In this document: one piece after another, positions 1 to 64,000 of the stretch | Layout of the letters: every line of letters begins with the position of its first letter | Numbering within the stretch: the stretch's first letter is position 1 | Origin: Candidatus Daviesbacteria bacterium | GTDB taxonomy: Bacteria; Patescibacteriota; Microgenomatia; Daviesbacterales; UBA10151 | Length of the DNA stretch: 64,000 nucleotides | Reading direction: 5' to 3' | NCBI GenBank assembly: GCA_028715175.1 | Contig: JAQUSJ010000001.1 | Span: forward strand, 674,386-738,385 | Translations under genes and position numbers: made by a program | The notes under the pieces: model-generated | Seen by the model: the letters and a program-made list of their open reading frames with translations, nothing else | Database searches by the model: none | Told to the model about the DNA's origin: nothing

Positions 1-447
1 TTTCAACATTTGAGATAACCTTGGCGGCTCAGAATAGATAAATTCATCTCCCCAGACAACAGCGAAAGGTTCGTCTTCAATAACCGATTCTCCGGATAAA
101 ACCGGAGTTCCGTTCCCATAAGGACCTTTTTGTCTGATGTAAATAAAGTTTGCCATATCTGAAATATGCTTAATCTGTGCTAGAGCCTCAGCTTTTTTAC
201 CATTCATTAAATTCTGAACCAAATCCTCATTAGGAACATCAAAGTGGTCTTCAATTGCCCGCTTGGTTGCGCCGGTTACAATAATAATATTGTCTATTCC
301 GGAACCGACTATTTCTTCAACCACATACTGGATCACCGGTTTATCAACAATAGGAAGCATTTCCTTGGGCATAGCTTTGGTTTGAGGAAGAAATCTGGTG
401 CCAAATCCTGCAGCAGGTATTAAAGCTTTGGTTACCTTTTTAGCCAT
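1..447 (-). CDS. galU: UTP--glucose-1-phosphate uridylyltransferase (N-terminal part; gene runs off the window edge)
   Basis: Reverse translation from the ATG at 447 gives MAKKVTKALIPAAGFGTRFLPQTKAMPKEMLPIVDKPVIQYVVEE..., with the GxGTRFLP nucleotidyltransferase signature typical of GalU. No stop before position 1. Confidence 0.8.
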   Translation of the reverse strand, partial: MAKKVTKALIPAAGFGTRFLPQTKAMPKEMLPIVDKPVIQYVVEEIVGSGIDNIIIVTGATKRAIEDHFDVPNEDLVQNLMNGKKAEALAQIKHISDMANFIYIRQKGPYGNGTPVLSGESVIEDEPFAVVWGDEFIYSEPPRLSQMLK

Positions 448-555
448 AGTTTTGATTATATACTATTTCACCCTTTCAATATAGGTGTGCGCTTATGAAA
501 AAATCCAAATCTCTTTTCGCCAAAACGCAAAAATTTTAATATACTTCCTCCCAAC

Positions 556-583
556 CCCTACCCACCTTTTACAGTGGGTAGGG
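556..583. terminator. perfect 10-bp hairpin CCCTACCCAC-(8 nt)-GTGGGTAGGG between the Pro-rich ORF and galU
   Basis: Read directly. No adjacent U-tract, so function uncertain (terminator, attenuator or another small palindromic element). Confidence 0.3.
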
Positions 584-620
584 ATTTCAAACCTTCCCTC
601 AATAACCTTAACTAATTCAG

Positions 621-947
621 CTAAGGTCTTGGGTGAGGAGGTCTAGGCGATTCTGGATGCTCACCAGGAACCGGTGGCCTTGGATGTCCAGATCTTGGTT
701 CAACAGGCGGTTTTTTGAGTTCAAATCGACTCAACACATCAACTACGCCTTCTATCTTTAGATTAGGATCTCCAGATTCTAAAGCAGTAATTAGGTTTTC
801 CGCGATTGGTCTCAACTCGACCTCTCTCTTTGCCTCTACTGGCTCTGGCGGCCTTGGATCTCTATGATCAAGTGGTTCAGGTGGGCGTTGTTGTTGCCCC
901 AATTCATGAGGCAACGGTCCTGAACGTCCTCCTCGTCTTTCTTCCAT
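621..947 (-). CDS. hypothetical proline-rich small protein
   Basis: 108-aa ORF, locally GC-richer and rich in P/R/E (…RPPEPLDHRDPRPPEPVEAK…PRPPVPGEHPESPRPPHPRP). A canonical SD AAAGGAGGTGATT sits 6 nt upstream of the ATG. No recognisable domain. Confidence 0.4.
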   Translation of the reverse strand: MEERRGGRSGPLPHELGQQQRPPEPLDHRDPRPPEPVEAKREVELRPIAENLITALESGDPNLKIEGVVDVLSRFELKKPPVEPRSGHPRPPVPGEHPESPRPPHPRP

Positions 948-1000
948 CTTTAATCACCTCCTTTCGGAGAAGTAATAGTTCATATGAGCGTCTACAATAT

Positions 1001-1174
1001 CTATTTAGATTTTAAGCTCAATAAAACTTCAACTTTGCCTTCCAACCGTCCTACCTTTTCTTTCAAATCAAATATCTCTTTCAATATATGAGGCGGGACA
1101 TCATGCGGTTTCGGAGGAGGCGGTGGTGGTAGCTTAGGTTTTTTCTCTGGTTTATTAGATATTTCGTTAGCCAC
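1001..1174 (-). CDS. hypothetical 57-aa polyproline-containing small protein (GTG start; absent from the ATG-only ORF track)
   Basis: Hand translation gives VANEISNKPEKKPKLPPPPPPKPHDVPPHILKEIFDLKEKVGRLEGKVEVLLSLKSK*. It is preceded by the same SD AAGGAGGTGATT plus 6-nt spacer as ORF 621..947. Confidence 0.3.
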   Translation of the reverse strand: MANEISNKPEKKPKLPPPPPPKPHDVPPHILKEIFDLKEKVGRLEGKVEVLLSLKSK

Positions 1175-1209
1175 TATGAATCACCTCCTTTGTAATAAAA
1201 TTTAGCATA

Positions 1210-2520
1210 TTAAAATAGCTTCATGTACAATGGCAGAATCACGGCATAAAATAAGAGCATAAACAAGCTAAAGGGAATACCAAACTTAATATAACTAGCA
1301 AAATCAACCCTTGAATCTTTTTCATAAGTTGAGGTTTGATGAGCAAGAATGATTCCGGCAGAGGCTGCAGTTATAAGACTGGAGGAACCAGCACATATTC
1401 CAGCTCCCAAAGCCCATGCCCCTAAGTGGGTAGGGAAAAGTTTGGCTATGAGAGGTGATGTTGCTGTTGCCCATGAAGCTGCTTCAGTAGATAACGTTCC
1501 CAAATAAGAAAGGGCTAAAACCGGATAAATACTACCAGTGTTTGTTTGGAGAAAACCTTCAATTAACTTACCAATTCCGATTGCTGAGTGTCCAAATACT
1601 TGCGCCAAAACAAAAATAGAAATTAAAGTAAAATATGTTTCAATACCCAATGCATAGAGAGTTTTTGTCCTTCCAGCATTGGGGGTTCCAAGTAAAGCAA
1701 CTACAATTCCAAGTGCTGAAAGTGGAATTTCATATAGAGGAAAGAAAAGAGGACCCATAACTGCTATAAGTAATGCCATTATTCCAAAAGTAATCAGTCT
1801 ATTATCTACTGACATAAATCTACCTTCAGTTTTAAATTTGATCATTGAATAAGCTAGTTTAATTCTAGATACGTCACGGTTATTGCCAACCATTCTTTTT
1901 GTTAAGAAATAAGCTACAAATGCGAGTATAAAAACGAGAAGCATATTTACTGGAAGTATTTCTCTAAAAAAATCAACATGTTTCAAGCCCCACACTTGAG
2001 ATTCCACTATATTGGGCGTATCTCCCCATCTGGTACTAAATCCCCCCAAATTAGATGCAATTAAAGCAGCAGAAAGTATAAAAATGGCAGGTAGTTTATA
2101 CGCTTTTGATAAAACGTAAATTATGTAAGAGTTTACCAATATGCTTGTTGTGTTATGAAATAAAGCGGCCATAACATAAGTTGTAAAGATAGAAATAATA
2201 GATACCAAAAGAACAATATCTGCCTTAAATTTTAAATTTAAGGAGCCAATCATCGCTCCTATCCTAGTTCCTAAAAGATTGAATAAATTACTTTCTTGCA
2301 GCATATGAGCGGGAATAGCAACTGCAGTAAATAAAAGTCCCACTCTAGCAAATTCCTTAAAACCCCCTTCTAAACTACGCAAACCTTCATTTGGACCTGC
2401 TAATATAATTGCAATAAATGCGACAAGAGGGACAGCTATTTCCTGCGAGAGTTTTCTGGCAGTCATCAGGCCAAAGCCAGACAAGATGACCACAATTAGA
2501 AGCACTGTTTGTATACTCAT
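1210..2520 (-). CDS. ArsB/NhaD-superfamily anion/cation permease (polytopic membrane transporter)
   Basis: 436 aa with about 10-12 hydrophobic helices and two repeated halves typical of the ArsB/NhaD/CitMHS permease fold. Abuts the upstream gene (2520/2521). Confidence 0.55.
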   Translation of the reverse strand: MSIQTVLLIVVILSGFGLMTARKLSQEIAVPLVAFIAIILAGPNEGLRSLEGGFKEFARVGLLFTAVAIPAHMLQESNLFNLLGTRIGAMIGSLNLKFKADIVLLVSIISIFTTYVMAALFHNTTSILVNSYIIYVLSKAYKLPAIFILSAALIASNLGGFSTRWGDTPNIVESQVWGLKHVDFFREILPVNMLLVFILAFVAYFLTKRMVGNNRDVSRIKLAYSMIKFKTEGRFMSVDNRLITFGIMALLIAVMGPLFFPLYEIPLSALGIVVALLGTPNAGRTKTLYALGIETYFTLISIFVLAQVFGHSAIGIGKLIEGFLQTNTGSIYPVLALSYLGTLSTEAASWATATSPLIAKLFPTHLGAWALGAGICAGSSSLITAASAGIILAHQTSTYEKDSRVDFASYIKFGIPFSLFMLLFYAVILPLYMKLF

Positions 2521-3414
2521 CTATAAATCTATTATTTTTGCTAGAAAATTTTTATCGCTAATTAGGGCAAAGTTTTGGTCCTTAGGTAGGTGTGGTATAT
2601 TATGAAAGTAAATTCTTTTAATATTATTAATATATTGAGTTATTAAAGAAGCTACGTTTCTACGAATCATCACACCCCCTCTAGTTTTTATTCCATCGAT
2701 AATAATGATTTCAACCTTTTGAAATTTTTCGTGTAACTCTATGGGGTCTATAACATCAATATCAATGATCAATTCCTTAAACTCTTCCATATGCGGCGGT
2801 ATAATGTGGTCCGTATTAATAATCTGACCTTCGCGAAGGAATTCTAAAAAATTTAAAAATAGGTGAGGAGGAAGCGGTAACAAAACCAGTGCATTTTCAT
2901 TATAGGTCAAGTCCAGTAATAATTGTTTCTTAGTCTGCAAATTGTATATTTCTTCTTCTATAAACAAAAGGATTAAACTCTGTTTAATGGACAGGTTGTT
3001 TTCTTTAACGATTTTACTAAGCATTCTATGAAGTTTTTCATAATTTTCTTCCTGCAAAAATGAGAATATTTCTTCGGCCTCAATTGCATCTCCCAGAAGA
3101 GCTTCAAGAGTTTCTGCTTCAATTGAACTTAAGCCTGGTATTATGTATTTAACATGCTTTGACCTTGGGATATCTAGACCTTTAGATTCTTTTACAAGAG
3201 GCTTAACCGGAGTCGTTTCTTTGGAAATCTTGACAGTACTATCACCACCGTTTGGTATCTTCAAATACTTATCAACTTCTTCTTCGGATATTCTAATACT
3301 ATTACCAACTCTTACTGATTTTAATAATCCCTCCTTAATCTGTCGTCTTACCGTAGAAGTAGAAACATTTAACTTTTTTGAAACCTGCTTGATGCTGTAT
3401 AAATTATCCTGCAT
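2521..3414 (-). CDS. DNA-binding protein with N-terminal excisionase/MerR-type HTH fused to a domain of unknown function
   Basis: N-terminus YSIKQVSKKLNVSTSTVRRQIKEGLLKSVRVGNSIRISEEEVDKYL is a classic HTH_17/Xis-family helix-turn-helix. The C-terminal ~230 aa are unassigned. Co-directional with and abutting the permease. Confidence 0.55.
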   Translation of the reverse strand: MQDNLYSIKQVSKKLNVSTSTVRRQIKEGLLKSVRVGNSIRISEEEVDKYLKIPNGGDSTVKISKETTPVKPLVKESKGLDIPRSKHVKYIIPGLSSIEAETLEALLGDAIEAEEIFSFLQEENYEKLHRMLSKIVKENNLSIKQSLILLFIEEEIYNLQTKKQLLLDLTYNENALVLLPLPPHLFLNFLEFLREGQIINTDHIIPPHMEEFKELIIDIDVIDPIELHEKFQKVEIIIIDGIKTRGGVMIRRNVASLITQYINNIKRIYFHNIPHLPKDQNFALISDKNFLAKIIDL

Positions 3415-3503
3415 ATATTTGACTACAGTTGATACGGATATAATCTATCTTAGTCAACTTTATTCAAAAGTATCATAGATTAAAATGAAAGTCAAGCACG
3501 AAT

Positions 3504-3791
3504 ATGAGCCTAAAAAGTCTATATATAGACAATCTTATCGTTCGTTTTTGGCGAGAATTGTCATATATGGCGTATTATTTCACTGCCAAACAACGTAAGA
3601 AAATAGGTAATAGCCTAAAAAGAATTAGGAAGAAAAAAGAGTTAAAACAAGTTGAGGTAGCAGTAGAAGCAGGGATAAATACAAGTTATTACAGTAAAAT
3701 TGAAAGAGGCGAGGTAAATCCATCTTTAGAAAAAATTTATCGGATAATTAAAGCCCTTAAAATCCAATCTTCTAATATACTACCTTTCTAA
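3504..3791 (+). CDS. XRE-family helix-turn-helix transcriptional regulator
   Basis: …LKRIRKKKELKQVEVAVEAGINTSYYSKIERGEVNPSLEKIYRIIKALKI is a Cro/C1-type HTH. The true start may be the internal Met (MAYYF…). Divergent from 2521..3414. Confidence 0.6.
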   Translation: MSLKSLYIDNLIVRFWRELSYMAYYFTAKQRKKIGNSLKRIRKKKELKQVEVAVEAGINTSYYSKIERGEVNPSLEKIYRIIKALKIQSSNILPF

Positions 3792-3794
3792 TAA

Positions 3795-3826
3795 GTTTTA
3801 CTTATGTGTTGTATCTTTAGTAAAAC
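3795..3826. terminator. hairpin between convergent genes (8-bp stem GTTTTACT/AGTAAAAC, 16-nt loop)
   Basis: Inverted repeat read directly, lying between the XRE stop (3791) and the efp stop (3847). Possible bidirectional terminator; no strong U-tract. Confidence 0.3.
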
Positions 3827-3846
3827 CACAGGCTTTGCCAATACTG

Positions 3847-4416
3847 TCATTTCACTCTCTCAATATATTCCCCTGACCTGGTATCTACTTTAATTCTATC
3901 TCCAACTTTAATAAACATGGGAACTTTTATAACCAGACCATTATCCAAGCTAGCTTCTTTAAAAACATTAGAAACGCTGTTGCCTTTTTCCCCGGGACCG
4001 GTTTCAGCTACTGTGTAAGTCAAGCTCATTGGCAATTCCAACCCAAGAGCCTCATCTTCCGAAATAATCAATGTTACCTCTAGTCCATCTTTCAAATACT
4101 TTGCTTGATCCCCTAAAACACTGGCAGAAATTGAAAATTGCTCAAAACTTACTGGGTCCATAAAATTAAATCCGCCACTATCCTGATAAAGAAATTGGGC
4201 TTTTTTCTTTTCTACCGCAGCCTCATCAACTCTTGCTCCGGTAATAAAAGATTTCTCGTTTACGGTACCCGTCCTGACATTTCTCACTTTTACTTTGATA
4301 TTACCGGAACCACGACCGGTTTTAACGTGTTCATAAGTTAAAACAAGAAGAATATCCTTCCCTTCTTTAAAAAAAGTCCCGTTTCTAAGCTCAGTTACAT
4401 TTAATGCCATAATCAA
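3847..4416 (-). CDS. efp: translation elongation factor P
   Basis: MALNVTELRNGTFFKEGKD…KVRNVRTGTV…FMDPVSFEQF…VKVPMFIKVGDRIKVDTRSGEYIERV matches EF-P over the full length. The start is probably the second Met (4410). Confidence 0.9.
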   Translation of the reverse strand: MIMALNVTELRNGTFFKEGKDILLVLTYEHVKTGRGSGNIKVKVRNVRTGTVNEKSFITGARVDEAAVEKKKAQFLYQDSGGFNFMDPVSFEQFSISASVLGDQAKYLKDGLEVTLIISEDEALGLELPMSLTYTVAETGPGEKGNSVSNVFKEASLDNGLVIKVPMFIKVGDRIKVDTRSGEYIERVK

Positions 4417-4471
4417 TGGATTTTAGCATATAATGTCAACAATTATTTAAAAATCTTTAGCCACAAACTGT

Positions 4472-4486
4472 CCACCCCGGGGGTGG
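4472..4486. repeat. Family-B-related perfect palindrome CCACCCCGGGGGTGG, intergenic (upstream of efp)
   Basis: Read directly; part of a ~34-nt motif shared with 11945..11979. Confidence 0.7.
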
Positions 4487-4545
4487 ATTTGTATTGATAC
4501 CCTTCGATTTCACTCAGGGCAGGCCTGCGGATTTTTAAGACTTAT

Positions 4546-4938
4546 TTAATTCTTAATTTGATGGGCAATAATGGGGACTGCTTCAATTCTTTTAAATCTT
4601 TTTTCATGATCAGTAGTAGTTTTATCTACTTCACTTGCAAATTCCATAATGGTATCAACCTTGGTATTTAGTTCATCTATCTTTCTTCCTAGATTAATAC
4701 CTAAATCTGCTATCTTCCTTCCCAATCTGCTATCAACTTCGTCTATCCTGCTATCAACTTCGTCTATCCTGCTATCAACTTCGTCTATCCTGCTATCAAG
4801 CCTACTCTCAAGCCCTTTTAGATCCTGCTTAGTAGCTAATCCTTTGAGATCTTTCTTAGTAACTAAAGACTTACTTAGTCTGGATGCTAGTTTAGCGATA
4901 TCTTCATCGTTCATAGATTGATAGTAAGACAAGCACAT
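4546..4938 (-). CDS. hypothetical coiled-coil protein with heptad tandem repeats (DSRIDEV x3)
   Basis: 130 aa. The repeat block is encoded by a 21-bp unit x3 at 4741..4803. Confidence 0.45.
   Translation of the reverse strand: MCLSYYQSMNDEDIAKLASRLSKSLVTKKDLKGLATKQDLKGLESRLDSRIDEVDSRIDEVDSRIDEVDSRLGRKIADLGINLGRKIDELNTKVDTIMEFASEVDKTTTDHEKRFKRIEAVPIIAHQIKN
4722..4803. repeat. 21-bp tandem repeat (GTCTATCCTGCTATCAACTTC) x3 plus a partial copy, in frame
   Basis: Read directly from the sequence; encodes the repeated DSRIDEV heptads. Confidence 0.8.
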
Positions 4939-4964
4939 TTAAAACACAAGATAGACCATCTATA

Positions 4965-7712
4965 TCAAAACTGTTCTAAAAACTTTTTAATTTTATCCCT
5001 ATCCCTTTTTAGCCACTCTGCATTTGAATAAATTTGCTCCAGGGCTTGGGCGACAGTCCTCTTGGCTTCCGGCACAGGGTTTTTGGCAATAAAGTTTTCA
5101 ATATCAGAAGCATCTGAAACTTTTGTAAAATTACCCATTGGCAAAAAGATTCTGGGGAAGATATGTCCTCCGGCATATCTTTCTTTCAAGAGTTCCCAGT
5201 TCCTTTTGACAAACTCCCAAGCCAAGTACCGGCCCGCAGGATTATTCCAGACTGCTGCTATAATTTGCAATGAATTCTGGAACCTGACATGTTTGGAAAT
5301 GGCAAAATCCAAAGTCTTAGAAAGAAAAGTTTCGCTCTTAAATTTACCCAAAGCCCGACCAATTCTATCTTTCTCCTGCTGGTTATCTTCTTCTTTATAC
5401 ATCGCCATCAAAGTATCAAACTCTGTCTTTCCCCCATTTTCTGCTGCCAGATTATAGACAACACTCCGGAGATCCGGATCAATACTTTTGTCATTCTGAG
5501 GAGTCTTCGACGAAGAATCTCTCAACTTGTTTGAGATGTTACTGACATTCGTCAGAGATCCTTCACTACGCTCAGGATGACACAAAGAGGAAAATAGTTC
5601 CTGTGCTTTTTGGATTATCCCTTTATCACCAAAGGATCCCAATTTATACAAAACCAAACCACGAAGTAGTAAATCTGTATGTTTTTCCCCAGCCTTTTTC
5701 TGCCAGCCCATTTCTTTAACAATACTGCTAAAAATCTGCCTCCCGTAACTTCTAAAATTTTCGTAAAAAGGCTCATAGGCTAAAAGTGAATCTAACTCAC
5801 TCAAATGCTCTGTCAACACGCTCCAGACAGTGTAATCTTCTTCCGTTGCAAAAGATAAAGCCAGTTCTAAAGCCAAGCTCGTCGGCGAATCTCCGGACTT
5901 TGCCAGATCAAATGAGTCCCTAATCAAGCCTAACCTATCCGGTGCAGACAGTTTTCCATCTTTGATTGCCTCTTCCAGTCTTTTAAGATATTGCTGCGGA
6001 TAATCCACTCTGACTAAGGATGCTTCTCCTGCATTTAATTTAATCCATTCATTATCTTTAAGCCCTGGAAAGGTGATTGACTTTTTATCCATTAATAACC
6101 AGTTGTCATTGTGAGGATCCGGCGAAGCCGGAGACGAAGCAATCCGCCACGGCGGATCGCCACGCTTCGCTCGCGATGACATTATTTGTACTGGTATTGA
6201 CCAAACAGCATTATCTTTAGTTTCTTTTTTAGATATTGGACTTCCGAAGAATCTGGATTGAGTTAGCTGTAACCTGTTACCTGTAACCTGTAACCTTATC
6301 ACCGGATGACCTGGTTTTTGGGTCCAGTTCCTCATCAACTCTGCAACCGGTTTTTTAGACACCTCTGTTAAAGCTAGCCACAAATCTTCAGTCTTCGCAT
6401 TGCCATATGAGTGCTTCTTTAAATAATGTTGCAGCCCTTTTTGAAAAACTGCCGGTCCGAGATATGACATAAGCATGCGCAGAACCGATGCTCCTTTTGA
6501 ATAGCTAACCTTGTCAAAAATCTCGGAAATCTCTGCCGGATTACCAACTTCTACTTCAATCGGGTGGGTATTTTTCAAAGCATCCAAAGAGTAAGCAACT
6601 CCCATCTCCTCTGCCACAAATTGAGTCCAGATATCCCACTCAGGGAAAATATGATCTATAGCCAGATATTCAATGAATGAGGCAAACCCCTCATTAAGCC
6701 ATAAATGAGTCCACCACTCCATGGTTACCAAATCACCAAACCACATGTGGGCCAGTTCATGTGCAATCACCAAAGCTACCCATTGTTTATTGGCCGTGGA
6801 AGATCTTTCCTCATCAATCAAAAGCGTTGATTCACGGTAAGTAACAGCTCCCCAGTTCTCCATTGCTCCTGCGGCAAAATCAGGAATGGCTATCATATCC
6901 AACACCGGCAATGGATAGTCTATATCAAAATAGCCTTCGTAAAAATCCAGGCATTTCCTGGCTACATCCAAAGCAAACCTTGCTTGCTCTTTTTTTCCTT
7001 CAGTTGTAAAGACCCTTACCACTTTTCCCTTATCACTTTTCCCTTCCACATATTCAAACTCCCCCACAATAAAGGCCAAAAGATAGGTGGACATTTTGGG
7101 GGTGGGAGCAAATTCCACCATCTGATAACCGGATTCATGTTCTTTAACCACAGTTTCAATCGTATTTGATATGGCTGTGGTACCAGTTGGAATCATTAAA
7201 GTCACATCAAAAATAGCTTTCTGGGAAGGCTCATCAAAACAGGGAAAAGCCCGTCTGGCATCAGTTGATTCAAATTGGGTGGTAGCCAAATGTTTAGAAA
7301 TCCCCGCCATCTCGTATCGGGAACGGTAAAAACCTCTCATTTTATCGTTTAGGATTCCTTTAAAAATAAGTTTTAGCTTGCCTTTGCCCTTTTGGATTTG
7401 TTCTGGAAAAGTAAAAGTGGCTGTTTCCATTTCCTTGTTATACGAGATCTTTCCAGCCCAAATCTCTCTGTTGCCATGAATGAACTCAGCACTTTCTATT
7501 TCCAGTTCAATAGCATGGAGGGTAATTTGTTTAGTCGGCTTTTCCAGAGAGAGAAAAATTGTTTCCTCTCCGGTAAAGGTAAATTCATTCAAATCAGGCT
7601 TGAGCATGATTTTATAAGGAAATCTTGAAAACTCTCTTGAAAGGTTTACTTTCAAGCTTAGCTTATAACGCTCGGGCTTAACATGAGCCGAGAGCCTGAC
7701 ATTCTTTTTCAT
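4965..7712 (-). CDS. pepN: aminopeptidase N (M1 family zinc metallopeptidase), carrying in-frame repeat insertions
   Basis: GAMEN motif (AAGAMENWGAV) and HELAHMWFGDLVTMEWWTHLWLNEGFA (HEXXH-18-E). 915 aa. Contains palindromic element copies and a heptamer array (see repeats). Confidence 0.9.
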   Translation of the reverse strand: MKKNVRLSAHVKPERYKLSLKVNLSREFSRFPYKIMLKPDLNEFTFTGEETIFLSLEKPTKQITLHAIELEIESAEFIHGNREIWAGKISYNKEMETATFTFPEQIQKGKGKLKLIFKGILNDKMRGFYRSRYEMAGISKHLATTQFESTDARRAFPCFDEPSQKAIFDVTLMIPTGTTAISNTIETVVKEHESGYQMVEFAPTPKMSTYLLAFIVGEFEYVEGKSDKGKVVRVFTTEGKKEQARFALDVARKCLDFYEGYFDIDYPLPVLDMIAIPDFAAGAMENWGAVTYRESTLLIDEERSSTANKQWVALVIAHELAHMWFGDLVTMEWWTHLWLNEGFASFIEYLAIDHIFPEWDIWTQFVAEEMGVAYSLDALKNTHPIEVEVGNPAEISEIFDKVSYSKGASVLRMLMSYLGPAVFQKGLQHYLKKHSYGNAKTEDLWLALTEVSKKPVAELMRNWTQKPGHPVIRLQVTGNRLQLTQSRFFGSPISKKETKDNAVWSIPVQIMSSRAKRGDPPWRIASSPASPDPHNDNWLLMDKKSITFPGLKDNEWIKLNAGEASLVRVDYPQQYLKRLEEAIKDGKLSAPDRLGLIRDSFDLAKSGDSPTSLALELALSFATEEDYTVWSVLTEHLSELDSLLAYEPFYENFRSYGRQIFSSIVKEMGWQKKAGEKHTDLLLRGLVLYKLGSFGDKGIIQKAQELFSSLCHPERSEGSLTNVSNISNKLRDSSSKTPQNDKSIDPDLRSVVYNLAAENGGKTEFDTLMAMYKEEDNQQEKDRIGRALGKFKSETFLSKTLDFAISKHVRFQNSLQIIAAVWNNPAGRYLAWEFVKRNWELLKERYAGGHIFPRIFLPMGNFTKVSDASDIENFIAKNPVPEAKRTVAQALEQIYSNAEWLKRDRDKIKKFLEQF
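5489..5582. repeat. Family-A palindromic element, composite inverted pair (TGTCATTCTGAGG…GAAGAATCTC // GAGATCCTTCACTACGCTCAGGATGACA), in frame in pepN
   Basis: Read directly. Translated as …[30 protein letters not shown]… within pepN. Confidence 0.75.
6105..6182. repeat. Family-A palindromic element, second composite copy in pepN (GTCATTGTGAGGATCCGGCGAAGCC … GGATCGCCACGCTTCGCTCGCGATGAC)
   Basis: Read directly. Encodes …SRAKRGDPPWRIASSPASPDPHND… in frame. Confidence 0.75.
6267..6294. repeat. heptamer tandem array CTGTAAC x4 (one variant unit), in frame in pepN
   Basis: Read directly; encodes RLQVTGNRLQLTQ. Confidence 0.8.
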
Positions 7713-7754
7713 ATCGCTAGTTTAGCCTAAAAGCTGATATAATTCAATTTGAAA

Positions 7755-7837
7755 GCCGAGGTGGCGGAATGGTATACGCGATAGTCTCAAAAACTATTAG
7801 TCGCAAGGCTGTGAGGGTTCGACTCCCTCCCTCGGCA
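7755..7837 (+). tRNA. tRNA-Leu (anticodon CAA), type II with long variable arm, no encoded CCA
   Basis: Manual fold: acceptor GCCGAGG/CCTCGGC, D-arm GCG…CGC, anticodon stem ATAGT/ACTAT with loop CTCAAAA (anticodon CAA), variable arm AGTC…GGCT, T-arm GAGGG-TTCGACT-CCCTC, discriminator A. Confidence 0.85.
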
Positions 7838-7843
7838 CTCTTC

Positions 7844-9211
7844 CTACGCCGCTAATTCTTTGGATTCTGACTTCTCCGAGGATGAAGAAGGCCTGCCTCT
7901 GGTTTTTTCCATACCATAAAACTTGGTTCTATCAGCCCTAAAGATCAGGTTAATTTCCCCAATCGGACCATTGCGGTGTTTTTGAATATCCAAAGTGACC
8001 TGCTCCGGATGTTCCAGATCCTCCCGCCAGATAAACATGACCACATCCGCATCTTGTTCAATAGCTCCCGATTCTCTAAGATCAGCCAGTTGCGGTCTTC
8101 TTGTTCCCCGCTGTTCAACTGCACGGGAAAGCTGTGAGATTGCCAGGACCGGAATTTTTAATTCCCTTGCCAAATTTTTTAAATTTTGGGAAATTTCCGA
8201 AACTTCTTGTACCCTGTTATCCAAATTTCTACCTTTTATAAGCTGCAGATAATCCACAATCAACAATTTTAAGCCGTGTTCTATTTGCAATCTCCGCGCT
8301 TTTGTCCTCATTTCGGAAATGGAAATTCCCGGAGTATCATCAATATAGAGCGGCGCTTCTGCCAACTCTCCCATCGCCAAGCTCAATTTATCAAAATCAC
8401 TTTCTCCCAATTTGCCGGTTTTCAACTTCCATGCATCGATATTTGCCTGACCAACCAGTAATCTGTCAACCAGTTCTTCCTGACTCATTTCCAAAGAAAA
8501 TATTCCAACAGGCAATCCTTCAGAAACTGCTACGTATTGTGCGATATTTATAGCCATTGAAGTCTTGCCCTGGCCGGGACGGGAAGCTAAAATCAGGAGA
8601 TTTGAATTCTGCATTCCGGCAAGTTTTGAATCCAAATCCCGAAAACCTGTCGGGACACCCCGCAGTTTTCCGGAAGATTTCTGCAATTCATCCAAGCGGT
8701 CAAAAGATTCTGTCAGAGCATCTTTGATCGGCAAAAAATCCCTGCTTACATTTTCCTGCGACAAAGAGAATATTCCTGCCTCTGCAGTTTCCAAAAGTTC
8801 TTCTACAGATTCTCCTTCGTCGTAGGCTCGCTGGATCAAGCTTGTTGCCTGATCAATCAAATTTCTTCTTACTGCATGATCTTTTATAATTTTGGCATAG
8901 TGCTCAATATGAGCAGAAGTCGGGACGATATTAATCAAGGAAGTTAAATACGCAGACCCTCCGATCTTGTCATAAAAGCTTTTTCGCTTCAGCTCTTCTG
9001 TAACAGTTACCAAGTCTATCGGTTCGCGTCTTTCGAAAAGACTTTTGATTGCTTCAAATATAGCTCCATGCTGCTCGGACCGGTAAAAACTGGAAGAGTG
9101 CAGTATTTCGGCAATTCGAACAATCGCATCTTTATCAATCAAAAGCGAACCCAAAAGGGATTGTTCGGCTTCTATATTTTGTGGAGGGAGTTTGGTAATT
9201 GTATTTGCCAT
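7844..9211 (-). CDS. dnaB: replicative DNA helicase
   Basis: MANTITKLPPQNIEAEQSLLGSLLIDKDAI… N-terminal DnaB domain, Walker A RPGQGKTSMAIN, RecA-like C-terminal domain. 455 aa. Confidence 0.95.
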   Translation of the reverse strand: MANTITKLPPQNIEAEQSLLGSLLIDKDAIVRIAEILHSSSFYRSEQHGAIFEAIKSLFERREPIDLVTVTEELKRKSFYDKIGGSAYLTSLINIVPTSAHIEHYAKIIKDHAVRRNLIDQATSLIQRAYDEGESVEELLETAEAGIFSLSQENVSRDFLPIKDALTESFDRLDELQKSSGKLRGVPTGFRDLDSKLAGMQNSNLLILASRPGQGKTSMAINIAQYVAVSEGLPVGIFSLEMSQEELVDRLLVGQANIDAWKLKTGKLGESDFDKLSLAMGELAEAPLYIDDTPGISISEMRTKARRLQIEHGLKLLIVDYLQLIKGRNLDNRVQEVSEISQNLKNLARELKIPVLAISQLSRAVEQRGTRRPQLADLRESGAIEQDADVVMFIWREDLEHPEQVTLDIQKHRNGPIGEINLIFRADRTKFYGMEKTRGRPSSSSEKSESKELAA

Positions 9212-9261
9212 AAAATATTTCCTGTCATTCTAAGGCGATTAGCCAAAGAATCTCTTGATTC

Positions 9262-9310
9262 CGTGAAGATCTTTCGCTACGCTCAGGATGATTTTGCAAG
9301 CAAAATCACC
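9262..9310. repeat. Family-A element copy (…GATCTTTCGCTACGCTCAGGATGAT + TTTGCAAGCAAAATCA palindrome) at the 3' end of the metallo-hydrolase gene
   Basis: Read directly. The element encodes the last residues …QVILLAKSS and supplies the TGA stop. Confidence 0.7.
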
Positions 9311-9942
9311 TGTGGTTTCTCCGGCAATCTGTCTTTGGTTATTGAGAGCTTGGGCTGAGAAACTACTCCTTCTGTTCCCATTTCTTTCAAAAAGCCTTCA
9401 ATTCCTTCAAGCTCAAATTTGACTCCTTCTAATTTGTAATGCATTGGGATAATAATTTTTGGTTCAAGTTGGGAAACAATATCCGAAGCCTCCTTAGCAT
9501 TGATCGTATAAATACCCCCAACAGGAATAAGCACAATATCTGTTTGACCGATCGCTGCAACTTGTTCCTCTGTTAACCTGGATTGCCCCAAATCCCCCAG
9601 GTGAACAATATCCAAACCGTCAAACAGTAAATGAAAAATGGTATTCGATCCTTTTTCGCTGCCTTCCGAGCGATCATGAAAAGAATTTAACCCTGTTATT
9701 ACAACCCCCAAAACTTCATATTCTCCGGGTTTACTAAAAACCATGGGAGCACTCCCTTGCAACGCTGTAACTGCGGAAATAAAGTTGTGATCTTTATGTT
9801 CATGAGTTGTTAAAACTACGTCGGCTTGCAAATCCCGAGGCAGTTTCAATCCTGTAAAGTCCGGGTCATACGGGTCAATCACTACAGTTGCATTTTTACC
9901 TTTTAATTTAAAACAGGATTGTCCATACCAGTAGATATCCAT
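9283..9942 (-). CDS. metal-dependent hydrolase, metallo-beta-lactamase fold (UPF0173-like)
   Basis: MDIYWYGQSCFKLKGKNATVVIDPYDP…LTTHEHKDHN… Start re-set to the internal Met at 9942; the long N-terminal extension in the ORF track is implausible. Confidence 0.7.
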   Translation of the reverse strand: MDIYWYGQSCFKLKGKNATVVIDPYDPDFTGLKLPRDLQADVVLTTHEHKDHNFISAVTALQGSAPMVFSKPGEYEVLGVVITGLNSFHDRSEGSEKGSNTIFHLLFDGLDIVHLGDLGQSRLTEEQVAAIGQTDIVLIPVGGIYTINAKEASDIVSQLEPKIIIPMHYKLEGVKFELEGIEGFLKEMGTEGVVSQPKLSITKDRLPEKPQVILLAKSS

Positions 9943-10459
9943 GGCAAGTTGCATACTAACAAATATGCTAAAATTGTTCAATAAGCGAAGTTTTAAAACG
10001 GAGCTTACAAACTTGTTTATAATGATGCAACTTAATCGAAAACTCACTACAAAACATCTTATTCTTTCCCAGATTCTAATCTTGATCATAGGTTTAACAT
10101 TTCTGGGAACACTTTATTTCATTTTAAATATCCAATATCAAAAACCTAAAAACCTTTTCTTGGTTGGACCGGTTACTACTCTTCCCAAAAGCTTACTGCT
10201 GGATCTTGGGACGCCTGACCAGGATACCTTATCTTTTTCATCTTCAATAATTGTGTCCGGCAAAACAGGACCAAAAAAGGACGTCTTAATCTCAACTGAT
10301 ACCCGCGACCTTGTAATCCAATCAAAAGCAGACGGCTCCTTTTCTACGGTTTTGAATTTAGATGAAGGCGTTAATACAATCAAAGTCGTTGTTTTTGATA
10401 CAACAGGTGAGGCAAGGTCTGCTGAACGTACAGTTTACTTCTCAAAGGAGAAAATATGA
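9941..10459 (+). CDS. hypothetical membrane-anchored protein
   Basis: A TM helix (ILSQILILIIGLTFLGTLYFIL) followed by a soluble domain. Overlaps the next gene by ATGATGA. The true start may be downstream (MMQLNRK). Confidence 0.4.
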   Translation: MASCILTNMLKLFNKRSFKTELTNLFIMMQLNRKLTTKHLILSQILILIIGLTFLGTLYFILNIQYQKPKNLFLVGPVTTLPKSLLLDLGTPDQDTLSFSSSIIVSGKTGPKKDVLISTDTRDLVIQSKADGSFSTVLNLDEGVNTIKVVVFDTTGEARSAERTVYFSKEKI

Positions 10460-11196
10460 TGAGAAAATTTACAATTTTAATCGCAATTTTTGCTTTTTCA
10501 TTCTACATTCTACATTCTACATTCTACATTCCGAGCGCGCTAGCGCTTGAATCCACTCCATCCGCCGATATAAAAACCAAACTTGAAGAACTGAAAAAAG
10601 AGATTGCTTCCAAAGCCGCCAAACTGAAACAAGACGTTAACCGCAAGCTAAAAGATAAAGCATACATAGGTAAAATTAAACAAAAATCTGACAATTCTGT
10701 AACTATCTCAACAGCATCTAATCCAAAAATGGTCAGTTTAAATCAGGATACTGTCTTTGAGAGCAAGATTAAATCAAAACAAAAGTTTTCTCAGAAAACT
10801 ATCTCCGAAGAAGATTATGTTGCTGCGCTGGGAGATGCCGATGAAACCGGAGTGCTAACTGCAAAAAAAATTATTCTGCTACCCCAGCCAAAGACTGATC
10901 TGCCTCTGGCGGAAAAAACTTATTTATGGGGCCAGGTAATTTCTATTTCGGATCAGTTGGTAACCTTAAAAAATAGCGAATCAAAGGTTGTTGCCGTATC
11001 TTTACCTTCTGTGTCTGGAATCAAATTAAACACCTTTGTTATATTAACAGGAAATCAAGACAAAAATGATATTTTTAAAGCTGGTTTTGTCTATATAATA
11101 CCCCAGGGCGGAGTTATTAAACCTAAAAAGATGGCAACGCCTTCTGCACAAACTGCCAGCCCGTCTGCTAAACCTGCCTCCAAAAAAGCTAACTAA
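10456..11196 (+). CDS. hypothetical secreted protein (signal peptide, lysine-rich, low complexity)
   Basis: N-terminal hydrophobic signal, partly encoded by a heptamer array, then a K/S/A-rich sequence. No domain recognised. Confidence 0.45.
   Translation: MMRKFTILIAIFAFSFYILHSTFYIPSALALESTPSADIKTKLEELKKEIASKAAKLKQDVNRKLKDKAYIGKIKQKSDNSVTISTASNPKMVSLNQDTVFESKIKSKQKFSQKTISEEDYVAALGDADETGVLTAKKIILLPQPKTDLPLAEKTYLWGQVISISDQLVTLKNSESKVVAVSLPSVSGIKLNTFVILTGNQDKNDIFKAGFVYIIPQGGVIKPKKMATPSAQTASPSAKPASKKAN
10499..10531. repeat. heptamer tandem array CATTCTA x4.7, in frame in the signal-peptide region
   Basis: Read directly; encodes FSFYILHSTFYIP. Confidence 0.8.
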
Positions 11197-11896
11197 AATC
11201 TTGTTTGCCCGTTACTAAAAACTCCTCTGCCTCGGATTTATCTTTAATTACATCAACAGCCCGCCAGAATCCTTCATCTTTAAAGCCTAAAAATTTATTC
11301 TTAGGGATTTTTGGGAAAGTTTCTTTTTCGTGATCCCCAAGCTCCGGCAACATCGGTTCTACCTCTTTATTAAACAAATATATCCCGCCATTTATCCAAT
11401 AAGGCAGTTTTGGTTTTTCCTCAAACCCTGTTATATGACTATTTTCATCAACTTTCACAACTCCCCATCTTGAAATATAAGGAACCAAAAGAAGAGTTAC
11501 CAAAGCTTTTTGGCTTAGATGCTCCTCAATCATATTGGATAAGTTCAGCTTAGTAATAATATCGCCGTTACAAACTACAACATCGTTTTCGCCGGCAACC
11601 AAAGAACTTTTAAAAGCCTTTTTTATTCCTCCACCCCGCCCCAAAGGAGTTTCTTCGATGGAATAATCCACTTCAATGCCAAATTTTTCCCCCGTCCCAA
11701 AATACTCCTGAACTACTTCATACTTATAGCTGACAGTTAAAACAAACTTTGTAATTCCATAGGATTTAAGCCACTCTATCTGCCAGGCCAGAATCGGTTT
11801 ACTGTCCAACTCTACCATGACCTTGGGACGGTCATTAGTATACGGCCTAAGCCTCTCCCCCTTCCCCCCAGCCAAAATTATTGCCGTCTTAACCAT
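11189..11896 (-). CDS. sugar-phosphate nucleotidyltransferase (NTP_transferase family)
   Basis: MVKTAIILAGGKGERLRPYTNDRPKVMVEL… carries the G-x-G-x-R-L-x-P signature of glucose/mannose-1-phosphate nucleotidyltransferases. 235 aa. Confidence 0.75.
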   Translation of the reverse strand: MVKTAIILAGGKGERLRPYTNDRPKVMVELDSKPILAWQIEWLKSYGITKFVLTVSYKYEVVQEYFGTGEKFGIEVDYSIEETPLGRGGGIKKAFKSSLVAGENDVVVCNGDIITKLNLSNMIEEHLSQKALVTLLLVPYISRWGVVKVDENSHITGFEEKPKLPYWINGGIYLFNKEVEPMLPELGDHEKETFPKIPKNKFLGFKDEGFWRAVDVIKDKSEAEEFLVTGKQDFS

Positions 11897-11945
11897 GGAA
11901 TATATATTATCATATTATTATCGCATCTTATCCATCTCCGTTATG

Positions 11946-11960
11946 CCCACCCTGAGGTGA
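11946..11960. repeat. Family-B-related palindrome CCCACCCTGAGGTGA, intergenic (divergent promoter region)
   Basis: Read directly. Followed by TTGACA-N16/17-TATATG and SD GAGGAG for the HisRS-like gene. Confidence 0.65.
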
Positions 11961-12018
11961 ATTTGTATGTATTGACACTTTAATTTAAAAATGTATATGG
12001 TAATCTAGAGGAGAATTT

Positions 12019-12942
12019 ATGATTAAAGCACCGCCGACACCAAAAGGTTTCAGGGACATTAAACCAGACCTGGCCAAAAAAAGGCGTGAGACAATAAACA
12101 TTATTGTCAGCGTCTTAGAAAATTATGGTTTTGTCCCGATTGAAACCCCGACCATTGAATTTGCAGACACCCTCAAAGGCAAATATGGAGAGGAAGAAAG
12201 GTTGATATATGAATTTACAGACAGAGGCGGAAGAAGATTAGCGCTCCGCTACGATTTAACAGTACCCTTGGCGCGATATGTTGCCACTTACAACCCTCCC
12301 CTGCCGTTCCGGCGTTATCAAATCGGCCAGGTCTTCCGGGGTGAAAATCCTCAAAAAGGCAGATTTAGGGAATTTACCCAGGTTGATTTCGATATTGTAG
12401 GATCTTATGAACTGGAAGAAGATGCTAGGGTCATAGCTGCAACCATCAAAGTCTCAAAAGCAATAGGACTCAAAAGTGCAGTTATGTTTGTAAATGACCG
12501 CAGAAATTTCCAAGGCATTCCGGTAGAAGTAGTCCGTGTTATTGATAAAATTCCAAAGTTTGGTAAAGAAGCTGCAAAAAAAGAGCTTATGGATAAAGGT
12601 TTTTCTGAAAATGAATGTGAGGGCTATTTTACAAAAATCCAGAATTCTAAACCTACAAAAGAGCTTCAGGAAATTTTTAAAATTTTAGAAACGCAGTACG
12701 ATCTTAAACAAATCGAAGAGCCAGGTAAAACTGGTAATTTTATTTTTGATCCAACCCTTGCCCGTGGTTTGGATTATTATACGGGAAGTATTTTTGAGCT
12801 CAAAATAAGCCAAAATCCCACAGACCTTTCAGTTGGCGCCGGTGGCAGATACGATAATTTAATCGGAAGTTTTTCAAAAAAAGATATTCCGGCTGTCGGT
12901 TTCTCATTCGGACTTGACCGCCTCATTGAACTCATATCCTAA
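12019..12942 (+). CDS. class II aaRS histidyl-tRNA-synthetase-like catalytic core without anticodon-binding domain (HisZ-like paralog or truncated HisRS)
   Basis: Motif 2 FRGENPQKGRFREFTQVDFDIVG and motif 3 GGGRYDNL are present. Only 307 aa, with no C-terminal anticodon-binding domain. SD GAGGAG upstream. Confidence 0.7.
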   Translation: MIKAPPTPKGFRDIKPDLAKKRRETINIIVSVLENYGFVPIETPTIEFADTLKGKYGEEERLIYEFTDRGGRRLALRYDLTVPLARYVATYNPPLPFRRYQIGQVFRGENPQKGRFREFTQVDFDIVGSYELEEDARVIAATIKVSKAIGLKSAVMFVNDRRNFQGIPVEVVRVIDKIPKFGKEAAKKELMDKGFSENECEGYFTKIQNSKPTKELQEIFKILETQYDLKQIEEPGKTGNFIFDPTLARGLDYYTGSIFELKISQNPTDLSVGAGGRYDNLIGSFSKKDIPAVGFSFGLDRLIELIS

Positions 12943-12979
12943 GCTTGATTCTTAATCCGTGATTGCTTATTCTTAAATA

Positions 12980-13939
12980 GTGTCTTCCCAAATACTAAAA
13001 AAGCCAGCTCCGTATATTGCCCTCATCCTTGCCCATTTGATTTGGGGAGCTAATTTCGTGGTAGCAAAGGTAACTTTACAGGAATTCCCGCCTATGAGTT
13101 TGGCGCTGCTCCGGTTTGCTTTTGCTTCACTTCTTTTAGCACCTTTTTTCCTGGCAGAAACAACACACCCCTCCTTCGGAGGTAAAAAAGTCAAAATCGA
13201 GAAACAAGATCTCCCAAAACTTATTGCCATCGGGGTTTTAATTATTACTTTAAATATCACTTTTTTCTTTGAAGGGATTAAACGCACAACAGCCATAAAT
13301 GCATCAATTTTAAGCTTAGCAATCCCAATGTTAGCCGTACTTTCAGGTTGGTGGTTCTTAAAAGAAAAGGTCCGTCTGGTTAATCTTTTTGGCATAGCTT
13401 TAGGATTTATAGGAGCCACAATTATTATAGGTCTGCCCCAGATGATTAATGGAGGAACAACTTCATCAGTTATACTGGGGAATATCTTAATAATTCTGGC
13501 CTCGATTTCCTGGGTTGCAGGCGCAACTATTTCCAAAAAAATTCTTAAAACTTATTCTTCGCTGACAGTCACTGCGATAGCTTTTTTGGTTGGAACTATT
13601 TCCTTTTTAATACCTGCCGCAACTGAATATGTTCAAGACCCGACCTGGATAAACCAAATAACCATACTCGGTATCTTAGGATTAGCTTATATGACTTTTC
13701 TTTCCTCCATTTCTGCATATTTCCTGTTTGAATGGGGGCTTTCAAAAACCTCAGTCATTGCTGCAGACCTTTTTCAATACATTGAGCCGTTTGCGGCAAC
13801 AATTCTTGCGGTTTCCGTCTTGAACGAGACAATATCTACTCTATTCCTTCTAGGCGCTTCACTCATCGCCATAGGTGTCTATTTGGGCACATTAGCCAAA
13901 GAAGCTCACCATAGACACCACAAAGCCCACAGGGTATAA
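12980..13939 (+). CDS. EamA/DMT-family transporter
   Basis: 319 aa, about 10 TM helices, duplicated EamA-like halves. Confidence 0.75.
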   Translation: MSSQILKKPAPYIALILAHLIWGANFVVAKVTLQEFPPMSLALLRFAFASLLLAPFFLAETTHPSFGGKKVKIEKQDLPKLIAIGVLIITLNITFFFEGIKRTTAINASILSLAIPMLAVLSGWWFLKEKVRLVNLFGIALGFIGATIIIGLPQMINGGTTSSVILGNILIILASISWVAGATISKKILKTYSSLTVTAIAFLVGTISFLIPAATEYVQDPTWINQITILGILGLAYMTFLSSISAYFLFEWGLSKTSVIAADLFQYIEPFAATILAVSVLNETISTLFLLGASLIAIGVYLGTLAKEAHHRHHKAHRV

Positions 13940-13950
13940 TACTCTTTATC

Positions 13951-14277
13951 ATGAAAGCTAATCTACATCCTGCTTGGTTTCCTGAAGCGCAAGTAACTTG
14001 TGCTTGCGGAACAACTTTTACAGCAGGTTCAACACTATCTTCAATCCGAGTGGAAATTTGCAGCAAGTGTCACCCGCTTTTTACCGGACAACAAAAATTT
14101 GTCGACACATTAGGTCAAGTAGACAGGTTTGTTAAAAAAACCGAAGTTTCTAAAATCAGGCAAGAAGAAAGAAAGAAAATTCTAGAAGCCAGGAAATCAA
14201 AAGTTGAAGATAAAAAGAAAGAACGACCCTCGCTCAAGGACTTACTCATTCAAGCCCGCAAACAGATCCCTTCTTAG
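13951..14277 (+). CDS. rpmE: 50S ribosomal protein L31 with lysine-rich C-terminal extension
   Basis: [53 protein letters not shown]… (C-x-C…C-x-x-C-H-P zinc ribbon), followed by a ~40-aa K/E-rich tail. Confidence 0.85.
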
Positions 14278-14285
14278 CTACTCTT

Positions 14286-15251
14286 TTGTCATCGAGGGGT
14301 ATAATAATAATCAATCCTATGAATAATTATATAGAGGAACAGATAAATAAATTAGATAAACAAATCGAGGAGATCAAACCACTTCTGCAGGATCCTGAAA
14401 TGGCTGATCTGGCCAAGGGAGAAATTAAAGATCTAGAACAGCAAAAAGCAGAATTAGAGTCATCAGCTTTCAGCTTTCAGTCGTCAGAAAATTCAGAAAG
14501 TCTGACAGCTGACAGCGAAGCGATACTGAAGACTGACAGCTGTATTCTAGAAATCAGGAGTGCTGCCGGAGGCGACGAGGCCGGACTTTTTGCCGGTGAT
14601 TTATTGCGGATGTACACAAGATTTGCTCAAAATAAAGGGTGGAAAGTTGAAGAATTAGACCGGTCTGAAGGAAAACTGGGGCAAGTGAAAGAAATTGTAC
14701 TCAAACTTTCAGGTAAGGGTTCATACAGCCATCTTAAATATGAATCCGGTGTTCACCGGGTACAAAGAGTACCCGTTACAGAATCCTCGGGTAGAATTCA
14801 CACCTCAACAGCCACAGTAGCAGTGCTCCCTGAAATTACCGATGCTCAAGTTACCATAAATCCCTCTGATATAGCATTTGAAGCTTTCCGCTCCGGTGGT
14901 GCTGGCGGCCAAAATGTTAATAAGGTTTCTACTGCCGTAAGGCTTACTCATATCCCAACCGGAATCATTGTAACCTGTCAAACCGAGAGATCACAACTCC
15001 AAAATAGAGAAAATGCCCTAAGTCTCCTTCGATCTAAGCTTTGGGAGGCAGAACAACAAAAAAAGACTGGCAAAGTTATGGAACAAAGAGCTGTTCAAGT
15101 AGGATCTGGTATGAGATCGGAGAAAATTAGAACATATAATTTTCCTCAAAACAGAGTAACCGATCATAGAATCAACAAATCATGGCATAATCTGGACAAT
15201 ATATTAGAGGGGGATCTGGATGACATCATCAAAGCCATATCAGTATGTTAA
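14286..15251 (+). CDS. prfA: peptide chain release factor 1
   Basis: [18 protein letters not shown] (PxT tripeptide region, RF1-type) and GGQ motif ([27 protein letters not shown]). The start may be the Met at 14319. Confidence 0.9.
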
Positions 15252-15909
15252 AGGTTACACTGAATTTTACAAACTAAGATTCAAGGTTACACCCGATACT
15301 TTAATACCCCGCCCTGAAACAGAACTTTTAGTAGACGAAGTACTGCGCTTTGTTTCCCAACTACAACCTACAACCTACAACCTACAACCTATTACCATCC
15401 TCGATCTTGGAACCGGTGCCGGTAATATAGCTATTTCTGTTGCCAGGAATGCTCCTGATATAAAAATCATCGCTACTGATATATCTGTTGCTGCCTTAAG
15501 AATAGCCAAATATAATGCTAAACGCCATGGCGTAGAAGACAAAATAGAATTTATCCAAAGCGATTTACTTTCTGGTTTAAACTATACCCTACACCCTAAA
15601 CCCCATACCCTAATCATTGTTACAAACCTCCCTTATATCCCAACTGAGCGAATTCCTTATCTTGACTCATCTGTGAAAGATTTCGAACCGCACGTTGCTT
15701 TAGACGGCGGGGAAGACGGTTTTGAACTTTATAGAAAATTATTTAGTCAAATTAAAGAAAAATCCTGGCAGCCAAAATTAATCATCGGAGAAATTGACTA
15801 TACTCACGGCGAACTGGCGGTAAATGAATCTCAAAAATATTTTCCCTATTCGCAAATTGAAACTAAAAAAGACCTGGCTCACAAACAGAGAATATTACTG
15901 ATTAGTTAA
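15220..15909 (+). CDS. prmC: release-factor glutamine N5-methyltransferase (PrmC/HemK), N-terminally short
   Basis: IPRPETE motif, SAM-binding LGTGAGNIA and catalytic NLPY (NPPY variant). Overlaps the prfA 3' end. Contains a heptamer array. Confidence 0.8.
15361..15390. repeat. heptamer tandem array CTACAAC x4, in frame in prmC
   Basis: Read directly; encodes [13 protein letters not shown]. Confidence 0.8.
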
Positions 15910-17034
15910 TTCTTGTAAAACAGCATTCGCTGTTCTTTCTTTATTATCAGCCCAGATAGTTAAAGTCAACGTATCCCCAATTTTCTTACTGGCAATAGCC
16001 TCTGAAATTTTAGTCTCTGAATCAACTGTTTGTCCGTTAACTTTAGTAATAATATCTCCTTCTTTGATCCCGGCTTTGGAGGCTGCAGAATTTTCAATCA
16101 CTTCTTGCACGAAGGCTCCTTGCGGAACATCGTTTAAAATAGCGACATCTTTAGCAATAAATCTATACCTGATTCCCAAAACAGGTCTGGAGATTGAACC
16201 ATTTTGGATAAACTCATCAACGAATTTTTTGACTGAGTTAATAGGGATGGCAAAACCAATATTTTGTGCTCCTTCTGTCATTGCAACACTAACTCCAACC
16301 ACTTGTCCGGCTGAATTTAAGAGCGGTCCGCCAGAATTACCGGGATTAATAGCTGCATCAGTCTGGATTAAATTATCCAAACTTTCGGCTGATCCGGAAA
16401 AAGGATCACCTGCCACCACCTTCCTGCCCAATCCGGAAACTACACCTGTGGTGACACTGTTGGTAAACCGGCCTAAAGCATTCCCGATGACAATAGCCAA
16501 CTGTCCGACTTTTAATTTAGAAGAATCGCCCAACTCCAATGCTTTAAGCTTCTCCCCTTCGATTCGAACAATCGCAAAATCCAAAATTGGATCCCGGTAG
16601 ATCTTCTTAATTTCAAACTTCTTACCATCCTTGGTTACAATATTATAAACAGTATCCGTATCTGCTACCACATGCTTATTGGTCACAATGATGCCTTTAT
16701 CAGATACCACAAAACCGGTTCCTACTGTGCTAGTTTGATTTTTGGGAATTGAGAAAGGATCGAACGGGTTAAAAACTTTGCTAGTGGCCCCAATTGCCAC
16801 AACAGAAGGAGATACTTCCTCAACGACTGAGATGACTATATTCTCCTCTTGAACAACGGTTCTTGTTTCCAAATTTCCGGTCTTAGGTAAAAAGTCAGGT
16901 AAAAAATTAGACAAAGAAATCAAACCGTTAACTTGAGCCTGGTATAAACCAACAGCTACAATAATACCCAACGCCACTGCTACAAATAATCCACTAAAGT
17001 TTAATTTCGGTAATGGCAGTTTTGAGTAATCCAT
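15895..17034 (-). CDS. htrA: HtrA/DegP-family trypsin-like serine protease with PDZ domain
   Basis: GTGFVVSDKGIIVTNKHVV (His), GNSGGPLLN (Ser), C-terminal PDZ. N-terminal TM anchor. Confidence 0.9.
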   Translation of the reverse strand: MDYSKLPLPKLNFSGLFVAVALGIIVAVGLYQAQVNGLISLSNFLPDFLPKTGNLETRTVVQEENIVISVVEEVSPSVVAIGATSKVFNPFDPFSIPKNQTSTVGTGFVVSDKGIIVTNKHVVADTDTVYNIVTKDGKKFEIKKIYRDPILDFAIVRIEGEKLKALELGDSSKLKVGQLAIVIGNALGRFTNSVTTGVVSGLGRKVVAGDPFSGSAESLDNLIQTDAAINPGNSGGPLLNSAGQVVGVSVAMTEGAQNIGFAIPINSVKKFVDEFIQNGSISRPVLGIRYRFIAKDVAILNDVPQGAFVQEVIENSAASKAGIKEGDIITKVNGQTVDSETKISEAIASKKIGDTLTLTIWADNKERTANAVLQELTNQ

Positions 17035-17044
17035 AAGAGAACAA

Positions 17045-18265
17045 CTAATCCAAAAGCTCTATTGCTTTCTCAAGCTGCAGATCCTTTGTTGCATCTTCTT
17101 TGTCAGCCTCAATTATAACATCCGGATCTATGCCTTGGGAATCATTAACCCATCTGCCGTTTGGTGTTAACCACTTTGCTATTGTAATATGAATCCCTGC
17201 TCCGCCTGCAAGATCTTCAGCATTTTGGATAGTTCCTTTACCAAACGATTTTTCCCCAACCAACTTAGCCCGGCCTCGATCCTGAAGTGCACCTGCTACA
17301 ATTTCCGAAGCAGATGCCGAACCTTTGTTCACCAAAACCAGGAGTGGTATTTTTGTAAGTTTTCCTATTCTTGAAACTTTAAAAAGCGTCTTCGCTCCTT
17401 CACTATCTTCCTGCTGAACAACGCTTCCCCCTTCTAAAAACTCTGAAGCTATAAAAACTGCTCCATCCAAGAATCCGCCCGGATTATTCCGGAGGTCTAA
17501 GATAACTGCTTGCGATCCGGCAGCAAGTATCTCGGTAACCACGGAATTCCACTCATCTTCGGTCCTTTCTCCAAAACGGGATAATTTTATAATCGCCACT
17601 TTCTTTCCAAGCTTAGTTTCTTTGTAACTTACAGTTACACTTTTTACAACTATAGTATCTCTATCCAGGGTGAAAACTCTCGTATCAGATTCCCCTTCCC
17701 GGAAAATTGTTAAAGAAACCTTTGTTCCTTTTGGTCCTCTTATTAAATTTACAGCTTCCGGCAGACTTATCCCGGTTGTATCCTTATCGCCGATTTTAAC
17801 AATTGTATCTCCGGGCTCAATACCTGCTTTTAATGCCGGCGTACCATCAAGTGGAGCAACTACCACTAATCTCTTGTCTTTGTTAAAACCCAGCTGAATT
17901 CCTACCCCGTCAAAGCTGCCATTTAATTCTTCTTTAGAAAATTTTTGTTGATCAGGCGTCAAGAAAACCGTATAAGGATCTCCCAGCGAGGAAACCATTC
18001 CTGAAATAGCGCCGTAAAATAATTTATTGGGATCTATGGCTTTTTTATCAAGGTAGCTGCGGGACAAAAGATCCCAGGTGTTCCAAAATAATTTGAAATC
18101 TATATCAATATTTTTGGGAGGTTCTTTATTAACTATAGAGAGTGTCGGCCGGTAAGTTGCAAGCTTAAACTGTACATCCCGATGGCCCAATTGCCAACCC
18201 AGCAAAAAAGCCAAAATCAGAATCAAAACTATTTTTATATCTAAAGTTTTAAGGAAATTTCTCAT
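17045..18265 (-). CDS. ctpA: carboxyl-terminal processing protease (S41 family)
   Basis: PDZ domain plus LVNKGSASASEIVAGALQD with downstream K (S41 Ser/Lys dyad). N-terminal TM anchor. Confidence 0.85.
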   Translation of the reverse strand: MRNFLKTLDIKIVLILILAFLLGWQLGHRDVQFKLATYRPTLSIVNKEPPKNIDIDFKLFWNTWDLLSRSYLDKKAIDPNKLFYGAISGMVSSLGDPYTVFLTPDQQKFSKEELNGSFDGVGIQLGFNKDKRLVVVAPLDGTPALKAGIEPGDTIVKIGDKDTTGISLPEAVNLIRGPKGTKVSLTIFREGESDTRVFTLDRDTIVVKSVTVSYKETKLGKKVAIIKLSRFGERTEDEWNSVVTEILAAGSQAVILDLRNNPGGFLDGAVFIASEFLEGGSVVQQEDSEGAKTLFKVSRIGKLTKIPLLVLVNKGSASASEIVAGALQDRGRAKLVGEKSFGKGTIQNAEDLAGGAGIHITIAKWLTPNGRWVNDSQGIDPDVIIEADKEDATKDLQLEKAIELLD

Positions 18266-18289
18266 ACAAATATTTCTAATTTGTAAACT

Positions 18290-19438
18290 CTACCCTATTA
18301 TTTCTAAATTCGCAACCGGCACCTGAAGTTTTCTTCTGGTGGTTTCAACTGTCACCAGATAATCCTTAACTCCGGAGGGTAAAAGAGTCAAGGAATCATC
18401 TCTTGATACAATTTTACCCTGTTCCCCGAGACAGGAATTTCCAACTATCCTTACTTTTAAGCCAACTTTAAGTTCCTGAGCTTCCATGGAATAGCCACCA
18501 GATTCTCTTAACTTGTGATCGAGCAGTGGAGGCAATTTGGTATTTTTTATTTTTATTAAACTGGCTGATGAAAATGATGGAAGACTAATTAGAGCTTTAT
18601 TCCCGTCAATAAAAACAAATTTTCCTTCATATTCGGATAAAACCTCAAAAATATCATCTCCTATCGGGATCGAACCAAAACCTTCACACACCACAACTCC
18701 AATACCTATATCATTATCCAATTTCTTGGGGAAGACTAATCTGCCTCCGGCCATACCTTTGTAATCCTCTGCATTGATCCCGCCCGTAATAATTCCGCTA
18801 ACTCCCTGTGAAATACAAACAGAGATCGCATCTTTAAAAAATAAACTGCCTCCTACCAGTATCTGCCCGTCATATTTTGTTTGAATCTCTTCTTTGGATA
18901 CCAGACTATCTTTTTTGCCTAAAATATGAAGAATTCCGTCACGACTTCTTCCGGAACCGAACATACCATAGATTTTGCTAACAAGAGTCCGGATTATCAC
19001 TTGTCCTCTTTCCGTATCCACATCTTCCACGAACCCAAAAACTCCGGCCGGTAAGTCTGCTTTCTTGGACAAAAATGCGATTTTTAATTCTCCGGTTTTG
19101 GTATTTAAGAAATCCAATACACCATCTGCGGGAGAAGTTACTACTTTCTTTCCGAAAAGCAACCAACCTTTCTTGAAGGCTAACAGTTCGCCTTTATAAA
19201 TCCGCTGACCCAATTGCCTTGTTAAATATTTCTCAACCTCCTCCGGGGGCACGGAAAGCAGTGTAGATAAATTTAAAACCCGGAATCCCGAAGCAATGGT
19301 TCCATTGCCTATAATTTCATCCGGTGTAACTTGTTGACCCGCTTTCACGGTAAGAGAACCTTTACCTTTTAAAATTCTTACAACTCGAGTTACGACATTT
19401 TTCTCAACACGCAAACGGATATGCACAGAGTGCTTCAT
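18290..19438 (-). CDS. hypothetical protein (382 aa)
   Basis: No motif recognised by eye. Possible KOW-like C-terminal segment (ELKVGLKVRIVGN…). Overlaps the upstream gene by 4 nt, forming a two-gene operon. Confidence 0.45.
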   Translation of the reverse strand: MKHSVHIRLRVEKNVVTRVVRILKGKGSLTVKAGQQVTPDEIIGNGTIASGFRVLNLSTLLSVPPEEVEKYLTRQLGQRIYKGELLAFKKGWLLFGKKVVTSPADGVLDFLNTKTGELKIAFLSKKADLPAGVFGFVEDVDTERGQVIIRTLVSKIYGMFGSGRSRDGILHILGKKDSLVSKEEIQTKYDGQILVGGSLFFKDAISVCISQGVSGIITGGINAEDYKGMAGGRLVFPKKLDNDIGIGVVVCEGFGSIPIGDDIFEVLSEYEGKFVFIDGNKALISLPSFSSASLIKIKNTKLPPLLDHKLRESGGYSMEAQELKVGLKVRIVGNSCLGEQGKIVSRDDSLTLLPSGVKDYLVTVETTRRKLQVPVANLEIIG

Positions 19439-20103
19439 ACGCTCCTTCCGTCAATCACCAAACCTAATTTTCCGCCATAAATTTCAATTGCACTTTCCTC
19501 TTTACCCAAAATCTTACCTTTGTGGAGTTTGTATCTTATTTCACATCTGTCTTTGAAACAAGGCAACACTGTCAAACCTCCCGGGCGGATTTCATAATTT
19601 TTCCCCAGCAATTGACAACGCATCAGCGCATTTTTGTCTTCAAATTGGGGCAGGATAACAGATCCTACAACCTCATCACTAATACCTGTCAAAACTATAG
19701 TCCAGATATCCTGAAACCAATCCTTCCTTGTCCGATTAAGCAACAATGCATTTATAAAAACTGTCGTCAAAGCAGCAAGATTGGGTACAAAGTCAAGAAA
19801 CTTTGAAGGAATTAAGATTTTCCGCAGTGTAATATTTAAAAAAGGGTTATCGCCAAGTAAAGCATTTGATTTTTGAGATCCTTCGGGGGCATTCATTTTT
19901 AGCGCTTCGCAGAGAATTGCTAAATCTATCTGCATATCTTGTTTGGTCAGGGGAAGACTCCGGGGGTATAAAATTTTGTTTGCCAAGTAATTTTTAAGTT
20001 GAGCTAACTGAGGCGCTGGTTTTAACCAGGAAGATACGGCTTCAACTGAAATTTGATCCAGATTATCAAAGCTATCAAAAAGACCTGTTGGAATAATGGG
20101 CAT
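19435..20103 (-). CDS. hypothetical protein (222 aa)
   Basis: No recognisable domain. First gene of a two-gene operon, immediately downstream of the 20111..20155 repeat cluster. Confidence 0.45.
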   Translation of the reverse strand: MPIIPTGLFDSFDNLDQISVEAVSSWLKPAPQLAQLKNYLANKILYPRSLPLTKQDMQIDLAILCEALKMNAPEGSQKSNALLGDNPFLNITLRKILIPSKFLDFVPNLAALTTVFINALLLNRTRKDWFQDIWTIVLTGISDEVVGSVILPQFEDKNALMRCQLLGKNYEIRPGGLTVLPCFKDRCEIRYKLHKGKILGKEESAIEIYGGKLGLVIDGRSV

Positions 20104-20110
20104 AGATCTA

Positions 20111-20155
20111 GTTTACCACGTTCATGTAAACAACTGAACGTGGTTTACCACGTTC
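20111..20155. promoter_or_regulatory. direct plus inverted repeat cluster: GTTTACCACGTTC x2 (20111-20123, 20143-20155) and the palindrome GAACGTGG-TTTA-CCACGTTC
   Basis: Read directly. Fills the 53-bp gap between the rpsR stop (20157) and the start codon of 19435..20103. Candidate operator or terminator hairpin. Confidence 0.4.
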
Positions 20156-20156
20156 C

Positions 20157-20465
20157 TCAAACCTTGGGGGTAAAGGGAAAAAGGGCTAAATGTCTTGCAT
20201 ATTTTATCTGTTTAGTCGCTATCCGCTGGTGTTTGCTGCAAAGATTGCTCTTTAGCTTAGGTACTATTTTTGCCCGGTCGGTTACAAAACGGCGCAGAAC
20301 ATTCGTATCTGTATACGAAGGATTAGTTTTACTTTGGCAAAAAAGGCATGCTCTTTTAGGCCTACCGGCCTTTTGCAACTCTTCTGAGGGTTGTTTTACC
20401 TCTTCTCCCTCTTTTACAGAAACTGCAGGTTTAGAAATTACTCTTTTAATCCTTTTCTCTACCAT
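20157..20465 (-). CDS. rpsR: 30S ribosomal protein S18
   Basis: …CLFCQSKTNPSYTDTNVLRRFVTDRAKIVPKLKSNLCSKHQRIATKQIKYARHLALFP… is a conserved S18 core. Confidence 0.9.
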   Translation of the reverse strand: MVEKRIKRVISKPAVSVKEGEEVKQPSEELQKAGRPKRACLFCQSKTNPSYTDTNVLRRFVTDRAKIVPKLKSNLCSKHQRIATKQIKYARHLALFPFTPKV

Positions 20466-20508
20466 AATTTAGCGATTACATCGCGGAACGATTATATCTT
20501 AAATTGAG

Positions 20509-21036
20509 CTAGAATGGAAGATCGTCTTTAACTTCTTCTTGAGGGGGAGTTTCTTCCTGGGAGACTTCAGTTTCTTTCTTTGCTGATTTAGCTTCATCCT
20601 CTATCTTTTCTTTAACTGTAACTTTCTCTTCTGGTTCTGTCTCCTCTGTCTTGGCATGTTCTGCTTCCGCATCCTCTGGCGTTGCCGCCGTTTCTCCAAA
20701 ATTTTTGGGGGTCAATATGATCATATCTTCTACTACAATTTCCGTACTCTGCCTCTGAGTACCGTCCTGCGCTGTCCAGGATCTGGTTTGCAACCTGCCG
20801 GAAATAAATACCCTCATACCTTTTTTAAGCAGTTGATTACAAAGCTCTGCCAACTTATTCCAGGCTACTAATTTATGAAAATCTGCCTCTTCTTTACGCT
20901 CACCTTCTGTAACATAAGTTCGGTTAGTAGCCATACCGAAAGTAACAACTGCAGCACCATTTGGGGTATATCGAAGTTCGGGGTCCCTTGTTAAATTGCC
21001 TATAAGTTCAACTCTATTCCAAGATCTTGAAGCCAT
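20509..21036 (-). CDS. ssb: single-stranded DNA-binding protein
   Basis: OB-fold N-terminus (MASRSWNRVELIGNLTRDPELRYTPNGAAVVTF…) and acidic C-terminal tail …DDLPF. Confidence 0.9.
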   Translation of the reverse strand: MASRSWNRVELIGNLTRDPELRYTPNGAAVVTFGMATNRTYVTEGERKEEADFHKLVAWNKLAELCNQLLKKGMRVFISGRLQTRSWTAQDGTQRQSTEIVVEDMIILTPKNFGETAATPEDAEAEHAKTEETEPEEKVTVKEKIEDEAKSAKKETEVSQEETPPQEEVKDDLPF

Positions 21037-21093
21037 CTATCTTCCACCTTCCATCTTCAAAAGTCTATCTTCTACTTTCCATCATCTATCGTC
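21035..21093. repeat. Family-C element pair (CATCTATCTTCCACCTTCCATCTTC … TCTATCTTCTACTTTCCATCATCTATCGTC) between ssb and rpsF
   Basis: Read directly. Encodes the rpsF C-terminal …IRR plus its TAG stop, and carries the ssb SD and start region. Confidence 0.65.
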
Positions 21094-21367
21094 TGATCAA
21101 AAGATAACGCAATACATCTTCTTCTACTTTTAAGCTTTTGTCAAGACCTTTTGCGTCTTTGGGATCTGCTTGAATTTCAAAATGAGCATAGTAACCGGAG
21201 GTTTGCTTATTTATAGGATAAGCCAAAGCCCTCACTCCCCAAAGGTCTTCCTTTTCCATCTTGCCATCTTTCCCTACCAATTTTTTACTGATGGAATCCA
21301 AAAGAGCTTTTCTAACTTTTTCTTCCAAATCCGGCTTTAAAACTAATGTTAAATAATATGAATTCAT
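21086..21367 (-). CDS. rpsF: 30S ribosomal protein S6
   Basis: MNSYYLTLVLKPDLEE…YAHFEIQADP… Lies in the classic rpsF-ssb-rpsR arrangement. Confidence 0.9.
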   Translation of the reverse strand: MNSYYLTLVLKPDLEEKVRKALLDSISKKLVGKDGKMEKEDLWGVRALAYPINKQTSGYYAHFEIQADPKDAKGLDKSLKVEEDVLRYLLIRR

Positions 21368-21428
21368 ATTTATTGTGTGTAATTGTACTAAGAAGAAGTG
21401 AATAATTCAATAGAAGATTATACAGAAG

Positions 21429-22553
21429 TTAATTGCTAACCAAAAATTCAACCACATCCCCATCCTTAACCTCATAATCTTTTCCTTCAGTCCTAACCCA
21501 CCCTTTGGCCTTAGCTTCTGTATATGATCCAGCTTCTATCAATTTATCATAAGAGATAACCTGGGCCCTGATAAAATTTTTCTCAAAATCGCTGTGGATT
21601 ACCCCTGCTGCTTGGGGAGCTTTTGTTCCTCTCTTTATAGTCCAAGCCCTGACTTCTTTCGGACCGGCAGTTAAAAAAGAAATTAGGCCTAAAAGGTCAT
21701 AGGCTTTGACAATTAATCTTTCCAAACCTGTTTGATCAATCCCTAAAGTTCTTAAATATTCCAATCTTTCTTCTTCTGAATAATCAGCCAATTCTTCTTC
21801 CAATTTGGCAGAGATAACCATCTCATTCTGACCATTCCACCTCGGAGATGTAACTGCATTTTTTTCACCTCCGAGGTGTTCTGAAATTGCGCTTTCTGAA
21901 ACATTTAGAACATATAGCGTTGGTTTAATAGTCAGAAGTGGCAGGCGATCAAACCAATCCTGAAGTCTGTCATCTGCTATCTGGTATTTCCCAAGATTTC
22001 TCCCTTGATTCAACTCCTCTTTTATCTGATTTAAAATCTCTGCTTTCTGACTTGCTAGTGGATCCATTTCCTGTTTACCCGCCGAAGCTTTAGCGAAGGA
22101 GGGGGCAGCTATTAATTTTTCCAGAGTTTGAAGATCTGCCAATCCTAATTCTGTTTCCACTACCAATTTATCTGAGTCTGGATTTTCCGCTCCAGCCCGT
22201 ACCACATTTTCATCCTGAAAATCCCGCAGAACATGAATTATGGCATCCACTTCTCTAATGTGAGATAAAAACTGGTTACCCAAACCGGCTCCGGTTGAAG
22301 CACCTTTTACTAATCCGGCAATATCTACAAATTCCACCACAGCCGGAACAACAGGAGGTTTTTTTGACACCTCAGCCACCAGATCGGCCAGCTTGTTTAG
22401 CCTCTCATCAGGTACTGCCACCACCCCCACATTTGGTTCAACTGTGGCAAAAGGATAATTGGCAGAAAGAGCCACTCTTTTTTTCAAAAGAGCATTGAAC
22501 AAAGTACTTTTCCCAACATTTGGTAATCCAACTATCCCGACTTTTAAAGACAT
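21429..22553 (-). CDS. ychF: ribosome-binding ATPase YchF (Obg-like GTPase family) with in-frame palindromic insertion
   Basis: MSLKVGIVGLPNVGKSTLFNAL… G-domain, coiled-coil insert, C-terminal TGS domain. Family-B element at 21837..21878. Confidence 0.9.
   Translation of the reverse strand: MSLKVGIVGLPNVGKSTLFNALLKKRVALSANYPFATVEPNVGVVAVPDERLNKLADLVAEVSKKPPVVPAVVEFVDIAGLVKGASTGAGLGNQFLSHIREVDAIIHVLRDFQDENVVRAGAENPDSDKLVVETELGLADLQTLEKLIAAPSFAKASAGKQEMDPLASQKAEILNQIKEELNQGRNLGKYQIADDRLQDWFDRLPLLTIKPTLYVLNVSESAISEHLGGEKNAVTSPRWNGQNEMVISAKLEEELADYSEEERLEYLRTLGIDQTGLERLIVKAYDLLGLISFLTAGPKEVRAWTIKRGTKAPQAAGVIHSDFEKNFIRAQVISYDKLIEAGSYTEAKAKGWVRTEGKDYEVKDGDVVEFLVSN
21837..21878. repeat. Family-B palindromic element (CCACCTCGGAG-N19-CACCTCCGAGGTG), in frame in ychF
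   Basis: Read directly; encodes …SEHLGGEKNAVTSPRWNGQ…. Confidence 0.75.
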
Positions 22554-22610
22554 ACCTGGAAATTATAAGCAAAGCTTGAAATTTTCGCTACGCTCAAATT
22601 ATAACTTAAT

Positions 22611-23066
22611 TTATGGATTTAGTATAACAATGGATAAATTAAGGAATGAGGCAAAAGTAACCCAAAGTAGATATGGGATTAATAAATTACCAGCCAGCTT
22701 GTTAATTTTGGTAAAAGCCTTAATTGTTAAGAAAATTGCTATCCATAAGGCCACTATCTCTACTAAAGCCAAGGCAGGGTTTTTCATCTCAAAAAAGATA
22801 ATGGACCAAGCTACATTTAAAATAAGCTGAATCCAGAAAATAGTTGGAACTTTCTTCTTTGTCCAAACTAAATATAAAGAGAGCCCCATCATTATATAAA
22901 GTATTGTCCAAACAGGCCCAAAAACCCAATTAGGCGGAGAAAAGAAAGGTTTATTTAAAGTTTGATACCAGTCAGGAATGGAAGAAGTAATAAACAAACT
23001 CCCTACTCCTCCTGCTGCAAGACAAATAACAATGGATAGAATAAGTTTAAAAATATTCCTGGGCAT
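22611..23066 (-). CDS. tspO: TspO/MBR family tryptophan-rich sensory protein
   Basis: …PDWYQTLNKPFFSPPNWVFGPVWTILYIMMGLSLYLVW…NVAWSIIFF…IPYLLWVTFASFLN… carries the TspO signature. 5 TM helices, 151 aa. Confidence 0.85.
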   Translation of the reverse strand: MPRNIFKLILSIVICLAAGGVGSLFITSSIPDWYQTLNKPFFSPPNWVFGPVWTILYIMMGLSLYLVWTKKKVPTIFWIQLILNVAWSIIFFEMKNPALALVEIVALWIAIFLTIKAFTKINKLAGNLLIPYLLWVTFASFLNLSIVILNP

Positions 23067-23238
23067 TACTTTAACTTTATCATAAAATTAAAGAAAAGAA
23101 AAAAGTAGTCCTAAAAAGAAAATTAAATAAAAAAAGTTTTAAGACCAAGTAAGCAAGATAAAAAAATAAACAAAACTTGGGACTTTTGGGAAATATTGTC
23201 TGCATCAATCCTTTTAGGTTATTAACGAAGATTTTGAT

Positions 23239-23640
23239 CTAAAGCCCCCCGAATGTATTACGCCATTCTTGACCAAAAAGACAATTTGCTGCTCTTTCTG
23301 TTTCTATAATTAAATCTAAGAAAACATCTCCAGTTGTTCCATCCCTGAAATCTCCTTCATACGGCTTCGGTTGAAAAGCTATAACTCTACCGCTTCCGTC
23401 CCGCATGAGTGAACCTGTTATTCCAATTCCTAACTCATGTAGAGCATTTGCAAAATCTCTGAAATTAAATGGGGTCGTTCTTGCATCAACTCTCATTGGC
23501 CTTGGTGGATATTGTGTCTCTTGTCAGCTACTAATTCCACCTAATGCAACTCTAACAGCATTTTGTTCGCGCGGTCCTAATCTGTTAAATGAATCTAAAG
23601 TTGAAGGGTCTACTGCACCCCAATTTTTCACGGTTTCCAT
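23239..23640 (-). pseudogene. 133-codon reading frame interrupted by one in-frame TGA at 23524-23526 (38-aa ORF + TGA + 94 codons); hypothetical protein, possible pseudogene or recoding
   Basis: Hand translation: METVKNWGAVDPSTLDSFNRLGPREQNAVRVALGGISS-TGA-QETQYPPRP-MRVDARTTPFNFRDFANALHELGIGITGSL… Both segments lie in the same frame. Confidence 0.3.
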
Positions 23641-23714
23641 AATTTATGAGAAATATAGCAAAATAGATAACAAAAGTCAAAGCTTATAAAAACCGAGGTT
23701 AAAATTTTAGGGAT

Positions 23715-24206
23715 TTACTTGGCTTTTTTATTACCAGCTTCTTCTATTTGGGATTTGATGAATTTTAGATAGCCTAAAAATAAAGCAATTACTAAACCAA
23801 TGCTTACAACCAAAAAACGAAACTTTGCATCTTCGCTGGCAAATCCCCGGACAATAGAGTAGATTAAAGTTAATACTCCCCCAAGTAACATCCCATCGGC
23901 AATAACTAGGATGGCTTTGGCAAATGTTAAGCTAATAATTAAAATTGTTATCGCCGCTGCCAAAGAGATAATTGAAACATTACGGTTATAAATTTTATCT
24001 TTTTCCATAAAAATCTTTTCCTCAGCATCAAACTTTTCCTGCTCCTGCTTCACCTCTGGCGAAACCACATCTTTTGGAGGACAGTATTTTATTGATAGTG
24101 GCGGCTCCGGGGATTTGGGTCCAGGATAAAAAGCAGCAATACCTACTCCCACAAAGGCAGCAAGAAGTATTCCGATAAAAATAATGTAGACAAATTTTAA
24201 TATCAT
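23715..24206 (-). CDS. hypothetical membrane protein (N- and C-terminal TM helices)
   Basis: 163 aa, hydrophobic termini, no motif recognised. Confidence 0.4.
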   Translation of the reverse strand: MILKFVYIIFIGILLAAFVGVGIAAFYPGPKSPEPPLSIKYCPPKDVVSPEVKQEQEKFDAEEKIFMEKDKIYNRNVSIISLAAAITILIISLTFAKAILVIADGMLLGGVLTLIYSIVRGFASEDAKFRFLVVSIGLVIALFLGYLKFIKSQIEEAGNKKAK

Positions 24207-24284
24207 TTAATAATTTTTTCTTTTCCAGTTTCTGACATATAAATAATTATATATCTTTCAAAAATTAAAAATAGAGGCCAACTG

Positions 24285-25313
24285 TTATTTCAAGTATTTA
24301 TTAAAAAAATCTATTGATCTTTGCATTGCAAGGTTAAAGCTTGGTCCAGAGATATTATGGTCTGCCCCGTTATAGGTATAGAGTTCAACGGTTTTTCCTT
24401 GTTTCTCCAAATCATTTTTTAAACCTTCGGAAAATAAGAAAGGAACCTCAGCATCTGCTAAACCCTGATGCAGTTGCAAGGGACCGGAGATATCTTTTAG
24501 GAAAAACCGCGGATCAATGCTTTGCCAAAAACTTGGATTAGAACTTGGGGTACCGTATTTTAATATCAAGTTTTGTTTGATGGAACTGATATGTCCGGCT
24601 ATTTCTTGATTTGAGAATGTCGTAGGTCTTATTCCATGCCATTTATTTAAGAGCTCATCATAAGTCCCCACCACCCCCGCCCAAATAACTCCGGCTTTAA
24701 TATCGGAAGAAATAACCATCGCACGTAAAGTAATATTCCCTCCCATTGAATGACCCCACATGCCAATTTTTCCCGGATCTACGTCTTTATATCTCTTAAC
24801 AGATGCAAGGGCATTTAAGACATCAATCGTATAAGCCGGTGAGTAATATGCTCCCTCTGATATTCCTTCGGAATTCCCATTGCCCCGGTAATCGGGCTTA
24901 AAAACTACAAAACCTTCTCTTGCAAAACCGTCCACATAAGCCACATACCTTTCGGTAGTTTTATACTGTGCCGGCGGGATATAACCATGATTAAAAATAA
25001 TGGCAGGCCAACCGCTTTCAGGCATGACGCCAGTTGGAACTGTTAATAAACCATAAATCTTTAACCCGTCTGATTTATAGGAAGCAATATATTGTTTATA
25101 ATTTTCTCCCGAAGTTAAAGTTTCCTCAATGATTAAATCGCTTCCCTGGTAACTTCTAGCCCTCATTTGAGAAATTTGCAAAGGGTTAACTTGAATAGGT
25201 TTTGGTGAATTTGAATCCGGAACAGCTTTAGGTTGTAATCTTACCTGATAAATTAACAGCCCAAAAACTATGACGATAAAAGACAAAAAAATAAGCAGCT
25301 TCTTATTAAGCAT
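24285..25313 (-). CDS. alpha/beta-hydrolase (S9 prolyl-oligopeptidase / dienelactone-hydrolase-like), membrane anchored or secreted
   Basis: Nucleophile elbow GHSMGG, downstream D and H. N-terminal TM/signal. Confidence 0.7.
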   Translation of the reverse strand: MLNKKLLIFLSFIVIVFGLLIYQVRLQPKAVPDSNSPKPIQVNPLQISQMRARSYQGSDLIIEETLTSGENYKQYIASYKSDGLKIYGLLTVPTGVMPESGWPAIIFNHGYIPPAQYKTTERYVAYVDGFAREGFVVFKPDYRGNGNSEGISEGAYYSPAYTIDVLNALASVKRYKDVDPGKIGMWGHSMGGNITLRAMVISSDIKAGVIWAGVVGTYDELLNKWHGIRPTTFSNQEIAGHISSIKQNLILKYGTPSSNPSFWQSIDPRFFLKDISGPLQLHQGLADAEVPFLFSEGLKNDLEKQGKTVELYTYNGADHNISGPSFNLAMQRSIDFFNKYLK

Positions 25314-25319
25314 AAACCC

Positions 25320-25634
25320 TTACTTAGCCAAAAGTAAAAGCAAGAAAACCCCAGCCAGATAAAAAGAAATCCAGCCGATTGTCCAAAAAAGCAAAGGAAA
25401 AGCTTGCCTGTACCTTTTTTCCCAAAATAAAAAACCGGCTCTGCCCAAAACCAAAACAGAGGAAATAATGGCTGATAAAACAAAAATTAAAAGGAAAAGA
25501 ATGGGACCAAAATAATTATTCATCTTACCAAATATTTGATTTCCATAAAGGAAGATCAAAGAAACAAGGCTGATATAAATAAGTAATCCTGTGGCTTGCA
25601 GAAAAGCCAGGAAAGGAAGAGAGAACTTTTTCAC
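25320..25634 (-). CDS. hypothetical small membrane protein (3 TM)
   Basis: 104 aa, hydrophobic, no motif. Confidence 0.35.
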   Translation of the reverse strand: MKKFSLPFLAFLQATGLLIYISLVSLIFLYGNQIFGKMNNYFGPILFLLIFVLSAIISSVLVLGRAGFLFWEKRYRQAFPLLFWTIGWISFYLAGVFLLLLLAK

Positions 25635-25662
25635 CTAACTATTTTACCATATCTTCCCCTTT

Positions 25663-26775
25663 CTAATTTAAAAACCACTTTTTCATTTGAGCAATTATCT
25701 GTTCTCCGTTTGTAGTTTTCAAAACTGCCGGCATTGGATCAGACAAATATACTCCATTTAATTTTTTACTGCCTTCCTCCAAAACAATTCCGATATCTCC
25801 TGCAGGCCACATTTCATTGTTTCCCTTATAACCATGTTCAGCAACTACTACCTCCGGCACCACGTCCCTTTTAGCCCAAGCCGAAGCCTTATCCATATTA
25901 AAATCTATAACTTTGCGGAGTTCCTCTAAATCAGTTGGCGGCGGCGCAGGATGCGGCATAACCCCCAACACATCATAACCTTTAAAATTTAAGTTATCAC
26001 CTTCACCTTTATGTAAATCTCCTTTGTAAAAAATTTTACCTTGGTAATTTTTTCTAATTTTGGGAAGAATTTCCTGATTCCAGGAAGAGGCCACTTTGAT
26101 GCCAAAAATATTTTCCGGCTCACCCATTGGGGCAAACATTTCAATATGGTATTTTTGGGCAATTTTTGCCATATCCTCAACCACCTTGTCGAATTTGTCC
26201 AAATATCCGGGTTTTTCCACCACCTCCTTTGGCAACGGTATGGGTTCCCCAGCCCACTGCCCCTTTGGGTCAAAATTTTCTTTGTAGTGAACCAGGACTG
26301 TCATAGTCAGATGAATGTTAGCTGAATAAAACTTGGTGGCCAACTCTCCCACCCGCGCATCCAAATCTTCATTCGTGGGAAAATCAGGAGGGTAGCGCAC
26401 TTCACCTTTACTGTTTATCTCAAAACCGGGAGCAATATTGACAATATTTACTCCCCAGCTTTTGTACTTTTCAAGATCAAGTTTTAAACCTGTATATTGT
26501 TCCGGGTAAATTAAGTTTCCCGACCAGAGACCTTTATAAAAAGTTATTTTATCTTTTGGAGGATTAGGAATCGGACCACTCCAATGGGCTATTTTAGGAG
26601 GCATGGAAGGACCAAAATTTTCTGCCCCTCCAGGTCTTTGACCCCAACCCGGTTGATTTTGTTCTGGTCCTTTATTTTGTCCTGTAATTCCTGTAAACTT
26701 TGAAAAGCCCACTCCTACAACAACCGCCAATATAGCAACAATTAAAAAAATAGGGGCAAAACCTTTTTGAGTCAT
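25663..26775 (-). CDS. hypothetical membrane-anchored extracellular protein, possibly a TIM-barrel glycoside-hydrolase-like enzyme
   Basis: N-terminal TM anchor and a G/P-rich linker. …FAPMGEPEN… is vaguely reminiscent of the GH5 NEP motif (weak). 370 aa. Confidence 0.35.
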   Translation of the reverse strand: MTQKGFAPIFLIVAILAVVVGVGFSKFTGITGQNKGPEQNQPGWGQRPGGAENFGPSMPPKIAHWSGPIPNPPKDKITFYKGLWSGNLIYPEQYTGLKLDLEKYKSWGVNIVNIAPGFEINSKGEVRYPPDFPTNEDLDARVGELATKFYSANIHLTMTVLVHYKENFDPKGQWAGEPIPLPKEVVEKPGYLDKFDKVVEDMAKIAQKYHIEMFAPMGEPENIFGIKVASSWNQEILPKIRKNYQGKIFYKGDLHKGEGDNLNFKGYDVLGVMPHPAPPPTDLEELRKVIDFNMDKASAWAKRDVVPEVVVAEHGYKGNNEMWPAGDIGIVLEEGSKKLNGVYLSDPMPAVLKTTNGEQIIAQMKKWFLN

Positions 26776-28673
26776 TTATTTTCTCCTGAACAATCTTTGG
26801 GACAATTTTCTTTGGTCTCATCATTTGATGGTTCACAAATAGTGTCACCGCATTTGCCTGTGCCCTGTTTCTCCTCTCCTTGAGGTGAATTCTGGGTAGG
26901 TTGTTTAATTGCCTGATTTGGTTTTTGGCCCAACAATTGAAGAAAAAAGTTCAGGATTTTTTGCACCAAACCAATTTGCTTTCCCTCCGAAGATTGACTG
27001 TCTCCTACATTTCCCCCGCTGCCCATACCCTTTAAAGCTTCATCCATTGGTTTTGGCTCAATAACTGTTTTGCACTCATAAACCTTATTTCTATTGGGAG
27101 ATAAAATCTCTTCAAAAAAGTATGGGGAACCACCCGTACCGGCCGCTATATATTTACCATTTGCTGATACTGCCACTTCTTCCACAAATTCCTTAAACTC
27201 AACTGGGATATCTTTCTTTCCGCCAGCTGGCGGATTGGGATCCAGGATATGAACCTTACTATCTGTACTACCCAAAGCAATTACACTGCCATCATCGGAA
27301 ATATCAGCCGAACCAATAGTAGTATTTAAATGCCAATCTGAAATTGACTTGCCGTCTTTATTCAAAAGATAAACATCACCCACAGTATTGGCTGCCACAA
27401 TTGAATTTCCATCAGAAGTCATATCCATTGCCCTGGCAGCTTTAGAGCTGGAACCGGTAAATTTCCACAAGGGTTTGGAAGAATTTTTAGCAAACGCCAC
27501 CACCATAGAAGAATCAGGTCCGCCGTCAGTAGTGAAGCTCGCAAAACTTCCATCTTTAGTAATCCTAGCCCGCTGGACAGGTGAATCATAGGTTAACCTA
27601 CCAGAGACCATTACCGGCTTGTTGGAATCCTTACTAAAAATATAGGCCTGGCGGTCCGGACAACCGGTTGAACCTACCACAAAGCTACCGTCTTTTGAAA
27701 AAGCAATATCATGGAAATTTCCTGAAGCATGATACTGCCATAAGGGTTTTGAAGAACTCACCTTCCAGATAATTAGCAGGTTGCTGTTCAAGATTGTTTC
27801 TGAACCAGCTGTAGCTGCCCCAACATATTGACCATTTTCAGAAATAGCCACATTATAGGCATTATCTGTTGAATATTTCCAAACAGGCTTATTACTGGAT
27901 TTATCGAATAACAACACATTACTACTAATTGAGGCAAAAATCTTTGATCCGTCCCCGGAAATGGCTATCCCTCCTTTAACATCCCCACCAATCATTCCAC
28001 TAGTTCCATGCTCATAAATCCAAACTGGTTTTTCAGGCTTACTAGTATCAAACAACAAAACCTTGCGGGAAGTTTTAACGGCCAGATATTTCCCATCAGA
28101 AGATATAGCTATCCCGCCTACCCATTCATCGCCTACCGGATATTCCAGGATCTTCTTGCCGGAACCATCCATCACGGCTATCTCATTATGCAGAAAATCG
28201 CTTTCAAAAAGCACCGGCCCATTGCCCGGAGAATCAATTATCCCTTCCCGAGTTTTACCTAAACCGTTAGAGGCTTCAAAAAAGAAAAAATTGCCTCCAA
28301 TTTTGTTTGGGACAAATTTATAAATATACCTGATACCTTTTTTATAATCGTTGTCATTGGAATTTTCTTTTTGAGGAACGATCCAATCTCCGTTAAAATA
28401 CATTTTTACATATTCCGGCGGCCGACCTTCTTTATCACGATAAGTTGTGTAATACGTATATCTTTGACAGGGAGGTCCCCACATCGGGTAAACTCCGCCA
28501 TTTTCTAAAATTGGGTCATTGGCAGTTTTAGAAAGTTTTGGGATCATCTGACCTGGCCCGGGAGGAGGCTTTGACTCTGCTGAAACTACTTTAGAAAAAC
28601 CAAAAAGATGGCTGATTATAAAAAAAATCAAACTAATTATTAAAGCTAAGACGAGCAGTTTAATAATCTTCAT
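26772..28673 (-). CDS. secreted beta-propeller repeat protein (WD40/YVTN-like blades) with Cys-rich C-terminal tail
   Basis: Signal/TM at N-terminus. About 8 repeats of the form (I/F)S.DG(K/S)… Tail KCGDTICEPSNDETKENCPKDCSGENK. 633 aa. Confidence 0.55.
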   Translation of the reverse strand: MKIIKLLVLALIISLIFFIISHLFGFSKVVSAESKPPPGPGQMIPKLSKTANDPILENGGVYPMWGPPCQRYTYYTTYRDKEGRPPEYVKMYFNGDWIVPQKENSNDNDYKKGIRYIYKFVPNKIGGNFFFFEASNGLGKTREGIIDSPGNGPVLFESDFLHNEIAVMDGSGKKILEYPVGDEWVGGIAISSDGKYLAVKTSRKVLLFDTSKPEKPVWIYEHGTSGMIGGDVKGGIAISGDGSKIFASISSNVLLFDKSSNKPVWKYSTDNAYNVAISENGQYVGAATAGSETILNSNLLIIWKVSSSKPLWQYHASGNFHDIAFSKDGSFVVGSTGCPDRQAYIFSKDSNKPVMVSGRLTYDSPVQRARITKDGSFASFTTDGGPDSSMVVAFAKNSSKPLWKFTGSSSKAARAMDMTSDGNSIVAANTVGDVYLLNKDGKSISDWHLNTTIGSADISDDGSVIALGSTDSKVHILDPNPPAGGKKDIPVEFKEFVEEVAVSANGKYIAAGTGGSPYFFEEILSPNRNKVYECKTVIEPKPMDEALKGMGSGGNVGDSQSSEGKQIGLVQKILNFFLQLLGQKPNQAIKQPTQNSPQGEEKQGTGKCGDTICEPSNDETKENCPKDCSGENK

Positions 28674-28681
28674 TTACACTA

Positions 28682-29275
28682 CTACACTACCGCCACAGCA
28701 ATCAGGTTATATAAGCCATGTGCGGCCATAGAATAGATAAGGGAATTGCCTCCTTGTTCGTCTTTGGTAACCCCAAAATAAACACCAATTAACCCGGTCA
28801 TTGCCGTTGCCGCCAAGGAATAACCTTTAACAAAATGTACTAGCGCAAAAAGGATATTAGATAAAACCAGCGCAATCCAGATATTTCCGCCAAATCTTTT
28901 TTTGAAATCTTCCTGTAAGTACCCGCGGAAAAAGAATTCTTCGGCAAAGGAACCAATTAAAAGCATCAATGGAAACGTTGCGGGAGCTACAATTGGCCTG
29001 CCCGTCAAAGACCACCTGAAATATAAGACTACCGGCAGGAGGAAAACAAAAAAGATTCCCACAAGAGGTTTGCCAACCCGAAATCCTAAATCAACAAAAG
29101 AAAATTTCTTAAAAAGAATCAAAAGAATTGGTAAAGCAAAAAGAACAGTGTAATAAGGGTCAATCGGCAAACCGCTCTGTTGCAGATATTGTCGGAAGCC
29201 GTAGGCTGCTATTACTAGCACTGATAAACCAATCGGAAGCAGGACAGAATTTTGCTTCATAATTTTACTGTACAT
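28682..29275 (-). CDS. CPBP-family intramembrane metalloprotease (CAAX protease / Abi domain)
   Basis: EEFFFRGYLQ (motif 1 EExxxR), FALVH (motif 2), HGLYN (motif 3). 197 aa, multi-TM. Confidence 0.8.
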   Translation of the reverse strand: MYSKIMKQNSVLLPIGLSVLVIAAYGFRQYLQQSGLPIDPYYTVLFALPILLILFKKFSFVDLGFRVGKPLVGIFFVFLLPVVLYFRWSLTGRPIVAPATFPLMLLIGSFAEEFFFRGYLQEDFKKRFGGNIWIALVLSNILFALVHFVKGYSLAATAMTGLIGVYFGVTKDEQGGNSLIYSMAAHGLYNLIAVAVV

Positions 29276-29291
29276 CGCTCTTAGTAAAGAG

Positions 29292-29903
29292 TCAACATTT
29301 TTTAATTTGTTTGCTTAAAATTTTCCCGTTTGTATCCATCTGGTAAATAATAATTTCCCCTGTGGAAATTTCTAAATTGGGGATATCACTATCAGTAATA
29401 TTTTCCAGATATTTAACTAATGCTCTCAGATTATTCCCATGGGAAACAATTAAAATATTTTTCCCTTCTTTTAATTTTGGCAAAATTTGTTCTTCATAAA
29501 ATGGAACTACTCTTTGATAAACATCTTTTAAGCTCTCCCCATTCCAAATCGGAACATCCCATCCTCTCCTGATTCTTAAAAATTCTTCCTCCCCTATTTT
29601 CTCTCTTATCTCCCATTTATTTTTTCCAGTAAATTCTCCATAATTTCTTTCTTTTAGAGCATCATTTTCTAAAATCTGTTGGTCGCCCTTCTCCAACTCT
29701 TCTAAAATTCCCACCAGAGTATTTTTTGCCCTTTTTAAGGGGGAAGTAAAATAGAGATTAAAGGAAATATCTTTCAACATACTGCCAACTTTCCTGGCTG
29801 CATTTTTCCCAACTTCATCCAAATCAATATCAGTCCAACCGGTCCAAAGCCCTTTTTTATTCCAAACTGATTCTGTGTGTCTGACCAAAACTAGATATGC
29901 CAT
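29292..29903 (-). CDS. gpmA: histidine-phosphatase-family phosphoglycerate mutase (dPGM-like, short form)
   Basis: MAYLVLVRHTESVWNKKGLWTGWTDIDLDEVGKNAARKVG closely matches the GpmA N-terminus (RHGES variant RHTES). Confidence 0.75.
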   Translation of the reverse strand: MAYLVLVRHTESVWNKKGLWTGWTDIDLDEVGKNAARKVGSMLKDISFNLYFTSPLKRAKNTLVGILEELEKGDQQILENDALKERNYGEFTGKNKWEIREKIGEEEFLRIRRGWDVPIWNGESLKDVYQRVVPFYEEQILPKLKEGKNILIVSHGNNLRALVKYLENITDSDIPNLEISTGEIIIYQMDTNGKILSKQIKKC

Positions 29904-31033
29904 GTTTTTTCTATCTCCACAAGTCTTTCATATTTTACCATCCGTTCTTTTTGCAGCGGGCAGCCGGATTTTAATCCATCTGCTCCTATCCCTACTGCCA
30001 GATCCGCAATAAAAGTATCCATGGTTTCCTCGCCACGATTAGCAACTACTATTTTCCAACCATAAGATTTAGCCAAATTTACTGCCTGAATAGTTTCAGT
30101 TACTGTCCCTATTTGAGTAGGTTTGATAATCACGGCGTTGACAGCATTTTTATCTGCTGCCATTTTGAGGCGTTTAGGGTTGGTCGTAGTCAGATCATCT
30201 CCAATTATCCAGATCTTTTCGCCAAGGCTGGCGGTAATTTTGGAAAATCCATCCCAGTCATCTTCGGAATATGGATCTTCAATAGCCAGTAGATTGTAGT
30301 TGGTAGTAAGTAGTTGATAGTAAGAAAGATCAATTTTATTTTCTAATTTCGTAGCAGCGCAGTCCAGACCAAACTGTGCATTAGAAGAAATTTCCTGCAT
30401 AATTTTTAAACCATCTTCAGCATTTTTAGAGGGAATCGTATAGCCTCCTTCAGATCCCATTTCCACTTCCCCATAACCATCCTTTATTTTATCTCCCAAA
30501 AGTTTAAGAAAATCATTCGCTTCATCTAGACTTTTTTGAGGTGAATTAGTTTTAGGGATAAACCAGTATTCCTGAAAAGGTAATCCGCCAGCTGGCGGAT
30601 TACCATGCACCCCACCTTCTATGACATTAAAAAAACAAAGTGGCAAAGATGGTTTTGCGCCAGAAATTTTAGAAACGAGCTGCCAAACTTCCATACCAGC
30701 ACTTTTTGCCAGAAGTTTGGCAAAAGCCATACTTAACGCAATAATCAAATTACCTCCCAGGTTTGATTTATCTTCTGTCCCGTCTAAAGTAGTAAGTAAT
30801 CCATCAAATTGATCTAAGGTAGCAAAATCGTGATCTTTAATTTGTGAGAAAATCCAATCCGTCTTTTCCAGGGCTTTTTGAGGAGGGATAACCTTTGCTT
30901 CATTTTTTCCAGTACTTTCTCCTGTGGGCACGGACGCAATCACACTTGTTCCATCTGACAGCATTTGAGCCTCCAGAGTATCTTTACCTTTGGAATCAGG
31001 AATAATCTGAAAGTGAATCCTATCAATTTTCAT
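29891..31033 (-). CDS. eno: enolase (phosphopyruvate hydratase), divergent short form
   Basis: N-terminal …IIPDSKGKDTLEAQ…ASVPTGESTGKNEA… and a C-terminal TIM-barrel region (VANRGEETMDTFIADLAVG, a variant of SHRSGETED). Confidence 0.75.
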   Translation of the reverse strand: MKIDRIHFQIIPDSKGKDTLEAQMLSDGTSVIASVPTGESTGKNEAKVIPPQKALEKTDWIFSQIKDHDFATLDQFDGLLTTLDGTEDKSNLGGNLIIALSMAFAKLLAKSAGMEVWQLVSKISGAKPSLPLCFFNVIEGGVHGNPPAGGLPFQEYWFIPKTNSPQKSLDEANDFLKLLGDKIKDGYGEVEMGSEGGYTIPSKNAEDGLKIMQEISSNAQFGLDCAATKLENKIDLSYYQLLTTNYNLLAIEDPYSEDDWDGFSKITASLGEKIWIIGDDLTTTNPKRLKMAADKNAVNAVIIKPTQIGTVTETIQAVNLAKSYGWKIVVANRGEETMDTFIADLAVGIGADGLKSGCPLQKERMVKYERLVEIEKTWHI

Positions 31034-33435
31034 CTTTGTTCTAATTTATGAACTTGAAGGGTTGTTTGAACAAGTGAATCAGGGTTTAGCGAAATGCTAT
31101 CTATTCCCTCCTTAATCAGGAATTCTACAAATCCAGGATAATCAGAAGGGGCTTGACCGCAAATACCGATATATTTATCCCTGGCTTTACATTTTTTTAT
31201 TACTTGCGAAATTAATACCTTTACAGCCGGATCATTTTCATTAGCAATACCCTTTATTTTTTCATTACCATCCCTGTCAATACCTAAAGTCAACTGAGTC
31301 AGGTCATTACTCCCAATACTCATCCCATCAAAAATATCCAAAAACTTATCAGCCAAAATAACATTAGAAGGTATTTCACACATCACATAAATCTTTAAAT
31401 GCTTAAATTTACTCTTAGAAAGGCCATGATCTTCCATTAGTCTCAAAACTTTTTTCCCTTCATCAGGTGTCCTGCAAAATGGAACCATCACTAAAATATT
31501 ATCTAAACCCATCTCATTAATTACCTTTTTAATAGCTTCAATTTCCAGCAAAAAGGCGGGCGCAAAATCCCCCGAATAATACCTGGATGCCCCTCTCCAA
31601 CCGATCATCGGATTTTCCTCGCTTGGCTCAAACAAATCCCCTCCCAAAAGTTTCCTGTATTCGTTAGTCTTAAAATCGGAAAAACGCACTATGATGGGAT
31701 TCGGATAAAAAGCCGCTCCGATCCTGGCAATGCCGAAAGCTAATTTATCAATATAGAACTTTTTTTTATCAGGATATCCTAAAGTAATTTTTCCGACCAG
31801 ATCTTTAACACTTTCAGGCAGTTTGTCGTAATTTAAGAGCGCCAGGGGATGTATGCCGATATTTGACGCTATTATAAACTCCTCTCTGGCCAGCCCAACT
31901 CCCTTATTTGGCAGAAATGATTTCTCAAAGGCTGTCTCAGGAGTCGCTATATTCATCATAATGCGGGTTTTAGTTTCAGGAATTTTCTTAACATCGTGTT
32001 CTATAATTTTAAAATCCAACTTGCCCTTGTAAACGACCCCTTCATCCCCCGAACAATCTACAGTTATCTCCTGACCGTCTGGTATTCTTGTAGTAGCTTT
32101 TATACACCCGACAATTGCCGGAATACCGAGCTCCCTCGACACTATTGCCGCATGAGAAGTTCTTCCTCCCTCATCTGTTACAATTGCCGCGGCAATCTTC
32201 ATGATCGGTTCCCAATCCGGATCCGTCATTTTGGTAATCAAAATTTCTCCTTTTTCAAATGATTCAATATCTTTGGCATCCAAGATGATCTTTGCCTTAC
32301 CAACAGCAATTTTGCTGCCAACAGAAGCTCCACTAACAAGCTTCATTCCGTCGCCGACTCTTACGTAATCTTTGATCTTTGAAAAATCCCTGACTGCATG
32401 AACTGTTTCAGGTCTTGCCTGAATAATATGGAGCTTACCGTCTAATCCATCTTTAGCCCATTCAAGATCCATCGGAGTCCAACCGCCCTTTTTTCTGCTG
32501 TAGTGATCCTCAACCTGCACTCCCCATCTTGCCAGCTTTAAAATTTCTTCATCCGAGAGGGTAAAAGAATTTTTTTCTTTATCTGTTGTTGTAATAACTT
32601 TAGTTGGTTTATCTTCACCGTAAATCATTTTCTTAAATTTTCTACCCAATTTCTTTTCGATGATGGGCTTGAAATGTTTAAACAAAGATTTTCGTTTGTT
32701 TAAGTTTCTTTTAAAAACCAAAAACTCATCAGGTATAACTTCTCCCTGGACGATCATTTCTCCCAGTCCCCAGGAAGCATTGATCAAAACCACATCTTTA
32801 AAACCGGTTTCTGTATCCAGGGTAAACATGATCCCGGAGCAGCCTAAATCCGAGCGGATCATTTTTTGTACACCGACTGATAAATAAACTTTGAGATGGT
32901 CAAATCCCTTGTCTACCCTGTAGGAAATTGCCCTGTTTGTAAAAAGTGAAGCCATAGCTTTTCTGATCGCCAGCAGGATATCATCTTGCCCTCTGACGTT
33001 AAGATAAGTTTCGTGTTCGCCGGCAAATGAAGCTTCCGGCAAATCTTCAGATGTAGCAGATGAACGAACCGCAAAATCTGCATTTTTACCATATTTTCTC
33101 TCGGCATCTTTTAAGGCTTCCCTAATCACAGCTTTCAAATCTTCAGGGAACTCGGTGCTTTTGATTTTTTCCCGGATACTTTGACCCTTGTTTGCCAAAT
33201 CTGCCAGATTGCTAATATTTAAACCTTTTAACTCCTGTTTGATAAAATTATCTAGACCTGTCTTTGATAAAAAATATTTATAGGCAGTTGCTGTAACTAC
33301 AAACCCGCCGGGGATGCTGATATCCGTACCCTTAAAACTTCTAATCATTTCCCCTAAAGAAGCATTTTTCCCGCCTACCTCAGAAATATCATCAATATTT
33401 ATTTCCTCAAAAAGTTTTATGAAGCTTGTGCTCAT
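31030..33435 (-). CDS. ppsA: phosphoenolpyruvate synthase (pyruvate, water dikinase)
   Basis: ATP-grasp N-terminal domain, phospho-His mobile domain TDEGGRTSHAAIVSRELGIPAIVG, C-terminal PEP-utilising TIM barrel. 801 aa. Confidence 0.9.
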   Translation of the reverse strand: MSTSFIKLFEEINIDDISEVGGKNASLGEMIRSFKGTDISIPGGFVVTATAYKYFLSKTGLDNFIKQELKGLNISNLADLANKGQSIREKIKSTEFPEDLKAVIREALKDAERKYGKNADFAVRSSATSEDLPEASFAGEHETYLNVRGQDDILLAIRKAMASLFTNRAISYRVDKGFDHLKVYLSVGVQKMIRSDLGCSGIMFTLDTETGFKDVVLINASWGLGEMIVQGEVIPDEFLVFKRNLNKRKSLFKHFKPIIEKKLGRKFKKMIYGEDKPTKVITTTDKEKNSFTLSDEEILKLARWGVQVEDHYSRKKGGWTPMDLEWAKDGLDGKLHIIQARPETVHAVRDFSKIKDYVRVGDGMKLVSGASVGSKIAVGKAKIILDAKDIESFEKGEILITKMTDPDWEPIMKIAAAIVTDEGGRTSHAAIVSRELGIPAIVGCIKATTRIPDGQEITVDCSGDEGVVYKGKLDFKIIEHDVKKIPETKTRIMMNIATPETAFEKSFLPNKGVGLAREEFIIASNIGIHPLALLNYDKLPESVKDLVGKITLGYPDKKKFYIDKLAFGIARIGAAFYPNPIIVRFSDFKTNEYRKLLGGDLFEPSEENPMIGWRGASRYYSGDFAPAFLLEIEAIKKVINEMGLDNILVMVPFCRTPDEGKKVLRLMEDHGLSKSKFKHLKIYVMCEIPSNVILADKFLDIFDGMSIGSNDLTQLTLGIDRDGNEKIKGIANENDPAVKVLISQVIKKCKARDKYIGICGQAPSDYPGFVEFLIKEGIDSISLNPDSLVQTTLQVHKLEQR

Positions 33436-33471
33436 ATTGTATTAGAACTTATTATCTATATTTATTATAGC

Positions 33472-34329
33472 TTAAATCTTAGAGTGAAGTTCAAAATAAT
33501 CATAAACAGCTTTTGACAACAAAGCAATTTTTTCTTGAGCGCCCGGAGGGTAATCACTTTCCGACAAAACCACTATCAAGTAATCGCTGTAAATTGAGTA
33601 AACAATGCCGGCATCGTGTTTAAACCAACCTATATCTCCGGTTTTATGAGCAATTTTGATTTCGGGTAAATATTTAGGCAAACCATCGTTTAACTTTTGG
33701 TTTTGCAACAATTCAATCATCTTGTCTGCAAACTTAAGGCCGACTAACTGCCTTTTGTATAGCTTCTCGTAAAAAAGAGCAATATCAAAAGGGGTAGTCG
33801 TTGGAGAACCACCAGCAGCATCAACCAGTGATTCAACAAAATCGTTCTCTTTCAAGAAAGCTTCTATTGAAGATAATTTTATTTCCTCAGTCAAAAGCAA
33901 CGCCGCATAGTTATGAGAAATAGTAATCATTTGATTTAATGCTTGAGAAACAGACAAAGAGATGGAACCCGTTTGCAATTCAGCTTCCTTGGGTTCAATG
34001 CCAAATTTTTCATTCAGCACTTCAATATCCTCAGACAAAATTTTATCTTCTTTTAAGTTACCCTCTTTAATCTTTTGCAACGCCGTCCCCATCACCCAAA
34101 GTTTATATAAACTTCCCGCTTCAAAAACTTGATGTTCATTTGATTGATAGCTCTCCCCGGTTTTAAAATTTTTAATCACTATCCCATACTTCCCCTTTGA
34201 ATCAGCCATTACATGTTCCACTACACTTTTTAAAGAAGGCTTAGGTGCTTTAATCTCTTCCTTTTTTAAAAGACCTATCCCCAACAAAACAATAACTAAC
34301 GCCCACAAAATAGATTTTTTCAATGACAA
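33472..34329 (-). CDS. class A beta-lactamase-family serine hydrolase (penicillin-binding fold)
   Basis: SxxK (AGSLYKLW), S(H)N (ISHNYAA) and KTG (HKTGDIGW) motifs in correct order. N-terminal TM/signal. Confidence 0.65.
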   Translation of the reverse strand: MSLKKSILWALVIVLLGIGLLKKEEIKAPKPSLKSVVEHVMADSKGKYGIVIKNFKTGESYQSNEHQVFEAGSLYKLWVMGTALQKIKEGNLKEDKILSEDIEVLNEKFGIEPKEAELQTGSISLSVSQALNQMITISHNYAALLLTEEIKLSSIEAFLKENDFVESLVDAAGGSPTTTPFDIALFYEKLYKRQLVGLKFADKMIELLQNQKLNDGLPKYLPEIKIAHKTGDIGWFKHDAGIVYSIYSDYLIVVLSESDYPPGAQEKIALLSKAVYDYFELHSKI

Positions 34330-34361
34330 TTGTCTCTCCGTTTCTCTTGTAAGCCAAAAAA

Positions 34362-35228
34362 TTATCTGAATAATTCCAAAAGGGATTCTCCTGCTTTTAC
34401 ACCCGGCCTAACCCGGTAAAGGAAAAACCTGTTTACATCAAGGGCAAAAATACCGGAAATCGCCGTCACCGCAGATTTAAATCCTGCTTTTTTAACAACG
34501 TCAATAATCTGATTATCAAAAGCCCCATAAGGATAAGCAAAAGAAACTACTTTAATGCCAAAATTACTTTCAAAGTATTCTTTACTTTGTTTTATTTCAT
34601 ATTCAACTCTTTCCAGGGGTAACCCACTCAAATAAGTATGATCCATAGTATGCGCCCCGATTTCCACCAAACCGCTTTGCGCAATCTCTTTGAGTTGCCA
34701 GGAAGTTAAATTATTTGACCGATCCAGGAAATTTGGCACAATATATACTACTGCTTTAACTTGATATTTTTTTAGAATGGGAAATACATCCGTATAAAAA
34801 TCCCTGTAGCCGTCGTCAAAAGTTAAGATGACTGATTTTGGATCGATGCTTGCTTTATTATCTAAAGCATCGGCTAAATCGGCAGTTGTAATAAAAGAAA
34901 ATCCTGCATCTTTTAGGGTCTTCACTTGCTGGTCAAAGATAAAAGGAACGATATTAAGTGATTTGCGAATAGTATCTCCTTCATCTTTAACATACTCTAC
35001 ATAATGATACATAAGTATTGGCACTCGCAAGGATTTTTGAGGTTTTACATTTTTAATTGATTCTTGAACTTCTTTAGGTATTTCCACAATATCAGGAATC
35101 TGCTTGCTAAAATTTGATTCTTTAAGAATAAAAAAAGAAACCAGGATTAAAGTAATGAGGATAGTGAATAAGGTGAAATTTAGCTGATTAGATTGATGTT
35201 TTTTTGCCTTGATTATCATAGCTCTCAC
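34362..35228 (-). CDS. polysaccharide deacetylase (CE4 / NodB homology domain), membrane anchored
   Basis: ILTFDDGYRDFYTDVFPILKKY (TFDDG motif) plus downstream His motifs. Confidence 0.8.
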   Translation of the reverse strand: MRAMIIKAKKHQSNQLNFTLFTILITLILVSFFILKESNFSKQIPDIVEIPKEVQESIKNVKPQKSLRVPILMYHYVEYVKDEGDTIRKSLNIVPFIFDQQVKTLKDAGFSFITTADLADALDNKASIDPKSVILTFDDGYRDFYTDVFPILKKYQVKAVVYIVPNFLDRSNNLTSWQLKEIAQSGLVEIGAHTMDHTYLSGLPLERVEYEIKQSKEYFESNFGIKVVSFAYPYGAFDNQIIDVVKKAGFKSAVTAISGIFALDVNRFFLYRVRPGVKAGESLLELFR

Positions 35229-35288
35229 CAGATAAAACCTCGGATGGTTCTATTGTTGTTTCTTTATAACACAATTTCTAACCATGTT

Positions 35289-36029
35289 TCATAAACGAGA
35301 AGCGAATTCTTTGATAGACCAAAATCCGGAAACCTTGATCCTTGGCATATTAAAAGATGAACCCCATGTTTTCCCATACCATACTCCCACTCCCCCCGCA
35401 TATCCTGCCTGCCTGGCAGCTGCTTGAACTATTCCATTGGTAAACCCATTTGGATAAGAGATAAAATTAACAGGATATCCGGTATTTGCCTGTATAACAT
35501 TCTTAGAATCTATCAGTTGTTTCAACATATCTGCATAACTTAAGGAGGCCAAATTTGCATGATTTACTGTGTGTCCTTCAAAAGTAACTAAACCGGAAGA
35601 GGCGATTTCTTTAATTTGACCCCAATTCATATAGTAACTTCCGCCAATTAAACCTGTTGGAATAAAAGAAACCGCATGAAAGTTAAACCTGCGAAGTATG
35701 GGAAAAGCATTGGTATAAAAATCAATATAGCCATCATCAAAAGTTAAAACAACCGGCTTTGCAGGGACAGATGTTTGTCTGCTGAAAATTCCATATAAAG
35801 TATCCAAAGTTATCGGGGTGTAGCCATTTTGGGCAAGATATTGCATTTGCGCTTCAAATTTATCAGGAGAAACAGATAAAGAATCCCTTGCTATATCCTT
35901 AGCATTCGGATTTCCTGCAATATAGTGATAAGTCAAAATTGGCACACGCCAACCAGCTGCCGCAACTCGACCTGGAGTAAAAATAGGTATTAAAAAAAGA
36001 ATGGCCAGAATCAGCCATAAATTTCGCAT
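35289..36029 (-). CDS. polysaccharide deacetylase (CE4 / NodB homology domain), second paralog
   Basis: VVLTFDDGYIDFYTNAFPILRRFNFHAVSF, same architecture as its neighbour. Confidence 0.8.
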   Translation of the reverse strand: MRNLWLILAILFLIPIFTPGRVAAAGWRVPILTYHYIAGNPNAKDIARDSLSVSPDKFEAQMQYLAQNGYTPITLDTLYGIFSRQTSVPAKPVVLTFDDGYIDFYTNAFPILRRFNFHAVSFIPTGLIGGSYYMNWGQIKEIASSGLVTFEGHTVNHANLASLSYADMLKQLIDSKNVIQANTGYPVNFISYPNGFTNGIVQAAARQAGYAGGVGVWYGKTWGSSFNMPRIKVSGFWSIKEFASRL

Positions 36030-36059
36030 AAAGTATACTAATTATGGTATATTAACAAA

Positions 36060-37190
36060 ATGCAGAAGTCAAAAATTAGTTATCCTTCAACAGGAGTCAA
36101 TTATAATATCATGGACCCCTTAAAAAAATTGGCCCAAAAAGCAGGCAAACAAACTGCCCAAAATCTTATCAATTTTGGGATCAAAGAAGTTGAGATGAGC
36201 CGGGGGGAATCAGCCTATGTTTGGGAAGAAGAAAATTCATACAGAGCATTAGTTGTCGAAGGTCTGGGGACTAAAAACCTGGTGGCTGATGAGATGGCAA
36301 AAATCACCGGCAAAACTTATTACAACACTATCGCCCAAGATACCATTGCCATGATTGTCAATGACATCATAACAGTTGGCGCCCTTCCTCAAATCTTAAA
36401 TGCTTATTTTGCCTCGGGTGGACCCGATTGGTTTAAGGATACAAAACGCTCCAGCGCCCTGATAGAAGGTTGGGCCAAAGCTTGTGAAATGGCGGGAGTT
36501 ACATGGGGCGGAGGCGAAACCCCGGCACTTACAGGAATTATCAACCCCCAAACAATTGACCTGGCCGGTGCTTGTATTGGCATTATTAAACCCAAAGAAA
36601 GATTAATGCTGGGAAACAAACTTCAAGATGGTGATGCCATTTTACTGATAGAAAGCAGCGGCATTCATGCAAATGGATTATCGCTGGCAAGGGCTGTTGC
36701 TGACAAACTTCCGGAAAGATATATGACAAAGCTATCTAACGGCACATTATATGGCGACGCCTTACTCGCTCCTACATATATATATGTAAACTTGGTTAAA
36801 GGTCTTTTTGACGGCGGAGTCGATATTCATTATATGGTAAATATCACAGGACACGGCTTTAGAAAATTAATGAGGGCAAACCGGGAATTTAGTTATGTTA
36901 TCAATGAATTACCCGATCCTCAACCAATTTTTAAGTTTTTACAGCAACAATCCGAAAGTAGTGATAAAGATATGTATGGGAATTTTAATATGGGTGTCGG
37001 GTTTGCAATATATTTACCGGCGCAGCAAGTAGAAAAAGCCAAGGAAATAGCGAAACAACATAATTTAAAATCCTGGAATGCTGGAATAATTCAAACCGGT
37101 CCAAAACAAGTTGTAATAAGACAAGCTTCTTGCTCCGCAATAAAACCAAAAAATATTACCTTTCAAGCTGAAACTTTAGATATCCGTTAA
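36060..37190 (+). CDS. purM: phosphoribosylformylglycinamidine cyclo-ligase (AIR synthetase)
   Basis: PurM N- and C-domains, …DTIAMIVNDIITVGALPQILNAYFASGG… The TAA stop is embedded in a Family-A element. Confidence 0.85.
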   Translation: MQKSKISYPSTGVNYNIMDPLKKLAQKAGKQTAQNLINFGIKEVEMSRGESAYVWEEENSYRALVVEGLGTKNLVADEMAKITGKTYYNTIAQDTIAMIVNDIITVGALPQILNAYFASGGPDWFKDTKRSSALIEGWAKACEMAGVTWGGGETPALTGIINPQTIDLAGACIGIIKPKERLMLGNKLQDGDAILLIESSGIHANGLSLARAVADKLPERYMTKLSNGTLYGDALLAPTYIYVNLVKGLFDGGVDIHYMVNITGHGFRKLMRANREFSYVINELPDPQPIFKFLQQQSESSDKDMYGNFNMGVGFAIYLPAQQVEKAKEIAKQHNLKSWNAGIIQTGPKQVVIRQASCSAIKPKNITFQAETLDIR

Positions 37191-37215
37191 TCCTGAGCGT
37201 AGTCGAAGGACTAAT
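37186..37215. repeat. Family-A element copy (GTTAATCCTGAGCGTAGTCGAAGGACTAAT) providing the purM stop codon
   Basis: Read directly. Confidence 0.65.
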
Positions 37216-38191
37216 TTCTTTCTTCTCTATGACTTTTGGGAATTAACTTTTCGGACATCGAATCACCATTATAAATACAAGTTATAGCTTCCGCCAAAAG
37301 TTTGGCAACAGAAATTATCAAAACTTTCGGATTTTCTAACATTTCTTTTCTAATCGGTACTGTATCTGTTATAAAAATTTTATCTAAGGAAACAGCTTTA
37401 ATTTTTTCCGGCGCAGAACCGGAAAAAAGTCCATGCGTGGCAGCAACAGATACGCTTTTTGCCCCTCTTTCTTTAAATAATTTTGCAGCATCGCACAATG
37501 TTCCAGCCGTATCAATCATATCATCAACAATTAATACATCTTTACCTCTAACATCACCAATCATATTCACAATTTTACTCTCATTCCTTTTCATTACATC
37601 TCTCTCTTTAAAAACAATAGCAACACCGTCGGCACCAAGCAGATCCGCATAAAATGTGGCTTTCGGAACTCCGCCCTTATCAGGAGATGCAACCACTAAA
37701 TTTGATGCAAAATGTTTTTTTAACTCCGGAAGAAATGAATAACTGCTGTATAAATTATCCCAGGGAATTTCAACAAATCCGGGTTCCTGTTCCGAATGAA
37801 CATCAACTGTTAAAATTCTGGCTGCCCCCGCATATTCAATAAGTCTTGCGATAATCGATGCAGAAATTGGAACTCGAGGTCTATCTTTTCTATCCTGCCT
37901 TGAATATCCAAAATAAGGAATAATTGCGGAAACCTCAGAAGCTGATGATCTTTTAGCTGCATCTATTATCAAAAAAAGCTCTATAATGTTTGCGTCAACA
38001 GGCGGACAAGTCGGTTGAATTATAAAAACATCACGTTTACGTAAATTTTCTGGTATGGTAATTCTTTTTTCACCATCTGCAAAAACAGTAACAGTTTCAT
38101 CTACGTCTTTTCCTAAAATTTTAGCAATATCTTTCGCGAGAGGTAAATTTGCAGTTCCTGTTAAAAGTACGAAACCATTATCATTTGGCAT
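37211..38191 (-). CDS. prs: ribose-phosphate pyrophosphokinase (PRPP synthetase)
   Basis: …FADGEKRITIPENLRKRDVFIIQPTCPPVDANIIELFLIIDAAKRSSA…PYFGYSRQDRK… and PRPP-binding loop DDMIDTAGTL. Confidence 0.9.
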   Translation of the reverse strand: MPNDNGFVLLTGTANLPLAKDIAKILGKDVDETVTVFADGEKRITIPENLRKRDVFIIQPTCPPVDANIIELFLIIDAAKRSSASEVSAIIPYFGYSRQDRKDRPRVPISASIIARLIEYAGAARILTVDVHSEQEPGFVEIPWDNLYSSYSFLPELKKHFASNLVVASPDKGGVPKATFYADLLGADGVAIVFKERDVMKRNESKIVNMIGDVRGKDVLIVDDMIDTAGTLCDAAKLFKERGAKSVSVAATHGLFSGSAPEKIKAVSLDKIFITDTVPIRKEMLENPKVLIISVAKLLAEAITCIYNGDSMSEKLIPKSHREERN

Positions 38192-38198
38192 AGACTAT

Positions 38199-39179
38199 TT
38201 AAATTATATCACGTAAATTATCCATAATTCTAAGGTTAACATTTTTTGTCATATCCGGAATAAACCTTTTACCAGTTATTTTTTCATAAATCCCCATGTA
38301 AAGCCTGCTCATTTTGGCAATAAAACTTGGGGGCATCTTGGGGATTTTTCCTTTGCCAGTATATCCATGCTCTTTAAACCAAATCCTAAGAGGCTCTTTG
38401 TCATAGCTTTCCGGCTCCAACCCTTTTTTAAATTTTTCATTGTAAGTTTTCTTGACCCAATATCTTGAGGAATCAGGTGTATGAAGTTCATCAACCAGCA
38501 TCAGTTCCCCTTCATTATCAAAACCAAATTCATATTTTGTATCAACTAAAATTATACCGGCCTTATCACAAATCTTTTGTCCTCTTGCAAACAAAGCCAA
38601 GGCTGCAGTTTCCATCTGTTTCCATATCGCCGGTGTCACAATTTTTCTTTGTATGATATCTTTTTCGCTTAATTTTTCATCGTGATGTCCTGATTTGGCT
38701 TTAGTGGTAGGAGTAATTACAGGTTTTGGCAACTTTTGGTTTTTTCTTAAACCTTCTGGAAATTTAATGCCGTAAATTACTCTTTCTCCTTTTTCATAAG
38801 ACCCCCAAATTGATGTATCTGTCACACCGGTGATATAACCTCGAACGACCATTTCAACAGGAATAACCTGGCAATTCTTAACTACCATTACATTTGGATC
38901 CGGCACACAAAGTAAGTGGTTTTGAATAATATCAGAAGTTTTATTAAACCAAAAAGCTGAAAGCTGATTAAGGACTTGCCCTTTAAATGGAATATAACCT
39001 AGGACATGATCAAAAGCAGATTGCCGGTCAGTGGTAATGATCACTCTTTTATCATCTAATTCATAACTGTCCCGGACTTTACCGCTATATTTCTTCCCCA
39101 AATTCGGGATATCAACTGTTTTAAGTACATGAGCGATGTTTTCTATAATTATTCTTTTAGCAACCATATCTTGCGTCAT
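38199..39179 (-). CDS. purC: phosphoribosylaminoimidazole-succinocarboxamide synthase (SAICAR synthetase, long form)
   Basis: …GKVRDSYELDDKRVIITTDRQSAFD… 326 aa. The ATG overlaps the purE stop as ATGA. Confidence 0.9.
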   Translation of the reverse strand: MTQDMVAKRIIIENIAHVLKTVDIPNLGKKYSGKVRDSYELDDKRVIITTDRQSAFDHVLGYIPFKGQVLNQLSAFWFNKTSDIIQNHLLCVPDPNVMVVKNCQVIPVEMVVRGYITGVTDTSIWGSYEKGERVIYGIKFPEGLRKNQKLPKPVITPTTKAKSGHHDEKLSEKDIIQRKIVTPAIWKQMETAALALFARGQKICDKAGIILVDTKYEFGFDNEGELMLVDELHTPDSSRYWVKKTYNEKFKKGLEPESYDKEPLRIWFKEHGYTGKGKIPKMPPSFIAKMSRLYMGIYEKITGKRFIPDMTKNVNLRIMDNLRDII

Positions 39180-39206
39180 TGCGAGGAGTGTAGCGACGTG
39201 GCAATC
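39174..39206. repeat. Family-A element copy (CGTCATTGCGAGGAGTGTAGCGACGTGGCAATC) spanning the purE/purC junction
   Basis: Read directly. Encodes the purE C-terminal …IATSLHSSQ, its TGA stop and the overlapping purC ATG. Confidence 0.75.
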
Positions 39207-39682
39207 TTTTTCGCTTTTTCCTCCACATCCTCTACCAATTTCTTTTTATATGCCGCAATTTTTTCTTCCAAATTTTTATCAGAAGTTGCTAAAATTTGTA
39301 CTGCTAAAAGCCCAGCATTTTTGGCGCCATTAATAGCAACTGTTGCAACAGGCACTCCCGGCGGCATCTGCATAGTTGACAAAAGTGAATCTACCCCGTT
39401 TAATGTTCCACTTTGTATTGGAACCCCAATTACCGGCAAAGGAAACTCTGCTGCTATAACCCCTGCCAAGTGCGCTGCCATTCCTGCGCCGGCAATTATA
39501 ACTTTTACTCCTTCTGTTTTCGCTTTTTCTACCAACTCTTTAGTTCTTTCCGGAGAGCGATGAGCTGAAGAAATTGTCATTTCATACTCCACCCCAAACT
39601 CATCTAAAACTTTGCCGGCATTACACATCACTTCTAAATCAGAATCCGAAGCAGCGATAACGAGCACTTGCACGCTTTTCAT
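39176..39682 (-). CDS. purE: N5-carboxyaminoimidazole ribonucleotide mutase
   Basis: …VLVIAASDSDLEVM…TISSAHRSPERT…VIIAGAGMAAHLAGVIAAEFPLPVIGVPI… is a canonical PurE. Confidence 0.9.
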   Translation of the reverse strand: MKSVQVLVIAASDSDLEVMCNAGKVLDEFGVEYEMTISSAHRSPERTKELVEKAKTEGVKVIIAGAGMAAHLAGVIAAEFPLPVIGVPIQSGTLNGVDSLLSTMQMPPGVPVATVAINGAKNAGLLAVQILATSDKNLEEKIAAYKKKLVEDVEEKAKKIATSLHSSQ

Positions 39683-41088
39683 ATTCTTTTTATTATATCA
39701 ACCAATTCTAAAGACTTTTTTGCGGCATTACCAACATGATTTTTAGCATTCAATATCTCTGTAACTTCTATTGGTTTTAAATATTTTCTTATTTCGGAAT
39801 TTTCCGAAATCAAATCTTCCATCGGATTTGGATTTCCATCCTGGACACTTTCCCAAGCCCTCATGGAAATTTCTCGGAGTATTTCATGGATTTTTTGCCG
39901 ATCTGCACCTTTCTTAACTGCTTCTAAAATAATTCCTTCTGTGGCAGAAAACGGCCAGTAAATATCCAAATTTTTCCTTATTCGTTTATCGTTTATCGTT
40001 AAACTCTCAATAATATTTTTTGCAGAAGTTAACATCTCATCCGTTGCCAAAAACATTTCCGCACTAACTACTCTTCTGTTAGCCGAATCATCTAAGGTCC
40101 GCTCCAACAAAGTCTGGGAGGCATTATCCCAAGATACCCGTGACAGAGCAGCTACCAGTCTTGCGAGTGAACAAATCTGCTCGGATTTTATCGGGTTTTT
40201 CTTAAAAGGCATGGCCGATGAACCAACTTGCAAACTACCAAAAGGCTCCTGCCATTCACCGAATCCGGGTGATTGTATAATCCTTAAATCAAAAGCAAAT
40301 TTATTTAGAGACTGGGCAATAGATGCTAACAAATTCCCAATCCAAACTTCTATTTTTCGCGGAGCGGTTTGGTTGGTAATACTAGCCGCCTTAATTCCTA
40401 AATCCCCCATTACTTCATTTTCTAACTCATTCGCTCTACTTTCATCCAATAACTTTACGAAACTGGCTCCGGTCCCGACTGCCCCTTTTATCCCCTTGCT
40501 CTTTAAATTCTTTTTAACGAATTGTAAAAGTTCTAAATCCATTAACAAATCCTGTGCATAAAAAGCAAACCTGTATCCTAAAGTCGTAGGTTCAGCGGGT
40601 TGCAGATGAGTATATCCCATACAAGGTAGTTCCGCATATTTTTCAATTTTTTCTCCGAATACTTTTAGTAATTTTTGCAAATTATTTTCCATCAAATTCA
40701 AAGCTTCGGAAACTCTGATGGTTTCCGCATTATCCGAAATATCCATACTGGTGGCACCAAGGTGAATTTTTCCTCCGCCGACTTTAGCTTTTTCTGCAAA
40801 TTCTCTAATTGCCGCAACAACATCATGATTAGTATCTTTCTCTATTTCCCAAATCCTTTCAATATCTATATTATTCTGATTGTCTTCCAGATCTTTAAGT
40901 TCTTCTTTTGATACCAAACCCTCTTTTGCCTGGGCCCTTGCCAGAGCAACCCAAATCTTTCTCCAGAGTTTATATTTGTTTTCTTCAGAGAATATCGCCC
41001 TCATCTCCTCTGACCCATATCTCCAAGAGAAAGGGCTTTGGTAGCTATCATAGTTTTGACATTTGACATTTAAGTTTTGAGTTTTCAT
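39679..41088 (-). CDS. purB: adenylosuccinate lyase
   Basis: Fumarate-lyase fold with signature SSAMPFKKNP. 469 aa. Confidence 0.9.
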   Translation of the reverse strand: MKTQNLNVKCQNYDSYQSPFSWRYGSEEMRAIFSEENKYKLWRKIWVALARAQAKEGLVSKEELKDLEDNQNNIDIERIWEIEKDTNHDVVAAIREFAEKAKVGGGKIHLGATSMDISDNAETIRVSEALNLMENNLQKLLKVFGEKIEKYAELPCMGYTHLQPAEPTTLGYRFAFYAQDLLMDLELLQFVKKNLKSKGIKGAVGTGASFVKLLDESRANELENEVMGDLGIKAASITNQTAPRKIEVWIGNLLASIAQSLNKFAFDLRIIQSPGFGEWQEPFGSLQVGSSAMPFKKNPIKSEQICSLARLVAALSRVSWDNASQTLLERTLDDSANRRVVSAEMFLATDEMLTSAKNIIESLTINDKRIRKNLDIYWPFSATEGIILEAVKKGADRQKIHEILREISMRAWESVQDGNPNPMEDLISENSEIRKYLKPIEVTEILNAKNHVGNAAKKSLELVDIIKRI

Positions 41089-42617
41089 CAGTGTCTAAAT
41101 GCTCTCCTTCCTGAGAATATCATAGGGATTCCTGCTTCATTTGCCGCTTCAATTGACGCTTTGTCATTGACAGATCCGCCCTGCTCCAAAATTGCTCCGA
41201 TGCCAAACTTTGCTGCCAACTCTACCGAGTCTTGAAACGGAAAAAAACTATCACTTATCAGCATACCACCTTTGGCAAAATCCTTGGCCTGCTCCAGCGC
41301 AATCCTTGTTGCACCAATCCTGGATGTTTGCCCGGAACCAATGCCCCGCGTCATCGGGATATCCTTATCAATTACCAAAACTGCATTAGATCGCACAGCT
41401 TTAACACATTTAAAACCAAATCTAATCTGTTCGAGCTGTTTTTGAGTTGGTTTTTTCTTGGTCACCACTTTCCAGTATTTAAAACTTTCTTCAACATTAT
41501 CATCAAAATCCTGCAAAAGCACAGATCCTCCAAAATATTTCAGATCCCATTTTTCGCTTCTTGTTTTTGGAATTTCGCCAAAAGTATAAACTCCCATACT
41601 TTTTCTAACCTTTTTTAAAAGTTCCAACGCATCGTCTGTTACAAAAGGAACTGCCACAATATCAATATTTTCTTCCCTCTCGTTTTTGAAAGTAGCTACA
41701 TTTTTGGCTGCTTTTAAATCCATAGGTTTGTTTGTCACTATCACTCCGCCAAAAGCAGAAACCGGATCTGCTTCTATTGCAAAATAAAGTGCTTGATGAA
41801 CATCTTTACCTGTGGCAATTCCGCAAGGGCTTAAATGTTTTATCACGCAAGCCGCCGGCTCTTTAAATTGCCTGACAGCTTCCAGACCCGCATAAATATC
41901 TCCAGTGTTTGTGCCGGAAAGTTCCCTTCCCCAAAGATGTTTTAATTTCGCAATTGGAGAATTTGTTTTTGGCATATTGTATAGGGCACCTTCCTGGTGA
42001 GGATTTTCTCCATAGCGCAATACATTTGTTTTCCTAAGAGGAAGAGTTAATTCTTTAGGAAACTTTTCTTTGGAAAAAAACTTGCCGATTTGGCTGTCGT
42101 AAAATGACAGATGATAAAAAGCTTTTGCAGCCAATTCTTCCCTTAACTGCTTTGTGACTTTATTTTTTTGTAAGTTATCCAACACCAATTCATAATCATC
42201 AGGACTGACCACCACTAAAACATTTGCATTATTTTTAGCAGCTGCCCTAATCATGGTCGGTCCCCCTACATCTATTGTCTCAATACTAGGCCTATCCTCA
42301 AATGGATAAAGGTTGCAAACCACAATATCTATTTGCGGAACAACCAGTTCTTTTGCCTGTTTAGCATGAGCGGGATTTTGCCGGTCAAATAATATACCGG
42401 ACTCAATTTGAAAACTTATGGTTTTCATCCTACCGTCAAATGAATCCCTGGGGTTGCCCGTAATTTCATCAATAAGTGTAACTTTTATTCCGTTTTCTTT
42501 TAATACACTAGATGTACCGCCGGTAGAAATAATTTCATAACCCAAACCAAGAAGTACCTTGGCAAAATCAGCGATTCCTGTTTTATCATAAACACTAAGT
42601 AGCGCATATTTTTTCAT
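41088..42617 (-). CDS. purH: bifunctional AICAR transformylase / IMP cyclohydrolase
   Basis: MGS-like N-terminus MKKYALLSVYDKTGIADFAKVLLGLGYEIISTGGTS… plus the AICARFT domain. 509 aa. Confidence 0.9.
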   Translation of the reverse strand: MKKYALLSVYDKTGIADFAKVLLGLGYEIISTGGTSSVLKENGIKVTLIDEITGNPRDSFDGRMKTISFQIESGILFDRQNPAHAKQAKELVVPQIDIVVCNLYPFEDRPSIETIDVGGPTMIRAAAKNNANVLVVVSPDDYELVLDNLQKNKVTKQLREELAAKAFYHLSFYDSQIGKFFSKEKFPKELTLPLRKTNVLRYGENPHQEGALYNMPKTNSPIAKLKHLWGRELSGTNTGDIYAGLEAVRQFKEPAACVIKHLSPCGIATGKDVHQALYFAIEADPVSAFGGVIVTNKPMDLKAAKNVATFKNEREENIDIVAVPFVTDDALELLKKVRKSMGVYTFGEIPKTRSEKWDLKYFGGSVLLQDFDDNVEESFKYWKVVTKKKPTQKQLEQIRFGFKCVKAVRSNAVLVIDKDIPMTRGIGSGQTSRIGATRIALEQAKDFAKGGMLISDSFFPFQDSVELAAKFGIGAILEQGGSVNDKASIEAANEAGIPMIFSGRRAFRH

Positions 42618-43708
42618 GTTAAAACCTTTTTGAGTTCCCCTTTCTCTAAAGCTTCTTTTATTTCCATTGCTACTCTTTTTCCCATACTTAAATTTTGCCC
42701 GTATAAATACATACCATAAGGTGTAGCAAAGATACCAGGACTGCCGGGCATTCTCGGGGAAACATCAAACACAATTATTTCTTTTTTAGGAGGACCGGCA
42801 GTGATCATGGTTTGCAAACCGAATGGACCTATGACACCAGGTTTATATAATTTTTGGGTAGTTGCTACAAATCTTTCCCCCATATCAAATGCGTCTTCAA
42901 GAAGCGATTCCAAAACAGTTACGGCAATGTGTCCTGCTTCTTCGTATTTTACCTGTAAGCGACCTGCCTTCTCTAACTCCTCTTGTACTATGGCTGGACT
43001 ATGTACAACACCTTCTAGATTAGTTTGCCTTCTTGTGTCTGTTCCTATCAATTCCAATCTATCATTTAATGGGTCATAAAAGAAATTGAAGTTTACCTGT
43101 ACTCCCAAAAGAAATTCTTCAATAACAGCATTTTCTAAATTAGCTTTAGAGATAATACCCTTTTGTAAAAGAAAATCGCTCTTCTTAGTGTAAACTTCAT
43201 ATGAGTCGCATAGGAAGAACGAGCGTTCAAATCCTCTCGTCTTTTCCAAGACTTTAACAATACAAAGTCGGTCTATATCTTTAGGATTTTTAAATTGTTT
43301 GGGATATCTAATATTTGCAGCATCCAGCAAGTCATACTGATTCGGTTTAACTCCTCTTTCTTCGGCTTTCAGTAGAAATCTATTTCCAAACATCGGCACT
43401 TTAAATTTTTTCTCAATGGCATTGTAATCATTTATGTAAACCTCAAAAGACCGATGAGGCACAAATATGCAATTTCTTTTTAACAGCTGCTTTTGAACTT
43501 CCGGTTTTAAAACATCAGCAAATTTGTCTAACTCGATTACTTCATCAATGCAACCGAGCATACCTTGGCTTTTATAATATTTTACATAAGTTTTATCCCG
43601 ACCCTTTTGAACAATAACTAAAGTTTTAAACCCTAAATCCTTTGCACCACGGCATACATCCAAAGCGGAGTGTGAACCTAATACAGCAATGGTGTATTGT
43701 TTATTCAT
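42614..43708 (-). CDS. purP: archaeal-type ATP-grasp FAICAR synthetase paralog (PurP family)
   Basis: MNKQYTIAVLGSHSALDVCRGAKDLGFKTLVI…PHRSFEVY…MFGNR…GPFGLQ… is a PurP-like architecture (my recall of Methanocaldococcus PurP). More divergent than its neighbour. Confidence 0.65.
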   Translation of the reverse strand: MNKQYTIAVLGSHSALDVCRGAKDLGFKTLVIVQKGRDKTYVKYYKSQGMLGCIDEVIELDKFADVLKPEVQKQLLKRNCIFVPHRSFEVYINDYNAIEKKFKVPMFGNRFLLKAEERGVKPNQYDLLDAANIRYPKQFKNPKDIDRLCIVKVLEKTRGFERSFFLCDSYEVYTKKSDFLLQKGIISKANLENAVIEEFLLGVQVNFNFFYDPLNDRLELIGTDTRRQTNLEGVVHSPAIVQEELEKAGRLQVKYEEAGHIAVTVLESLLEDAFDMGERFVATTQKLYKPGVIGPFGLQTMITAGPPKKEIIVFDVSPRMPGSPGIFATPYGMYLYGQNLSMGKRVAMEIKEALEKGELKKVLT

Positions 43709-44720
43709 CCAAAACTTCCTTTAGTCTATTCTGCTCTATAGCATTCTTTATCTCTCTTGCAATACGTCTTCCTGTTGACATTGGCTCTTCATAATTTAAA
43801 TACGTGTATGGGGAACCGTCAATAAAACAATTTGTTCCTGCCACAATTCGGGCAGAAATTTCGATTACATAAATCTCTTCTGTCGAGGTAATGATTGTCT
43901 CCAAACAAAATGGCCCAAAAAGCCCTTTTGCTGGCATCAATTTCTGAGATGTCTCAACCACCCTTTCTGCCATTGAGATTGCCTCGGGAAGTAGTGATTC
44001 TCTAATTGCCATAGGAATATTGGCAACTACTTCAAAAGACGGTTCTATATTTAAACCTCTTTGGTTTTTTGCAGGAATACGGCCTAGCGAGTCAACATTT
44101 GTTTCATATCGTTTGTCCAAACTCATCATCTCCACCTTTTTCGTTAAAGGCGAATAAAAGAAATGAAAATAAACAGGCACTCCGATAACATATTCCTGAA
44201 CCATAAACTTCTGTTCGCTGAAACTAATTAATTTGGTATCAAACTCTTTTTGATTTCTGGCAGTGAAATAACCCTTGCCTCCTGCCGCCCCGTATGATTT
44301 AACGATAACCGGACGGTCTATTTTATCTCCTCTTTTGAAAAGATGAGGAACTTTTATTCTTGCTTTCTCCATCCACTTCCTTTGCATTTTGCGGTTTTCT
44401 TCCCAATCCAAAACTTTCTTATTGCCAAAATATAAAGTCTTCATACTTTTATTATTGTCCATACCTAAATAGGCCACAAATGAGCCATGTGGAATTATGA
44501 TGGCATTTCTTTTTAGAAGTTCTTTTTCTAACTTAAGAAAATCGCTCCATCTATCAATTTCTAAAATCTCATCAATAAAATTACCGTAAGATTTATAAAG
44601 CGGAATTCTGTCTTTAGTGGAAACTACTGCAGTTTTAAAGCCTTCATCTTTTGCCCCTTTGAGGATTTGCAGGGCGGAGTGAGAACCTAAAGTTACAATT
44701 GTATGGTTTATGATTCCCAT
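43701..44720 (-). CDS. purP: 5-formaminoimidazole-4-carboxamide ribonucleotide (FAICAR) synthetase, archaeal-type PurP
   Basis: MGIINHTIVTLGSHSALQILKGAKDEGFKT…IIPHGSFVAY…YFGNKK…YFHFFYSPL…DKRYETN…GRIPAKNQ…NIPMAIRESLLP…GPFCLE… Near-colinear similarity to archaeal PurP over the full length. Confidence 0.8.
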   Translation of the reverse strand: MGIINHTIVTLGSHSALQILKGAKDEGFKTAVVSTKDRIPLYKSYGNFIDEILEIDRWSDFLKLEKELLKRNAIIIPHGSFVAYLGMDNNKSMKTLYFGNKKVLDWEENRKMQRKWMEKARIKVPHLFKRGDKIDRPVIVKSYGAAGGKGYFTARNQKEFDTKLISFSEQKFMVQEYVIGVPVYFHFFYSPLTKKVEMMSLDKRYETNVDSLGRIPAKNQRGLNIEPSFEVVANIPMAIRESLLPEAISMAERVVETSQKLMPAKGLFGPFCLETIITSTEEIYVIEISARIVAGTNCFIDGSPYTYLNYEEPMSTGRRIAREIKNAIEQNRLKEVLDE

Positions 44721-44795
44721 AGCTTATTATAACTAACATGCATTAAAATTACAAATTTTTGTTAGTTACAGTCTTCCGCAGGAAGTATATATTAA

Positions 44796-46205
<1,410 letters not shown>

Positions 46206-46206
46206 T

Positions 46207-47805
46207 TTATTCCCATTCCATAGTGGCCGGGGGTTTGTTGGTGATATCGTAAACCACACGGTTTACTTCACGAACTTCATTTACAATTCTTGTTGAAATT
46301 TTTTCTAAAAGATCAAAAGGAAGTTTAGCAAAATTGGCAGACATGGCATCTTGGGCTTCAATGGCTCGAATAGCAATTGTTTCCCCATACGCTCTTTCGT
46401 CTCCTCTGACTCCTGTTGTTTTAATTCCTGTAAAAATTGCAAATACTTGCCAAAGATTTTTAGCTAAATCAGTTTTTTCAATTTCCTGCTGAATAATTTT
46501 ATCTGCTTTTCTTAAAATTTCTAATTTCTTTTCAGTAATTTCACCAATAATTCTTACTGCCAATCCCGGTCCTGGAAAAGGTTGTCTATTTAAAATTTGC
46601 TCAGGCAATCCCAAAATCTTCCCAATTTTCCTGACTTCATCTTTATAAAAATTCCTTAAGGGTTCTATTAAAACAAGATTCATTTTTTTAGGTAAAGCCC
46701 CGACATTATGATGTGATTTAATCACTCGTGCATGTTTGGTGCCGGCACTTTCTATCACATCAGGATAAATGGTACCTTGGACCAAAAATTTTGCTCCACT
46801 TTCTTTAGCTAATCTTTCAAAAACCTCAATAAAAATTTTGCCTATTACTTTTCTTTTTTGTTCAGGATCTGCTACCTCTTTTAATGCTTTTAAGAATTCT
46901 TTTTTTGCATCTATAATTTTTATATCCATATTGTAATGTTTGGCAAAAACCCCTCTTAAGGTATCTGTCTCACCATCTCTCATCAATCCCGAATCTATGT
47001 AATAACAAGTTAAATTTTTACCAATGGCTTTATAAACTAAAAGAGCAGCTACCGAAGAATCCACCCCGCCAGACAGTGCGCATATTGCTTTTTCTCTTCC
47101 TACAGAATCTTTAATATCGGAAATTATATTTTCTACAAATTTTTCATCTATTGTTGATCTTTTGGGATTTAATCCGCAGATCTTTAAAAAATTTTCCAAA
47201 ATTTCTGTTCCAAATTCCGTATGCATAACTTCGGGATGAAACTGTATTCCATATATTTTTTTATTTTTATTTTCCACAACAGCATGAGGAATTGTTTTTG
47301 TAGTAGCAATTGTCTCAAAATTCTCTGGTATTTTAACGACCTCATCACCATGACTCATCCAAACCGTGATACCACTTGGAACTGTGGATAATAAATTAGA
47401 AGATTTTTTTATAGTAAGTTCTGCCGGACCATATTCTTTTTTATACCCTGGTTTAACTTCGCCACCCAAAAGCTGACACATTAACTGTTGTCCGTAACAA
47501 ATACCTAAAATTGGAATACCTAACTCAAATATTTTTTTGTCAATTGTCGGCGCGCCTTTTTCATAATCGCTTGCGATTATATCGCGACGCTTCTTGTAAC
47601 GCGGTGCGTTATAAACAGATGCTGGCCCTCCTGAAAATATTATTCCTTTTACTTTCTTGTCATTCTGGAGCCCTTCGCTACGCTCGAGGGTAAACTCCGC
47701 GATAGAATCTTCCGGTGCAACAATTTCACAATCCACCCCCAACTCTCTTATTCTTCTCCCAATCAAATGCGCTGTTTGCGATCCAAAATCAACTAAGACA
47801 ATCAC
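46207..47805 (-). CDS. guaA: GMP synthase (glutamine-hydrolysing), with in-frame palindromic insertions in the GATase domain
   Basis: MIVLVDFGSQTAHLIGRRIRELG…, GICYGQQ (catalytic Cys), SGGVDSS PP-loop, C-terminal …PPATMEWE. Confidence 0.9.
   Translation of the reverse strand: MIVLVDFGSQTAHLIGRRIRELGVDCEIVAPEDSIAEFTLERSEGLQNDKKVKGIIFSGGPASVYNAPRYKKRRDIIASDYEKGAPTIDKKIFELGIPILGICYGQQLMCQLLGGEVKPGYKKEYGPAELTIKKSSNLLSTVPSGITVWMSHGDEVVKIPENFETIATTKTIPHAVVENKNKKIYGIQFHPEVMHTEFGTEILENFLKICGLNPKRSTIDEKFVENIISDIKDSVGREKAICALSGGVDSSVAALLVYKAIGKNLTCYYIDSGLMRDGETDTLRGVFAKHYNMDIKIIDAKKEFLKALKEVADPEQKRKVIGKIFIEVFERLAKESGAKFLVQGTIYPDVIESAGTKHARVIKSHHNVGALPKKMNLVLIEPLRNFYKDEVRKIGKILGLPEQILNRQPFPGPGLAVRIIGEITEKKLEILRKADKIIQQEIEKTDLAKNLWQVFAIFTGIKTTGVRGDERAYGETIAIRAIEAQDAMSANFAKLPFDLLEKISTRIVNEVREVNRVVYDITNKPPATMEWE
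47564..47611. repeat. cluster of small GC-rich palindromes (ATAATCGCTTGCGATTAT; AACGCGGTGCGTT) in frame in guaA
   Basis: Read directly. Encodes …NAPRYKKRRDIIASDYEK…, not expected in the GATase domain. Confidence 0.6.
47658..47709. repeat. Family-A element copy in frame in guaA (TGTCATTCTGGAGCCCTTCGCTACGCTCGAGGGTAAACTCCGCGATAGAATC)
   Basis: Read directly; encodes …SIAEFTLERSEGLQNDKK…. Confidence 0.7.
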
Positions 47806-48590
47806 GGCTTTGCCTCCTTAACAAACTTTACAATGTTTTCAAACAAAGGTAAACCTTGTGGTTTTGTAATATTTCCCCTTCGCCAGTTTGGGTGCTGTTC
47901 CACCCGGACAAAACATTCAGGATGCGGCATCATCCCTAAAATCCTGCCTGTTGTATCTGTTATTCCTACTATCGAATTTAAGGAACCATTTGGATTTTCT
48001 GGATATTCCATTGTTGGATTTCCATTTTCATCAACATATCTGAATGCCACTAAATTTTGATCTTCAATTTCTTTTAGAATTTCCTCATCGGCAATAAATT
48101 TACCTTCGCCATGGGCAATCGGCAACCAGATTATTTCATTATCCATTTCTCTCAAAAATTGGCTGTTATTTTTATTATTAACTTTAACTTTTATCCATCG
48201 GCATTCAAAATGTCCCGAATCGTTATTTGTTAAACTAACTCTCATTTTTCCAATTTCTCTAAATGGCAAAAGACCAGTCCTAACTAAAACCTGGAAACCA
48301 TTACAAACTCCCAAGATGGCAGTATTTTTTCGTTCAATAAATTTCTGCAATTCTTCTTTAAAAAATGAAGTTAGCTCAATTGCCAAAATTTTTCCGGAAA
48401 CTATGTCGTCCCCATAGGCAAAACCGCCGGGCAAAGCAAGAATTTGATAATCCTTCAGTTTTACAGAACCGTCTCTTAATTGATTTACATGCACTATTTT
48501 TGAATCCCCGCCGGCAATCTTAAAAGCATAAGCCATCTCTTCGTCTCTATTTGTCCCATCTGCTTTTAAAACTAAAACTTTTGGTTTCAT
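47802..48590 (-). CDS. purQ: phosphoribosylformylglycinamidine synthase, glutaminase subunit
   Basis: MKPKVLVLKADGTNRDEEMAYAF… and GVCNGFQ (class I GATase Cys). 262 aa. Confidence 0.9.
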   Translation of the reverse strand: MKPKVLVLKADGTNRDEEMAYAFKIAGGDSKIVHVNQLRDGSVKLKDYQILALPGGFAYGDDIVSGKILAIELTSFFKEELQKFIERKNTAILGVCNGFQVLVRTGLLPFREIGKMRVSLTNNDSGHFECRWIKVKVNNKNNSQFLREMDNEIIWLPIAHGEGKFIADEEILKEIEDQNLVAFRYVDENGNPTMEYPENPNGSLNSIVGITDTTGRILGMMPHPECFVRVEQHPNWRRGNITKPQGLPLFENIVKFVKEAKP

Positions 48591-51466
48591 GAAAACATCT
48601 CCTTCATTGGTTTCTGCCAGACTTTTTTCAAATTTGGAACTTCCGCACTAAAGAAATTCTTAACATCAATAATAGGAGCTTTTTGTGTTTTACCTAAAGT
48701 TATGTAAGGAATATTTTTGAATAATTGTTTGGCAACTTTTTCATCTTTCACCTCAACAATAAAACATCCTGTTGTCTCATTAAATAGCAACTCACTCACC
48801 TCCGAGGAACCCATTCGGCCACCTCGGAGGTGTGACGAAGTTACTCCTCCGAGGTGGATATTTACCCCGCAATTTCCCCCAACACACATCTCAAAAATAG
48901 CTGAAATTACCCCACCTTCAGATATATCATGACATGACAATATTTGTCCATTTCGTATTCCCTTGTAGATTGCATCAAAAGTTTTTGGCAGTAACTTTAG
49001 GTCTATTCTTGGAACAGAATCTGTCTCCAGATTATTTACTTGATGATATACAGATCCTCCTAAATTCTTATCCATTTCCCCAACCAAAACAATTGTTGAA
49101 CCGACCTTTTTCAAATCGGCAGTAACAGTCTTTCTTGTATCCTCTATTTTCCCTAGAACCGAAATGCAAAGCGTTGGTGGAATTTTAATAACGCTTCCAT
49201 CTGCCCCACGGTAAGTTGAAGACAGGCTATCTTTACCGGAAATCACCGGAATTTTAAAAATTTTCATAAAATCCACCACCGCATCAACTGATCTATCAAG
49301 CGACCAAAGAGACTCTTGATCTGGAAAAGGCCAAATATAATTGTTTATTAAAGAAGCATTTTTGTAGTCTCCGCCAACTGCGACAAAATTTGATAAGGCT
49401 TCAGTCGCTGCCCAGATACTTCCCCAGTATGGATCTATATTATTAAAAACCGGATTTAATCCGTGTGAAATAATCATGCCATATTGTTTGGAAAGTACGG
49501 GACGCAAAACCGGAGAATCATTAGGCCCATCTAAATTTTTTCCTGAATATGGCTGAAGGTCATTTGTTCCCTGAACTAAATGGTCATACAACCGGACAAT
49601 TGGCTCTTTTGAACAGACATTTCCGTGAGATAATACTTTTCGCAAAACCTTGATCCATTCTTCCTCTGATTTTGGTTGTATTGGTTCTTTGATCTGACGA
49701 CTGACGACTGACGACTGACGACTTGCTTTCAAAACCCGTTTCGGCAACCCATGGTGCAAAAACTGCATATCCAAATGGCCCACTACTTTACCACCAAAAT
49801 AAACTTTTAATTTTTTACTGCCATCAAATTTTCCTAAAACCGTACTTTCAACATTATATTTTTTACAGATCATTTCAAAAACCTTAAGGTTTTTCGGATC
49901 CAATACTACAATCATTCTTTCCTGTGATTCTGACAAAAAAATTTCCCAGGGAGCTAAACCTTGATATTTTAAAAGGGCATTTTTTATGTCAACCGTAACT
50001 CCTAAAGTTTCACCAATCTCGCCAATGGCAGATGAAAATCCTCCTCCGCCGCAATCTTGCACTAACCTTATTAAATCTTGATCTCTTGCTTCAAGCAGCG
50101 CATCAAACATCCGTTTTTCTTCAATTGCGTTTCCGATTTGCACTGCCGAAGAGTGTGTCGTATAAGTATCTGCAGTCATTTCCCCGGACGAAAAGGTAGC
50201 ACCATGAATCCCATCCCTGCCAGTTCTACCCCCTACACAAATTATTAAATCATTTCTTTCAGGTTTATCTTTTATCGCATATTTTTTTGGCACTATTCCA
50301 TATGCTCCTACAATAACCGTTGGTCTAGCCCTAAAATCTTTGTGAAAATGGACTGATCCGTTATTAGTAGGAATCCCCATTCTGTTTCCGTAATCCCTTA
50401 CCCCTGAAACTACTCTTTTCAATAAATATTCCGGTGGAAGACATCCTGCTGGTAACTGGGAAGCCGGCAAATCAATCGGAGCAAAACAAAAGATATCTGT
50501 TGAGGCAATATTTTTGGCTCCTTTACCTGTTGCAGCAATGTCGCGGAACACTCCGCCTGATCCGGTCATCGCTCCACCATATGGCTCAATAGCTGATGGA
50601 GCATTATGGGTTTCGACTTTACCACAAATCCCAAAACCGCCGTAGAAATCCATCACACCCGAATTGTCAACAAATGCTGAAACAATATTTTTATCATGCT
50701 TTAGCGCTTCTTTTTTCAATCTATCAATGAGCGGCTCTTTCTTTTTTCCATCAACTAATAACTCAGCTTTAAAAGTTTTATGCCCCGAGTGTTCACTCCA
50801 AGTTTGGGCTAAAGTTTCCAGTTCTAAATCAGTGGGGTCCCTTTTTTCTGCTGCAAAATATTCTTGGATCTTTTTCATCTCTTCCAAATTAAGAAAAAGC
50901 TGATCTTTAGATAAATCCCGCAACTCTTGATCATTCAAACTTCTTATAGGAATTGTTTGAATTTTGCCAGGTTGTCCTTTCAAAATAAGCGTTTGCGGCT
51001 CATCTTTCACGATATGCTCGATAAGCGAGTTATAGAGTTTCAGTTTTTCTACGATCTTTTCGACTTCTGCTTTTTTTAAGCTTCCGTAAAATGCATACTC
51101 AAAGGATGAATCGCATGCCGGCAGTTTAATTCCCAAATCATCTGCAGCTTTGATAATGGATGTAACTTCCGGATTCATCACCCCTGGCTTGTAAGCTATT
51201 TCAATAATCACAGACTTCACCTCCGAGGTGGGCTTTGACTCCTCGGAGGTGGAATTAATCGTATATCTTTGATTAATTGATTCAGATAATAATTTTTCAG
51301 CCAAAATTTTGGCCTCTTTTTCAGATATTCCTTCCAATCTATAAACTTTGATCGCAGAAACTCTGGTAATATTTTTAATTCCCAACATCCGATGGATGTC
51401 ATTTAAGATACCATCTCCTTTTAAATCTGGTCCAACTATTGTTTGTACTCTGACTTTTTGTATCAT
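48587..51466 (-). CDS. purL: phosphoribosylformylglycinamidine synthase: tandem PurS-PurS N-terminal domains fused to PurL (FGAM synthase II)
   Basis: Two PurS-like ~75-aa modules at the N-terminus, then a small-PurL body. 959 aa. Family-B palindromes in frame at 51218..51252 and 48797..48857; heptamer array at 49694..49721. Confidence 0.9.
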   Translation of the reverse strand: MIQKVRVQTIVGPDLKGDGILNDIHRMLGIKNITRVSAIKVYRLEGISEKEAKILAEKLLSESINQRYTINSTSEESKPTSEVKSVIIEIAYKPGVMNPEVTSIIKAADDLGIKLPACDSSFEYAFYGSLKKAEVEKIVEKLKLYNSLIEHIVKDEPQTLILKGQPGKIQTIPIRSLNDQELRDLSKDQLFLNLEEMKKIQEYFAAEKRDPTDLELETLAQTWSEHSGHKTFKAELLVDGKKKEPLIDRLKKEALKHDKNIVSAFVDNSGVMDFYGGFGICGKVETHNAPSAIEPYGGAMTGSGGVFRDIAATGKGAKNIASTDIFCFAPIDLPASQLPAGCLPPEYLLKRVVSGVRDYGNRMGIPTNNGSVHFHKDFRARPTVIVGAYGIVPKKYAIKDKPERNDLIICVGGRTGRDGIHGATFSSGEMTADTYTTHSSAVQIGNAIEEKRMFDALLEARDQDLIRLVQDCGGGGFSSAIGEIGETLGVTVDIKNALLKYQGLAPWEIFLSESQERMIVVLDPKNLKVFEMICKKYNVESTVLGKFDGSKKLKVYFGGKVVGHLDMQFLHHGLPKRVLKASRQSSVVSRQIKEPIQPKSEEEWIKVLRKVLSHGNVCSKEPIVRLYDHLVQGTNDLQPYSGKNLDGPNDSPVLRPVLSKQYGMIISHGLNPVFNNIDPYWGSIWAATEALSNFVAVGGDYKNASLINNYIWPFPDQESLWSLDRSVDAVVDFMKIFKIPVISGKDSLSSTYRGADGSVIKIPPTLCISVLGKIEDTRKTVTADLKKVGSTIVLVGEMDKNLGGSVYHQVNNLETDSVPRIDLKLLPKTFDAIYKGIRNGQILSCHDISEGGVISAIFEMCVGGNCGVNIHLGGVTSSHLRGGRMGSSEVSELLFNETTGCFIVEVKDEKVAKQLFKNIPYITLGKTQKAPIIDVKNFFSAEVPNLKKVWQKPMKEMFS
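48797..48857. repeat. Family-B palindromic element cluster (CACCTCCGAGG / CCACCTCGGAGGTG / CCTCCGAGGTGG), in frame in purL
   Basis: Read directly; encodes …HLGGVTSSHLRGGRMGSSEVSE…. Confidence 0.75.
49694..49721. repeat. heptamer tandem array CTGACGA x4, in frame in purL
   Basis: Read directly; encodes …SRQSSVVSRQ…. Confidence 0.8.
51218..51252. repeat. Family-B palindromic element (CACCTCCGAGGTGGG-N8-CCTCGGAGGTGG), in frame between the two PurS modules of purL
   Basis: Read directly; encodes …TSEESKPTSEVKS…. Confidence 0.75.
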
Positions 51467-51470
51467 TTTT

Positions 51471-52802
51471 TCATCCTTTTTTACCTCGCCGTAGCGTCTC
51501 GCGAAGACGGGCTACATCCCTCCAGCCAATATCTGTTCTATAGTGTAAATTATTTCCTTCAATGTTAACTTTTCTCAATGCCCGATATGCCCTCTCTCTT
51601 GCCTCTATCACATTTTTTCCCTCATCCATCACAAACAAAATCCTACCCCCCGCTACCATATAACCCCCATTAACTTTTTTAATACCAGCCCCGTAAATTT
51701 TGGCTTCAGCCTTAATAGCTTTATCAATTCCAAAAACTTTTTTACCTTTAACTGATTGATAATCAACAGGATAACCTTTTGCCACTGCCGCTACCACTAC
51801 CCTTACCTTTTTATCTATCTTCAAATTTAATTTTCCAATAGTACCATTGATAATATCCTGGCTGACCTCATATAAATCATTTTTAATACTCGGTAAAATG
51901 ACCTCTGCTTCAGGATCTCCCCATCTGGCATTGAATTCTATAACAAAAACCGCTCCTCTAATCACAATGCCCCCTAAATATAAAACCCCCTTGTATGGTC
52001 GCCCATCTATCTTTAACCCATCCACAGCCTTTTTGAAAATTTCCTTGACTTGTTTCCTGATATTTTCATCAACAATTAACGGGTTTGAAACACAACCCAT
52101 TCCTCCGGTATTTGGACCTTCATCACCATCAAATACTTGCTTATGATCTTGTGCAAAACCCACTACTTGAAAATTTTTCCCATCACACAGTGCAAAAGCG
52201 GAAAACTCTTCACCGATTAACCACTGCTCCAAAAGATAAGTCTCTCCACTTTTACCAAATCTCGCCATTTGTTTTATAGCATCAATTGCCTGACGCCCAT
52301 TTTTTGCAGGAATTGCTCCCTTGCCTTCCGCCAGCCCTGATGCTTTAACAAACCAACTAGCTTTAGATTTGCTATTTACAAACTTAATCCCATCTTTTGT
52401 TGATGAAAAAACATGATAGTCAGGAGAGGGAATTTGATACTTTTTCATAAAACCCCTGGCCCATGCTTTATCCCACTCAAGCTGTCCGGCTTTTTTGGTT
52501 GGTCCCACTACCTTAATTCCCTCCGCCAGTAAAGTATCTGCTAAACCTGCTTCCACTGCATTATCTTGTGCAACATCTACCAAATCAACTTGCTCTTTTT
52601 TGCAAATTTCCAATATTTCTTTAATGCTGGTTGTTTTTAAGTATTGGTAAGTTACAACCGGCTTTTTAGTATTAATCTGCATTAAATCATTTCCCGGTAC
52701 CACTAGAATTTTTCCCACACGTTTGCTTTGTCCATACTTATCTACTAGAGTTGCACCTCTTCCTCCCCCATCTATTATCATTATTGTCTTTAATTTATTC
52801 AT
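51471..52802 (-). CDS. purD: phosphoribosylamine--glycine ligase
   Basis: MNKLKTIMIIDGGGRGATLV…, ATP-grasp. 443 aa. The C-terminal …RLRETLRRGKKG overlaps a degenerate Family-A-like GC-rich motif at 51476-51512. Confidence 0.9.
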   Translation of the reverse strand: MNKLKTIMIIDGGGRGATLVDKYGQSKRVGKILVVPGNDLMQINTKKPVVTYQYLKTTSIKEILEICKKEQVDLVDVAQDNAVEAGLADTLLAEGIKVVGPTKKAGQLEWDKAWARGFMKKYQIPSPDYHVFSSTKDGIKFVNSKSKASWFVKASGLAEGKGAIPAKNGRQAIDAIKQMARFGKSGETYLLEQWLIGEEFSAFALCDGKNFQVVGFAQDHKQVFDGDEGPNTGGMGCVSNPLIVDENIRKQVKEIFKKAVDGLKIDGRPYKGVLYLGGIVIRGAVFVIEFNARWGDPEAEVILPSIKNDLYEVSQDIINGTIGKLNLKIDKKVRVVVAAVAKGYPVDYQSVKGKKVFGIDKAIKAEAKIYGAGIKKVNGGYMVAGGRILFVMDEGKNVIEARERAYRALRKVNIEGNNLHYRTDIGWRDVARLRETLRRGKKG

Positions 52803-52803
52803 A

Positions 52804-53403
52804 TTAGTTACATAGTTTTGCTAAAATATCCACATATAACTTATTCTCTTTAACTTTTAATCTTTTATATAAAGATTCCACGGTGTCTTCTGGCTTAATC
52901 TTCTCAAAGCATCTACCTAGAACCGGCCCAAAGTCAAATTCATGAGATAGAAGATGATTTGTACATCCGGCATAAGTGGCATGATTATCAAGAAATTTTT
53001 GAATCGCCTCATCAGTCATTTTCTTCCTATTCCATAAAGCAAGTGTCCCATCGGGGCTTCTGACAACGCCACTCATTGTATCCGGTATTAACCCGGGGTG
53101 AGTATTTAAAATTCTGTTAGAGAATGCGTCAATGACCTCATCTAAAATAATCTGTTTCCAACCTGCAAGACAAATATAATCAGGATTTATTTTTTTCAAA
53201 AAGGGTAACAAATTCTTTTTTCTTGACAATATTTTAATTGGTAACTTATGTTTTCTTGCCCTCTTAAGACCCAGTGCTCCAGGAGTATCGCTGACAACTA
53301 CCGCAATCTTAGCATTAATCTTTCCCTGTTTTATCCCGTCAATAATTGCTTGAAGATTCGTTCCTGTGCCGGTATTGGATATCAAAATAGCAATTCTTTT
53401 CAT
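52804..53403 (-). CDS. purN: phosphoribosylglycinamide formyltransferase
   Basis: MKRIAILISNTGTGTNLQAIIDGIKQGKINAKIAVVVSDTPGALGLKRARKHKLP… 199 aa. Confidence 0.85.
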   Translation of the reverse strand: MKRIAILISNTGTGTNLQAIIDGIKQGKINAKIAVVVSDTPGALGLKRARKHKLPIKILSRKKNLLPFLKKINPDYICLAGWKQIILDEVIDAFSNRILNTHPGLIPDTMSGVVRSPDGTLALWNRKKMTDEAIQKFLDNHATYAGCTNHLLSHEFDFGPVLGRCFEKIKPEDTVESLYKRLKVKENKLYVDILAKLCN

Positions 53404-54809
53404 TTGCCTAAAACATCATAATCTATTTCTTTTCTTCGCTCACCAATATCCACCGGATAATTACCGTTAAATAAAGCCGTACATAATAGATCCTCTGATA
53501 ATCCGATTGCTTTTATTAATCCCTGATAAGACAAATAATGCATCGAGTCAACTCCTAACTCTTTCTCTATCTGCTTAATATTCTTAACAGCTGCAATTAA
53601 TTCTTTTTGGTCCGGAGTATCGATTCCGTAAAAATCAGGAAACTTAACCGGCGGTGAGGAAACTAACAAATGGACCTCCTTTGCTCCGGCGCTCCTTATC
53701 ATCTTAATAATTTCTTTGGAAGTTGTCCCTCTGACAATCGAGTCATCTACCACTATTACTTTTTTACCATTTAGTACATACCTTACCGGATTAAGTTTTA
53801 GCTGGACAATATGCCCCCGGGTATGTTTTTCAGGAGAAATAAATGTTCTGTGAATATAACGGTTTTTAATTAAACCCATTTCAAAAGGGATTCCTGATTG
53901 TTTGGAAAAACCAATTGCTGCAGGAATGGCAGAATCGGGAACGGGAATTACTATGTCAGCCTTAATATTATTCTCCTTTGCTAACTCCCTACCCAAATTT
54001 TGTCTGACCTGGTCAACACTTTTTCCTAAAATTATACTGTCCGGTCTGGCAAAATATACATATTCAAATACATCCAACTTTTGCGTCCCTTTTTCTATTT
54101 GAACACTTTTCAAACCTTTATCATCAATTACTATCATCTCGCCAGGTTTGACTTCCCTCACAAATTCTGCACCAACAATATCCAAGGCGCAAGTCTCTGA
54201 TGCAATAATATATCCGCCGTTTAATTTACCCAGACTCAAAGGTCTGATACCAAAACTATCACGCAGAGCAATAAGTTTTTCTTCATCCATTATTAACAAA
54301 CAAAATACACCGGTAAACAGCGGGTAAGCTTTTTTGATTGCATCCTCCATCTTAAAACCTTCCCGCATTAACACTGCAATAGCTTTAGCAATCATCTCCG
54401 AATCATTCAGTCCGTCTGTAGTAACTTTTTTAGTTTTTAAAAATTCTTCTAATTTTTTAGTTGAAGGAAGGTTACCATTATGGACTAAAGCAATAGAATT
54501 ATTGGCGGAAACTTTTTCTATAATTGGTTGGGCGTGGGATTCTATTGAATCACCCGAGGTAGAATAACGGTTGTGACCAATTGCTAAATGACCTTTTAAT
54601 CTTTTTAAATCTTCTTCAGCGAAAACATGCGCAACTAAACCCATGCCTTTGTGTAGATAGATTTTTTTGCCGTCAGAAGATGCTATACCAGAAGATTCTT
54701 GACCTCTGTGTTGAAGCGCCCAAAGGCCTGGATGAACTAAACGGGCTGCCTCAAAACCCTGCCCGTATACTCCAAATATCCCACATTTTTCTCTAATGCT
54801 AGTTCCCAT
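53400..54809 (-). CDS. purF: amidophosphoribosyltransferase
   Basis: N-terminal nucleophile MxxxxxxKCGIFGV, Ntn-GATase domain and PRTase domain. 469 aa. Confidence 0.9.
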   Translation of the reverse strand: MGTSIREKCGIFGVYGQGFEAARLVHPGLWALQHRGQESSGIASSDGKKIYLHKGMGLVAHVFAEEDLKRLKGHLAIGHNRYSTSGDSIESHAQPIIEKVSANNSIALVHNGNLPSTKKLEEFLKTKKVTTDGLNDSEMIAKAIAVLMREGFKMEDAIKKAYPLFTGVFCLLIMDEEKLIALRDSFGIRPLSLGKLNGGYIIASETCALDIVGAEFVREVKPGEMIVIDDKGLKSVQIEKGTQKLDVFEYVYFARPDSIILGKSVDQVRQNLGRELAKENNIKADIVIPVPDSAIPAAIGFSKQSGIPFEMGLIKNRYIHRTFISPEKHTRGHIVQLKLNPVRYVLNGKKVIVVDDSIVRGTTSKEIIKMIRSAGAKEVHLLVSSPPVKFPDFYGIDTPDQKELIAAVKNIKQIEKELGVDSMHYLSYQGLIKAIGLSEDLLCTALFNGNYPVDIGERRKEIDYDVLGK

Positions 54810-54871
54810 AGTTTAATATAACTATTTTGGCCTCGAAAGTCAAGTGTCTCACAAAATGGTATACTTAAATC

Positions 54872-55249
54872 ATGGTTCTGGAAAAGATCTCTAGCCGAAG
54901 AATATTGTCTTTCAAATATGCCTTTGCTGGGATAATTACGGCTTTAAAAGAAGAGCCGAATTTAAAATTTCATTTTCTTGCGGGACTGCTGGTGGTAGTT
55001 TTGGCAATTGTTTTAAAAATCTCCACCATAGATTGGATCATTATTATCTTCCTCATCGGGTTTGTCACCTCAGTTGAATTAACAAATACTGCAATAGAAG
55101 CAGTAGTTGACGCATTCACAGATCAAGAACATCCTAGGGCAAAAATTGCCAAAGATATATCAGCAGGAGCAGTACTTATTGCCGCCATCACGTCTTTCAT
55201 CATTGGCGCAATGATCTTCCTCCCATACCTTTTGCAATGGACAACATAA
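54872..55249 (+). CDS. dgkA: diacylglycerol kinase / undecaprenol kinase (DgkA family)
   Basis: …SFKYAFAGIITALKEEPNLKFHFLAGLLVVVLAI…VELTNTAIEAVVD… 3 TM, 125 aa. Confidence 0.85.
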   Translation: MVLEKISSRRILSFKYAFAGIITALKEEPNLKFHFLAGLLVVVLAIVLKISTIDWIIIIFLIGFVTSVELTNTAIEAVVDAFTDQEHPRAKIAKDISAGAVLIAAITSFIIGAMIFLPYLLQWTT

Positions 55250-55758
55250 CCTTATTCTTCCTTGTTCAAAGTTTAATAGGCCAAAGCCCTATCTTAGATG
55301 GTTTAATGAGATTCGGTGCCGAGCCGTTGATCTATATCATGATTTTACTAACTCTCATACTTGGCATTAAAGGAAAAATTGAAGACAAAAAAGCTTTTCT
55401 TATTATTATTCTTACCATTCCTATTGCATTTTTACTTATCCGAATTATTCATATTTTTATTTTTAAACCCCGACCTTTTGTTACTTTCAATTTTATACCC
55501 CTGGTACAAGAAACCGCCAATACATGTTTTCCGTCAAGGCATACCACAATCTCAGCAGTAATTGCTTTTGCTTTTACCTATTTTAAATCAAAACGGTCAT
55601 TACTTTTCTTAATTTTAATGTTATGGGTAGGAATATCCAGAGTATATGTTGGTGTCCATTATCCTTTAGATATTTTAGGAGGATTTCTGGTGGCAGCAAT
55701 TTCTTTAAGCTTAGCTTTACAAATTAAACGAATTCTTAAAAAGTTTTTACTCACTTAA
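55237..55758 (+). CDS. PAP2-family lipid phosphatase (undecaprenyl-diphosphatase-like)
   Basis: KPRPF, PSRHT and SRVYVGVHYPLDILGG motifs (KxxxxxxRP / PSGH / SRxxxxxHxxxD). Confidence 0.8.
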   Translation: MDNITLFFLVQSLIGQSPILDGLMRFGAEPLIYIMILLTLILGIKGKIEDKKAFLIIILTIPIAFLLIRIIHIFIFKPRPFVTFNFIPLVQETANTCFPSRHTTISAVIAFAFTYFKSKRSLLFLILMLWVGISRVYVGVHYPLDILGGFLVAAISLSLALQIKRILKKFLLT

Positions 55759-57012
55759 AATATTTTCAAATTTATCAGCACTTTTAAGCGGTCCGATGAT
55801 TTGCAGGTTATATCTATTCTTAACAAATAATTCTTCTGCCAAATTTTGGACATCTTCATTGGTTACTTTATCTATCTTTTTTAATATTTCTTCAAAAGTC
55901 TCTACTTTTCTATCCAAAACAAAGGTTGTCCCAAAATATTCTGCCAAAAAATTAGTTGATTCGCTCTGAAGAGCAATCCGTCCCCGGATCATTTCTTTAG
56001 CTTTTTGTAATTCTTCATCTGCAATTTTTTCTGAAATTAACCTTTTAAACTCCGCAAGAATTACTTCCAATCCTTCATACATTTTTTCCAATTTCAGACC
56101 GCCATAAACAGTAAATGCACCTGTATCCTTGTAATTACCATTGAAGGCGCCTATATTGTAAGCTAGACCTCGCCGCTCTCTTATTTGAATAAATAATCTT
56201 GAAGACATCCCTTCACCCAAAAGAGACGCTAAAACTCTGGCTGTATATTTCTTCTCATCATACCGGTCAAAACCTTCAACCCCTAAAACAAGATTTACCT
56301 GATCCGTATCTTTATAAAAAACATCAACTTTAGATTTTTTCTGATCTACCTTCTTAAAAGGTTTGAATTTATAGTTTGACCTTTTCGGTAAACTCAGGAA
56401 ATATTTTTCAGCAAGTTTTTCAATATCTCTCGGTAGCTTACCTACAATAACTAAAGCCATATTACTTGGCGAATAAAGCGAATCCATATAAGAAATAAAG
56501 TCTCCACGATTAAAAGAAGTAATTATTTTTTCCGTTCCACCAATATCCCAACCCAAAGGCTGATCTCCGTATTGTAATCTTTCATACAATTCCCAAACAT
56601 ATTTTGCTGGATTATCCCGATACATTCTGAGTTCCTCTACAATAACGCCTTTTTCCCGATCAATTTCTTCCTGATTAAGCAAAGATTCTTTAACCATCGA
56701 AGAAAGGATATCCAAAGATAAATCTATATGTTTTACTGCAGATTTAATCCAATAGTAAGTTACCTCCTTATCTGTTGCGGCATTATTAACTGCGCCAATA
56801 CTATCAACTAAAGTAGCAATTTTTTCAGCTGTTGGGAATTTGCTTGAACCTTTAAAAAACATGTGCTCCAAAAAGTGGGAAATACCGTTGATTTTTCTTG
56901 TTTCATATCTTGAACCAGCCCCAACCGCCACCAGAGTCGTCACTGAATCAAGATGAGGAAGATCAATAGTAATTAAAGTTAGACCATTTGCTAAAGTTTT
57001 AATTTGGTGCAT
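55747..57012 (-). CDS. M16-family zinc peptidase (insulinase-like)
   Basis: Inverted zinc motif HFLEH (GISHFLEHMFFKGS) plus a downstream E. 421 aa. Confidence 0.85.
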   Translation of the reverse strand: MHQIKTLANGLTLITIDLPHLDSVTTLVAVGAGSRYETRKINGISHFLEHMFFKGSSKFPTAEKIATLVDSIGAVNNAATDKEVTYYWIKSAVKHIDLSLDILSSMVKESLLNQEEIDREKGVIVEELRMYRDNPAKYVWELYERLQYGDQPLGWDIGGTEKIITSFNRGDFISYMDSLYSPSNMALVIVGKLPRDIEKLAEKYFLSLPKRSNYKFKPFKKVDQKKSKVDVFYKDTDQVNLVLGVEGFDRYDEKKYTARVLASLLGEGMSSRLFIQIRERRGLAYNIGAFNGNYKDTGAFTVYGGLKLEKMYEGLEVILAEFKRLISEKIADEELQKAKEMIRGRIALQSESTNFLAEYFGTTFVLDRKVETFEEILKKIDKVTNEDVQNLAEELFVKNRYNLQIIGPLKSADKFENILSE

Positions 57013-57664
57013 TGATGTGTTTTAACATTTCTTCCACCGTTTGCTCAACTGTCAAATCTGAATTGTCTATCACAACTGCATTTTCCGGAACCCTCAAAGG
57101 AGATACCTCTCTTGTCGTATCTTTTTGATCCCTTTCTTTCATAGCTTTTAAGACGTCTTCATATCTTACATTAGAATCTTTTTTAACAAGTTGCTTAAAA
57201 CGCCTGTTGGCTCTGATTTCTACGTTGGCAGTTAAATAAAATTTATGTTTTGCATCGGGGAAAATTTCCGAACCGATATCTCTTCCTGTCATAACCGTAT
57301 TTTTGGAATGAACTAATTTATATTGTATTAGCTTTGTTACCTCACGTACTTGTCTGATTGCAGAAACAGCAGGAACTATTCCAGTCACTTCCGGATCATG
57401 TAAGCTTTCAGTTATATCCTCACCGTTTGCCAAAAACCTTGGCTGTCCATTTTGTTTAACCTCTATCTGAAGATTTTTAAAAACTCCAACTAACTTTTCT
57501 AAATCATCCAAAGGGATTTTATTCCGCAGAATGAAAATGCAACCGGCCCGGTAAATGGAACCAGAATCAATATATTGATAACCTAATTTTTGAGAAAGTA
57601 AAAATCCGACGCTATTTTTGCCGGAAGAAGTTGGCCCATCAATAGTTATAACTTGCATTTCCAC
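56999..57664 (-). CDS. cmk: cytidylate kinase
   Basis: MEMQVITIDGPTSSGKNSVGFLLSQKLGYQYIDSGSIYRA… (P-loop and CMP-binding region). Confidence 0.85.
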   Translation of the reverse strand: MEMQVITIDGPTSSGKNSVGFLLSQKLGYQYIDSGSIYRAGCIFILRNKIPLDDLEKLVGVFKNLQIEVKQNGQPRFLANGEDITESLHDPEVTGIVPAVSAIRQVREVTKLIQYKLVHSKNTVMTGRDIGSEIFPDAKHKFYLTANVEIRANRRFKQLVKKDSNVRYEDVLKAMKERDQKDTTREVSPLRVPENAVVIDNSDLTVEQTVEEMLKHINAPN

Positions 57665-57679
57665 TAATTTTTAAGTTTA

Positions 57680-59080
57680 TCACAACTTACTAATAATTCT
57701 AGGACCAGCTGAGGTATCCTCTATCTCATATCCTAATTTTTTGATTCTGTGACGGAGTTGATCAGATTCTTTAAAATTACCTGCTTTTCTGGCTTGCTCC
57801 CGCTTTTCAACCAATTCCATCACGTTTTTAGGGACTTCTATTGATTTGCCTAAATATTCATCTAATTTTAATCCCAAAATTTTATCCATTTCCAAAATAC
57901 TTTTGGCTTTGGCAGATGTTGGACACTCGGATCTAACCATATCCCACATCACAGCCAGTGCTTGTGGCATATTTAAATCATAATTTAGCGCATCCATAAA
58001 TTTTTGATAATAAGATTGCCACGCCCCTTCGGGGCTCGCAATGACAGAAGAAGGTAAATCTCGGATAATCTCCCTTAAATTATCCAAGGCATTTTGGGCT
58101 GCCTCCAAACTTTTCCAGGTAAAATTTAATTTATCTCTATAATGGGCTGTTAAAAACAAGTACCTGAGAGCCAGTGGGTCAAATCCTTTCTGTTCTATTT
58201 CATCTATTTTATAAAAATTCTTTTTTGATTTACTCATTTTTTCTCCATCAACCAATAAAAATTCAAAGTGCACCCAGAATCTTACAAACTGCTTTCCTGT
58301 AGCTGCCTCACTTTGAGCAATCTCATTTGTGTGATGTACTGGAATATGATCAATACCTCCTGTATGAATATCAAGGCAGTCATCCAGATATTCCATACTC
58401 ATAGCAGAGCACTCAATATGCCAGCCGGGAAATCCCTCGCCCCAGGGAGACGGCCACCTCATGCTATGGTCTTTAAAATGCCCTACTGTAAAAAACCAAA
58501 GCGCAAAATCATACGGGTTTTTCTTTTGCTTATCTACCACCACATCAACCCTTACTCCAACTTGCTTTTCCTGCAATTTTTGTCCTGATAATTCTGTATA
58601 GTTTGGAAATTTACTTATATCAAAATAAACTGCCTGGTCTGTTTGATAAATAAAACCGTTTTTTTCTAACTTATGAATTAATTTAATCTGTTCTGCAATA
58701 TGATCTGTAGCTTTAGCAACAATACTTGGTCTTTCTATATTAACCGTATCAACCGATTTCCAAAAATAATCTTCAAAGAATTTGGCAACTTCCCAGACAG
58801 TTCTACCGAATTCCCTTGCTCCTTTTTCCATTTTATCCTCACCCGAATCTTCGTCAGAAACCAAATGTCCCACATCAGTGATATTCATCACATGTTTAAC
58901 TTCATATTTATTAGCTTCCAGAATTCTTCTTAAAATATCGTTGCCTACATATGTACGAAGGTGACCAATATGGGTATAGTCGTAAACAGTTGGTCCGCAA
59001 GAATACATACCCACCTTAGGTGGATTTAAAGGAGCAAATTTTTCAATCTTTCGGCTTAATGTATTATAGAGGTTTAACAT
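57680..59080 (-). CDS. cysS: cysteine--tRNA ligase
   Basis: HIGH (YTHIGHLRTYV), KMSKS (KMSKSKKN), zinc-binding Cys (YSCGPTVY) and the CysRS anticodon-binding C-terminus. 466 aa. Confidence 0.9.
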   Translation of the reverse strand: MLNLYNTLSRKIEKFAPLNPPKVGMYSCGPTVYDYTHIGHLRTYVGNDILRRILEANKYEVKHVMNITDVGHLVSDEDSGEDKMEKGAREFGRTVWEVAKFFEDYFWKSVDTVNIERPSIVAKATDHIAEQIKLIHKLEKNGFIYQTDQAVYFDISKFPNYTELSGQKLQEKQVGVRVDVVVDKQKKNPYDFALWFFTVGHFKDHSMRWPSPWGEGFPGWHIECSAMSMEYLDDCLDIHTGGIDHIPVHHTNEIAQSEAATGKQFVRFWVHFEFLLVDGEKMSKSKKNFYKIDEIEQKGFDPLALRYLFLTAHYRDKLNFTWKSLEAAQNALDNLREIIRDLPSSVIASPEGAWQSYYQKFMDALNYDLNMPQALAVMWDMVRSECPTSAKAKSILEMDKILGLKLDEYLGKSIEVPKNVMELVEKREQARKAGNFKESDQLRHRIKKLGYEIEDTSAGPRIISKL

Positions 59081-59086
59081 TCCTTC

Positions 59087-59491
59087 CTACCCTCCTACTC
59101 CTCTTTTGAACTCGGCCTTTCCGGCATAAAAAGTTGCCGGATTAATAGGCTGGTTTTTCTTTTGTTCTTTTTTTATTTCAATAACTTGTTTTTCTTGCTG
59201 TTGAGTTTGTAACTTCTGCATTTCTTTTTGTTTATTTTGCTGCCTTACTGCTTTTTGTTCCTGATCTATTTTTTGATAAAAGGCAATTTTTCGTCTTGCC
59301 TCTGTCAATTTTTTTTGATCTTCCAATTGTTTTTGTTGAATTTGTTGAGGAGTTAGTTGTGTTCCAACTACGGATTGCACCCCTTGTTCCAAAGCCTCTC
59401 CCACTGAATCCTTAACATCTTTTGCAACTTCACCAGCTGCTTGGGCTACTTCTCCGCCAAATTGTTTAATAGCATTTCCACCATCAGCCAT
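59087..59491 (-). CDS. hypothetical Q/K-rich coiled-coil protein
   Basis: 134 aa, low complexity (…QQIQQKQLEDQKKL…KQKEMQKLQTQQQEKQ…). 6 bp downstream of cysS. Confidence 0.4.
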   Translation of the reverse strand: MADGGNAIKQFGGEVAQAAGEVAKDVKDSVGEALEQGVQSVVGTQLTPQQIQQKQLEDQKKLTEARRKIAFYQKIDQEQKAVRQQNKQKEMQKLQTQQQEKQVIEIKKEQKKNQPINPATFYAGKAEFKRGVGG

Positions 59492-59508
59492 GAATACATT
59501 CTAGCATA

Positions 59509-60105
59509 TTAATACTCTTTTCTTCCCTCCAGCGCCCTAGATAAAGTTGTCTCGTCCGCATATTCCAGATCAGATCCAACCGGCAACCCCCTGGCAATTC
59601 TTGTTATTTTTACTCCTAAAGGTTGAATCAATCTTTGAATATACATGGCAGTTGCCTCTCCTTCCATGGTCGGATTTGTGGCCAAAATTATTTCCTTAAC
59701 AGCGCCGCTTTTAAGTCTTGGCAAAAGTTCTTTAATATGAATTTCCGATGGACCGATATTTTCTAAAGGAGAAATTACTCCATGTAAAACATGGTAAAGT
59801 CCTTTAAAATTTGCTTTTTCCAGCGCCAATACATCCAACGGATCCTCTACGATAGCGATCACCGATGCATCACGGGAGGAATCGGAACAAATCTGGCATT
59901 GATCTTCTTCTCCAACGTTAAAACAAATTGAACAGATTTTCGTTTTCTCTTTCATTCCAACAGCAGCTTCGGCCAAAGCTTTTGCTTCTTCTAAAGGTGC
60001 ATGCAAAAGATAGTAAGTGAGTCTTTGAGCAGTCTTCGGTCCAATGCCGGGGAGTCTTTCAAATGCCTCAATTAAATTTTGTACAGACTTTGGAACTTGC
60101 GCCAT
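59509..60105 (-). CDS. recR: recombination protein RecR
   Basis: HhH (LPGIGPKTAQRL), C4 zinc finger (CSICFNVGEEDQCQIC), Toprim domain. 198 aa. Confidence 0.9.
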   Translation of the reverse strand: MAQVPKSVQNLIEAFERLPGIGPKTAQRLTYYLLHAPLEEAKALAEAAVGMKEKTKICSICFNVGEEDQCQICSDSSRDASVIAIVEDPLDVLALEKANFKGLYHVLHGVISPLENIGPSEIHIKELLPRLKSGAVKEIILATNPTMEGEATAMYIQRLIQPLGVKITRIARGLPVGSDLEYADETTLSRALEGRKEY

Positions 60106-60156
60106 TTCGAAGCCAATTTTACCAAGTATATTGTATTATGTATAGTGTATATAGGG

Positions 60157-60528
60157 ATGCAAGAAAAAATTCAATCTTTTACTGATCTAAATGCCTGGAA
60201 AGAAGCTCATAAATTAGCTCTGTTAGTTTATAGATTAACTAGTGATTTTCCTATCAGCGAAAAATACTCTTTAATTGATCAAATGAGACGAGCTGCTGTA
60301 TCAATTAGTTCCAATATCGCAGAAGGATTTTCAAGACAAAGCAATAAAGAAAAACTTCAATTTTATTATACTGCCAAAGGATCTTTAACTGAACTGCAAA
60401 ATCAACTATTGCTAAGCCAAGATATTGGCTACATTAAAAAGGATATTTTTAACAAAATCGCGGAGCAAACAGTAGTAGTTGGAAAATTATTAACAGGCTT
60501 AATTAAAGCAATCAAATCCCGTTCTTGA
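60157..60528 (+). CDS. four-helix-bundle protein (23S rRNA intervening-sequence protein family)
   Basis: …DQMRRAAVSISSNIAEGFSRQSNKEKLQFYYTAKGSLTELQNQLLLSQDIGYI… is characteristic of this family. Start set to the internal Met. Confidence 0.75.
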   Translation: MQEKIQSFTDLNAWKEAHKLALLVYRLTSDFPISEKYSLIDQMRRAAVSISSNIAEGFSRQSNKEKLQFYYTAKGSLTELQNQLLLSQDIGYIKKDIFNKIAEQTVVVGKLLTGLIKAIKSRS

Positions 60529-60567
60529 CCCAATATACTTTATACTCTATACGCTATACTAATTTGG

Positions 60568-60846
60568 TCACATTCCAGGAATACCCATACCACCCATTAA
60601 ACCTTTCATTTCATCAGCTGCAACTTTTTGGGATTGTTTTAATGCTTCATTAACAGCCTCTGTAACTTTATTTGGATCCATATCCCCTGAAATCGATTGA
60701 ACTTTTTGATCCGCAGTCATTACAACAGTGACGCCTTTGTGTTCAATTGTAATCTTGATCCCTGCCAGTTTCTTTTGCACTTCCATTGCCTGATCTCTCA
60801 TCTTTTTGAGATCCCCAAGCTGTTTTAGATTATCCATTATTCCCAT
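60568..60846 (-). CDS. ybaB: nucleoid-associated protein YbaB/EbfC
   Basis: MGIMDNLKQLGDLKKMRDQAMEVQKKLA…VTVVMTADQKVQSISGD… plus C-terminal MGGMGIPGM. Confidence 0.85.
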   Translation of the reverse strand: MGIMDNLKQLGDLKKMRDQAMEVQKKLAGIKITIEHKGVTVVMTADQKVQSISGDMDPNKVTEAVNEALKQSQKVAADEMKGLMGGMGIPGM

Positions 60847-60900
60847 AATTAGTTATTGGTTGGTAGTTATGAGTTCGTAGTGATTTATTATTTTTTCTAT

Positions 60901-60928
60901 GAACTACGAACTATGAACTCTGAACCCT
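60901..60928. repeat. heptamer tandem array GAACTMY x4 at the 3' end of folD
   Basis: Read directly. Encodes the folD C-terminal …RRVQSS and its TAG stop. An inverted partial copy (GAGTTCGTAG) lies at 60871..60880. Confidence 0.8.
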
Positions 60929-61753
60929 CCTTGCTGATTCTATCACATTTTCCAAAAGCGACACAATTGTTAAAGGCCCAATTCCGCCGATAGTCGGACA
61001 ATACAATTTGGCTTTTTGAGAAACTGTCGCTTCCTCAATATCACCAAAGATTTTTTCTTCTTGATCTACTAATTCTTTTCCCACCCCAACTCCAATTACG
61101 AAACTGCCTTTTTTAATTTTTTCTCCTGTGATAATGTTCTTTCTTCCTGTTGCAGATATTATTACATCAGCATTTTTAATTAGTTTATCAGGATTTTCTG
61201 TTTTGGAATCAATCAAAGCAAAAAATATGCCCTTCTCTTCTAATAAGCCTCTAATTGGTCCACCAGCAGTTTTTCCTTTTCCCAAAAGAACTATACTTTT
61301 GCCTTTTAAAAATTTTTCTGCAGAAGAAAATCCTTCCAAGGAAGCAAAAGCCTTCAGCATTTCCCAGACAGCCAATGCTGTAGCCCCTCTATAGGGGGAA
61401 TCATTGCGGAATCCATCTACGTCTTTTCCGGAATCGATTTTGGAAATTAGATTATCAAAATCCCAATCCTCATATGTTGGATATTGGACAATTATTCCAT
61501 GAATCTTTTTGTCCTCATTTAATTTTTGTATCGCCATTAAACAATCATTAAATTGATTCCGGGAGAATTCAAGCAGCCGTGTTTTAATACCAAGTTGCTG
61601 CGCTCTTTTGATCTTGTTATTTACATAAATCCTGGATGCAGGGTTATTTCCTGCTAAAATTATTGCCAAGCAGGGTTTAATTTTTAATTTTCCTACTTGT
61701 TTTTTTAAGTTTTTTGAAATAGCATCTGCAACGTCTTTTCCGGATACTTTCAC
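60911..61753 (-). CDS. folD: bifunctional methylenetetrahydrofolate dehydrogenase / methenyl-THF cyclohydrolase
   Basis: …CLAIILAGNNPASRIYVNNKIKRAQQLGI… and NAD(P) Rossmann domain VVLLGKGKTAGGP. 280 aa. Confidence 0.9.
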   Translation of the reverse strand: MKVSGKDVADAISKNLKKQVGKLKIKPCLAIILAGNNPASRIYVNNKIKRAQQLGIKTRLLEFSRNQFNDCLMAIQKLNEDKKIHGIIVQYPTYEDWDFDNLISKIDSGKDVDGFRNDSPYRGATALAVWEMLKAFASLEGFSSAEKFLKGKSIVLLGKGKTAGGPIRGLLEEKGIFFALIDSKTENPDKLIKNADVIISATGRKNIITGEKIKKGSFVIGVGVGKELVDQEEKIFGDIEEATVSQKAKLYCPTIGGIGPLTIVSLLENVIESARRVQSS

Positions 61754-61755
61754 TT

Positions 61756-63060
61756 TTATTTGATCCCTGGAACCGGAAATTTTCCGGCAAATTTTTCAAC
61801 TTCTTTTCTGATTATTTTAAGATTTTTGTTTTTGTGAATTTCTTTTTTAACTTCCTTTAAAAAATCTTTTCTTTTTTCCTGCTCTTTTGGCAAATCAAGA
61901 CCTCTTATCTCTTCCAAAACTCTTTTGATCCAACCGGCAATTTTAATCATATCACTGGCTTTCATTCCTCTTGAAGTTAGTGCCGGTGTCCCCAGACGAA
62001 TACCTGAAGGATAAAAAGGAGAAGCCGGTTCACCGGGGATTGTATTTTTGTTAACTGTAATCCCTGCTTCTTCCAGTGCATATTGCGCCTGATATCCCAT
62101 TCCATATCCGTATTTGGTTAAACTTAAAAGTATCAGGTGAGTTTCCGAAACAGTACCTAGTTCTTTCGCCAAAACCGATGCATTTTTGGCAATTTGAGCA
62201 GCGTATTTCTTAAATGAAGGTTTCAAAGCCTCTTCCAAACTGACAGCGATTGCTGCTGTTTGGTGATTATGCGGACCTCCCTGGATACCGGGAATTATTG
62301 CCCTTTCTATTTTCCCTTTTATTTCCGGATCTCTTTTTAACCCTCGCTCCGTTACTAAAATCATCGCCCCTCTCGGACCTCTTAATGTCTTATGCGTTGT
62401 CGTCATAACTATATCAACATAAGGCACCGGTGATTCATGTACGCCACCTATTATTAACCCTGTGATATGCGAACAGTCCGCAACAAGCGTTGCATCAACC
62501 ATATCAGCGATTTTTCTAAATTTTTTGTAATCCAGCTTAAAAGGGTATGCTGTTGTTCCCACCCAGATTAATTTTGGTTTGTGCTTTTTGGCCAAAGTTT
62601 CTAACTCTTTGAAATCTATTTTCCAATCTTTGCCAACAGAATAGTTGACTGCCTTATAAAAAATACTGGAAAAACTTAAATGAGCACCGTGAGTTAAGTG
62701 TCCTCCTGAGGATAGTGCAAGCCCCATTACCACATCCCCCGGCTCACAAACTGCCATAGTAATTGCCATATTTGCCGGAGAACCGGAGTAGGATTGTACA
62801 AATGCGGCTGGAACTCCGAATAATTTTTTTGCCAAATCTACTGCATAACTTTCAATTTTATCTATAACTTCATTACCGCCATAATACCTTCTGCCCGGAA
62901 AACCTTCCGAGTACTTATTAGTCAAAATTGAACCCAAAGCTTTTAGAACATCAGAAGAAACATAGTTCTCAGAAGGTATCATTTCCAAGCCGTATTTCTG
63001 TCGGTAAGCTTCTTCCGCAATTAACTTAAATACCTTTTTTGTAGCAACGTGTGATGACAT
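61756..63060 (-). CDS. glyA: serine hydroxymethyltransferase
   Basis: …GLEMIPSENYVS… and the PLP-lysine region TTTHKTLRGPRGAMIL. 434 aa. Confidence 0.9.
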   Translation of the reverse strand: MSSHVATKKVFKLIAEEAYRQKYGLEMIPSENYVSSDVLKALGSILTNKYSEGFPGRRYYGGNEVIDKIESYAVDLAKKLFGVPAAFVQSYSGSPANMAITMAVCEPGDVVMGLALSSGGHLTHGAHLSFSSIFYKAVNYSVGKDWKIDFKELETLAKKHKPKLIWVGTTAYPFKLDYKKFRKIADMVDATLVADCSHITGLIIGGVHESPVPYVDIVMTTTHKTLRGPRGAMILVTERGLKRDPEIKGKIERAIIPGIQGGPHNHQTAAIAVSLEEALKPSFKKYAAQIAKNASVLAKELGTVSETHLILLSLTKYGYGMGYQAQYALEEAGITVNKNTIPGEPASPFYPSGIRLGTPALTSRGMKASDMIKIAGWIKRVLEEIRGLDLPKEQEKRKDFLKEVKKEIHKNKNLKIIRKEVEKFAGKFPVPGIK

Positions 63061-63124
63061 GAATGAAAGTATTGTTGACTACAAAACGTTAATTGTCAAT
63101 ACTTCACTTCAACTTTGTTCAGTA

Positions 63125-63153
63125 TTGACCCTGAGCGAAGCCGAATGGGTCAA
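63125..63153. repeat. Family-A element copy (TTGACCCTGAGCGAAGCCGAATGGGTCAA), intergenic upstream of glyA
   Basis: Read directly. A neighbouring AAGTATTG…CAATACTT hairpin lies at 63068..63103. Confidence 0.65.
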
Positions 63154-63188
63154 GATACAACTATGTAAACTGCTTGTACAAGGGGAAA

Positions 63189-64000
63189 TTAATTTACAAT
63201 ATCGGAATTAAAGATTTCGGCAGCGGCTCTGATTATTTCATCATCCGCCGCCAATTCTACATTAGCAACATCTTCCGCTTTTGAGGGACGGTTACCCAAT
63301 ATAGTAGATATTCTGATGCTCCTTCCCAAAATATCGGAAAGAATTGATTCCAACAAATCCTTATTTTTAGGAGCTTCCAAAATTCGCTGGTGAAAAGAAT
63401 AAGGAACCTCCATTATGACCGAAGTATCCGTGCATTCTCTAACATTGATAGACCGCAGTAGCGCTTCCAGAGAAAAATTAAACGGCCGGATAGTTTCCAG
63501 TACAAAAGTCCACTTTTCTTTTATTTTTAAAATATCAGAAGAAACAGAAGGTGACGGATCAACGAGCGCGCTTTCCACCTTCAAACTTCTATCTTCTACA
63601 TCTATCTTCAATTTTCCATCATCTATCGTCGCATCTGGTTTCTTCCTATCATCTGACGACTGTTCCCCACAAATTTCCACCACAGCCAATTCCAATGGCA
63701 GTGACGGAATGGAGGTAAATTTTAATTTTTCTATAGCTTCCTGCAGGATATTCAAGTCCAGAATTAATTCCTGATTGGTAAAATTTTCAGCAATCCTTAA
63801 AAGTTTCTGGTACTTATCTTCGGTTAATTGATGTTTAACTAATTGTTCACCCACCCCATTTTTAATTAGTATCAAACTCCTCAAAACATCCATCAAAGAC
63901 AAAGTTAATTCTTTAATATCTCCTCCATTTTCCATATATTTGCCGATATCCAACAGTCCGGCGTCTGCATTTTTGTTTTTAAGATTTTGAATAAAGTTTA
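63189..64000 (-). CDS. dnaX: DNA polymerase III subunit gamma/tau, C-terminal portion (gene presumably continues past the window end)
   Basis: …KWTFVLETIRPFNFSLEALLRSINVRECTDTSVIMEVPYSFHQRIL…ILGRSIRI… matches the DnaX C-terminal domain, and the conserved dnaX-ybaB-recR neighbourhood supports it. Contains a Family-C element in frame. Confidence 0.7.
   Translation of the reverse strand, partial: NFIQNLKNKNADAGLLDIGKYMENGGDIKELTLSLMDVLRSLILIKNGVGEQLVKHQLTEDKYQKLLRIAENFTNQELILDLNILQEAIEKLKFTSIPSLPLELAVVEICGEQSSDDRKKPDATIDDGKLKIDVEDRSLKVESALVDPSPSVSSDILKIKEKWTFVLETIRPFNFSLEALLRSINVRECTDTSVIMEVPYSFHQRILEAPKNKDLLESILSDILGRSIRISTILGNRPSKAEDVANVELAADDEIIRAAAEIFNSDIVN
63588..63630. repeat. Family-C element (TCTATCTTCTACATCTATCTTCAATTTTCCATCATCTATCGTC), in frame in dnaX
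   Basis: Read directly; encodes …TIDDGKLKIDVEDRSLKV… in the variable linker. Confidence 0.65.

Follow-up and report, generated by a model that had tools for sequence, protein, structure and literature searches.

The pepN gene in this stretch of DNA encodes an M1-family aminopeptidase that is 100% identical to the NCBI entry 'M1 family aminopeptidase [Candidatus Daviesbacteria bacterium]' and matches the Pfam families PF17900, PF01433 and PF11838. Its best relative in the PDB is human puromycin-sensitive aminopeptidase (PSA; 8sw0, E=2.9e-231), and the columns of the HExxH motif and E341 are invariant in an alignment of PepN orthologues. Within the open reading frame lie two palindromic segments (Table 1), which are present where the initial annotation had placed them. 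Both span TGTCAT...ATGACA. The peptides quoted for them match the translation exactly, as CHPERSEGS...KTPQND at aa 711-741 in element 1 and as (M)SSRAKRGDPPWRIASSPASPDPHND in element 2, where SSRAKRGDPPWRIASSPASPDPHND corresponds to aa 512-536. Both segments had been described as GC-rich, which is true of element 2 (GC 0.58-0.62 against about 0.38-0.40) but not of element 1, whose overall GC content is ~0.42 and which is GC-rich in its arms only.

The segments had also been proposed to be lineage-specific insertions, and the alignment of orthologues bears this out. Neither is present in human PSA 8sw0, whose alignment with PepN breaks exactly at 708/743. Syntenic orthologues, recognised by the gene order dnaB-pepN-efp, have empty sites (L002 and many P00xx loci). 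Element 1 is missing from these, and the site of element 2 is empty in the closest relative, locus L001. In an AlphaFold2 model of PepN, pLDDT drops below 50 only at residues 519-534 and 718-741, besides the N-terminus and three 3-residue segments. The first of these stretches belongs to element 2 and is flanked by strands 506-512 and 538-541; the second belongs to element 1 and is flanked by helices 697-711 and 746-758. A placement in surface loops had been put forward as a check, and both inserts do fall in low-confidence loops of the model. PepN most likely retains its activity and simply carries two extra disordered peptides. Neither inserted peptide has a match in NCBIfam at E<=10, and GenBank phages, queried with the composite as a whole, gave no match either.

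Table 1. The pepN gene, its two composite elements and the other members of the repeat family in the window, the 64-kb stretch that was analysed
Feature	Position	Strand	Description
pepN	4965-7712	minus	M1-family aminopeptidase, 915 aa, intact ORF
Element 1 (pepN site B, aa 711-741)	5489-5582 (94 nt)		inverted heterodimer, tags at outer ends
Element 1, first unit	5490-5519	+	TCT/AGA stem
Element 1, second unit	5557-5581	-	CCT/AGG stem
Element 2 (pepN site A, aa 511-536)	6104-6181 (78 nt)		inverted heterodimer
Element 2, first unit	6105-6144	+	TGT/GCA stem, inner CCGGC-GAA-GCCGG hairpin
Element 2, second unit	6155-6180	-	CGC/GCG stem, GCGAAGC mini-hairpin
Short inverted dimer	9224-9292		TCT unit on +, degenerate CCT unit on -; between MBL-fold gene and dnaB
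Solo unit	39175-39206	+	TGC/GCA stem; purE/purC junction
Inverted dimer	44835-44918		CCT unit on +, TCT unit on -; upstream of purA
Degenerate solo unit	47659-47709 (51 nt)	+	ATTCTGGAG... type as in locus L068; guaA
Solo unit	58014-58045	-	TGC/GCA stem, CCCC-GAA-GGGG inner hairpin; cysS

Copies of the family across the window

The window holds 11 units of the family at seven places. Related copies had been claimed at eight places outside pepN; further copies do exist, but at five other places, and the rest of the eight are probably members of other palindrome families. The 25-nt consensus given earlier is found exactly at 5557-5581 and with two mismatches at 9268-9292 and 44835-44859, making three matches where none was expected (100 shuffles). 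A looser pattern free of structural assumptions has eight matches in the window against 0.14 expected by chance. A lack of further copies beyond chance would have spoken against the initial proposal; these counts show the opposite.

As the ORFs are called, six of the seven places overlap coding sequence; most copies lie inside or overlap genes because the compact genomes of Patescibacteria leave little intergenic room. The dimer beside dnaB overlaps the 3' end of ORF 9283-10089(-), of which it supplies the last codons and the TGA stop. The encoded C-terminus reads ...ILLAKSS before the stop, the native form being ...VVLNKS in L001 and L002, where the orthologous spacer is empty. At the purE/purC junction, the unit encodes the C-terminal tail of PurE (..KIATSLHSSQ, then stop), in which the Pfam AIRC domain ends at aa 149 of 168, and its ATGAC provides both the TGA stop and the overlapping ATG start of purC (SAICAR_synt). 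The dimer upstream of purA folds best of all copies (-20.4 kcal/mol as ssDNA, z=-5.65). It lies within ORF 44808-46205 as called, but since the Adenylsucc_synt profile begins only at aa 47, the sequence places it most likely 5' of the true purA start.

Two further copies are internal to genes. In cysS, the unit together with one tail base makes 33 nt. It separates the catalytic domain from the DALR domain and is read in frame as VIASPEGAWQS (aa 346-356). In guaA, the unit is read in frame as DSIAEFTLERSEGLQND (aa 33-49), and the GATase domain extends over 206 residues where its profile has 188 positions; of all the places, this one is assigned to the family with the least support. The gene-internal copies that persist have a length that is a multiple of three, are free of stop codons and are located in loops predicted to be disordered.

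A tagged hairpin with an internal loop

The unit follows the formula YGTC-AT-NNN-GAG-[mini-hairpin]-CGA(A)-NNN-AT-C. An unpaired YGTC head is followed by a stem of 5 bp, which always starts with A-T and T-A, and then by a conserved GAG//CGA(A) internal loop that is able to form tandem sheared G·A pairs. The inner mini-hairpin is variable and GC-rich, often of the very stable GCGAAGC type, and the unit ends in a C(TCT) tail. After the five Watson-Crick pairs, the sequence is either GAG//CGA(A) or CGTG, leading to an inner stem of 2-6 bp and a loop of 3-5 nt; the minimal form reaches nine 'pairs' only when the two G·A pairs are counted.

GTC is fixed in all 38 distinct units, and the base before it is mostly T (26 units), otherwise C (11) or, once, A; in 346 units collected from viral contigs, the base at -1 is T in 71% and C in 17%. 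All window units read GTC-AT...AT-C, although the search patterns required AT, which was therefore partly selected for. The tail starts with C, which is followed by TCT in 12 of the 38 units, and is not CCA; in the viral contigs the base after the C is T in 59% and the one after that is C in 47%.

Three positions of the stem covary. With a search pattern that left them free, full pairing is seen in 36 of the 38 units, which fall into five compensatory types: TGC/GCA, CCT/AGG, TCT/AGA, TCC/GGA and CGC/GCG. In the first set of 26 units, 24 were fully paired against 9.7 expected when partners were shuffled (maximum 16 in 2000 shuffles). G·T pairs are tolerated in the stems. Because MAFFT misaligned the 3' stem of the TGC class by one column relative to the other classes, the structure-free regular expression test was used in place of a covariance model.

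Composites of 70-100 nt consist of two units with their heads outward, usually with different stems. Four of the seven window places are such dimers and all four are heterodimers; in viral contigs, 41 of the 55 adjacent +/- unit pairs are separated by less than 140 nt. The spacer of element 1 contains two small hairpins. Element 1 aligns over its full length with the copy upstream of purA, and the spacer hairpins show compensatory changes.

Instead of being selfish DNA, the segments could act as RNA within the pepN mRNA, for instance as a ribozyme or as a hairpin for regulation or processing. The CUGA.GAG...CGAA core does resemble hammerhead stem II with its tandem G·A pairs, G·T pairs are allowed in the stems, and the left half of element 1 has a weak hammerhead-like match to RAGATH-1 (E=6.2). 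However, that match is at chance level (16.7 against a gathering threshold of 56.3 bits) and is seen in one copy only. Units are found in both orientations relative to transcription and also as symmetric dimers, copies are gained and lost between close relatives, and the ORF stays open through the inserts, all of which make an RNA role extremely improbable. A search for an Rfam identity found only one tRNA above the gathering cut-offs in the whole window, and in E-value mode only chance-level matches over 5450-6220.

Turnover between close genomes and repeated use of loops

The window was compared with a related metagenome-assembled genome, GCA_028712705.1 (locus L213), at 87-95% nucleotide identity. 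The two share a single site, the cysS unit, which is identical at 33/33 nt, and at least six sites are present in just one of them. The relative lacks the site A dimer of pepN and the dimer between the MBL-fold gene and dnaB, while a dimer in dnaX and solo units occur in the relative but not in the window; the relative also has a dimer at cmk/M16 (L213 12076-12179) where the same slot in the window is empty. This last dimer is of the same type as that at pepN site A, its left unit differing at one base. Near-identical dimers are found, then, at different loci in genomes about 10% apart. The sequence comparison shows rapid turnover of elements that appear to be still moving in Daviesbacteria. 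With repeats far beyond chance and presence or absence differing between close relatives, the earlier suggestion of a mobile or proliferating family is upheld.

Target-site duplications were found at none of the copies and in none of the empty/filled pairs, and the boundaries are ragged, so that the sequence does not reveal how insertion proceeds chemically. The missing duplications bear on whether the 25-nt arms might be the terminal inverted repeats of a decayed IS, making the composites classical MITEs moved as dsDNA by a DDE transposase. Their size of 70-100 bp, inverted ends, non-coding origin and scatter through the window would all suit MITEs. At 39175 and 58014, nevertheless, a complete unit consists of one arm only, compensatory covariation marks every arm as a hairpin in its own right, the short unit is conserved across phyla, and Pfam finds no transposase in the window. 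An origin as MITEs is accordingly very unlikely.

The same loops have been occupied repeatedly. Among 114 PepN orthologues, site A is filled in about 15 and site B in about 21, which by Fitch parsimony requires 14 and 17 changes, respectively, on an unbootstrapped NJ tree, so that the number of independent events is approximate. The occupants belong to different subfamilies and use all three reading frames. The CysS loop likewise holds different variants in other orthologues. It had been reasoned that the same peptide segments in orthologues from unrelated taxa would speak against insertion; what the orthologues have instead is empty sites or different element variants. In a separate observation, one intergenic slot, at folD/ybaB, has been used twice, by two different palindrome families.

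It has been considered whether the insertion machinery favours certain local DNA sequences or structures, so that this reuse would reflect targeting and not selection. Independent insertion points at pepN site B lie 10, 11 or 16 nt after the ELF codon, a cluster within about 6 nt, and the site is just upstream of the palindromic GATCCGGATC encoding DPDL; the reuse of the folD/ybaB slot would also fit such a preference. Against it, the 12 nt upstream of 346 units show no conserved motif apart from the Y at -1 and, weakly, C at -2, and sites A and B and the CysS site have no obvious common sequence. All three are low-confidence loops or inter-domain positions, which is what a selection filter alone predicts. 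Target preference is on balance an unlikely explanation of the PepN and CysS loops.

Affinities of the family and its possible mode of spread

Elements of this general kind were discovered within genes of Rickettsia and are best known from there. Ogata et al. reportedly described RPE-1 as in-frame 'selfish DNA in protein-coding genes' and mapped it to surface loops. The resemblance to pepN lies in a ~100-bp palindromic element, in frame in housekeeping genes, at modelled surface positions and with the host gene intact. RPE-1, however, has no sequence relationship to the elements described here, which are dimers of a 25-40-nt unit that is also found alone.

A closer relationship is to the CGTC-tagged REP superfamily of Di Nocera, De Gregorio & Rocco 2013 (PMC3733652). 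Its members have the tag CGTC, often TGTC, stems that start with complementary A and T, and a short unpaired tail (consensus CCA), and are mostly inverted dimers, often heterodimers, with structured spacers. Intragenic copies add 20-30 aa. The superfamily includes dRS3, and CGTC-1 and CGTC-4 are equated with RPE-6 of Rickettsia conorii and RPE-4, respectively (PMC3733652). The window family has the YGTC tag, the A/T-starting stem, a short tail (of another sequence), tags-outward heterodimers and in-frame gene copies in common with it; it is likewise multi-copy with compensatory stem variants, and no associated transposase has been found in either. The initial annotation had compared the pepN segments with Rickettsia palindromic elements, and given the tag and stem shared with RPE-4 and RPE-6 this is more than an analogy. 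Moreover, VIPAKAGI and DSRFRGND, listed as CGTC-1 peptides (PMC3733652), are present in some Daviesbacteria PepN orthologues at the same PepN loops.

The differences concern the stem, the tail and the host. Published stems are perfect, with 8-9 bp and a 4-5-nt loop, whereas here 5 bp are followed by GAG//CGA(A) and an inner hairpin; the tail is C-TCT-like rather than CCA; and the host phylum is Patescibacteria, which is not among the five phyla listed in PMC3733652. Since repeats whose stems had more than one mismatch were dropped from that survey, the GAG//CGA variant would have escaped it. A literature search for palindromic elements of the CGTC/TGTC-tagged type in Patescibacteria/CPR found no report. 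The sequence features fit a structural variant of the superfamily, with a 5-bp stem plus tandem G·A pairs.

A second parallel is with Neisseria. According to Chenal et al. 2025 (PMC11893778), the NTS repeat (CGTCATTCCCGCG...GGGAATC) is cut as ssDNA by SsnA, and the NTS-ssnA-NTS arrangement is IS-like. Ssn is a small, single-domain GIY-YIG ssDNA nuclease (cd10448) that cuts just 5' of the head, and ssn is typically flanked by an Ssn-related motif (SRM). SRM repeats are oriented, 20-50 nt long and present in many copies across phyla; Ssn transposition is shown for no SRM (PMC11893778). The window units resemble NTS/dRS3 and SRM in their HGTCAT head, hairpin and closing ...ATC, as in NTS CGTCATTCCCGCGMAVGCGGGAATCYRG. 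In contrast to NTS, of which 2% of copies are intragenic (PMC11893778), 6/7 places here overlap coding sequence. The published SRM pattern, HGTCWYN(0-2)YYVSBRHN(0-5)WNVSBRGN(0-2)RNCYNB, has no match in the window and matches none of five window units, while a canonical NTS control does match.

REPINs, built from GTAG REPs, likewise consist of tagged hairpins in inverted doublets, the doublet probably being what replicates, and they too turn over quickly between relatives. Strictly understood, REPINs are REP doublets mobilised by a RAYT, an IS200/IS605-type Y1 HUH transposase, and the shared architecture and presumed single-strand chemistry would speak for such elements here. Yet the head is YGTC and not GTAG, units of the CGTC class flank no RAYT in any species (PMC3733652), and the window has no Y1_Tnp-like ORF. 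Mobilisation of this kind is quite improbable.

The segments are probably tagged stem-loop inverted dimers of the CGTC/TGTC-tagged REP superfamily (RPE-4/-6, dRS3/NTS, SRM), non-autonomous selfish DNA that spreads as ssDNA and is filtered by the tolerance of protein loops. As no mobilising enzyme was found in the window, the mechanism has to be inferred. The spreading form would be a single-stranded DNA hairpin, and a nuclease or recombinase specific for such hairpins, whose gene would lie in another part of the genome, would cut and join it in trans; an Ssn-type GIY-YIG ssDNA nuclease is, by analogy, the best candidate. Insertions would land widely, and selection would spare only those in intergenic slots or in loops that tolerate them. 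Such a filter would account for the repeated hits, in different lineages, in one loop of CysS and the same two of PepN.

A Pfam scan of the 41 window ORFs found no transposase, integrase, HUH, Y1_Tnp or GIY-YIG domain. Motif regular expressions, tblastn and an HMM, built from 120 Microgenomates GIY-YIG proteins and run on all ORFs of 2.5 Mb of fetched loci, detected no small GIY-YIG gene in the 64-kb window or beside variant units in those loci; matches were confined to loci fetched for GIY-YIG, plus L018 and L051. Related Microgenomates do encode GIY-YIG proteins of 79 aa. In two small GIY-YIG neighbourhoods inspected, the genes adjoin tRNA genes and are not flanked by the variant; at one inspected locus (L208), the gene is preceded by an NTS-like dimer at a distance of about 350 nt. 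In viral contigs, 62 ORFs with units on either side are ordinary phage genes with no recurrent nuclease. One annotated plasmid match has nothing relevant nearby.

Besides many viral contigs, the GAG//CGA form is found in Patescibacteria, Cyanobacteria, Bacteroidota and Acidobacteriota. It is conceivable, though doubtful, that this 'tandem G·A' form is a distinct cross-phylum class of ssDNA hairpin with its own cognate nuclease or recombinase, active in Daviesbacteria and maybe directed to particular positions.

These elements extend protein-coding palindromic repeats to the ultra-small Patescibacteria. Surveys of these repeats and of Ssn-type targets are probably incomplete, because the variant escapes the CGTC and SRM search definitions. 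In MAG annotations, such inserts make proteins longer and more varied in length, and peptides such as VIPAKAGI should be recognised there as repeat-derived. Gain and loss in two genomes about 10% apart, together with more than 100 orthologues with loops hit independently, provide an exceptionally clean natural experiment in which tolerance of insertions could be weighed against a preference for targets. If the GAG//CGA form were a class of its own and directed to particular positions, it would repeatedly write new disordered peptides into the same loops of essential enzymes.

The two in-frame segments of pepN

The pepN gene is a 915-aa open reading frame on the minus strand (4965-7712), identical to an NCBI protein entry, and its HExxH...E catalytic columns are intact in the orthologue alignment. 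Among solved structures, the nearest relative is that of human puromycin-sensitive aminopeptidase (PSA). The gene contains two TGTCAT...ATGACA segments, at sites A and B, each formed by a unit and its inverted copy, GTCAT ends outermost. Position, translation and unit architecture all bear out the initial annotation, which described two composite palindromic segments lying in frame; its further description of them as GC-rich holds for the site A element as a whole, but at site B for the arms only.

Coordinates of the pepN segments and of the elements in the window (dimer, two inverted units; solo, one unit)
Feature	Position	Length	Context
TGTCAT...ATGACA segment, site B	5489-5582	94 nt	in frame, aa 711-741
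TGTCAT...ATGACA segment, site A	6104-6181	78 nt	in frame as (M)SSRAKRGDPPWRIASSPASPDPHND, aa 511-536
Dimer	5490-5581		pepN site B
Dimer	6105-6180		pepN site A
Dimer	9224-9292		overlaps end of MBL-fold gene, supplying its stop codon; upstream of dnaB
Dimer	44835-44918		upstream of purA
Solo	39175-39206		PurE tail and overlapping stop and purC start
Solo	58014-58045		in frame in cysS as VIASPEGAWQS
Solo, degenerate	47659-47709		in frame in guaA

The PepN orthologues of Daviesbacteria are about 800 to 925 aa long, and in a 114-sequence alignment both segments occupy columns absent from most sequences. Sites A and B are both empty in L002, a related locus with a syntenic dnaB-pepN-efp arrangement. 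In L001, the equally syntenic locus of the closest relative, site A is empty and site B holds a different dimer, with TGC/GCA stems (5' arm/3' arm) and read in a different frame. Aligned with human PSA, the protein shows a gap at site A and a break exactly at 708/743. The empty sites and these gaps uphold the proposal that the segments are lineage-specific insertions.

The N-terminus apart, an AlphaFold2 model of the protein (mean pLDDT 80.8, pTM 0.84) falls below a pLDDT of 50 mainly at two places, in stretches of 7-12 and 24 residues. That at site A (519-534) is flanked by β-strands 506-512 and 538-541, and that at site B (718-741) by helices 697-711 and 746-758; elsewhere outside the N-terminus, only three 3-residue stretches (148-150, 161-163 and 280-282) score as low. 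Because low confidence is confined almost entirely to the inserts, the model predicts that both occupy loops dispensable to the fold.

A third pepN insertion, found only in this genome, comprises 51 nt (about 7617-7667, aa 16-32) encoding YKLSLKVNLSREFSRFP. It holds an AT-rich hairpin, CTTGAAAG-gttta-CTTTCAAG, has a pLDDT below 50 at residues 15-31, and may be a diverged duplication, given its partial repeat of the following YKIMLKPDL. A short tandem repeat at 6262-6296 (GTTAGCTGTAACCT / GTTACCTGTAACCT / GTAACCT, encoding ..RLQVTGNRLQLTQ.., aa about 473-484) marks another position of length variation among orthologues. Between efp and pepN, on the minus strand (4546-4938), lies a 130-aa coiled-coil ORF with three tandem DSRIDEV copies and only weak, sub-threshold Pfam matches (DUF7310).

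Anatomy and inventory of the unit

From the window and 80 related pepN loci, 38 distinct units were compared, giving the anatomy Y-GTC / AT-NNN / GAG / variable GC-rich mini-hairpin / CGA(A) or CGTG / NNN-AT / C(TCT), an example of which, as a single-stranded DNA (ssDNA) oligonucleotide, is TGTCATCCTGAGCGTAGTGAAGGATCTCT. GCGAAGC and GCGTAGC are frequent forms of the mini-hairpin, CCGGC-GAA-GCCGG and CCCC-GAA-GGGG occasional ones. Although the search left the three N positions free, the stem is fully paired in 36 of the 38 units, in five compensatory types (TGC/GCA, CCT/AGG, TCT/AGA, TCC/GGA and CGC/GCG). In a first set of 26 units, 24 are fully paired, as against a mean of 9.7 and a maximum of 16 with shuffled partners. 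This covariation shows that the hairpin itself is under constraint. GCGAAGC is an exceptionally stable DNA mini-hairpin, and the GAG//CGA loop can presumably form tandem sheared G·A pairs beside a G-C pair. Folded as ssDNA, three dimers give z-scores of -2.7, -3.1 and -5.65.

The window holds eleven units at seven places. A looser pattern, without forced pairing, finds eight units where 0.14 are expected, a number far enough above chance to sustain the earlier claim of a proliferating family; the consensus then proposed has one exact match and two more with two mismatches, shuffles giving none. Each of the four dimers is a heterodimer, and three join a TCT unit to a CCT unit. Those at pepN site B and upstream of purA can be aligned end to end, including a common ...ATGACACAAAG end and a pair of spacer hairpins whose differences are compensatory, which argues that a composite of roughly 100 nt was copied as a whole, rather than the unit alone.

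A second palindromic family, with CACCTC(G/C)GAGGTG arms, is probably one of the other families listed in the initial annotation. It occurs in frame in the YchF GTPase gene (21838-21878, HLGGEKNAVTSPRW) and twice in purL (48820-48856, IHLGGVTSSHLRGG; 51218-51251), and its arms also have matches in 11 related pepN loci.

Gain, loss and recurrent occupation

The locus L213, from the same metagenome-assembled genome as L001 (GCA_028712705.1), is collinear with positions 49143-64000 at 87-95% nucleotide identity. The only element common to both genomes is the cysS unit, identical at 33 of 33 positions in a gene that is 90% identical overall. The relative alone carries a 104-nt dimer at the junction of cmk with an M16 peptidase gene; in the window these two genes overlap by their stop and start codons, and no element is inserted. 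Also confined to the relative are a dimer lying in frame within dnaX, one solo unit in the folD-ybaB spacer and other solo units. The pepN site A and MBL/dnaB dimers are found only in the window. The relative's cmk/M16 dimer and the window's site A dimer are the same CGC/TGC heterodimer, with left units one base apart and with differences in the spacer and one inner hairpin. That the same element stands at different loci, each empty in the other genome, marks the repeat as mobile, in agreement with the earlier suggestion, and these differences between close relatives show recent gain and loss in this lineage. No target-site duplication is visible at the filled/empty pairs, the boundaries of which are ragged by a few nucleotides.

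The folD-ybaB spacer of the window (60858-60926) carries an unrelated AT-rich inverted repeat, GGTTGGTAGTTATGAGTTCGTAGT / ACTACGAACTATGAACTCTGAACC; the same slot in the relative (L213 8357-8382) carries the solo unit, between identical flanks, GATAGAATCAGC ... TAATTATGGGAATAATGG. Between its DAGK gene and purF (L213 14378-15679), the relative further encodes a 250-aa ORF and the toxin-antitoxin pair hicA/hicB, none of which is in the window.

Among 114 PepN orthologues, site A is occupied in 15 and site B in 21. Fitch parsimony on a neighbour-joining tree requires 14 and 17 changes, respectively, counts that are approximate as the tree is unbootstrapped. The occupants belong to several subfamilies (HPERSEGS / HPERLAKDL; SLRGASATKQS...IASL..RND; HSGERSDSRI...SGQARMT; and the canonical VIPAKAGI...RIKSGMT), are read in all three frames and begin 10, 11 or 16 nt past the conserved ELF codon. 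Such differences in subfamily, frame and start point argue that the occupants cannot all descend from one inherited insertion. A few sequences have further insertions at about aa 226-229 and 475-478, and in at least nine CysS orthologues differing solo or dimer variants replace the native loop IRDW-DEP-KIGCAE.

Genic copies survive in frame in loops. Their recurrence in the same PepN and CysS loops is attributed mainly to a filter of selection, under which the only survivors in genes would be insertions of a multiple of three nucleotides, with the TGA of ATGAC out of frame, in tolerant loops. A preference of insertion for particular targets is a less probable source of this recurrence; no motif beyond the tag is found upstream of the units.

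Known relatives, spread and mobilisation

Two superfamilies of prokaryotic REPs, one tagged GTAG and the other CGTC, have been distinguished (Di Nocera, De Gregorio and Rocco 2013, PMC3733652). CGTC repeats have a short tail and no dedicated transposase; most form inverted dimers, in which the spacer is structured and the two units often differ, and some intragenic copies exist that add 20-30 residues (PMC3733652). CGTC-1 corresponds to Neisseria dRS3 and R. conorii RPE-6, and CGTC-4 to RPE-4, and the tabulated intragenic R. conorii copies include VIPAKAGI, DSRFRGND and CHSRESGNP (PMC3733652), the first two of which are also found at PepN hot spots of other Daviesbacteria. That survey covered five phyla, Patescibacteria, Cyanobacteria and Acidobacteria not among them, and left out any repeat whose stem had two or more mismatches (PMC3733652). 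NTS is an extended dRS3, CGTCATTCCCGCGMAVGCGGGAATCYRG; SsnA, a small GIY-YIG protein, binds hairpins of NTS and of Ssn-related motifs (SRMs) and cuts them as ssDNA just 5' of the head, and copies of the motif often lie on either side of ssn genes, much as in an IS, such pairs being widespread across bacteria (Chenal et al. 2025, PMC11893778).

The window's units resemble CGTC/NTS repeats in their head, in a stem that starts with AT and in the final ATC, but their stem is broken after 5 bp by GAG//CGA(A) and their tail is not CCA. The published SRM pattern matches none of them, whereas it matches the NTS control. The resemblance to Rickettsia palindromic elements seen earlier extends, by head, AT stem and closing ATC, to a grouping with RPE-4/-6, dRS3/NTS and SRMs, and these features indicate that the element is a new structural variant of this known superfamily rather than a new kind. 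The literature searched held no description of the variant from Patescibacteria.

The elements probably spread in the form of ssDNA hairpins, moved in trans by an enzyme specific for hairpins. Pfam scans of 41 ORFs of the window returned a purine-biosynthesis cluster and housekeeping genes; transposases, integrases and HUH or GIY-YIG proteins were absent from among them. In 2.5 Mb of loci, no GIY-YIG gene adjoining units was found by motif, tblastn or HMM search. GIY-YIG proteins of 79 aa are common in Microgenomates, and those inspected adjoin tRNA genes.

These small (79-81 aa) single-domain genes lie directly 3' of a tRNA gene at three Microgenomates loci (L204 2200-2740, L208 2090-2746, L018 98-600), across a gap of roughly 100 nt with a 15-nt inverted repeat at its ends, cactgatattcgttta ... 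taaacgaatatcagt. Very short contigs carry many of the homologues, and the arrangement may be a separate mobile cassette. The long purine cluster (purF, N, D, L, Q, guaA, purA, purH, purB, purE, purC, prs) includes two adjacent minus-strand paralogues (42614-44720) with DUF1246, DUF1297 and ATP-grasp domains, which we take to be of the PurP type, typical of archaea. The stretch 2521-3791 encodes a protein of 297 aa, with an excisionase-like HTH_17/MerR domain at its N-terminus, beside a divergent 95-aa XRE-like ORF, with no integrase nearby; the locus is missing from the syntenic stretch of L001.

Outside Daviesbacteria, a search with a 30-nt consensus found near-perfect plasmid copies in Gloeothece, Planktothrix, Nostoc, Hymenobacter, Phocaeicola and Granulicella. 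The exact pattern is present in at least 120 IMG/VR contigs; among those listed, the commonest close arrangement is that of outward-tagged pairs less than 140 nt apart. On Planktothrix agardhii plasmids (hits H4 and H5, NZ_LR882964.1 and NZ_LR882951.1), near-perfect units lie under annotated MmeI-type restriction-modification and BREX PglX genes, which suggests that genic copies occur outside Patescibacteria too. The GAG//CGA variant is widespread and, judged from the genomes compared, can be regarded as demonstrably active in this Daviesbacteria lineage, while escaping both published definitions, that of the CGTC families and the SRM pattern.

Follow-up and report, generated by a model that had tools for sequence, protein, structure and literature searches.

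The 64-kb window of Candidatus Daviesbacteria (CPR/Patescibacteria), the whole stretch of DNA analysed here together with 2.4 Mb of related genomes, carries many tandem arrays of 7-base units, and these arrays are a strong, lineage-wide case of the known bacterial 7-base repeat bias, in which nothing was found to indicate a switch or a dedicated system of insertion. Probably, they are heptanucleotide microsatellites that arise by slippage biased toward 7 bases and by homogenization of the units, and then pass through a filter of selection. By-products of mutation, not devices, are what best explains them.

Five heptamer arrays had been noted originally, in pepN, prmC, purL, folD and the signal-peptide region of a secreted protein. 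All of them exist and are far above chance expectation; the number was too low, as the window also holds a second array in prmC, two in purB, further ones in prfA and in spacers, and a partner of the folD array:

6267–6296, minus strand: CTGTAAC ×4.3 with one mismatch (coding-strand unit AGGTTAC), in a pepN-like M1 aminopeptidase gene (4965–7712, minus strand)
10499–10531, plus strand: CATTCTA ×4.7, perfect, in the signal-peptide-like N-terminus of ORF 10456–11196
14463–14542, plus strand: two adjacent decayed arrays, TCAGCTT ×2.6 and CTGACAG-type, in the N-terminal region of prfA (14286–15251)
15361–15391, plus strand: CTACAAC ×4.4, perfect, in prmC (15220–15909); ten residues in the loop between helix 32–47 and strand 58–63
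15582–15610, plus strand: second prmC array, decayed (CTATACC CTACACC CTAAACC CCATACC); 11 residues in the loop ahead of the NLPY strand
21036–21094, no strand assigned: long degenerate array ×8.4 (63% matches), occupying the whole rpsF-ssb spacer, from the stop of one gene to the start of the other
39971–40002, minus strand: heptamer array (17/21 matches) in purB (adenylosuccinate lyase, 39679–41088), encoding LTINDKRIRKN
41055–41085, minus strand: heptamer array (17/21 matches) at the 5′ end of purB
49694–49723, minus strand: CTGACGA ×4.3, perfect (coding-strand unit AGTCGTC), in a purS-purL fusion gene (48587–51466, minus strand)
60126–60151, plus strand: intergenic array of GTATAAT-like units, a short way upstream of a 23S-rRNA-IVS-protein gene (inferred ATG ~60153; listed ORF 60079–60528, plus strand)
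60531–60561, minus strand: intergenic array AGTATAG CGTATAG AGTATAA AGTATAT, in the gap between ybaB and the IVS-protein gene, whose ends converge
60850–60885, minus strand: inverted partner of the folD array (ACTACGA ACTCATA ACTACCA and further units; detected at period 14), between folD and a ybaB/ebfC-like gene (60568–60846, minus strand)
60897–60929, minus strand: imperfect array with 18/21 matches at offset 7 (GGTTCAG AGTTCAT AGTTCGT AGTTCAT AG), at the end of folD (60911–61753)

Gene identities of pepN, prmC, purL and folD were assigned with NCBIfam: the scores of PrmC and PurL exceed the curated cut-offs, and PepN and FolD are clear homologues whose scores are below the equivalog cut-offs.

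The repeats are specific to period 7. Nine arrays in the window have at least 80% identity across four units at this period, and none at periods 5, 6 and 8–12; at least three perfect copies in a row occur at three places with period 7 and nowhere with periods 5, 6 or 8–16. TRF reports 20 rows of period 7 in the window versus 2.4 in dinucleotide shuffles, while other periods are near expectation. In the relatives (2.4 Mb), perfect runs with four or more copies are found 14 times at period 7 and never at any other period from 4 to 15. The idea that period 7 is no commoner than other periods is therefore contradicted by the counts in both data sets, and the arrays, with their head-to-tail 7-base units and their excess over neighbouring periods and shuffles in the window and the relatives, are heptanucleotide SSRs. 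Their density is 14–16 per 100 kb in Daviesbacteria-like loci versus 1–6 in other CPR. The suggestion that the five arrays are not independent accidents is borne out: they belong to a lineage-wide, strictly period-7 class.

The preference for four copies also held when the period-7 scan was extended over the 2.4 Mb. A typical array measures ~30 bases, and the perfect arrays, 22 in all, consist of four full units plus 1–5 bases, except for one orthologous pair with five units. Perfect three-unit arrays are nearly missing from ORFs, and larger arrays of 5, 6.7, 7.4 and 8 units occur. Outside long ORFs, a mode at 30–32 bases comprises 11 of the 23 arrays of at least 23 bases, a small sample. Units are diverse: dozens of distinct ones were counted in 102 arrays, among which neither a shared motif nor a shared flank was found. 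Unit families recur in unrelated genes, and the similarity of units taken from unrelated regions is about double that of composition-matched controls. The consensus units of the cyanobacterial STRR, CCCCAGT, TTGGTCA and CAACAGT, are absent from the unit lists; these arrays of a CPR bacterium are not STRR members.

Many arrays lie in frame and form ten-residue loops of housekeeping enzymes. Comparison of orthologues, which had been proposed as a check, revealed that arrays recur at conserved slots with similar length and often with another unit. For example, the pepN-like array, translated as RLQVTGN-RLQ (RLQVTGNRLQ), has period-7 counterparts at the same position in ~20 Daviesbacteria-like orthologues, and the protein length does not differ between array-bearing and array-free CPR orthologues. 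The purL array encodes SRQSSVV-SRQ (SRQSSVVSRQ) in a variable linker, where relatives have arrays of related or unrelated units (L082, L083, L085, L095, L108) or small palindromic inserts, and where L081 has eight units versus four elsewhere. The purB array at 39971 is also found in the L105 orthologue (LTINDKRITKN), with the same length as in array-free orthologues. In prmC, the array at 15361 is kept at unchanged length in the closest relative, L161, with two point substitutions and ~14% flank divergence, and its segment is 6–8 residues longer than in the shortest orthologues; the second loop, with the motif NYTL.P.PYTL widespread among orthologues, is replaced by a palindromic-element-like insert in the closest relative, P0002. 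Both prmC arrays form coil of lowered pLDDT (68 and ~70, respectively) between secondary-structure elements of the predicted structure. The prfA slot of L161 carries a palindromic element (CACCTCGGGGGTGG...CCCCCGAGGTGG) instead. Loci L161 and L162 are identical, and the searches turned up no strain nearly identical to the window. The purL, pepN, prfA and signal-peptide sites are all length-variable, with other small inserts in relatives.

Turnover of units is evident in the signal-peptide slot, where the array encodes FYILHST-FYI (FYILHSTFYI) directly ahead of ...SALA/LESTPSAD. Orthologues have arrays of CTACGAA, CCTATAC, CTTCACC or TTTACAT in this slot, and unit identity is 0.88 within arrays versus 0.53 between species at the same position. 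The window has ACATTCT ×4.7 whereas L008 and L012 have ACATTTT ×5.3; furthermore, the pairs L007/L017 and L008/L012 share identical perfect arrays despite strongly diverged flanks. Whole-unit changes of copy number between relatives are thus seen in L008/L012 (5.3 versus 4.7), in purL of L081, and in a non-coding array that is exactly 7 bases longer in one of L002 and L005 than in the other. AGGGTAC ×4 of L105 corresponds to heterogeneous units of equal total length in L111. Many arrays decay through point mutation.

Gene ends and spacers are frequently occupied too, and many intergenic arrays adjoin stop or start codons. The folD array provides the final residues and the TAG stop (60911–60913), so its coding share is only ~1.5 units. 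With its inverted partner it forms a predicted hairpin of −18.1 kcal/mol (z = −3.45), and none of 200 shuffles folds equally well; an inverted heptamer-array pair 3′ of folD is also present in L099/L111. The array at 60531–60561 is inverted relative to that at 60126–60151. At 649–680 of L099/L111 there is an array (GTATAGAGTATAAAGTATAAT) that resembles 60531–60561, a similarity that does not imply orthology. The array in the rpsF-ssb spacer is mostly missing from L161, where the called S6 and SSB genes are only 6 bases apart (SSB end 15886, S6 start 15893).

Long ORFs hold 59% of the arrays versus 91% of random segments (p = 1e-29). Arrays are ~7-fold denser outside long ORFs, and this depletion points to selection against arrays within them. 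Arrays had been viewed as insertions, which most of them, in net terms, are not: relative to array-free orthologues, medians of length cluster at 0 and +2 residues (median +2, not +7), and only the prmC slots come near +6 to +8.

A mechanism can be outlined from these observations. Misalignment during replication or repair in the Daviesbacteria-like lineage would strongly favour a 7-base register, as Mrázek (2007) proposed for bacteria generally; it would multiply any local heptamer, and adjacent units would be kept alike by concerted evolution. A coding array would survive only if the tract leaves the frame intact, if none of the three frames in which its unit is read contains a stop codon, and if the site is tolerant, e.g., a surface loop, an inter-domain linker, a signal peptide or a gene end. 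A stop-containing unit would be possible only at the 3′ end of a gene, as in folD. Conserved slots of housekeeping enzymes would thus be filled with arbitrary peptide, about ten codons long (seven plus three). Slippage by single units where the frame is irrelevant is supported by the L002/L005 difference and by the near absence of the rpsF-ssb spacer array from L161; concerted evolution, by the contrast of unit identities in the signal-peptide slot, the ACATTCT/ACATTTT arrays and the L105/L111 pair; and the filter of selection, by the ORF depletion, the coil sites of prmC, the length-variable sites of purL, pepN, prfA and the signal peptide, and the folD TAG at the gene end. Period specificity, distribution in the lineage, heterogeneity and turnover of units, ORF depletion, and the location in loops and conserved slots are observed, whereas the molecular process (slippage and conversion) and the filtering role of selection are inferred. 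Some observations fit less well. The four-unit size is only partly explained by slippage and selection, because arrays outside ORFs, for which the frame is irrelevant, show it too. If three units were simply added to an original one (+21 bases), a gain of +7 residues would be expected, against the observed medians. To equalize units at constant length, either intermediates with a shifted frame or something like conversion would be needed, and no instance of either was observed. Identical arrays in diverged flanks and the twofold unit similarity hint at constraint or preferred units.

Other readings of the arrays were weighed. Chance or assembly artefact can practically be dismissed: nothing speaks for it, period 7 exceeds both the shuffles and all other periods by an extreme margin, a typical sequencing read is longer than a 30-base tract, and dozens of MAGs and metagenome contigs, from different projects with different naming schemes, have in-frame arrays of this kind at matching sites. 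Contingency (phase-variation) loci, as originally proposed, in which frequent single-unit slippage would toggle pepN, prmC, purL and the secreted protein while assemblies represent the in-frame majority, are very unlikely. The proposal was correct in that gain or loss of one or two units would shift the frame, the unit length not being a multiple of three, and perfect arrays in coding DNA agree with it. The strong concerted evolution of the signal-peptide slot implies continuing turnover, the position of this repeat resembles that in Neisseria opa, the comparator for a repeat in a signal-peptide region, and four identical units made by single-unit steps would require out-of-frame intermediates. 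Nevertheless, not one of the 170 arrays from 160 related loci is at a frameshifted gene, and the tracts have only four units. Hosts are not of the surface, secreted or restriction-modification type; pepN, prmC, purL, folD, purB and prfA are housekeeping genes (among them four of the five hosts noted originally), and only ORF 10456–11196 looks secreted. The constant length of the prmC array in L161, the ORF depletion, and the abundance of like arrays between genes, which could not act as switches, also argue against contingency.

Functional cis-elements are an unlikely alternative as well. Four heptamers might form a DNA or mRNA platform for an oligomeric or multi-domain protein, e.g., cold-shock or S1-type OB folds binding ~7 bases each, with selection keeping length and internal identity. 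Four-unit length in ORFs and spacers alike, perfect arrays kept between species with diverged flanks (L007/L017, L008/L012), shared unit families in unrelated genes, hairpins of inverted pairs 3′ of folD, and intergenic arrays adjoining stop or start codons like TAACTGA of Beggiatoaceae (PMC4679880) and TTTTGAA of Nostoc would all suit such elements, but the very high unit diversity leaves no single recognition sequence, and the depletion in ORFs, the decay by point mutation, and the unrelated palindromic inserts or empty slots in close relatives are unfavourable. Rather unlikely is a dedicated tract-writing process, close to the templated insertion by a nuclease or diversity-generating system suggested originally, in which repair or template switching would replace ~30 bases in one step, length-neutrally, with four reiterations of a local heptamer. 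It would account for the uniform size of the perfect arrays inside and outside ORFs, the near absence of three-unit arrays from ORFs and the near-neutral net length. On the other hand, arrays with five to eight units and single-unit differences in non-coding arrays exist, a period-7 excess is known in many unrelated bacteria according to the work cited in PMC4692102, and no candidate enzyme was found among the genes scanned at 53.4–63.1 kb; the heterogeneous units and the lack of a common motif or flank also contradict the original form of the idea. Pfam scans of 15 proteins, including those of genes at 53.4–63.1 kb around folD, detected no reverse transcriptase, and their only match related to diversity-generating retroelements was a weak, bAvd-like one below cut-off in the 23S-rRNA-IVS protein. 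Such a retroelement is not supported by the proteins scanned, and the repeats are tandem and not template/variable pairs. A broader version is possible though doubtful: Daviesbacteria-like CPR may have a size-fixed, length-neutral mutational process that overwrites ~30 unconstrained bases in loops and spacers with four local heptamers, which are re-homogenized in each lineage. If so, bacterial microsatellites would have a mechanism, akin to gene conversion or template switching, that has not been described for them, and essential enzymes would have a steady supply of new ten-residue segments.

With biased slippage and selection as the preferred reading, the tiny and gene-dense genome of a CPR bacterium shows a high density of repeats from a known but poorly understood 7-base bias, which is forced into coding DNA there and produces arbitrary ten-residue loops in enzymes including aminopeptidase N, PrmC and PurL. 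The conserved slots, whose units differ between lineages, are a natural experiment on sites that tolerate random peptides and on microsatellite evolution under frame constraint. The sharp four-unit size and near-neutral net length suggest a replication or repair trait of these uncultured bacteria that is not foreseen by ordinary slippage models. Furthermore, the arrays account for puzzling low-complexity insertions seen when CPR proteins are aligned, and they could be used to mark strains.

An excess of heptameric repeats is known from many bacteria and is proposed to reflect the length of DNA that the polymerase holds (Mrázek 2007, as cited in PMC4692102 and PMC4679880). As represented in these citing papers, the SSRs of Mrázek, Guo and Shah (2007) are alike in their tandem 7-base units, period-7-specific excess, many units per genome, and a proposed origin in polymerase slippage set by the length of DNA in the active site. 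Here, the host is an uncultured CPR bacterium, arrays number ~15 per 100 kb with more than half of them in frame in genes, and the perfect ones almost always have four units in slots conserved between species. The STRR heptamers of Calothrix and Nostoc (Mazel 1990, as cited in PMC4692102) and the TTTTGAA and GGGGA(T/C)T arrays of Nostoc PCC 7120 (PMC4692102) are likewise dispersed, of several unit families and often adjoining start codons. The A-T-rich TTCAAA-type units of cyanobacteria resemble the commonest units here, AAATTTC and AATTTTC, whereas cyanobacterial arrays are mainly intergenic with tens of copies (26 in PMC4692102). TAACTGA repeats of Beggiatoaceae (PMC4679880) occur as tandems of two to six heptamers, many of them directly next to a start or stop codon, and follow the same frame logic, in that stop-containing units overlap gene ends only; however, they have one dominant unit, a presumed regulator binding site that possibly spread horizontally, in contrast to the dozens of unrelated units here. 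Phase-variable loci of Haemophilus and Neisseria (PMC2651432, PMC8262952) share a coding repeat whose unit is not a multiple of three, in one case in a signal-peptide region, but have longer tracts, strain-polymorphic copy number and surface or restriction hosts. On the best reading, what is new is a coding-heavy variant of known heptamer repeats such as the cyanobacterial STRR and those of Mrázek (2007).

All five heptamer arrays (tandem runs of a 7-base unit) of the original prediction were confirmed by direct sequence reading and Tandem Repeats Finder (TRF). Their hosts, identified via translations and NCBIfam scans, are an M1 aminopeptidase, an ORF whose N-terminus resembles a signal peptide, PrmC, a PurS-PurL fusion and FolD:

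6267–6296, minus strand, pepN-like gene: CTGTAAC x4.3 with one mismatch, encoding the peptide RLQVTGN-RLQ
10499–10531, ORF 10456–11196: perfect CATTCTA x4.7, encoding FYILHST-FYI
15361–15391, prmC: perfect CTACAAC x4.4, encoding 10 residues
49694–49723, minus strand, purS-purL fusion: perfect CTGACGA x4.3, encoding SRQSSVV-SRQ
60897–60929, folD 3′ end: imperfect array holding the TAG stop (60911–60913)

Since 7 and 3 have no common factor, the units of each array pass through all three frames, and the encoded peptide is a 7-residue period with three further residues. The five sites are not the full tally of the window: prmC has a second array, purB has two, prfA carries decayed ones, and several more are intergenic. 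Apart from these, a perfect 21-base x3.5 tandem repeat (CTGCTATCAACTTCGTCTATC) lies at 4727–4799 in a 130-residue coiled-coil ORF (4546–4938, minus strand); its unit has the length of three heptamers, or of seven codons, yet shows no 7-base periodicity of its own. The PurL gene (48587–51466) encodes a 959-residue PurS-PurL protein with an N-terminal extension of ~190 residues weakly matching PurS (NF005019), and full-length alignments suggest that relatives share this extension.

Within the window, perfect runs of at least three copies are found at period 7 only, among periods 5–16. TRF reports 20 period-7 rows, whereas dinucleotide shuffles give 2.4 and the remaining periods stay close to expectation, and nine arrays are at least 80% identical over four units at period 7, with none at periods 5, 6 and 8–12. 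A chance origin of the window arrays is excluded. The best relatives of the aminopeptidase and PurL (60–73% identity) are Candidatus Daviesbacteria and Microgenomates MAGs, and in 575 kb of the window plus Daviesbacteria-like loci, 14 perfect runs of at least four copies occur at period 7 and zero at all other periods from 4 to 15. Array density is 14–16 per 100 kb in this set, against 1–6 in CPR (Patescibacteria) that are less closely related; periods 8–10 are essentially empty throughout. The tandem-repeat scan, proposed earlier as a check, gave an excess of period 7 over other periods and shuffles in the window and relatives, and the arrays are a property of the lineage, not an oddity of five genes. 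Many of the closest relatives (loci L001–L080) were deposited as “uncultured Gammaproteobacteria bacterium” from binchicken co-assemblies; their genes are Daviesbacteria/Microgenomates-like, and the labels look like mislabelled taxonomy.

The arrays recur in the same slots of orthologous genes with changing units. At the aminopeptidase site, period-7 arrays are present in ~20 Daviesbacteria-like orthologues, with units such as AGGTTAC (window), AGGGTAC/AGGGGAC (locus L018), AGTGTAA x2 plus AGTTCAA x2 (L048) and AAGGGGA (L025). The signal-peptide slot holds CATTCTA in the window, ACGAACT in L048, TACCCTA in L066, TCACCCT in L007 and L017, and ACATTTT in L008 and L012, each array directly ahead of a conserved ...AAESTPSAD; the PurL linker holds AGTCGTC (window, L083), AATTTCA (L095), CAAAAGT (L108) and GAATTCA/GAGTTCA (L085), with eight units in L081. 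Units of the signal-peptide slot are 88% identical within an array, versus 53% to the same-position unit of other species and 52% to other positions, a pattern typical of arrays that evolve in concert or are renewed repeatedly. The corresponding values in the aminopeptidase slot (75, 73 and 69%) are consistent with an old array kept by selection at the protein level. In the search for strain-level copy-number variation, exact look-ups of window proteins gave no match and a metagenome scan gave no relative above 73% identity; the closest relative found is L161 (GCA_028712705.1; ~86% identity in the prmC flanks), to which L162 is identical. In L161 the prmC array has two substitutions and an unchanged length, the array of the signal-peptide slot reads CTTGCTA CTTGCTA CTTTCTA CATACTA, and the rpsF-ssb spacer array is mostly absent. 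L002 and L005 share a non-coding array whose lengths differ by exactly 7 bases, one unit.

Two pairs of identical perfect arrays are found in orthologous proteins of only ~57–60% identity: TCACCCT x4.3 (L007 6474–6503 and L017 5096–5125) and ACATTTT x5.3 (L008 6121–6157 and L012 4521–4557). The signal-peptide regions that contain them have otherwise diverged, which would not be expected of neutral sequence and suggests constraint, convergent homogenisation or exchange.

Slots with heptamer arrays in the window hold small palindromic (hairpin) elements in relatives: the purL linker, the prfA N-terminal region and the second prmC slot. Such elements lie in frame within housekeeping genes; purL, for instance, has CACCTCCGAGG...CCTCGGAGGTG two times (peptide ...HLRGG...SEV...):

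48797–48857 and 51218–51251: window, purL
~6139–6160: window, pepN
purL linker of relatives: L084, L086, L092, L094, L087/88, L093, L099/L111/L140, L097/L100, L101, L102, L105 and L158
other relatives: prfA of L161; prmC of P0002

They recall the Rickettsia palindromic elements inside genes and also the small dispersed Nostoc repeats that nest in heptamer arrays.

Across 102 arrays there are dozens of A-T-rich units without shared motif or flank. Unit pairs from unrelated regions lie within one mismatch in 9.8% of cases versus 3–5% in composition-matched controls, i.e., about twice as similar. A common unit motif CTR..., considered as a candidate primase site, was rejected: CT[AG] is on the plus strand in 5/5 window units but in 4/10 in relatives. 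Long ORFs contain 59% of the arrays versus 91% of random segments (p = 1e-29), the density being ~7-fold higher outside, and intergenic arrays frequently span from a stop codon to the following start. Arrays within genes occupy permissive places. The two in prmC lie in coil of lowered confidence, one between helix 32–47 and strand 58–63 and the other just ahead of strand 130–135; that of purL is within a length-variable linker, that of pepN takes the place of ten residues freely variable across CPR orthologues, and that of ORF 10456–11196 is within the signal-peptide-like region.

In the folD case, the unit contains TAG, so that the array is possible at a gene end only. It pairs with an inverted array lying 15 bases downstream in a predicted hairpin of −18.1 kcal/mol (z = −3.45; window 60850–60929), located directly after the folD stop and ahead of ybaB. 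Loci L099/L111 also have an inverted heptamer pair downstream of folD, with different units (ATCGTAT... / AAACGAT...). The hairpin is possibly a terminator or processing site made of heptamer arrays. Structured RNA was rejected as an explanation of the spacer arrays between folD and recR, since searches with Rfam and ARAGORN gave only a tRNA-Leu at 7755–7838. Within 60079–60561, between ybaB and recR and on the opposite strand, a 23S-rRNA-intervening-sequence (IVS) protein gene (PF05635, 129 bits; weak bAvd-like match) is flanked by inverted arrays of TATAAT-like units (60126–60151 and 60531–60561), an arrangement that resembles a small cassette inserted there; L099/L111 have a similar array at 649–680.

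The four-copy size is a separate matter. ORFs in 2.4 Mb of sequence contain 19 perfect period-7 runs of 29–33 bases, two of 37 bases and only five of 21–28 bases. The 22 perfect arrays that reach 29 bases or more consist of four full units plus 1–5 bases, except for one orthologous pair with five. Because a gain of three units lengthens a gene by 21 bases, exactly seven codons, a frame filter is a natural explanation, and the gap at 21–28 bases in ORFs versus non-ORF arrays (Fisher p = 0.017) fits it. The frame filter alone is nevertheless insufficient, because alleles with an array mostly differ from array-free orthologues by 0 or +2 residues, not +7, and because the 30–32-base mode is also seen outside long ORFs (11/23, with one or two mismatches allowed), where longer degenerate arrays of 5–8 units exist as well. 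For the same reasons, simple insertion by “1 + 3 units = +21 bases” was rejected as a full account and is retained as a partial one, fitting the ORF gap and the prmC slots, the only ones nearing +6 to +8 residues. The feature that deserves follow-up is the four-unit size in combination with a net length that stays near neutral.

Probably, the arrays are lineage-typical heptanucleotide microsatellites: misalignment biased to 7 bases would make them, homogenisation would keep the units alike, and selection would then filter them for frame, lack of stops and tolerant sites. A dedicated process writing tracts of fixed size is unlikely, and function as platforms of four heptamers slightly more so. 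The diversity-generating or nuclease-templated insertion of the original prediction left no sign: Pfam scans of genes at 53.4–63.1 kb gave cysS, recR, cmk, glyA, purF and similar, with no reverse transcriptase near the arrays, the sole related match being the sub-threshold bAvd-like one of the 23S-rRNA-IVS protein. The contingency (phase-variation) switches of the same prediction are unlikely too, a shade below the platforms. Four of the five hosts are housekeeping genes, the tracts are short, none of 170 arrays has a frameshifted orthologue, the prmC array is stable in L161 and arrays are depleted in ORFs, although switches would fit the length of the unit and the way units turn over in the signal-peptide slot. 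An artefact is extremely improbable. The earlier observation is confirmed, and its interpretation is supported in part.

Heptameric repeats are described as over-represented among bacterial SSRs, and ~7 bases have been hypothesised to be the DNA length gripped by the polymerase, favouring slippage in that register (PMC4692102; PMC4679880; both citing Mrázek 2007). Described examples are the STRR of Calothrix and Nostoc (PMC4692102), TAACTGA in Beggiatoaceae with 2–6 copies near start codons (PMC4679880), GGGAATC in Xanthomonas and TTTTGAA in Nostoc. These heptamers are mainly intergenic, whereas most arrays here are in frame within genes; the present arrays also differ in their CPR lineage, in their high density and, for the perfect ones, in the fixed four-unit size and conserved slots. 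The top results of full-text searches that paired heptamer or simple-sequence-repeat terms with CPR, Patescibacteria, Microgenomates or Daviesbacteria include no paper on such arrays, and with these four differences the Daviesbacteria arrays would be a variant of the known bacterial heptamer repeats.

Follow-up and report, generated by a model that had tools for sequence, protein, structure and literature searches.

Short hairpins that recur at gene ends raise the question of whether they form a genuine repeat family and, if so, whether they act as RNA, as DNA signals or as mobile elements. An earlier note on a 64,000-nucleotide stretch of a Candidatus Daviesbacteria genome (the window) described such a family as REP/BIME-like or small-RNA-like hairpins with a conserved loop, possibly a recognition site. 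The hairpin repeat family is real, dispersed and strongly over-represented. Its architecture, its behaviour at orthologous sites and its likeness to known systems are considered here.

Members and abundance of the family

The sequences reported in the earlier note are all present at their coordinates, and four of its five copies belong to the family (Table 1). One of these, 9262-9310, had been taken for a single unit. It is a member, but it forms the left arm of a larger imperfect palindrome of 69 nt, 9224-9292 (ATCATCCTGAGCG...CTTAGAATGAC), and the range also takes in an adjacent small palindrome, GATTTTGCTTGCAAAATC. The short copies at 22578, 37186 and 63125 stand as listed; a further one, at 4496-4524 on the minus strand, was missing from that list.

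The core GAGCGWAGYN{0,1}GAA has six exact matches in the 64 kb against 0.02 expected, a number reached by none of 100 shuffled sequences, and TGAGCGWAGYSGAAKG with up to two mismatches has four against 0.13. A covariance model, R1, matches nine arms at eight loci of the window at E <= 3e-4, with best E-values of about 1e-7; its training alignment held seven of these nine arms, both arms of 44834-44919 lying outside it. The density of R1 matches is 9 in 64 kb, compared with 18 in 854 kb of related Daviesbacteria and 3 per 1.52 Mb in other taxa. The family is indeed very abundant, as had been claimed. The subfamily is about sevenfold denser in the window genome and its sister genome than in other Daviesbacteria, which points to a lineage-specific burst.

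The basic module, about 20 nt long, folds into a hairpin with a short variable stem and a near-invariant cap, (C)CCTGAGCG-W-AG(Y)CGAAGG(G), and its usual gain size is 24 nt. It occurs in three forms: alone (22578, 37186, 63125 and 4496), as an arm of GTCAT-tagged units, and as two inverted arms flanking extra hairpins (9224-9292, 44834-44919 and 5489-5582). The inverted two-unit organisation is also seen at 6105-6180, whereas the short copies are monomers. The larger relatives start with a tag, TGTC at 5581, 6180, 44835, 44918, 47659 and 58045 and CGTC at 39175; it is degenerate (AATC) at 9292 and absent from the four short copies.

The range 51476-51512, described earlier as a degenerate copy, was rejected as a family member: it has no R1 match at E <= 10 and folds no better than shuffled sequences. 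PurD orthologues end in ...DIGWRDVERMK*, and at this junction one related locus (L223) has a large element of the GTCAT type.

Table 1. Family members, related elements and the rejected candidate in the window, with E-values of R1 matches
Position	Strand	Element	Context	R1 match
4496..4524	-	short unit GCCTGCCCTGAGTGAAATCGAAGGGT	upstream of efp	9e-5
5489..5582	-	composite palindrome, two inverted GTCAT units	in frame, M1 aminopeptidase gene; peptide includes ...QND...	8e-8 and 0.07
6105..6180	-	related superfamily member (GTCATCGCGAGCGAAGCGTGGCGATC...CTCACAATGAC)	in frame, M1 aminopeptidase gene	
9224..9292	-	composite imperfect palindrome, 69 nt	between dnaB and MBL-fold gene	1e-7
22576..22604	-	short unit AATTTGAGCGTAGCGAAAATT	directly after tspO stop codon, upstream of ychF	2e-6
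37186..37214	+	short unit TTAATCCTGAGCGTAGTCGAAGGACTAA	between convergent purM-like and prs genes	1.6e-4
39175..39206	+	related half element GTCATTGCGAGGAGTGTAGCGACGTGGCAATC	purE/purC junction	
44834..44919	+	composite palindrome with nested central hairpins	upstream of true purA start (44929)	both arms
47659..47700	-	in-frame element (...FTLERSEGLQND...)	guaA	1e-5
51476..51512	-	'degenerate' copy, 33-nt in-frame gain, different small hairpin	PurD C-terminus (...VARLRETLRRGKKG*)	
58011..58045	-	related half element GTCATTGCGAGCCCCGAAGGGGCGTGGCAATC	in frame in cysS	
63124..63152	+	short unit TTGACCCTGAGCGAAGCCGAATGGGTCAA	between dnaX stop and glyA promoter	2e-5

Covarying stems and the conserved cap

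The stems vary in sequence and preserve pairing. The left-arm 5-mer predicts its downstream reverse complement in 16 of 21 cases for ATCCT/AGGAT, 19 of 21 for ATTCT/AGAAT and 17 of 22 for ATTGC/GCAAT. All four Watson-Crick types are represented at the pair adjoining the 17-mer, which forms in 39 of 41 sequences; none of 500 shuffles reached this level of covariation. The flanks extend the stem by 1.9 bp, as against 0.49 with shuffled partners.

The 17-mer itself has the predicted fold (((..((...))..))). The sequence CCTGAGCGWAGCGAAGG can be folded as CCT/AGG followed by tandem G.A pairs and a GCGNAGC DNA mini-hairpin, and the cap centre is exactly GCGAAGC or GCGTAGC in four of the six core matches in the window. 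Experiments have characterised GCGNAGC as an extraordinarily stable DNA mini-hairpin (Kimoto and Hirao 2026, PMC13037366). The conserved loop, earlier seen as a possible open recognition site, is therefore probably a structured cap made of the tandem G.A pairs and the mini-hairpin, to judge from the predicted fold and these published data. Since such a cap can pair with itself, the selected feature would probably be a compact hairpin in single-stranded DNA. Nearest-neighbour energies are unremarkable for most short units, and the argument for cap stability draws on the published mini-hairpin measurements.

The earlier description of each copy as a short hairpin holds for the family as a whole, but hairpin strength is uneven among the short copies. 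The copy at 63125-63153 has a perfect 7-bp stem (fold z -3.1 as DNA), that at 37186-37215 contains a mismatch, and that at 22578-22602 has a stem of only 5 bp, all A/T, at -1.4 kcal/mol. The composite at 44834-44919 folds as DNA at -20.9 kcal/mol (z -6.4). Units may also be nested: in guaA a 24-nt inner unit, TTTACCCTCGAGCGTAGCGAAGGG, lies within a GTCAT-type outer arm, and units within outer GTCAT...ATC hairpins are found at four other loci (L297, L299, L348 and L373). This nesting enrichment is modest, flanking helices of 6 bp or more occurring in 16% of units and in 9% of shuffles.

Turnover of copies at orthologous sites

Copy positions are not conserved even between genomes of 87-96% nucleotide identity. 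Two short copies are clean 24-nt gains. Upstream of efp, pairwise alignment with the sister genome (L201) gives CCGCAGG/24 nt/TATCAATAC, with GG as the flanking repeat. At the prs/purM-like junction the gain has TTA/TAA on its flanks, the window reading AAA[TTA]GTCCTTCGACTACGCTCAGGA[TTA]ACG. At this junction the stop codons overlap around TTA in seven related loci, which represent six distinct sequences (L227 and L228 being identical); three of them (L203, L204 and L209) read AAATTAACG. The flanking repeats of the two gains, 2-3 nt long, are too ambiguous to establish target-site duplication. Between dnaX and glyA the sister genome (L283) has a hairpin of exactly the same sequence, and L284, with a GlyA of 94% identity, lacks it. 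The 22578 copy has no informative empty orthologous site among the relatives compared.

The larger elements behave in the same way. The dnaB/MBL spacer of the sister genome (L201) is 31 nt long and element-free, and the C-terminus encoded there differs. The site upstream of purA is empty in 16 relatives; a simpler 58-nt version is present in L236 and another subfamily in L205/L206. The half element at 39175-39206 extends PurE and is absent from the junction in all relatives compared there. At the folD end the sister genome has its own copy and the window has heptamer repeats.

In-frame inserts in unrelated housekeeping proteins, namely the M1 aminopeptidase, GuaA, CysS and the C-terminus of PurD, vary among orthologues, as do Rickettsia-type elements; this applies to the whole family rather than to the short copies. 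The aminopeptidase carries two inserts; the length of its orthologues varies between 727 and 925 aa, and the same loops hold different inserts. At 5489-5582 orthologues lack an insert or have different ones, the sister genome having a different element; the 6105-6180 element is missing from the site in the sister genome and variable among orthologues. GuaA orthologues likewise lack the element or have other palindromic inserts in the same loop.

Stop codons are provided by the element in the MBL-fold gene (TGA within CCTGAGCG, 9285-9283), in PurE (also TGA) and in folD of L283.

Origin of the elements and known systems

Over-representation, stem covariation, the gain and loss of copies at orthologous sites in close relatives, a lineage-specific burst and spread across phyla are all established. 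The reading that we favour, with moderate confidence, is that the copies are non-autonomous mini insertion elements of the REP/RPE kind, with kinship to the CGTC-tagged REP superfamily. Their mobilisation would take place in trans, with a single-stranded hairpin as the intermediate, and would depend on an unlinked HUH-type transposase or on a host replication or repair activity. No transposase or RAYT was detected among the window ORFs (Pfam) or among the called genes of neighbouring loci of about 100 kb. Preferred landing sites would be gene junctions, the apical loops of other palindromes and the surface loops of proteins, with landing at gene ends often in the stop-codon frame. Copies may survive in these permissive places because 24 nt keeps the frame and two of the three frames are open, the third giving TGA, so that copies in the TGA frame would now supply the stop codon at gene 3' ends. 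Effects on transcript ends would be secondary. In place of transposition, recombination or gene conversion with other copies as the source could also have produced the 24-nt gains.

It seems unlikely that the copies are functional RNA hairpins at gene ends (terminators, 3'-end stabilisers or RNase sites) kept by selection, as has been proposed for REP/BIME. All four short copies are intergenic, lying directly after stop codons or between genes; TTTCTTTCTT follows the 37186 copy on the plus strand; the 63125 copy, between the dnaX stop and a conserved glyA promoter, is kept in the sister genome; and the RNA folds of 63125 (z -3.5) and 9224-9292 (z -2.6) are better than those of shuffled sequences. 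However, no family copy is among the terminator-like sites (G+C-rich stem, loop of 3-8 nt and T-run), and Rfam 15 gave no element-associated match in the window at E <= 5 or at the gathering score, which only a tRNA reached. The stems carry no strand-specific RNA signal, with G.T and A.C mispairs equal at 16 each, and the 63125 copy is antisense to both of its neighbours whereas most other copies are sense. Moreover, most orthologous junctions in relatives are hairpin-free, some with overlapping stop codons, and the same units lie in frame inside essential genes. The small-RNA-like part of the earlier description, with its possible match to a known RNA motif, thus finds no support in the Rfam search, the mispairs or the terminator-like sites.

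Quite unlikely, too, is that the cap is a host DNA signal, either a protein-binding site or an ssi/priming hairpin like the GCGAAGC of phage G4 and plasmid ssi sites, spread for its usefulness in replication or chromosome organisation. The near-invariance of the cap across phyla while stems vary would fit such a role, as would the GCGNAGC mini-hairpins carried by replication and transcription origins (PMC13037366) and the many copies in phage contigs. Against it stand the positional turnover described above, the use of both orientations by the core matches of the window and the near-absence of copies from most related Daviesbacteria; no cognate protein has been identified.

Although the units are very short and 51476-51512 is indeed a non-member, it is barely credible that chance similarity of short G+A-rich strings, local duplication or assembly artefact accounts for the whole, given the excess of exact matches and the R1 E-values, the scatter of copies over 59 kb in unrelated contexts, the further copies elsewhere in the sister genome (L283 4608 and 11090), the core in hundreds of unrelated contigs, and the 22578 copy, which is not an assembly artefact since it is identical in L287, which was assembled independently from another sequencing run of the same organism.

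The mobile-element reading has a wider form. The same core is found in phage contigs, Chloroflexi, cyanobacterial plasmids and the Bpu elements of Cycas/Ginkgo mitochondria, and a GCCTG-CCCTGAG...GAAGGG unit, as at 4496-4524, recurs in viral contigs. The cap hairpin (C)CCTGAGCGWAG(Y)CGAAGG(G), 17-24 nt, might be a minimal mobile module common to CPR bacteria, Chloroflexi, cyanobacteria, many phages and gymnosperm mitochondria (Bpu). It would have spread by one common mechanism, transposase-independent or trans-acting, in which recognition is of the GCGNAGC mini-hairpin as single-stranded DNA and insertion favours the apical loops of other palindromes and gene junctions. We regard this as a speculative and rather unlikely extension; if true, the module would rank with the smallest known units of mobile DNA, and an organellar repeat family would be linked to a bacterial and phage source.

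Among known systems, the CGTC-tagged REP superfamily, which includes Rickettsia RPE-4 and RPE-6 and Neisseria dRS3 (Di Nocera et al. 2013, PMC3733652), is that to which the elements have been related above. CGTC/TGTC-tagged REPs have stems of 8-9 bp starting with AT, that is with complementary A-T pairs, a 4-5 nt loop and an unpaired 3' tail CCA, and occur predominantly as head-to-head dimers without a dedicated transposase (PMC3733652). The larger window relatives likewise start with TGTC or CGTC and have stems GTC/AT...AT/C with a covarying AT start; they are mostly two inverted units, lie at gene ends and in frame within genes, and neither group has a known dedicated transposase. In contrast, the window helix is broken by tandem G.A pairs and closed by a 3-nt GNA triloop, the tails are CTC or CTT (ATCTC, ATCTT), the four short copies have no tag, and the host is a CPR bacterium, a phylum unlisted in the PMC3733652 survey.

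REP, BIME and REPIN sequences with their RAYT (PMC2817692, PMC3116915, PMC3337134) are also short extragenic palindromes, often in inverted pairs, over-represented, downstream of genes and subject to lineage-specific bursts. The earlier comparison with REP/BIME is accordingly apt for dispersal, hairpin formation and over-representation, but not for the GTAG or CGTC tag, which the four short copies do not have. There is no GTAG at the stem end; in the window it is seen only in the cap centre (GCGTAGC), alternating with GAAG. In a further difference from REPs, no RAYT gene was detected near the window elements, and these are frequently in frame.

The mini-hairpin d(GCGAAGC)/d(GCGNAGC) is a structural motif and not a repeat family, and its role in the window elements is one that we infer. 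The small dispersed repeats (SDR) of Nostoc are reportedly mobile hairpins of about 21-27 nt that nest in other repeats and have no known transposase. The window elements are likened to them by description, in size, nesting and the lack of a known transposase, although the host phylum differs. The palindromic elements of Rickettsia, about 100-150 bp long, are similarly found in frame in many unrelated housekeeping genes, in surface loops and in a small genome, and their presence varies among close relatives. They differ from the window family in that its basic unit is 20-24 nt, its sequences are unrelated to RPE-1 and the copies cited in the earlier note are mostly at junctions, not inside genes.

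The Bpu elements of Cycas/Ginkgo mitochondria are 36 bp long with hundreds of dispersed copies (Chaw et al. 2008; consensus in PMC8297867). Their core, CCTGAGCGTAGCGAAGG, includes the Bpu10I site CCTGAGC and their terminal direct repeats are AAGG (PMC8297867). A literature search yielded no paper that connects Bpu with bacteria. The window does not contain the whole 36-bp consensus, the left arm of Bpu is longer (TTATCCCTTTCC) and its host is a plant organelle. Nor are AAGG repeats present at the window copies, where TTA/TAA (37186) and GG (4496) are seen instead; AAAG...AAGG occurs only in a Dehalococcoidia copy (L175), AAAG-TTTACCCTGAGCGTAGTCGAAGGG-AAGG, which closely parallels the Bpu layout. 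The 17-nt core is nonetheless common to both, with small differences in the window at 9277 (CCTGAGCGTAGCGAAAG) and 47678 (CTCGAGCGTAGCGAAGG), and may reflect either common descent or convergence on a stable hairpin.

Composition of the repeat family and its genomic setting

The repeat family is a real feature of the window. All sequences cited in the earlier note are present, and its view that the family is abundant is upheld by motif counts and by R1, a covariance model of the repeat unit trained on an alignment of 41 units, both of which place over-representation in the window far above chance. The motif TGAGCGWAGYSGAAKG has four matches with at most two mismatches, against 0.13 expected, and GAGCGWAGYN{0,1}GAA has six exact matches against 0.02 expected. 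The R1 search of the window returned nine matches at eight loci, all with E ≤ 3e-4, and both arms of the composite at 44834-44919 were matched though they lie outside the training set. The DNA fold of this composite has an energy of -20.9 kcal/mol (z -6.4).

Some of the copies proposed earlier require revision. The one placed at 9262-9310 belongs to the family but is not a whole element, being the left arm of a larger imperfect palindrome, and the supposed degenerate copy at 51476-51512 folds no better than shuffled sequences and is rejected as a member of family A, since R1 gives no match there. A short copy beyond those cited is located at 4496-4524. The copy at 22578 has the same sequence in L287, assembled independently from a different run for the same organism (L-numbers denote retrieved comparison loci).

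Repeat elements of the window by architecture class
Class	Position	Structure
Bare unit	4496	
Bare unit	22576	
Bare unit	37186	
Bare unit	63124	
GTCAT-tagged half element	39175	
GTCAT-tagged half element	58011	
GTCAT-tagged half element	47659	with inner 24-nt unit
Composite	5489-5582	two inverted tagged units around extra hairpins
Composite	6105-6180	two inverted tagged units around extra hairpins
Composite	9224-9292	two inverted tagged units around extra hairpins; 69-nt imperfect palindrome, arms ATCATCCTGAGCGTAGCGAAAGATC...GATTCTTTGGCTAATCGCCTTAGAATGAC
Composite	44834-44919	two inverted tagged units around extra hairpins

The source is a metagenome-assembled genome of the CPR/Patescibacteria of about 1 Mb, with a contig of about 744 kb. 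The window has a G+C content of about 38%, with most genes carried by the minus strand, and its M1 aminopeptidase and GlyA are 100% identical to NCBI proteins labelled Candidatus Daviesbacteria. The Pfam-matched ORFs of at least 100 aa are all housekeeping genes (a purine biosynthesis cluster, dnaB, dnaX, glyA, folD, cysS, efp, ychF and others), and none of them encodes a transposase, an integrase or an HUH protein. The neighbourhood of the elements likewise has no transposase.

Cap and stem structure

The segment TGAGCGWAGYGAAGG, previously regarded as a conserved loop, is probably a structured cap. The predicted fold of the 17-mer CCTGAGCGWAGCGAAGG, (((..((...))..))), consists of CCT/AGG pairing, a 2x2 internal loop of 5'-GA/3'-AG, two G-C pairs and a GNA triloop. 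At the centre of the cap lies GCGAAGC or GCGTAGC, described in the literature as "mini-hairpin DNA" (PMC13037366), so that the modest nearest-neighbour energies computed here probably underestimate the true stability of the DNA hairpin. A reading of the GA/AG motif as a K-turn was rejected on inspection of the sequence, in which the 3-nt bulge is absent.

The stems flanking the cap are variable and covarying. The pair adjoining the 17-mer is formed in 39 of the 41 units (C-G 14, U-A 14, G-C 6, A-U 4); the observed level of covariation was reached in none of 500 shuffles, and slid controls collapse. Among 106 distinct viral copies, the flanks lengthen the stem by 1.9 bp, versus 0.49 bp with shuffled partners. 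Arm complementarity was also assessed in 81 Daviesbacteria units of the GTCAT type, larger relatives that carry a CGTC or TGTC tag. These were chosen by their left arm only, and the left 5-mer predicts the downstream reverse complement: ATCCT/AGGAT in 16 of 21, ATTCT/AGAAT in 19 of 21, ATTGC/GCAAT in 17 of 22 and ATCGC/GCGAT in 3 of 3.

Stem mispairs of the G.T and A.C types are equal in number, which gives no sign of selection on one transcribed strand, and on this ground RNA-specific selection was rejected. The Rfam search at gathering and E-value thresholds, bearing on the suggestion of a known RNA motif, gave nothing at the elements. A terminator reading was likewise rejected, the consensus scan calling none of the family copies terminator-like. 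An orientation bias relative to genes is not significant in the window count (5 of 6 gene-assignable short or arm units are sense), nor is the strand bias, with five of seven units on the minus strand.

Gain and loss at orthologous sites

The comparison drew on syntenic loci of the sister genome GCA_028712705.1 (L201, L283), of another assembly (L284) and of about 25 metagenomic Daviesbacteria in which a purine cluster is conserved. The sister genome is 87-96% identical to the window at the nucleotide level in most aligned blocks and 74-82% in blocks with different inserts. These loci show a structure-constrained, over-represented repeat that comes and goes at orthologous sites within short evolutionary distances, its length being one that keeps the reading frame.

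The MBL/dnaB spacer of the sister genome is 31 nt long and lacks the element; in the window, it has taken the place of the final codons of the MBL-fold gene, and the stop codon is now the TGA inside CCTGAGCG. At the prs/purM-like convergent junction, overlapping stop codons surround TTA in seven related loci (six distinct sequences), reading AAATTAACG in L203, L204 and L209. The window has AAA-TTA-GTCCTTCGACTACGCTCAGGA-TTA-ACG, a gain of 24 nt, and in L229 this point is taken by another mini hairpin, likewise with TTA on both sides. Upstream of efp, CCGCAGG/TGTCAATAC in L201 corresponds to CCGCAGG/CCTGCCCTGAGTGAAATCGAAGGG/TATCAATAC in the window, again a 24-nt gain. The site upstream of purA is empty in 16 relatives, holds a simpler 58-nt version of the window element in L236 and is occupied at the same point by another subfamily in L205 and L206. 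At the purE/purC junction, a 32-nt half element lengthens PurE and provides its TGA, and relatives are without it. The dnaX/glyA spacer hairpin has the same sequence in the sister genome and is missing from L284. The converse case is found at the end of folD, where the unit is in the sister genome, its TGA stop also lying within CCTGAGCG, and the window has heptamer tandem repeats. A further composite of the sister genome lies at position 4608 of L283. For the 22578 copy, no empty orthologous site was obtained, the best relative (L286) having a different gene neighbourhood.

Heptamer tandem repeats are also carried by gene junctions, at window 60852-60933 and L202 7744-7860 (GTTCAGA/GTTCATA/GTTCGTA...; GTTTTCG/GTTTTCT...), positions that hold hairpin elements or nothing in close relatives. 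The turnover of junction filler is very fast; similar heptamers occur at window 14458-14488 and 49693-49723. A block of about 440 nt, missing between the M1 peptidase and efp in the sister genome, contains a 130-aa ORF (4546-4938, minus strand). This ORF includes a 21-nt tandem repeat in three perfect copies (4727-4799), and its Pfam matches are no more than weak and coiled-coil-like. L283 has a 1.4-kb insertion (17073-18438) with a HicA/HicB toxin-antitoxin pair and a 250-aa ORF, which the window does not have at 54845-54857. Sigma-70-type promoters adjoining elements (window 44721-44834 and 63071-63099) are well conserved and kept in relatives, with TTGACATTTGGTAGTCTATTTAATATA for the gene at 43701-44720 and TTGACA-17-AACAAT for glyA; insertion of elements seems to spare them.

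Element placement follows from the reading frames of the cap. Two of these, CCT GAG CG. and ..C CTG AGC, stay open, with PER... and LSE/LSV... as their peptides. The third gives TGA and is therefore tolerable only near the 3' end of a gene, exactly where copies now serve as stops. Copies lying in frame within genes show the same behaviour as those at junctions. The length of M1 aminopeptidase orthologues varies between 727 and 925 aa, the same two loops holding different inserts or none, and GuaA orthologues follow the same pattern. The C-terminus of PurD shows a 33-nt gain in the window and a large GTCAT element in L223. A second GuaA insert (47560-47620, minus strand), missing from all relatives compared, adds 16 residues, YNAPRYKKRRDIIASD, encoded by a different small palindrome-like stretch, CGCGACGCTTCTTGTAACGCG. 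YchF orthologues within Daviesbacteria (353-405 aa) have a wide length spread like that of the M1 peptidase, and the variable lengths of these two proteins point to in-frame palindromic inserts as a general trait of this clade's proteome.

Elements alter C-termini, provide stop codons and add 8-30 residues to essential enzymes in a genome of about 1 Mb. In CPR genomes, this rewriting of gene ends and protein loops has consequences for gene calling, for the alignment of orthologues and for statistics on protein length. For near-identical CPR lineages, the elements also serve as a clear and datable marker of genome change that is very recent.

Spread, possible mobility and relation to known elements

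R1 matches reach 0.14 per kb in the window (9 in 64 kb, including 7 arms used in model training) and about 0.15 per kb in the sister-genome locus L283 (3 in 20 kb), as against 0.02 per kb in related Daviesbacteria (18 in 854 kb) and 0.002 per kb in other CPR, Chloroflexi and others (3 in 1.52 Mb), a contrast that may be somewhat overstated, with speed filters off for the window and default filters for the other sets. The background of about 1.5 Mb came from a contig scan with the M1 peptidase, with three close relatives among the matches listed. The distribution suggests a recent burst within one sub-lineage and not a local duplication.

Members of the broader GTCAT superfamily, in which many cap variants occur, are dispersed among Daviesbacteria, and the repeat spreads across phyla. 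The 17-mer and the 20-mer CCCTGAGCGWAGY(N)GAAGGG each have at least 120 matches in IMG/VR, and the tagged unit is present on plasmids of Planktothrix, Gloeothece, Nostoc, Hymenobacter, Phocaeicola and Granulicella. In the Planktothrix agardhii plasmid NZ_LR882964.1 (L288, 15335-15602), tagged units occur several times inside an annotated MmeI-type restriction-modification CDS, which contains in frame several GTCATCCTGAG...CTCAGAATGAC units and tandem ...GCTCAGAATGACA... pieces. The 4 nt that precede the 20-mer in viral copies depart from randomness (CCTG 18, GTCA 13, TTCG 9, TTTA 3; n=111), and by its 4-nt 5' extension the window copy at 4496 is of the CCTG type. A recurrent hairpin-plus-microsatellite layout is seen in IMG/VR contigs (L002, L013, L050, L059, L078, L086, L089, L095, L106, L119), where the CCTGAGCGAAGCGAAGG hairpin is directly followed by short tandem repeats such as tctcg x4, ggtgaa x4, tgtggg x5 and tctct x5.

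Nested insertion of units in palindrome loops has modest support: the loop of an outer GTCAT...ATC hairpin holds units in L297, L299, L348, L373, L001 and L052, and a flanking helix of at least 6 bp accompanies 16% of units versus 9% in shuffles. The element is inferred to be mobilised in trans via a single-stranded DNA hairpin, the mobilising agent being an unlinked HUH-type enzyme or a host activity. Junctions, palindrome tips and tolerated protein loops would be its preferred landing places.

In the literature, neither an account of elements of this kind from CPR genomes nor a paper linking CPR with REP or RPE elements was found, and exact sequence strings returned only primers besides the consensus of Bpu, the small dispersed repeats of Cycas and Ginkgo mitochondrial genomes. 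Judged by sequence, Bpu is the closest named element. The Cycas consensus AAGGTTATCCCTTTCCTGAGCGTAGCGAAGGGAAGG contains the identical core (PMC8297867), and its layout is mirrored by AAAG/TTTACCCTGAGCGTAGTCGAAGGG/AAGG, present in two copies in the Dehalococcoidia locus L175, a unit that has its left end, TTTACCC, in common with the guaA copy of the window. These two Bpu-like units, 111 nt apart, lie in a dense cluster of related repeats (CGCTCACCCTGAGC..., GTCATTCCCGTGCCCCT...) at 17560-17900 of L175 (chromosome OZ240221.1), and Chloroflexi seem to possess large families of their own based on CCCTGAGC...CGAAGGG.

The CGTC-tagged REPs, which include RPE-4 and RPE-6, have a CGTC/TGTC tag, an A-T stem start and head-to-head dimers, and no dedicated transposase (PMC3733652). 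The tagged relatives in the window fit much of this description (PMC3733652). However, they differ in loop, tail and G.A interruption, and the tag is absent from the four short window copies; the family is for these reasons described as one that works like REP/RPE elements, and called a probable distant relative of the CGTC class and not a proven member. It is a variant of the REP/RPE/MITE-like mini palindromes. What merits pursuit is the identity of the cap across domains, along with the 24-nt module that may be mobile. Exact identity of the core with Cycas Bpu and phage copies, together with the extreme stability known for GCGNAGC hairpins in DNA, provides a concrete handle on the old question of how mini repeats without a transposase move, among them CGTC-type REPs, RPEs, SDRs and Bpu.
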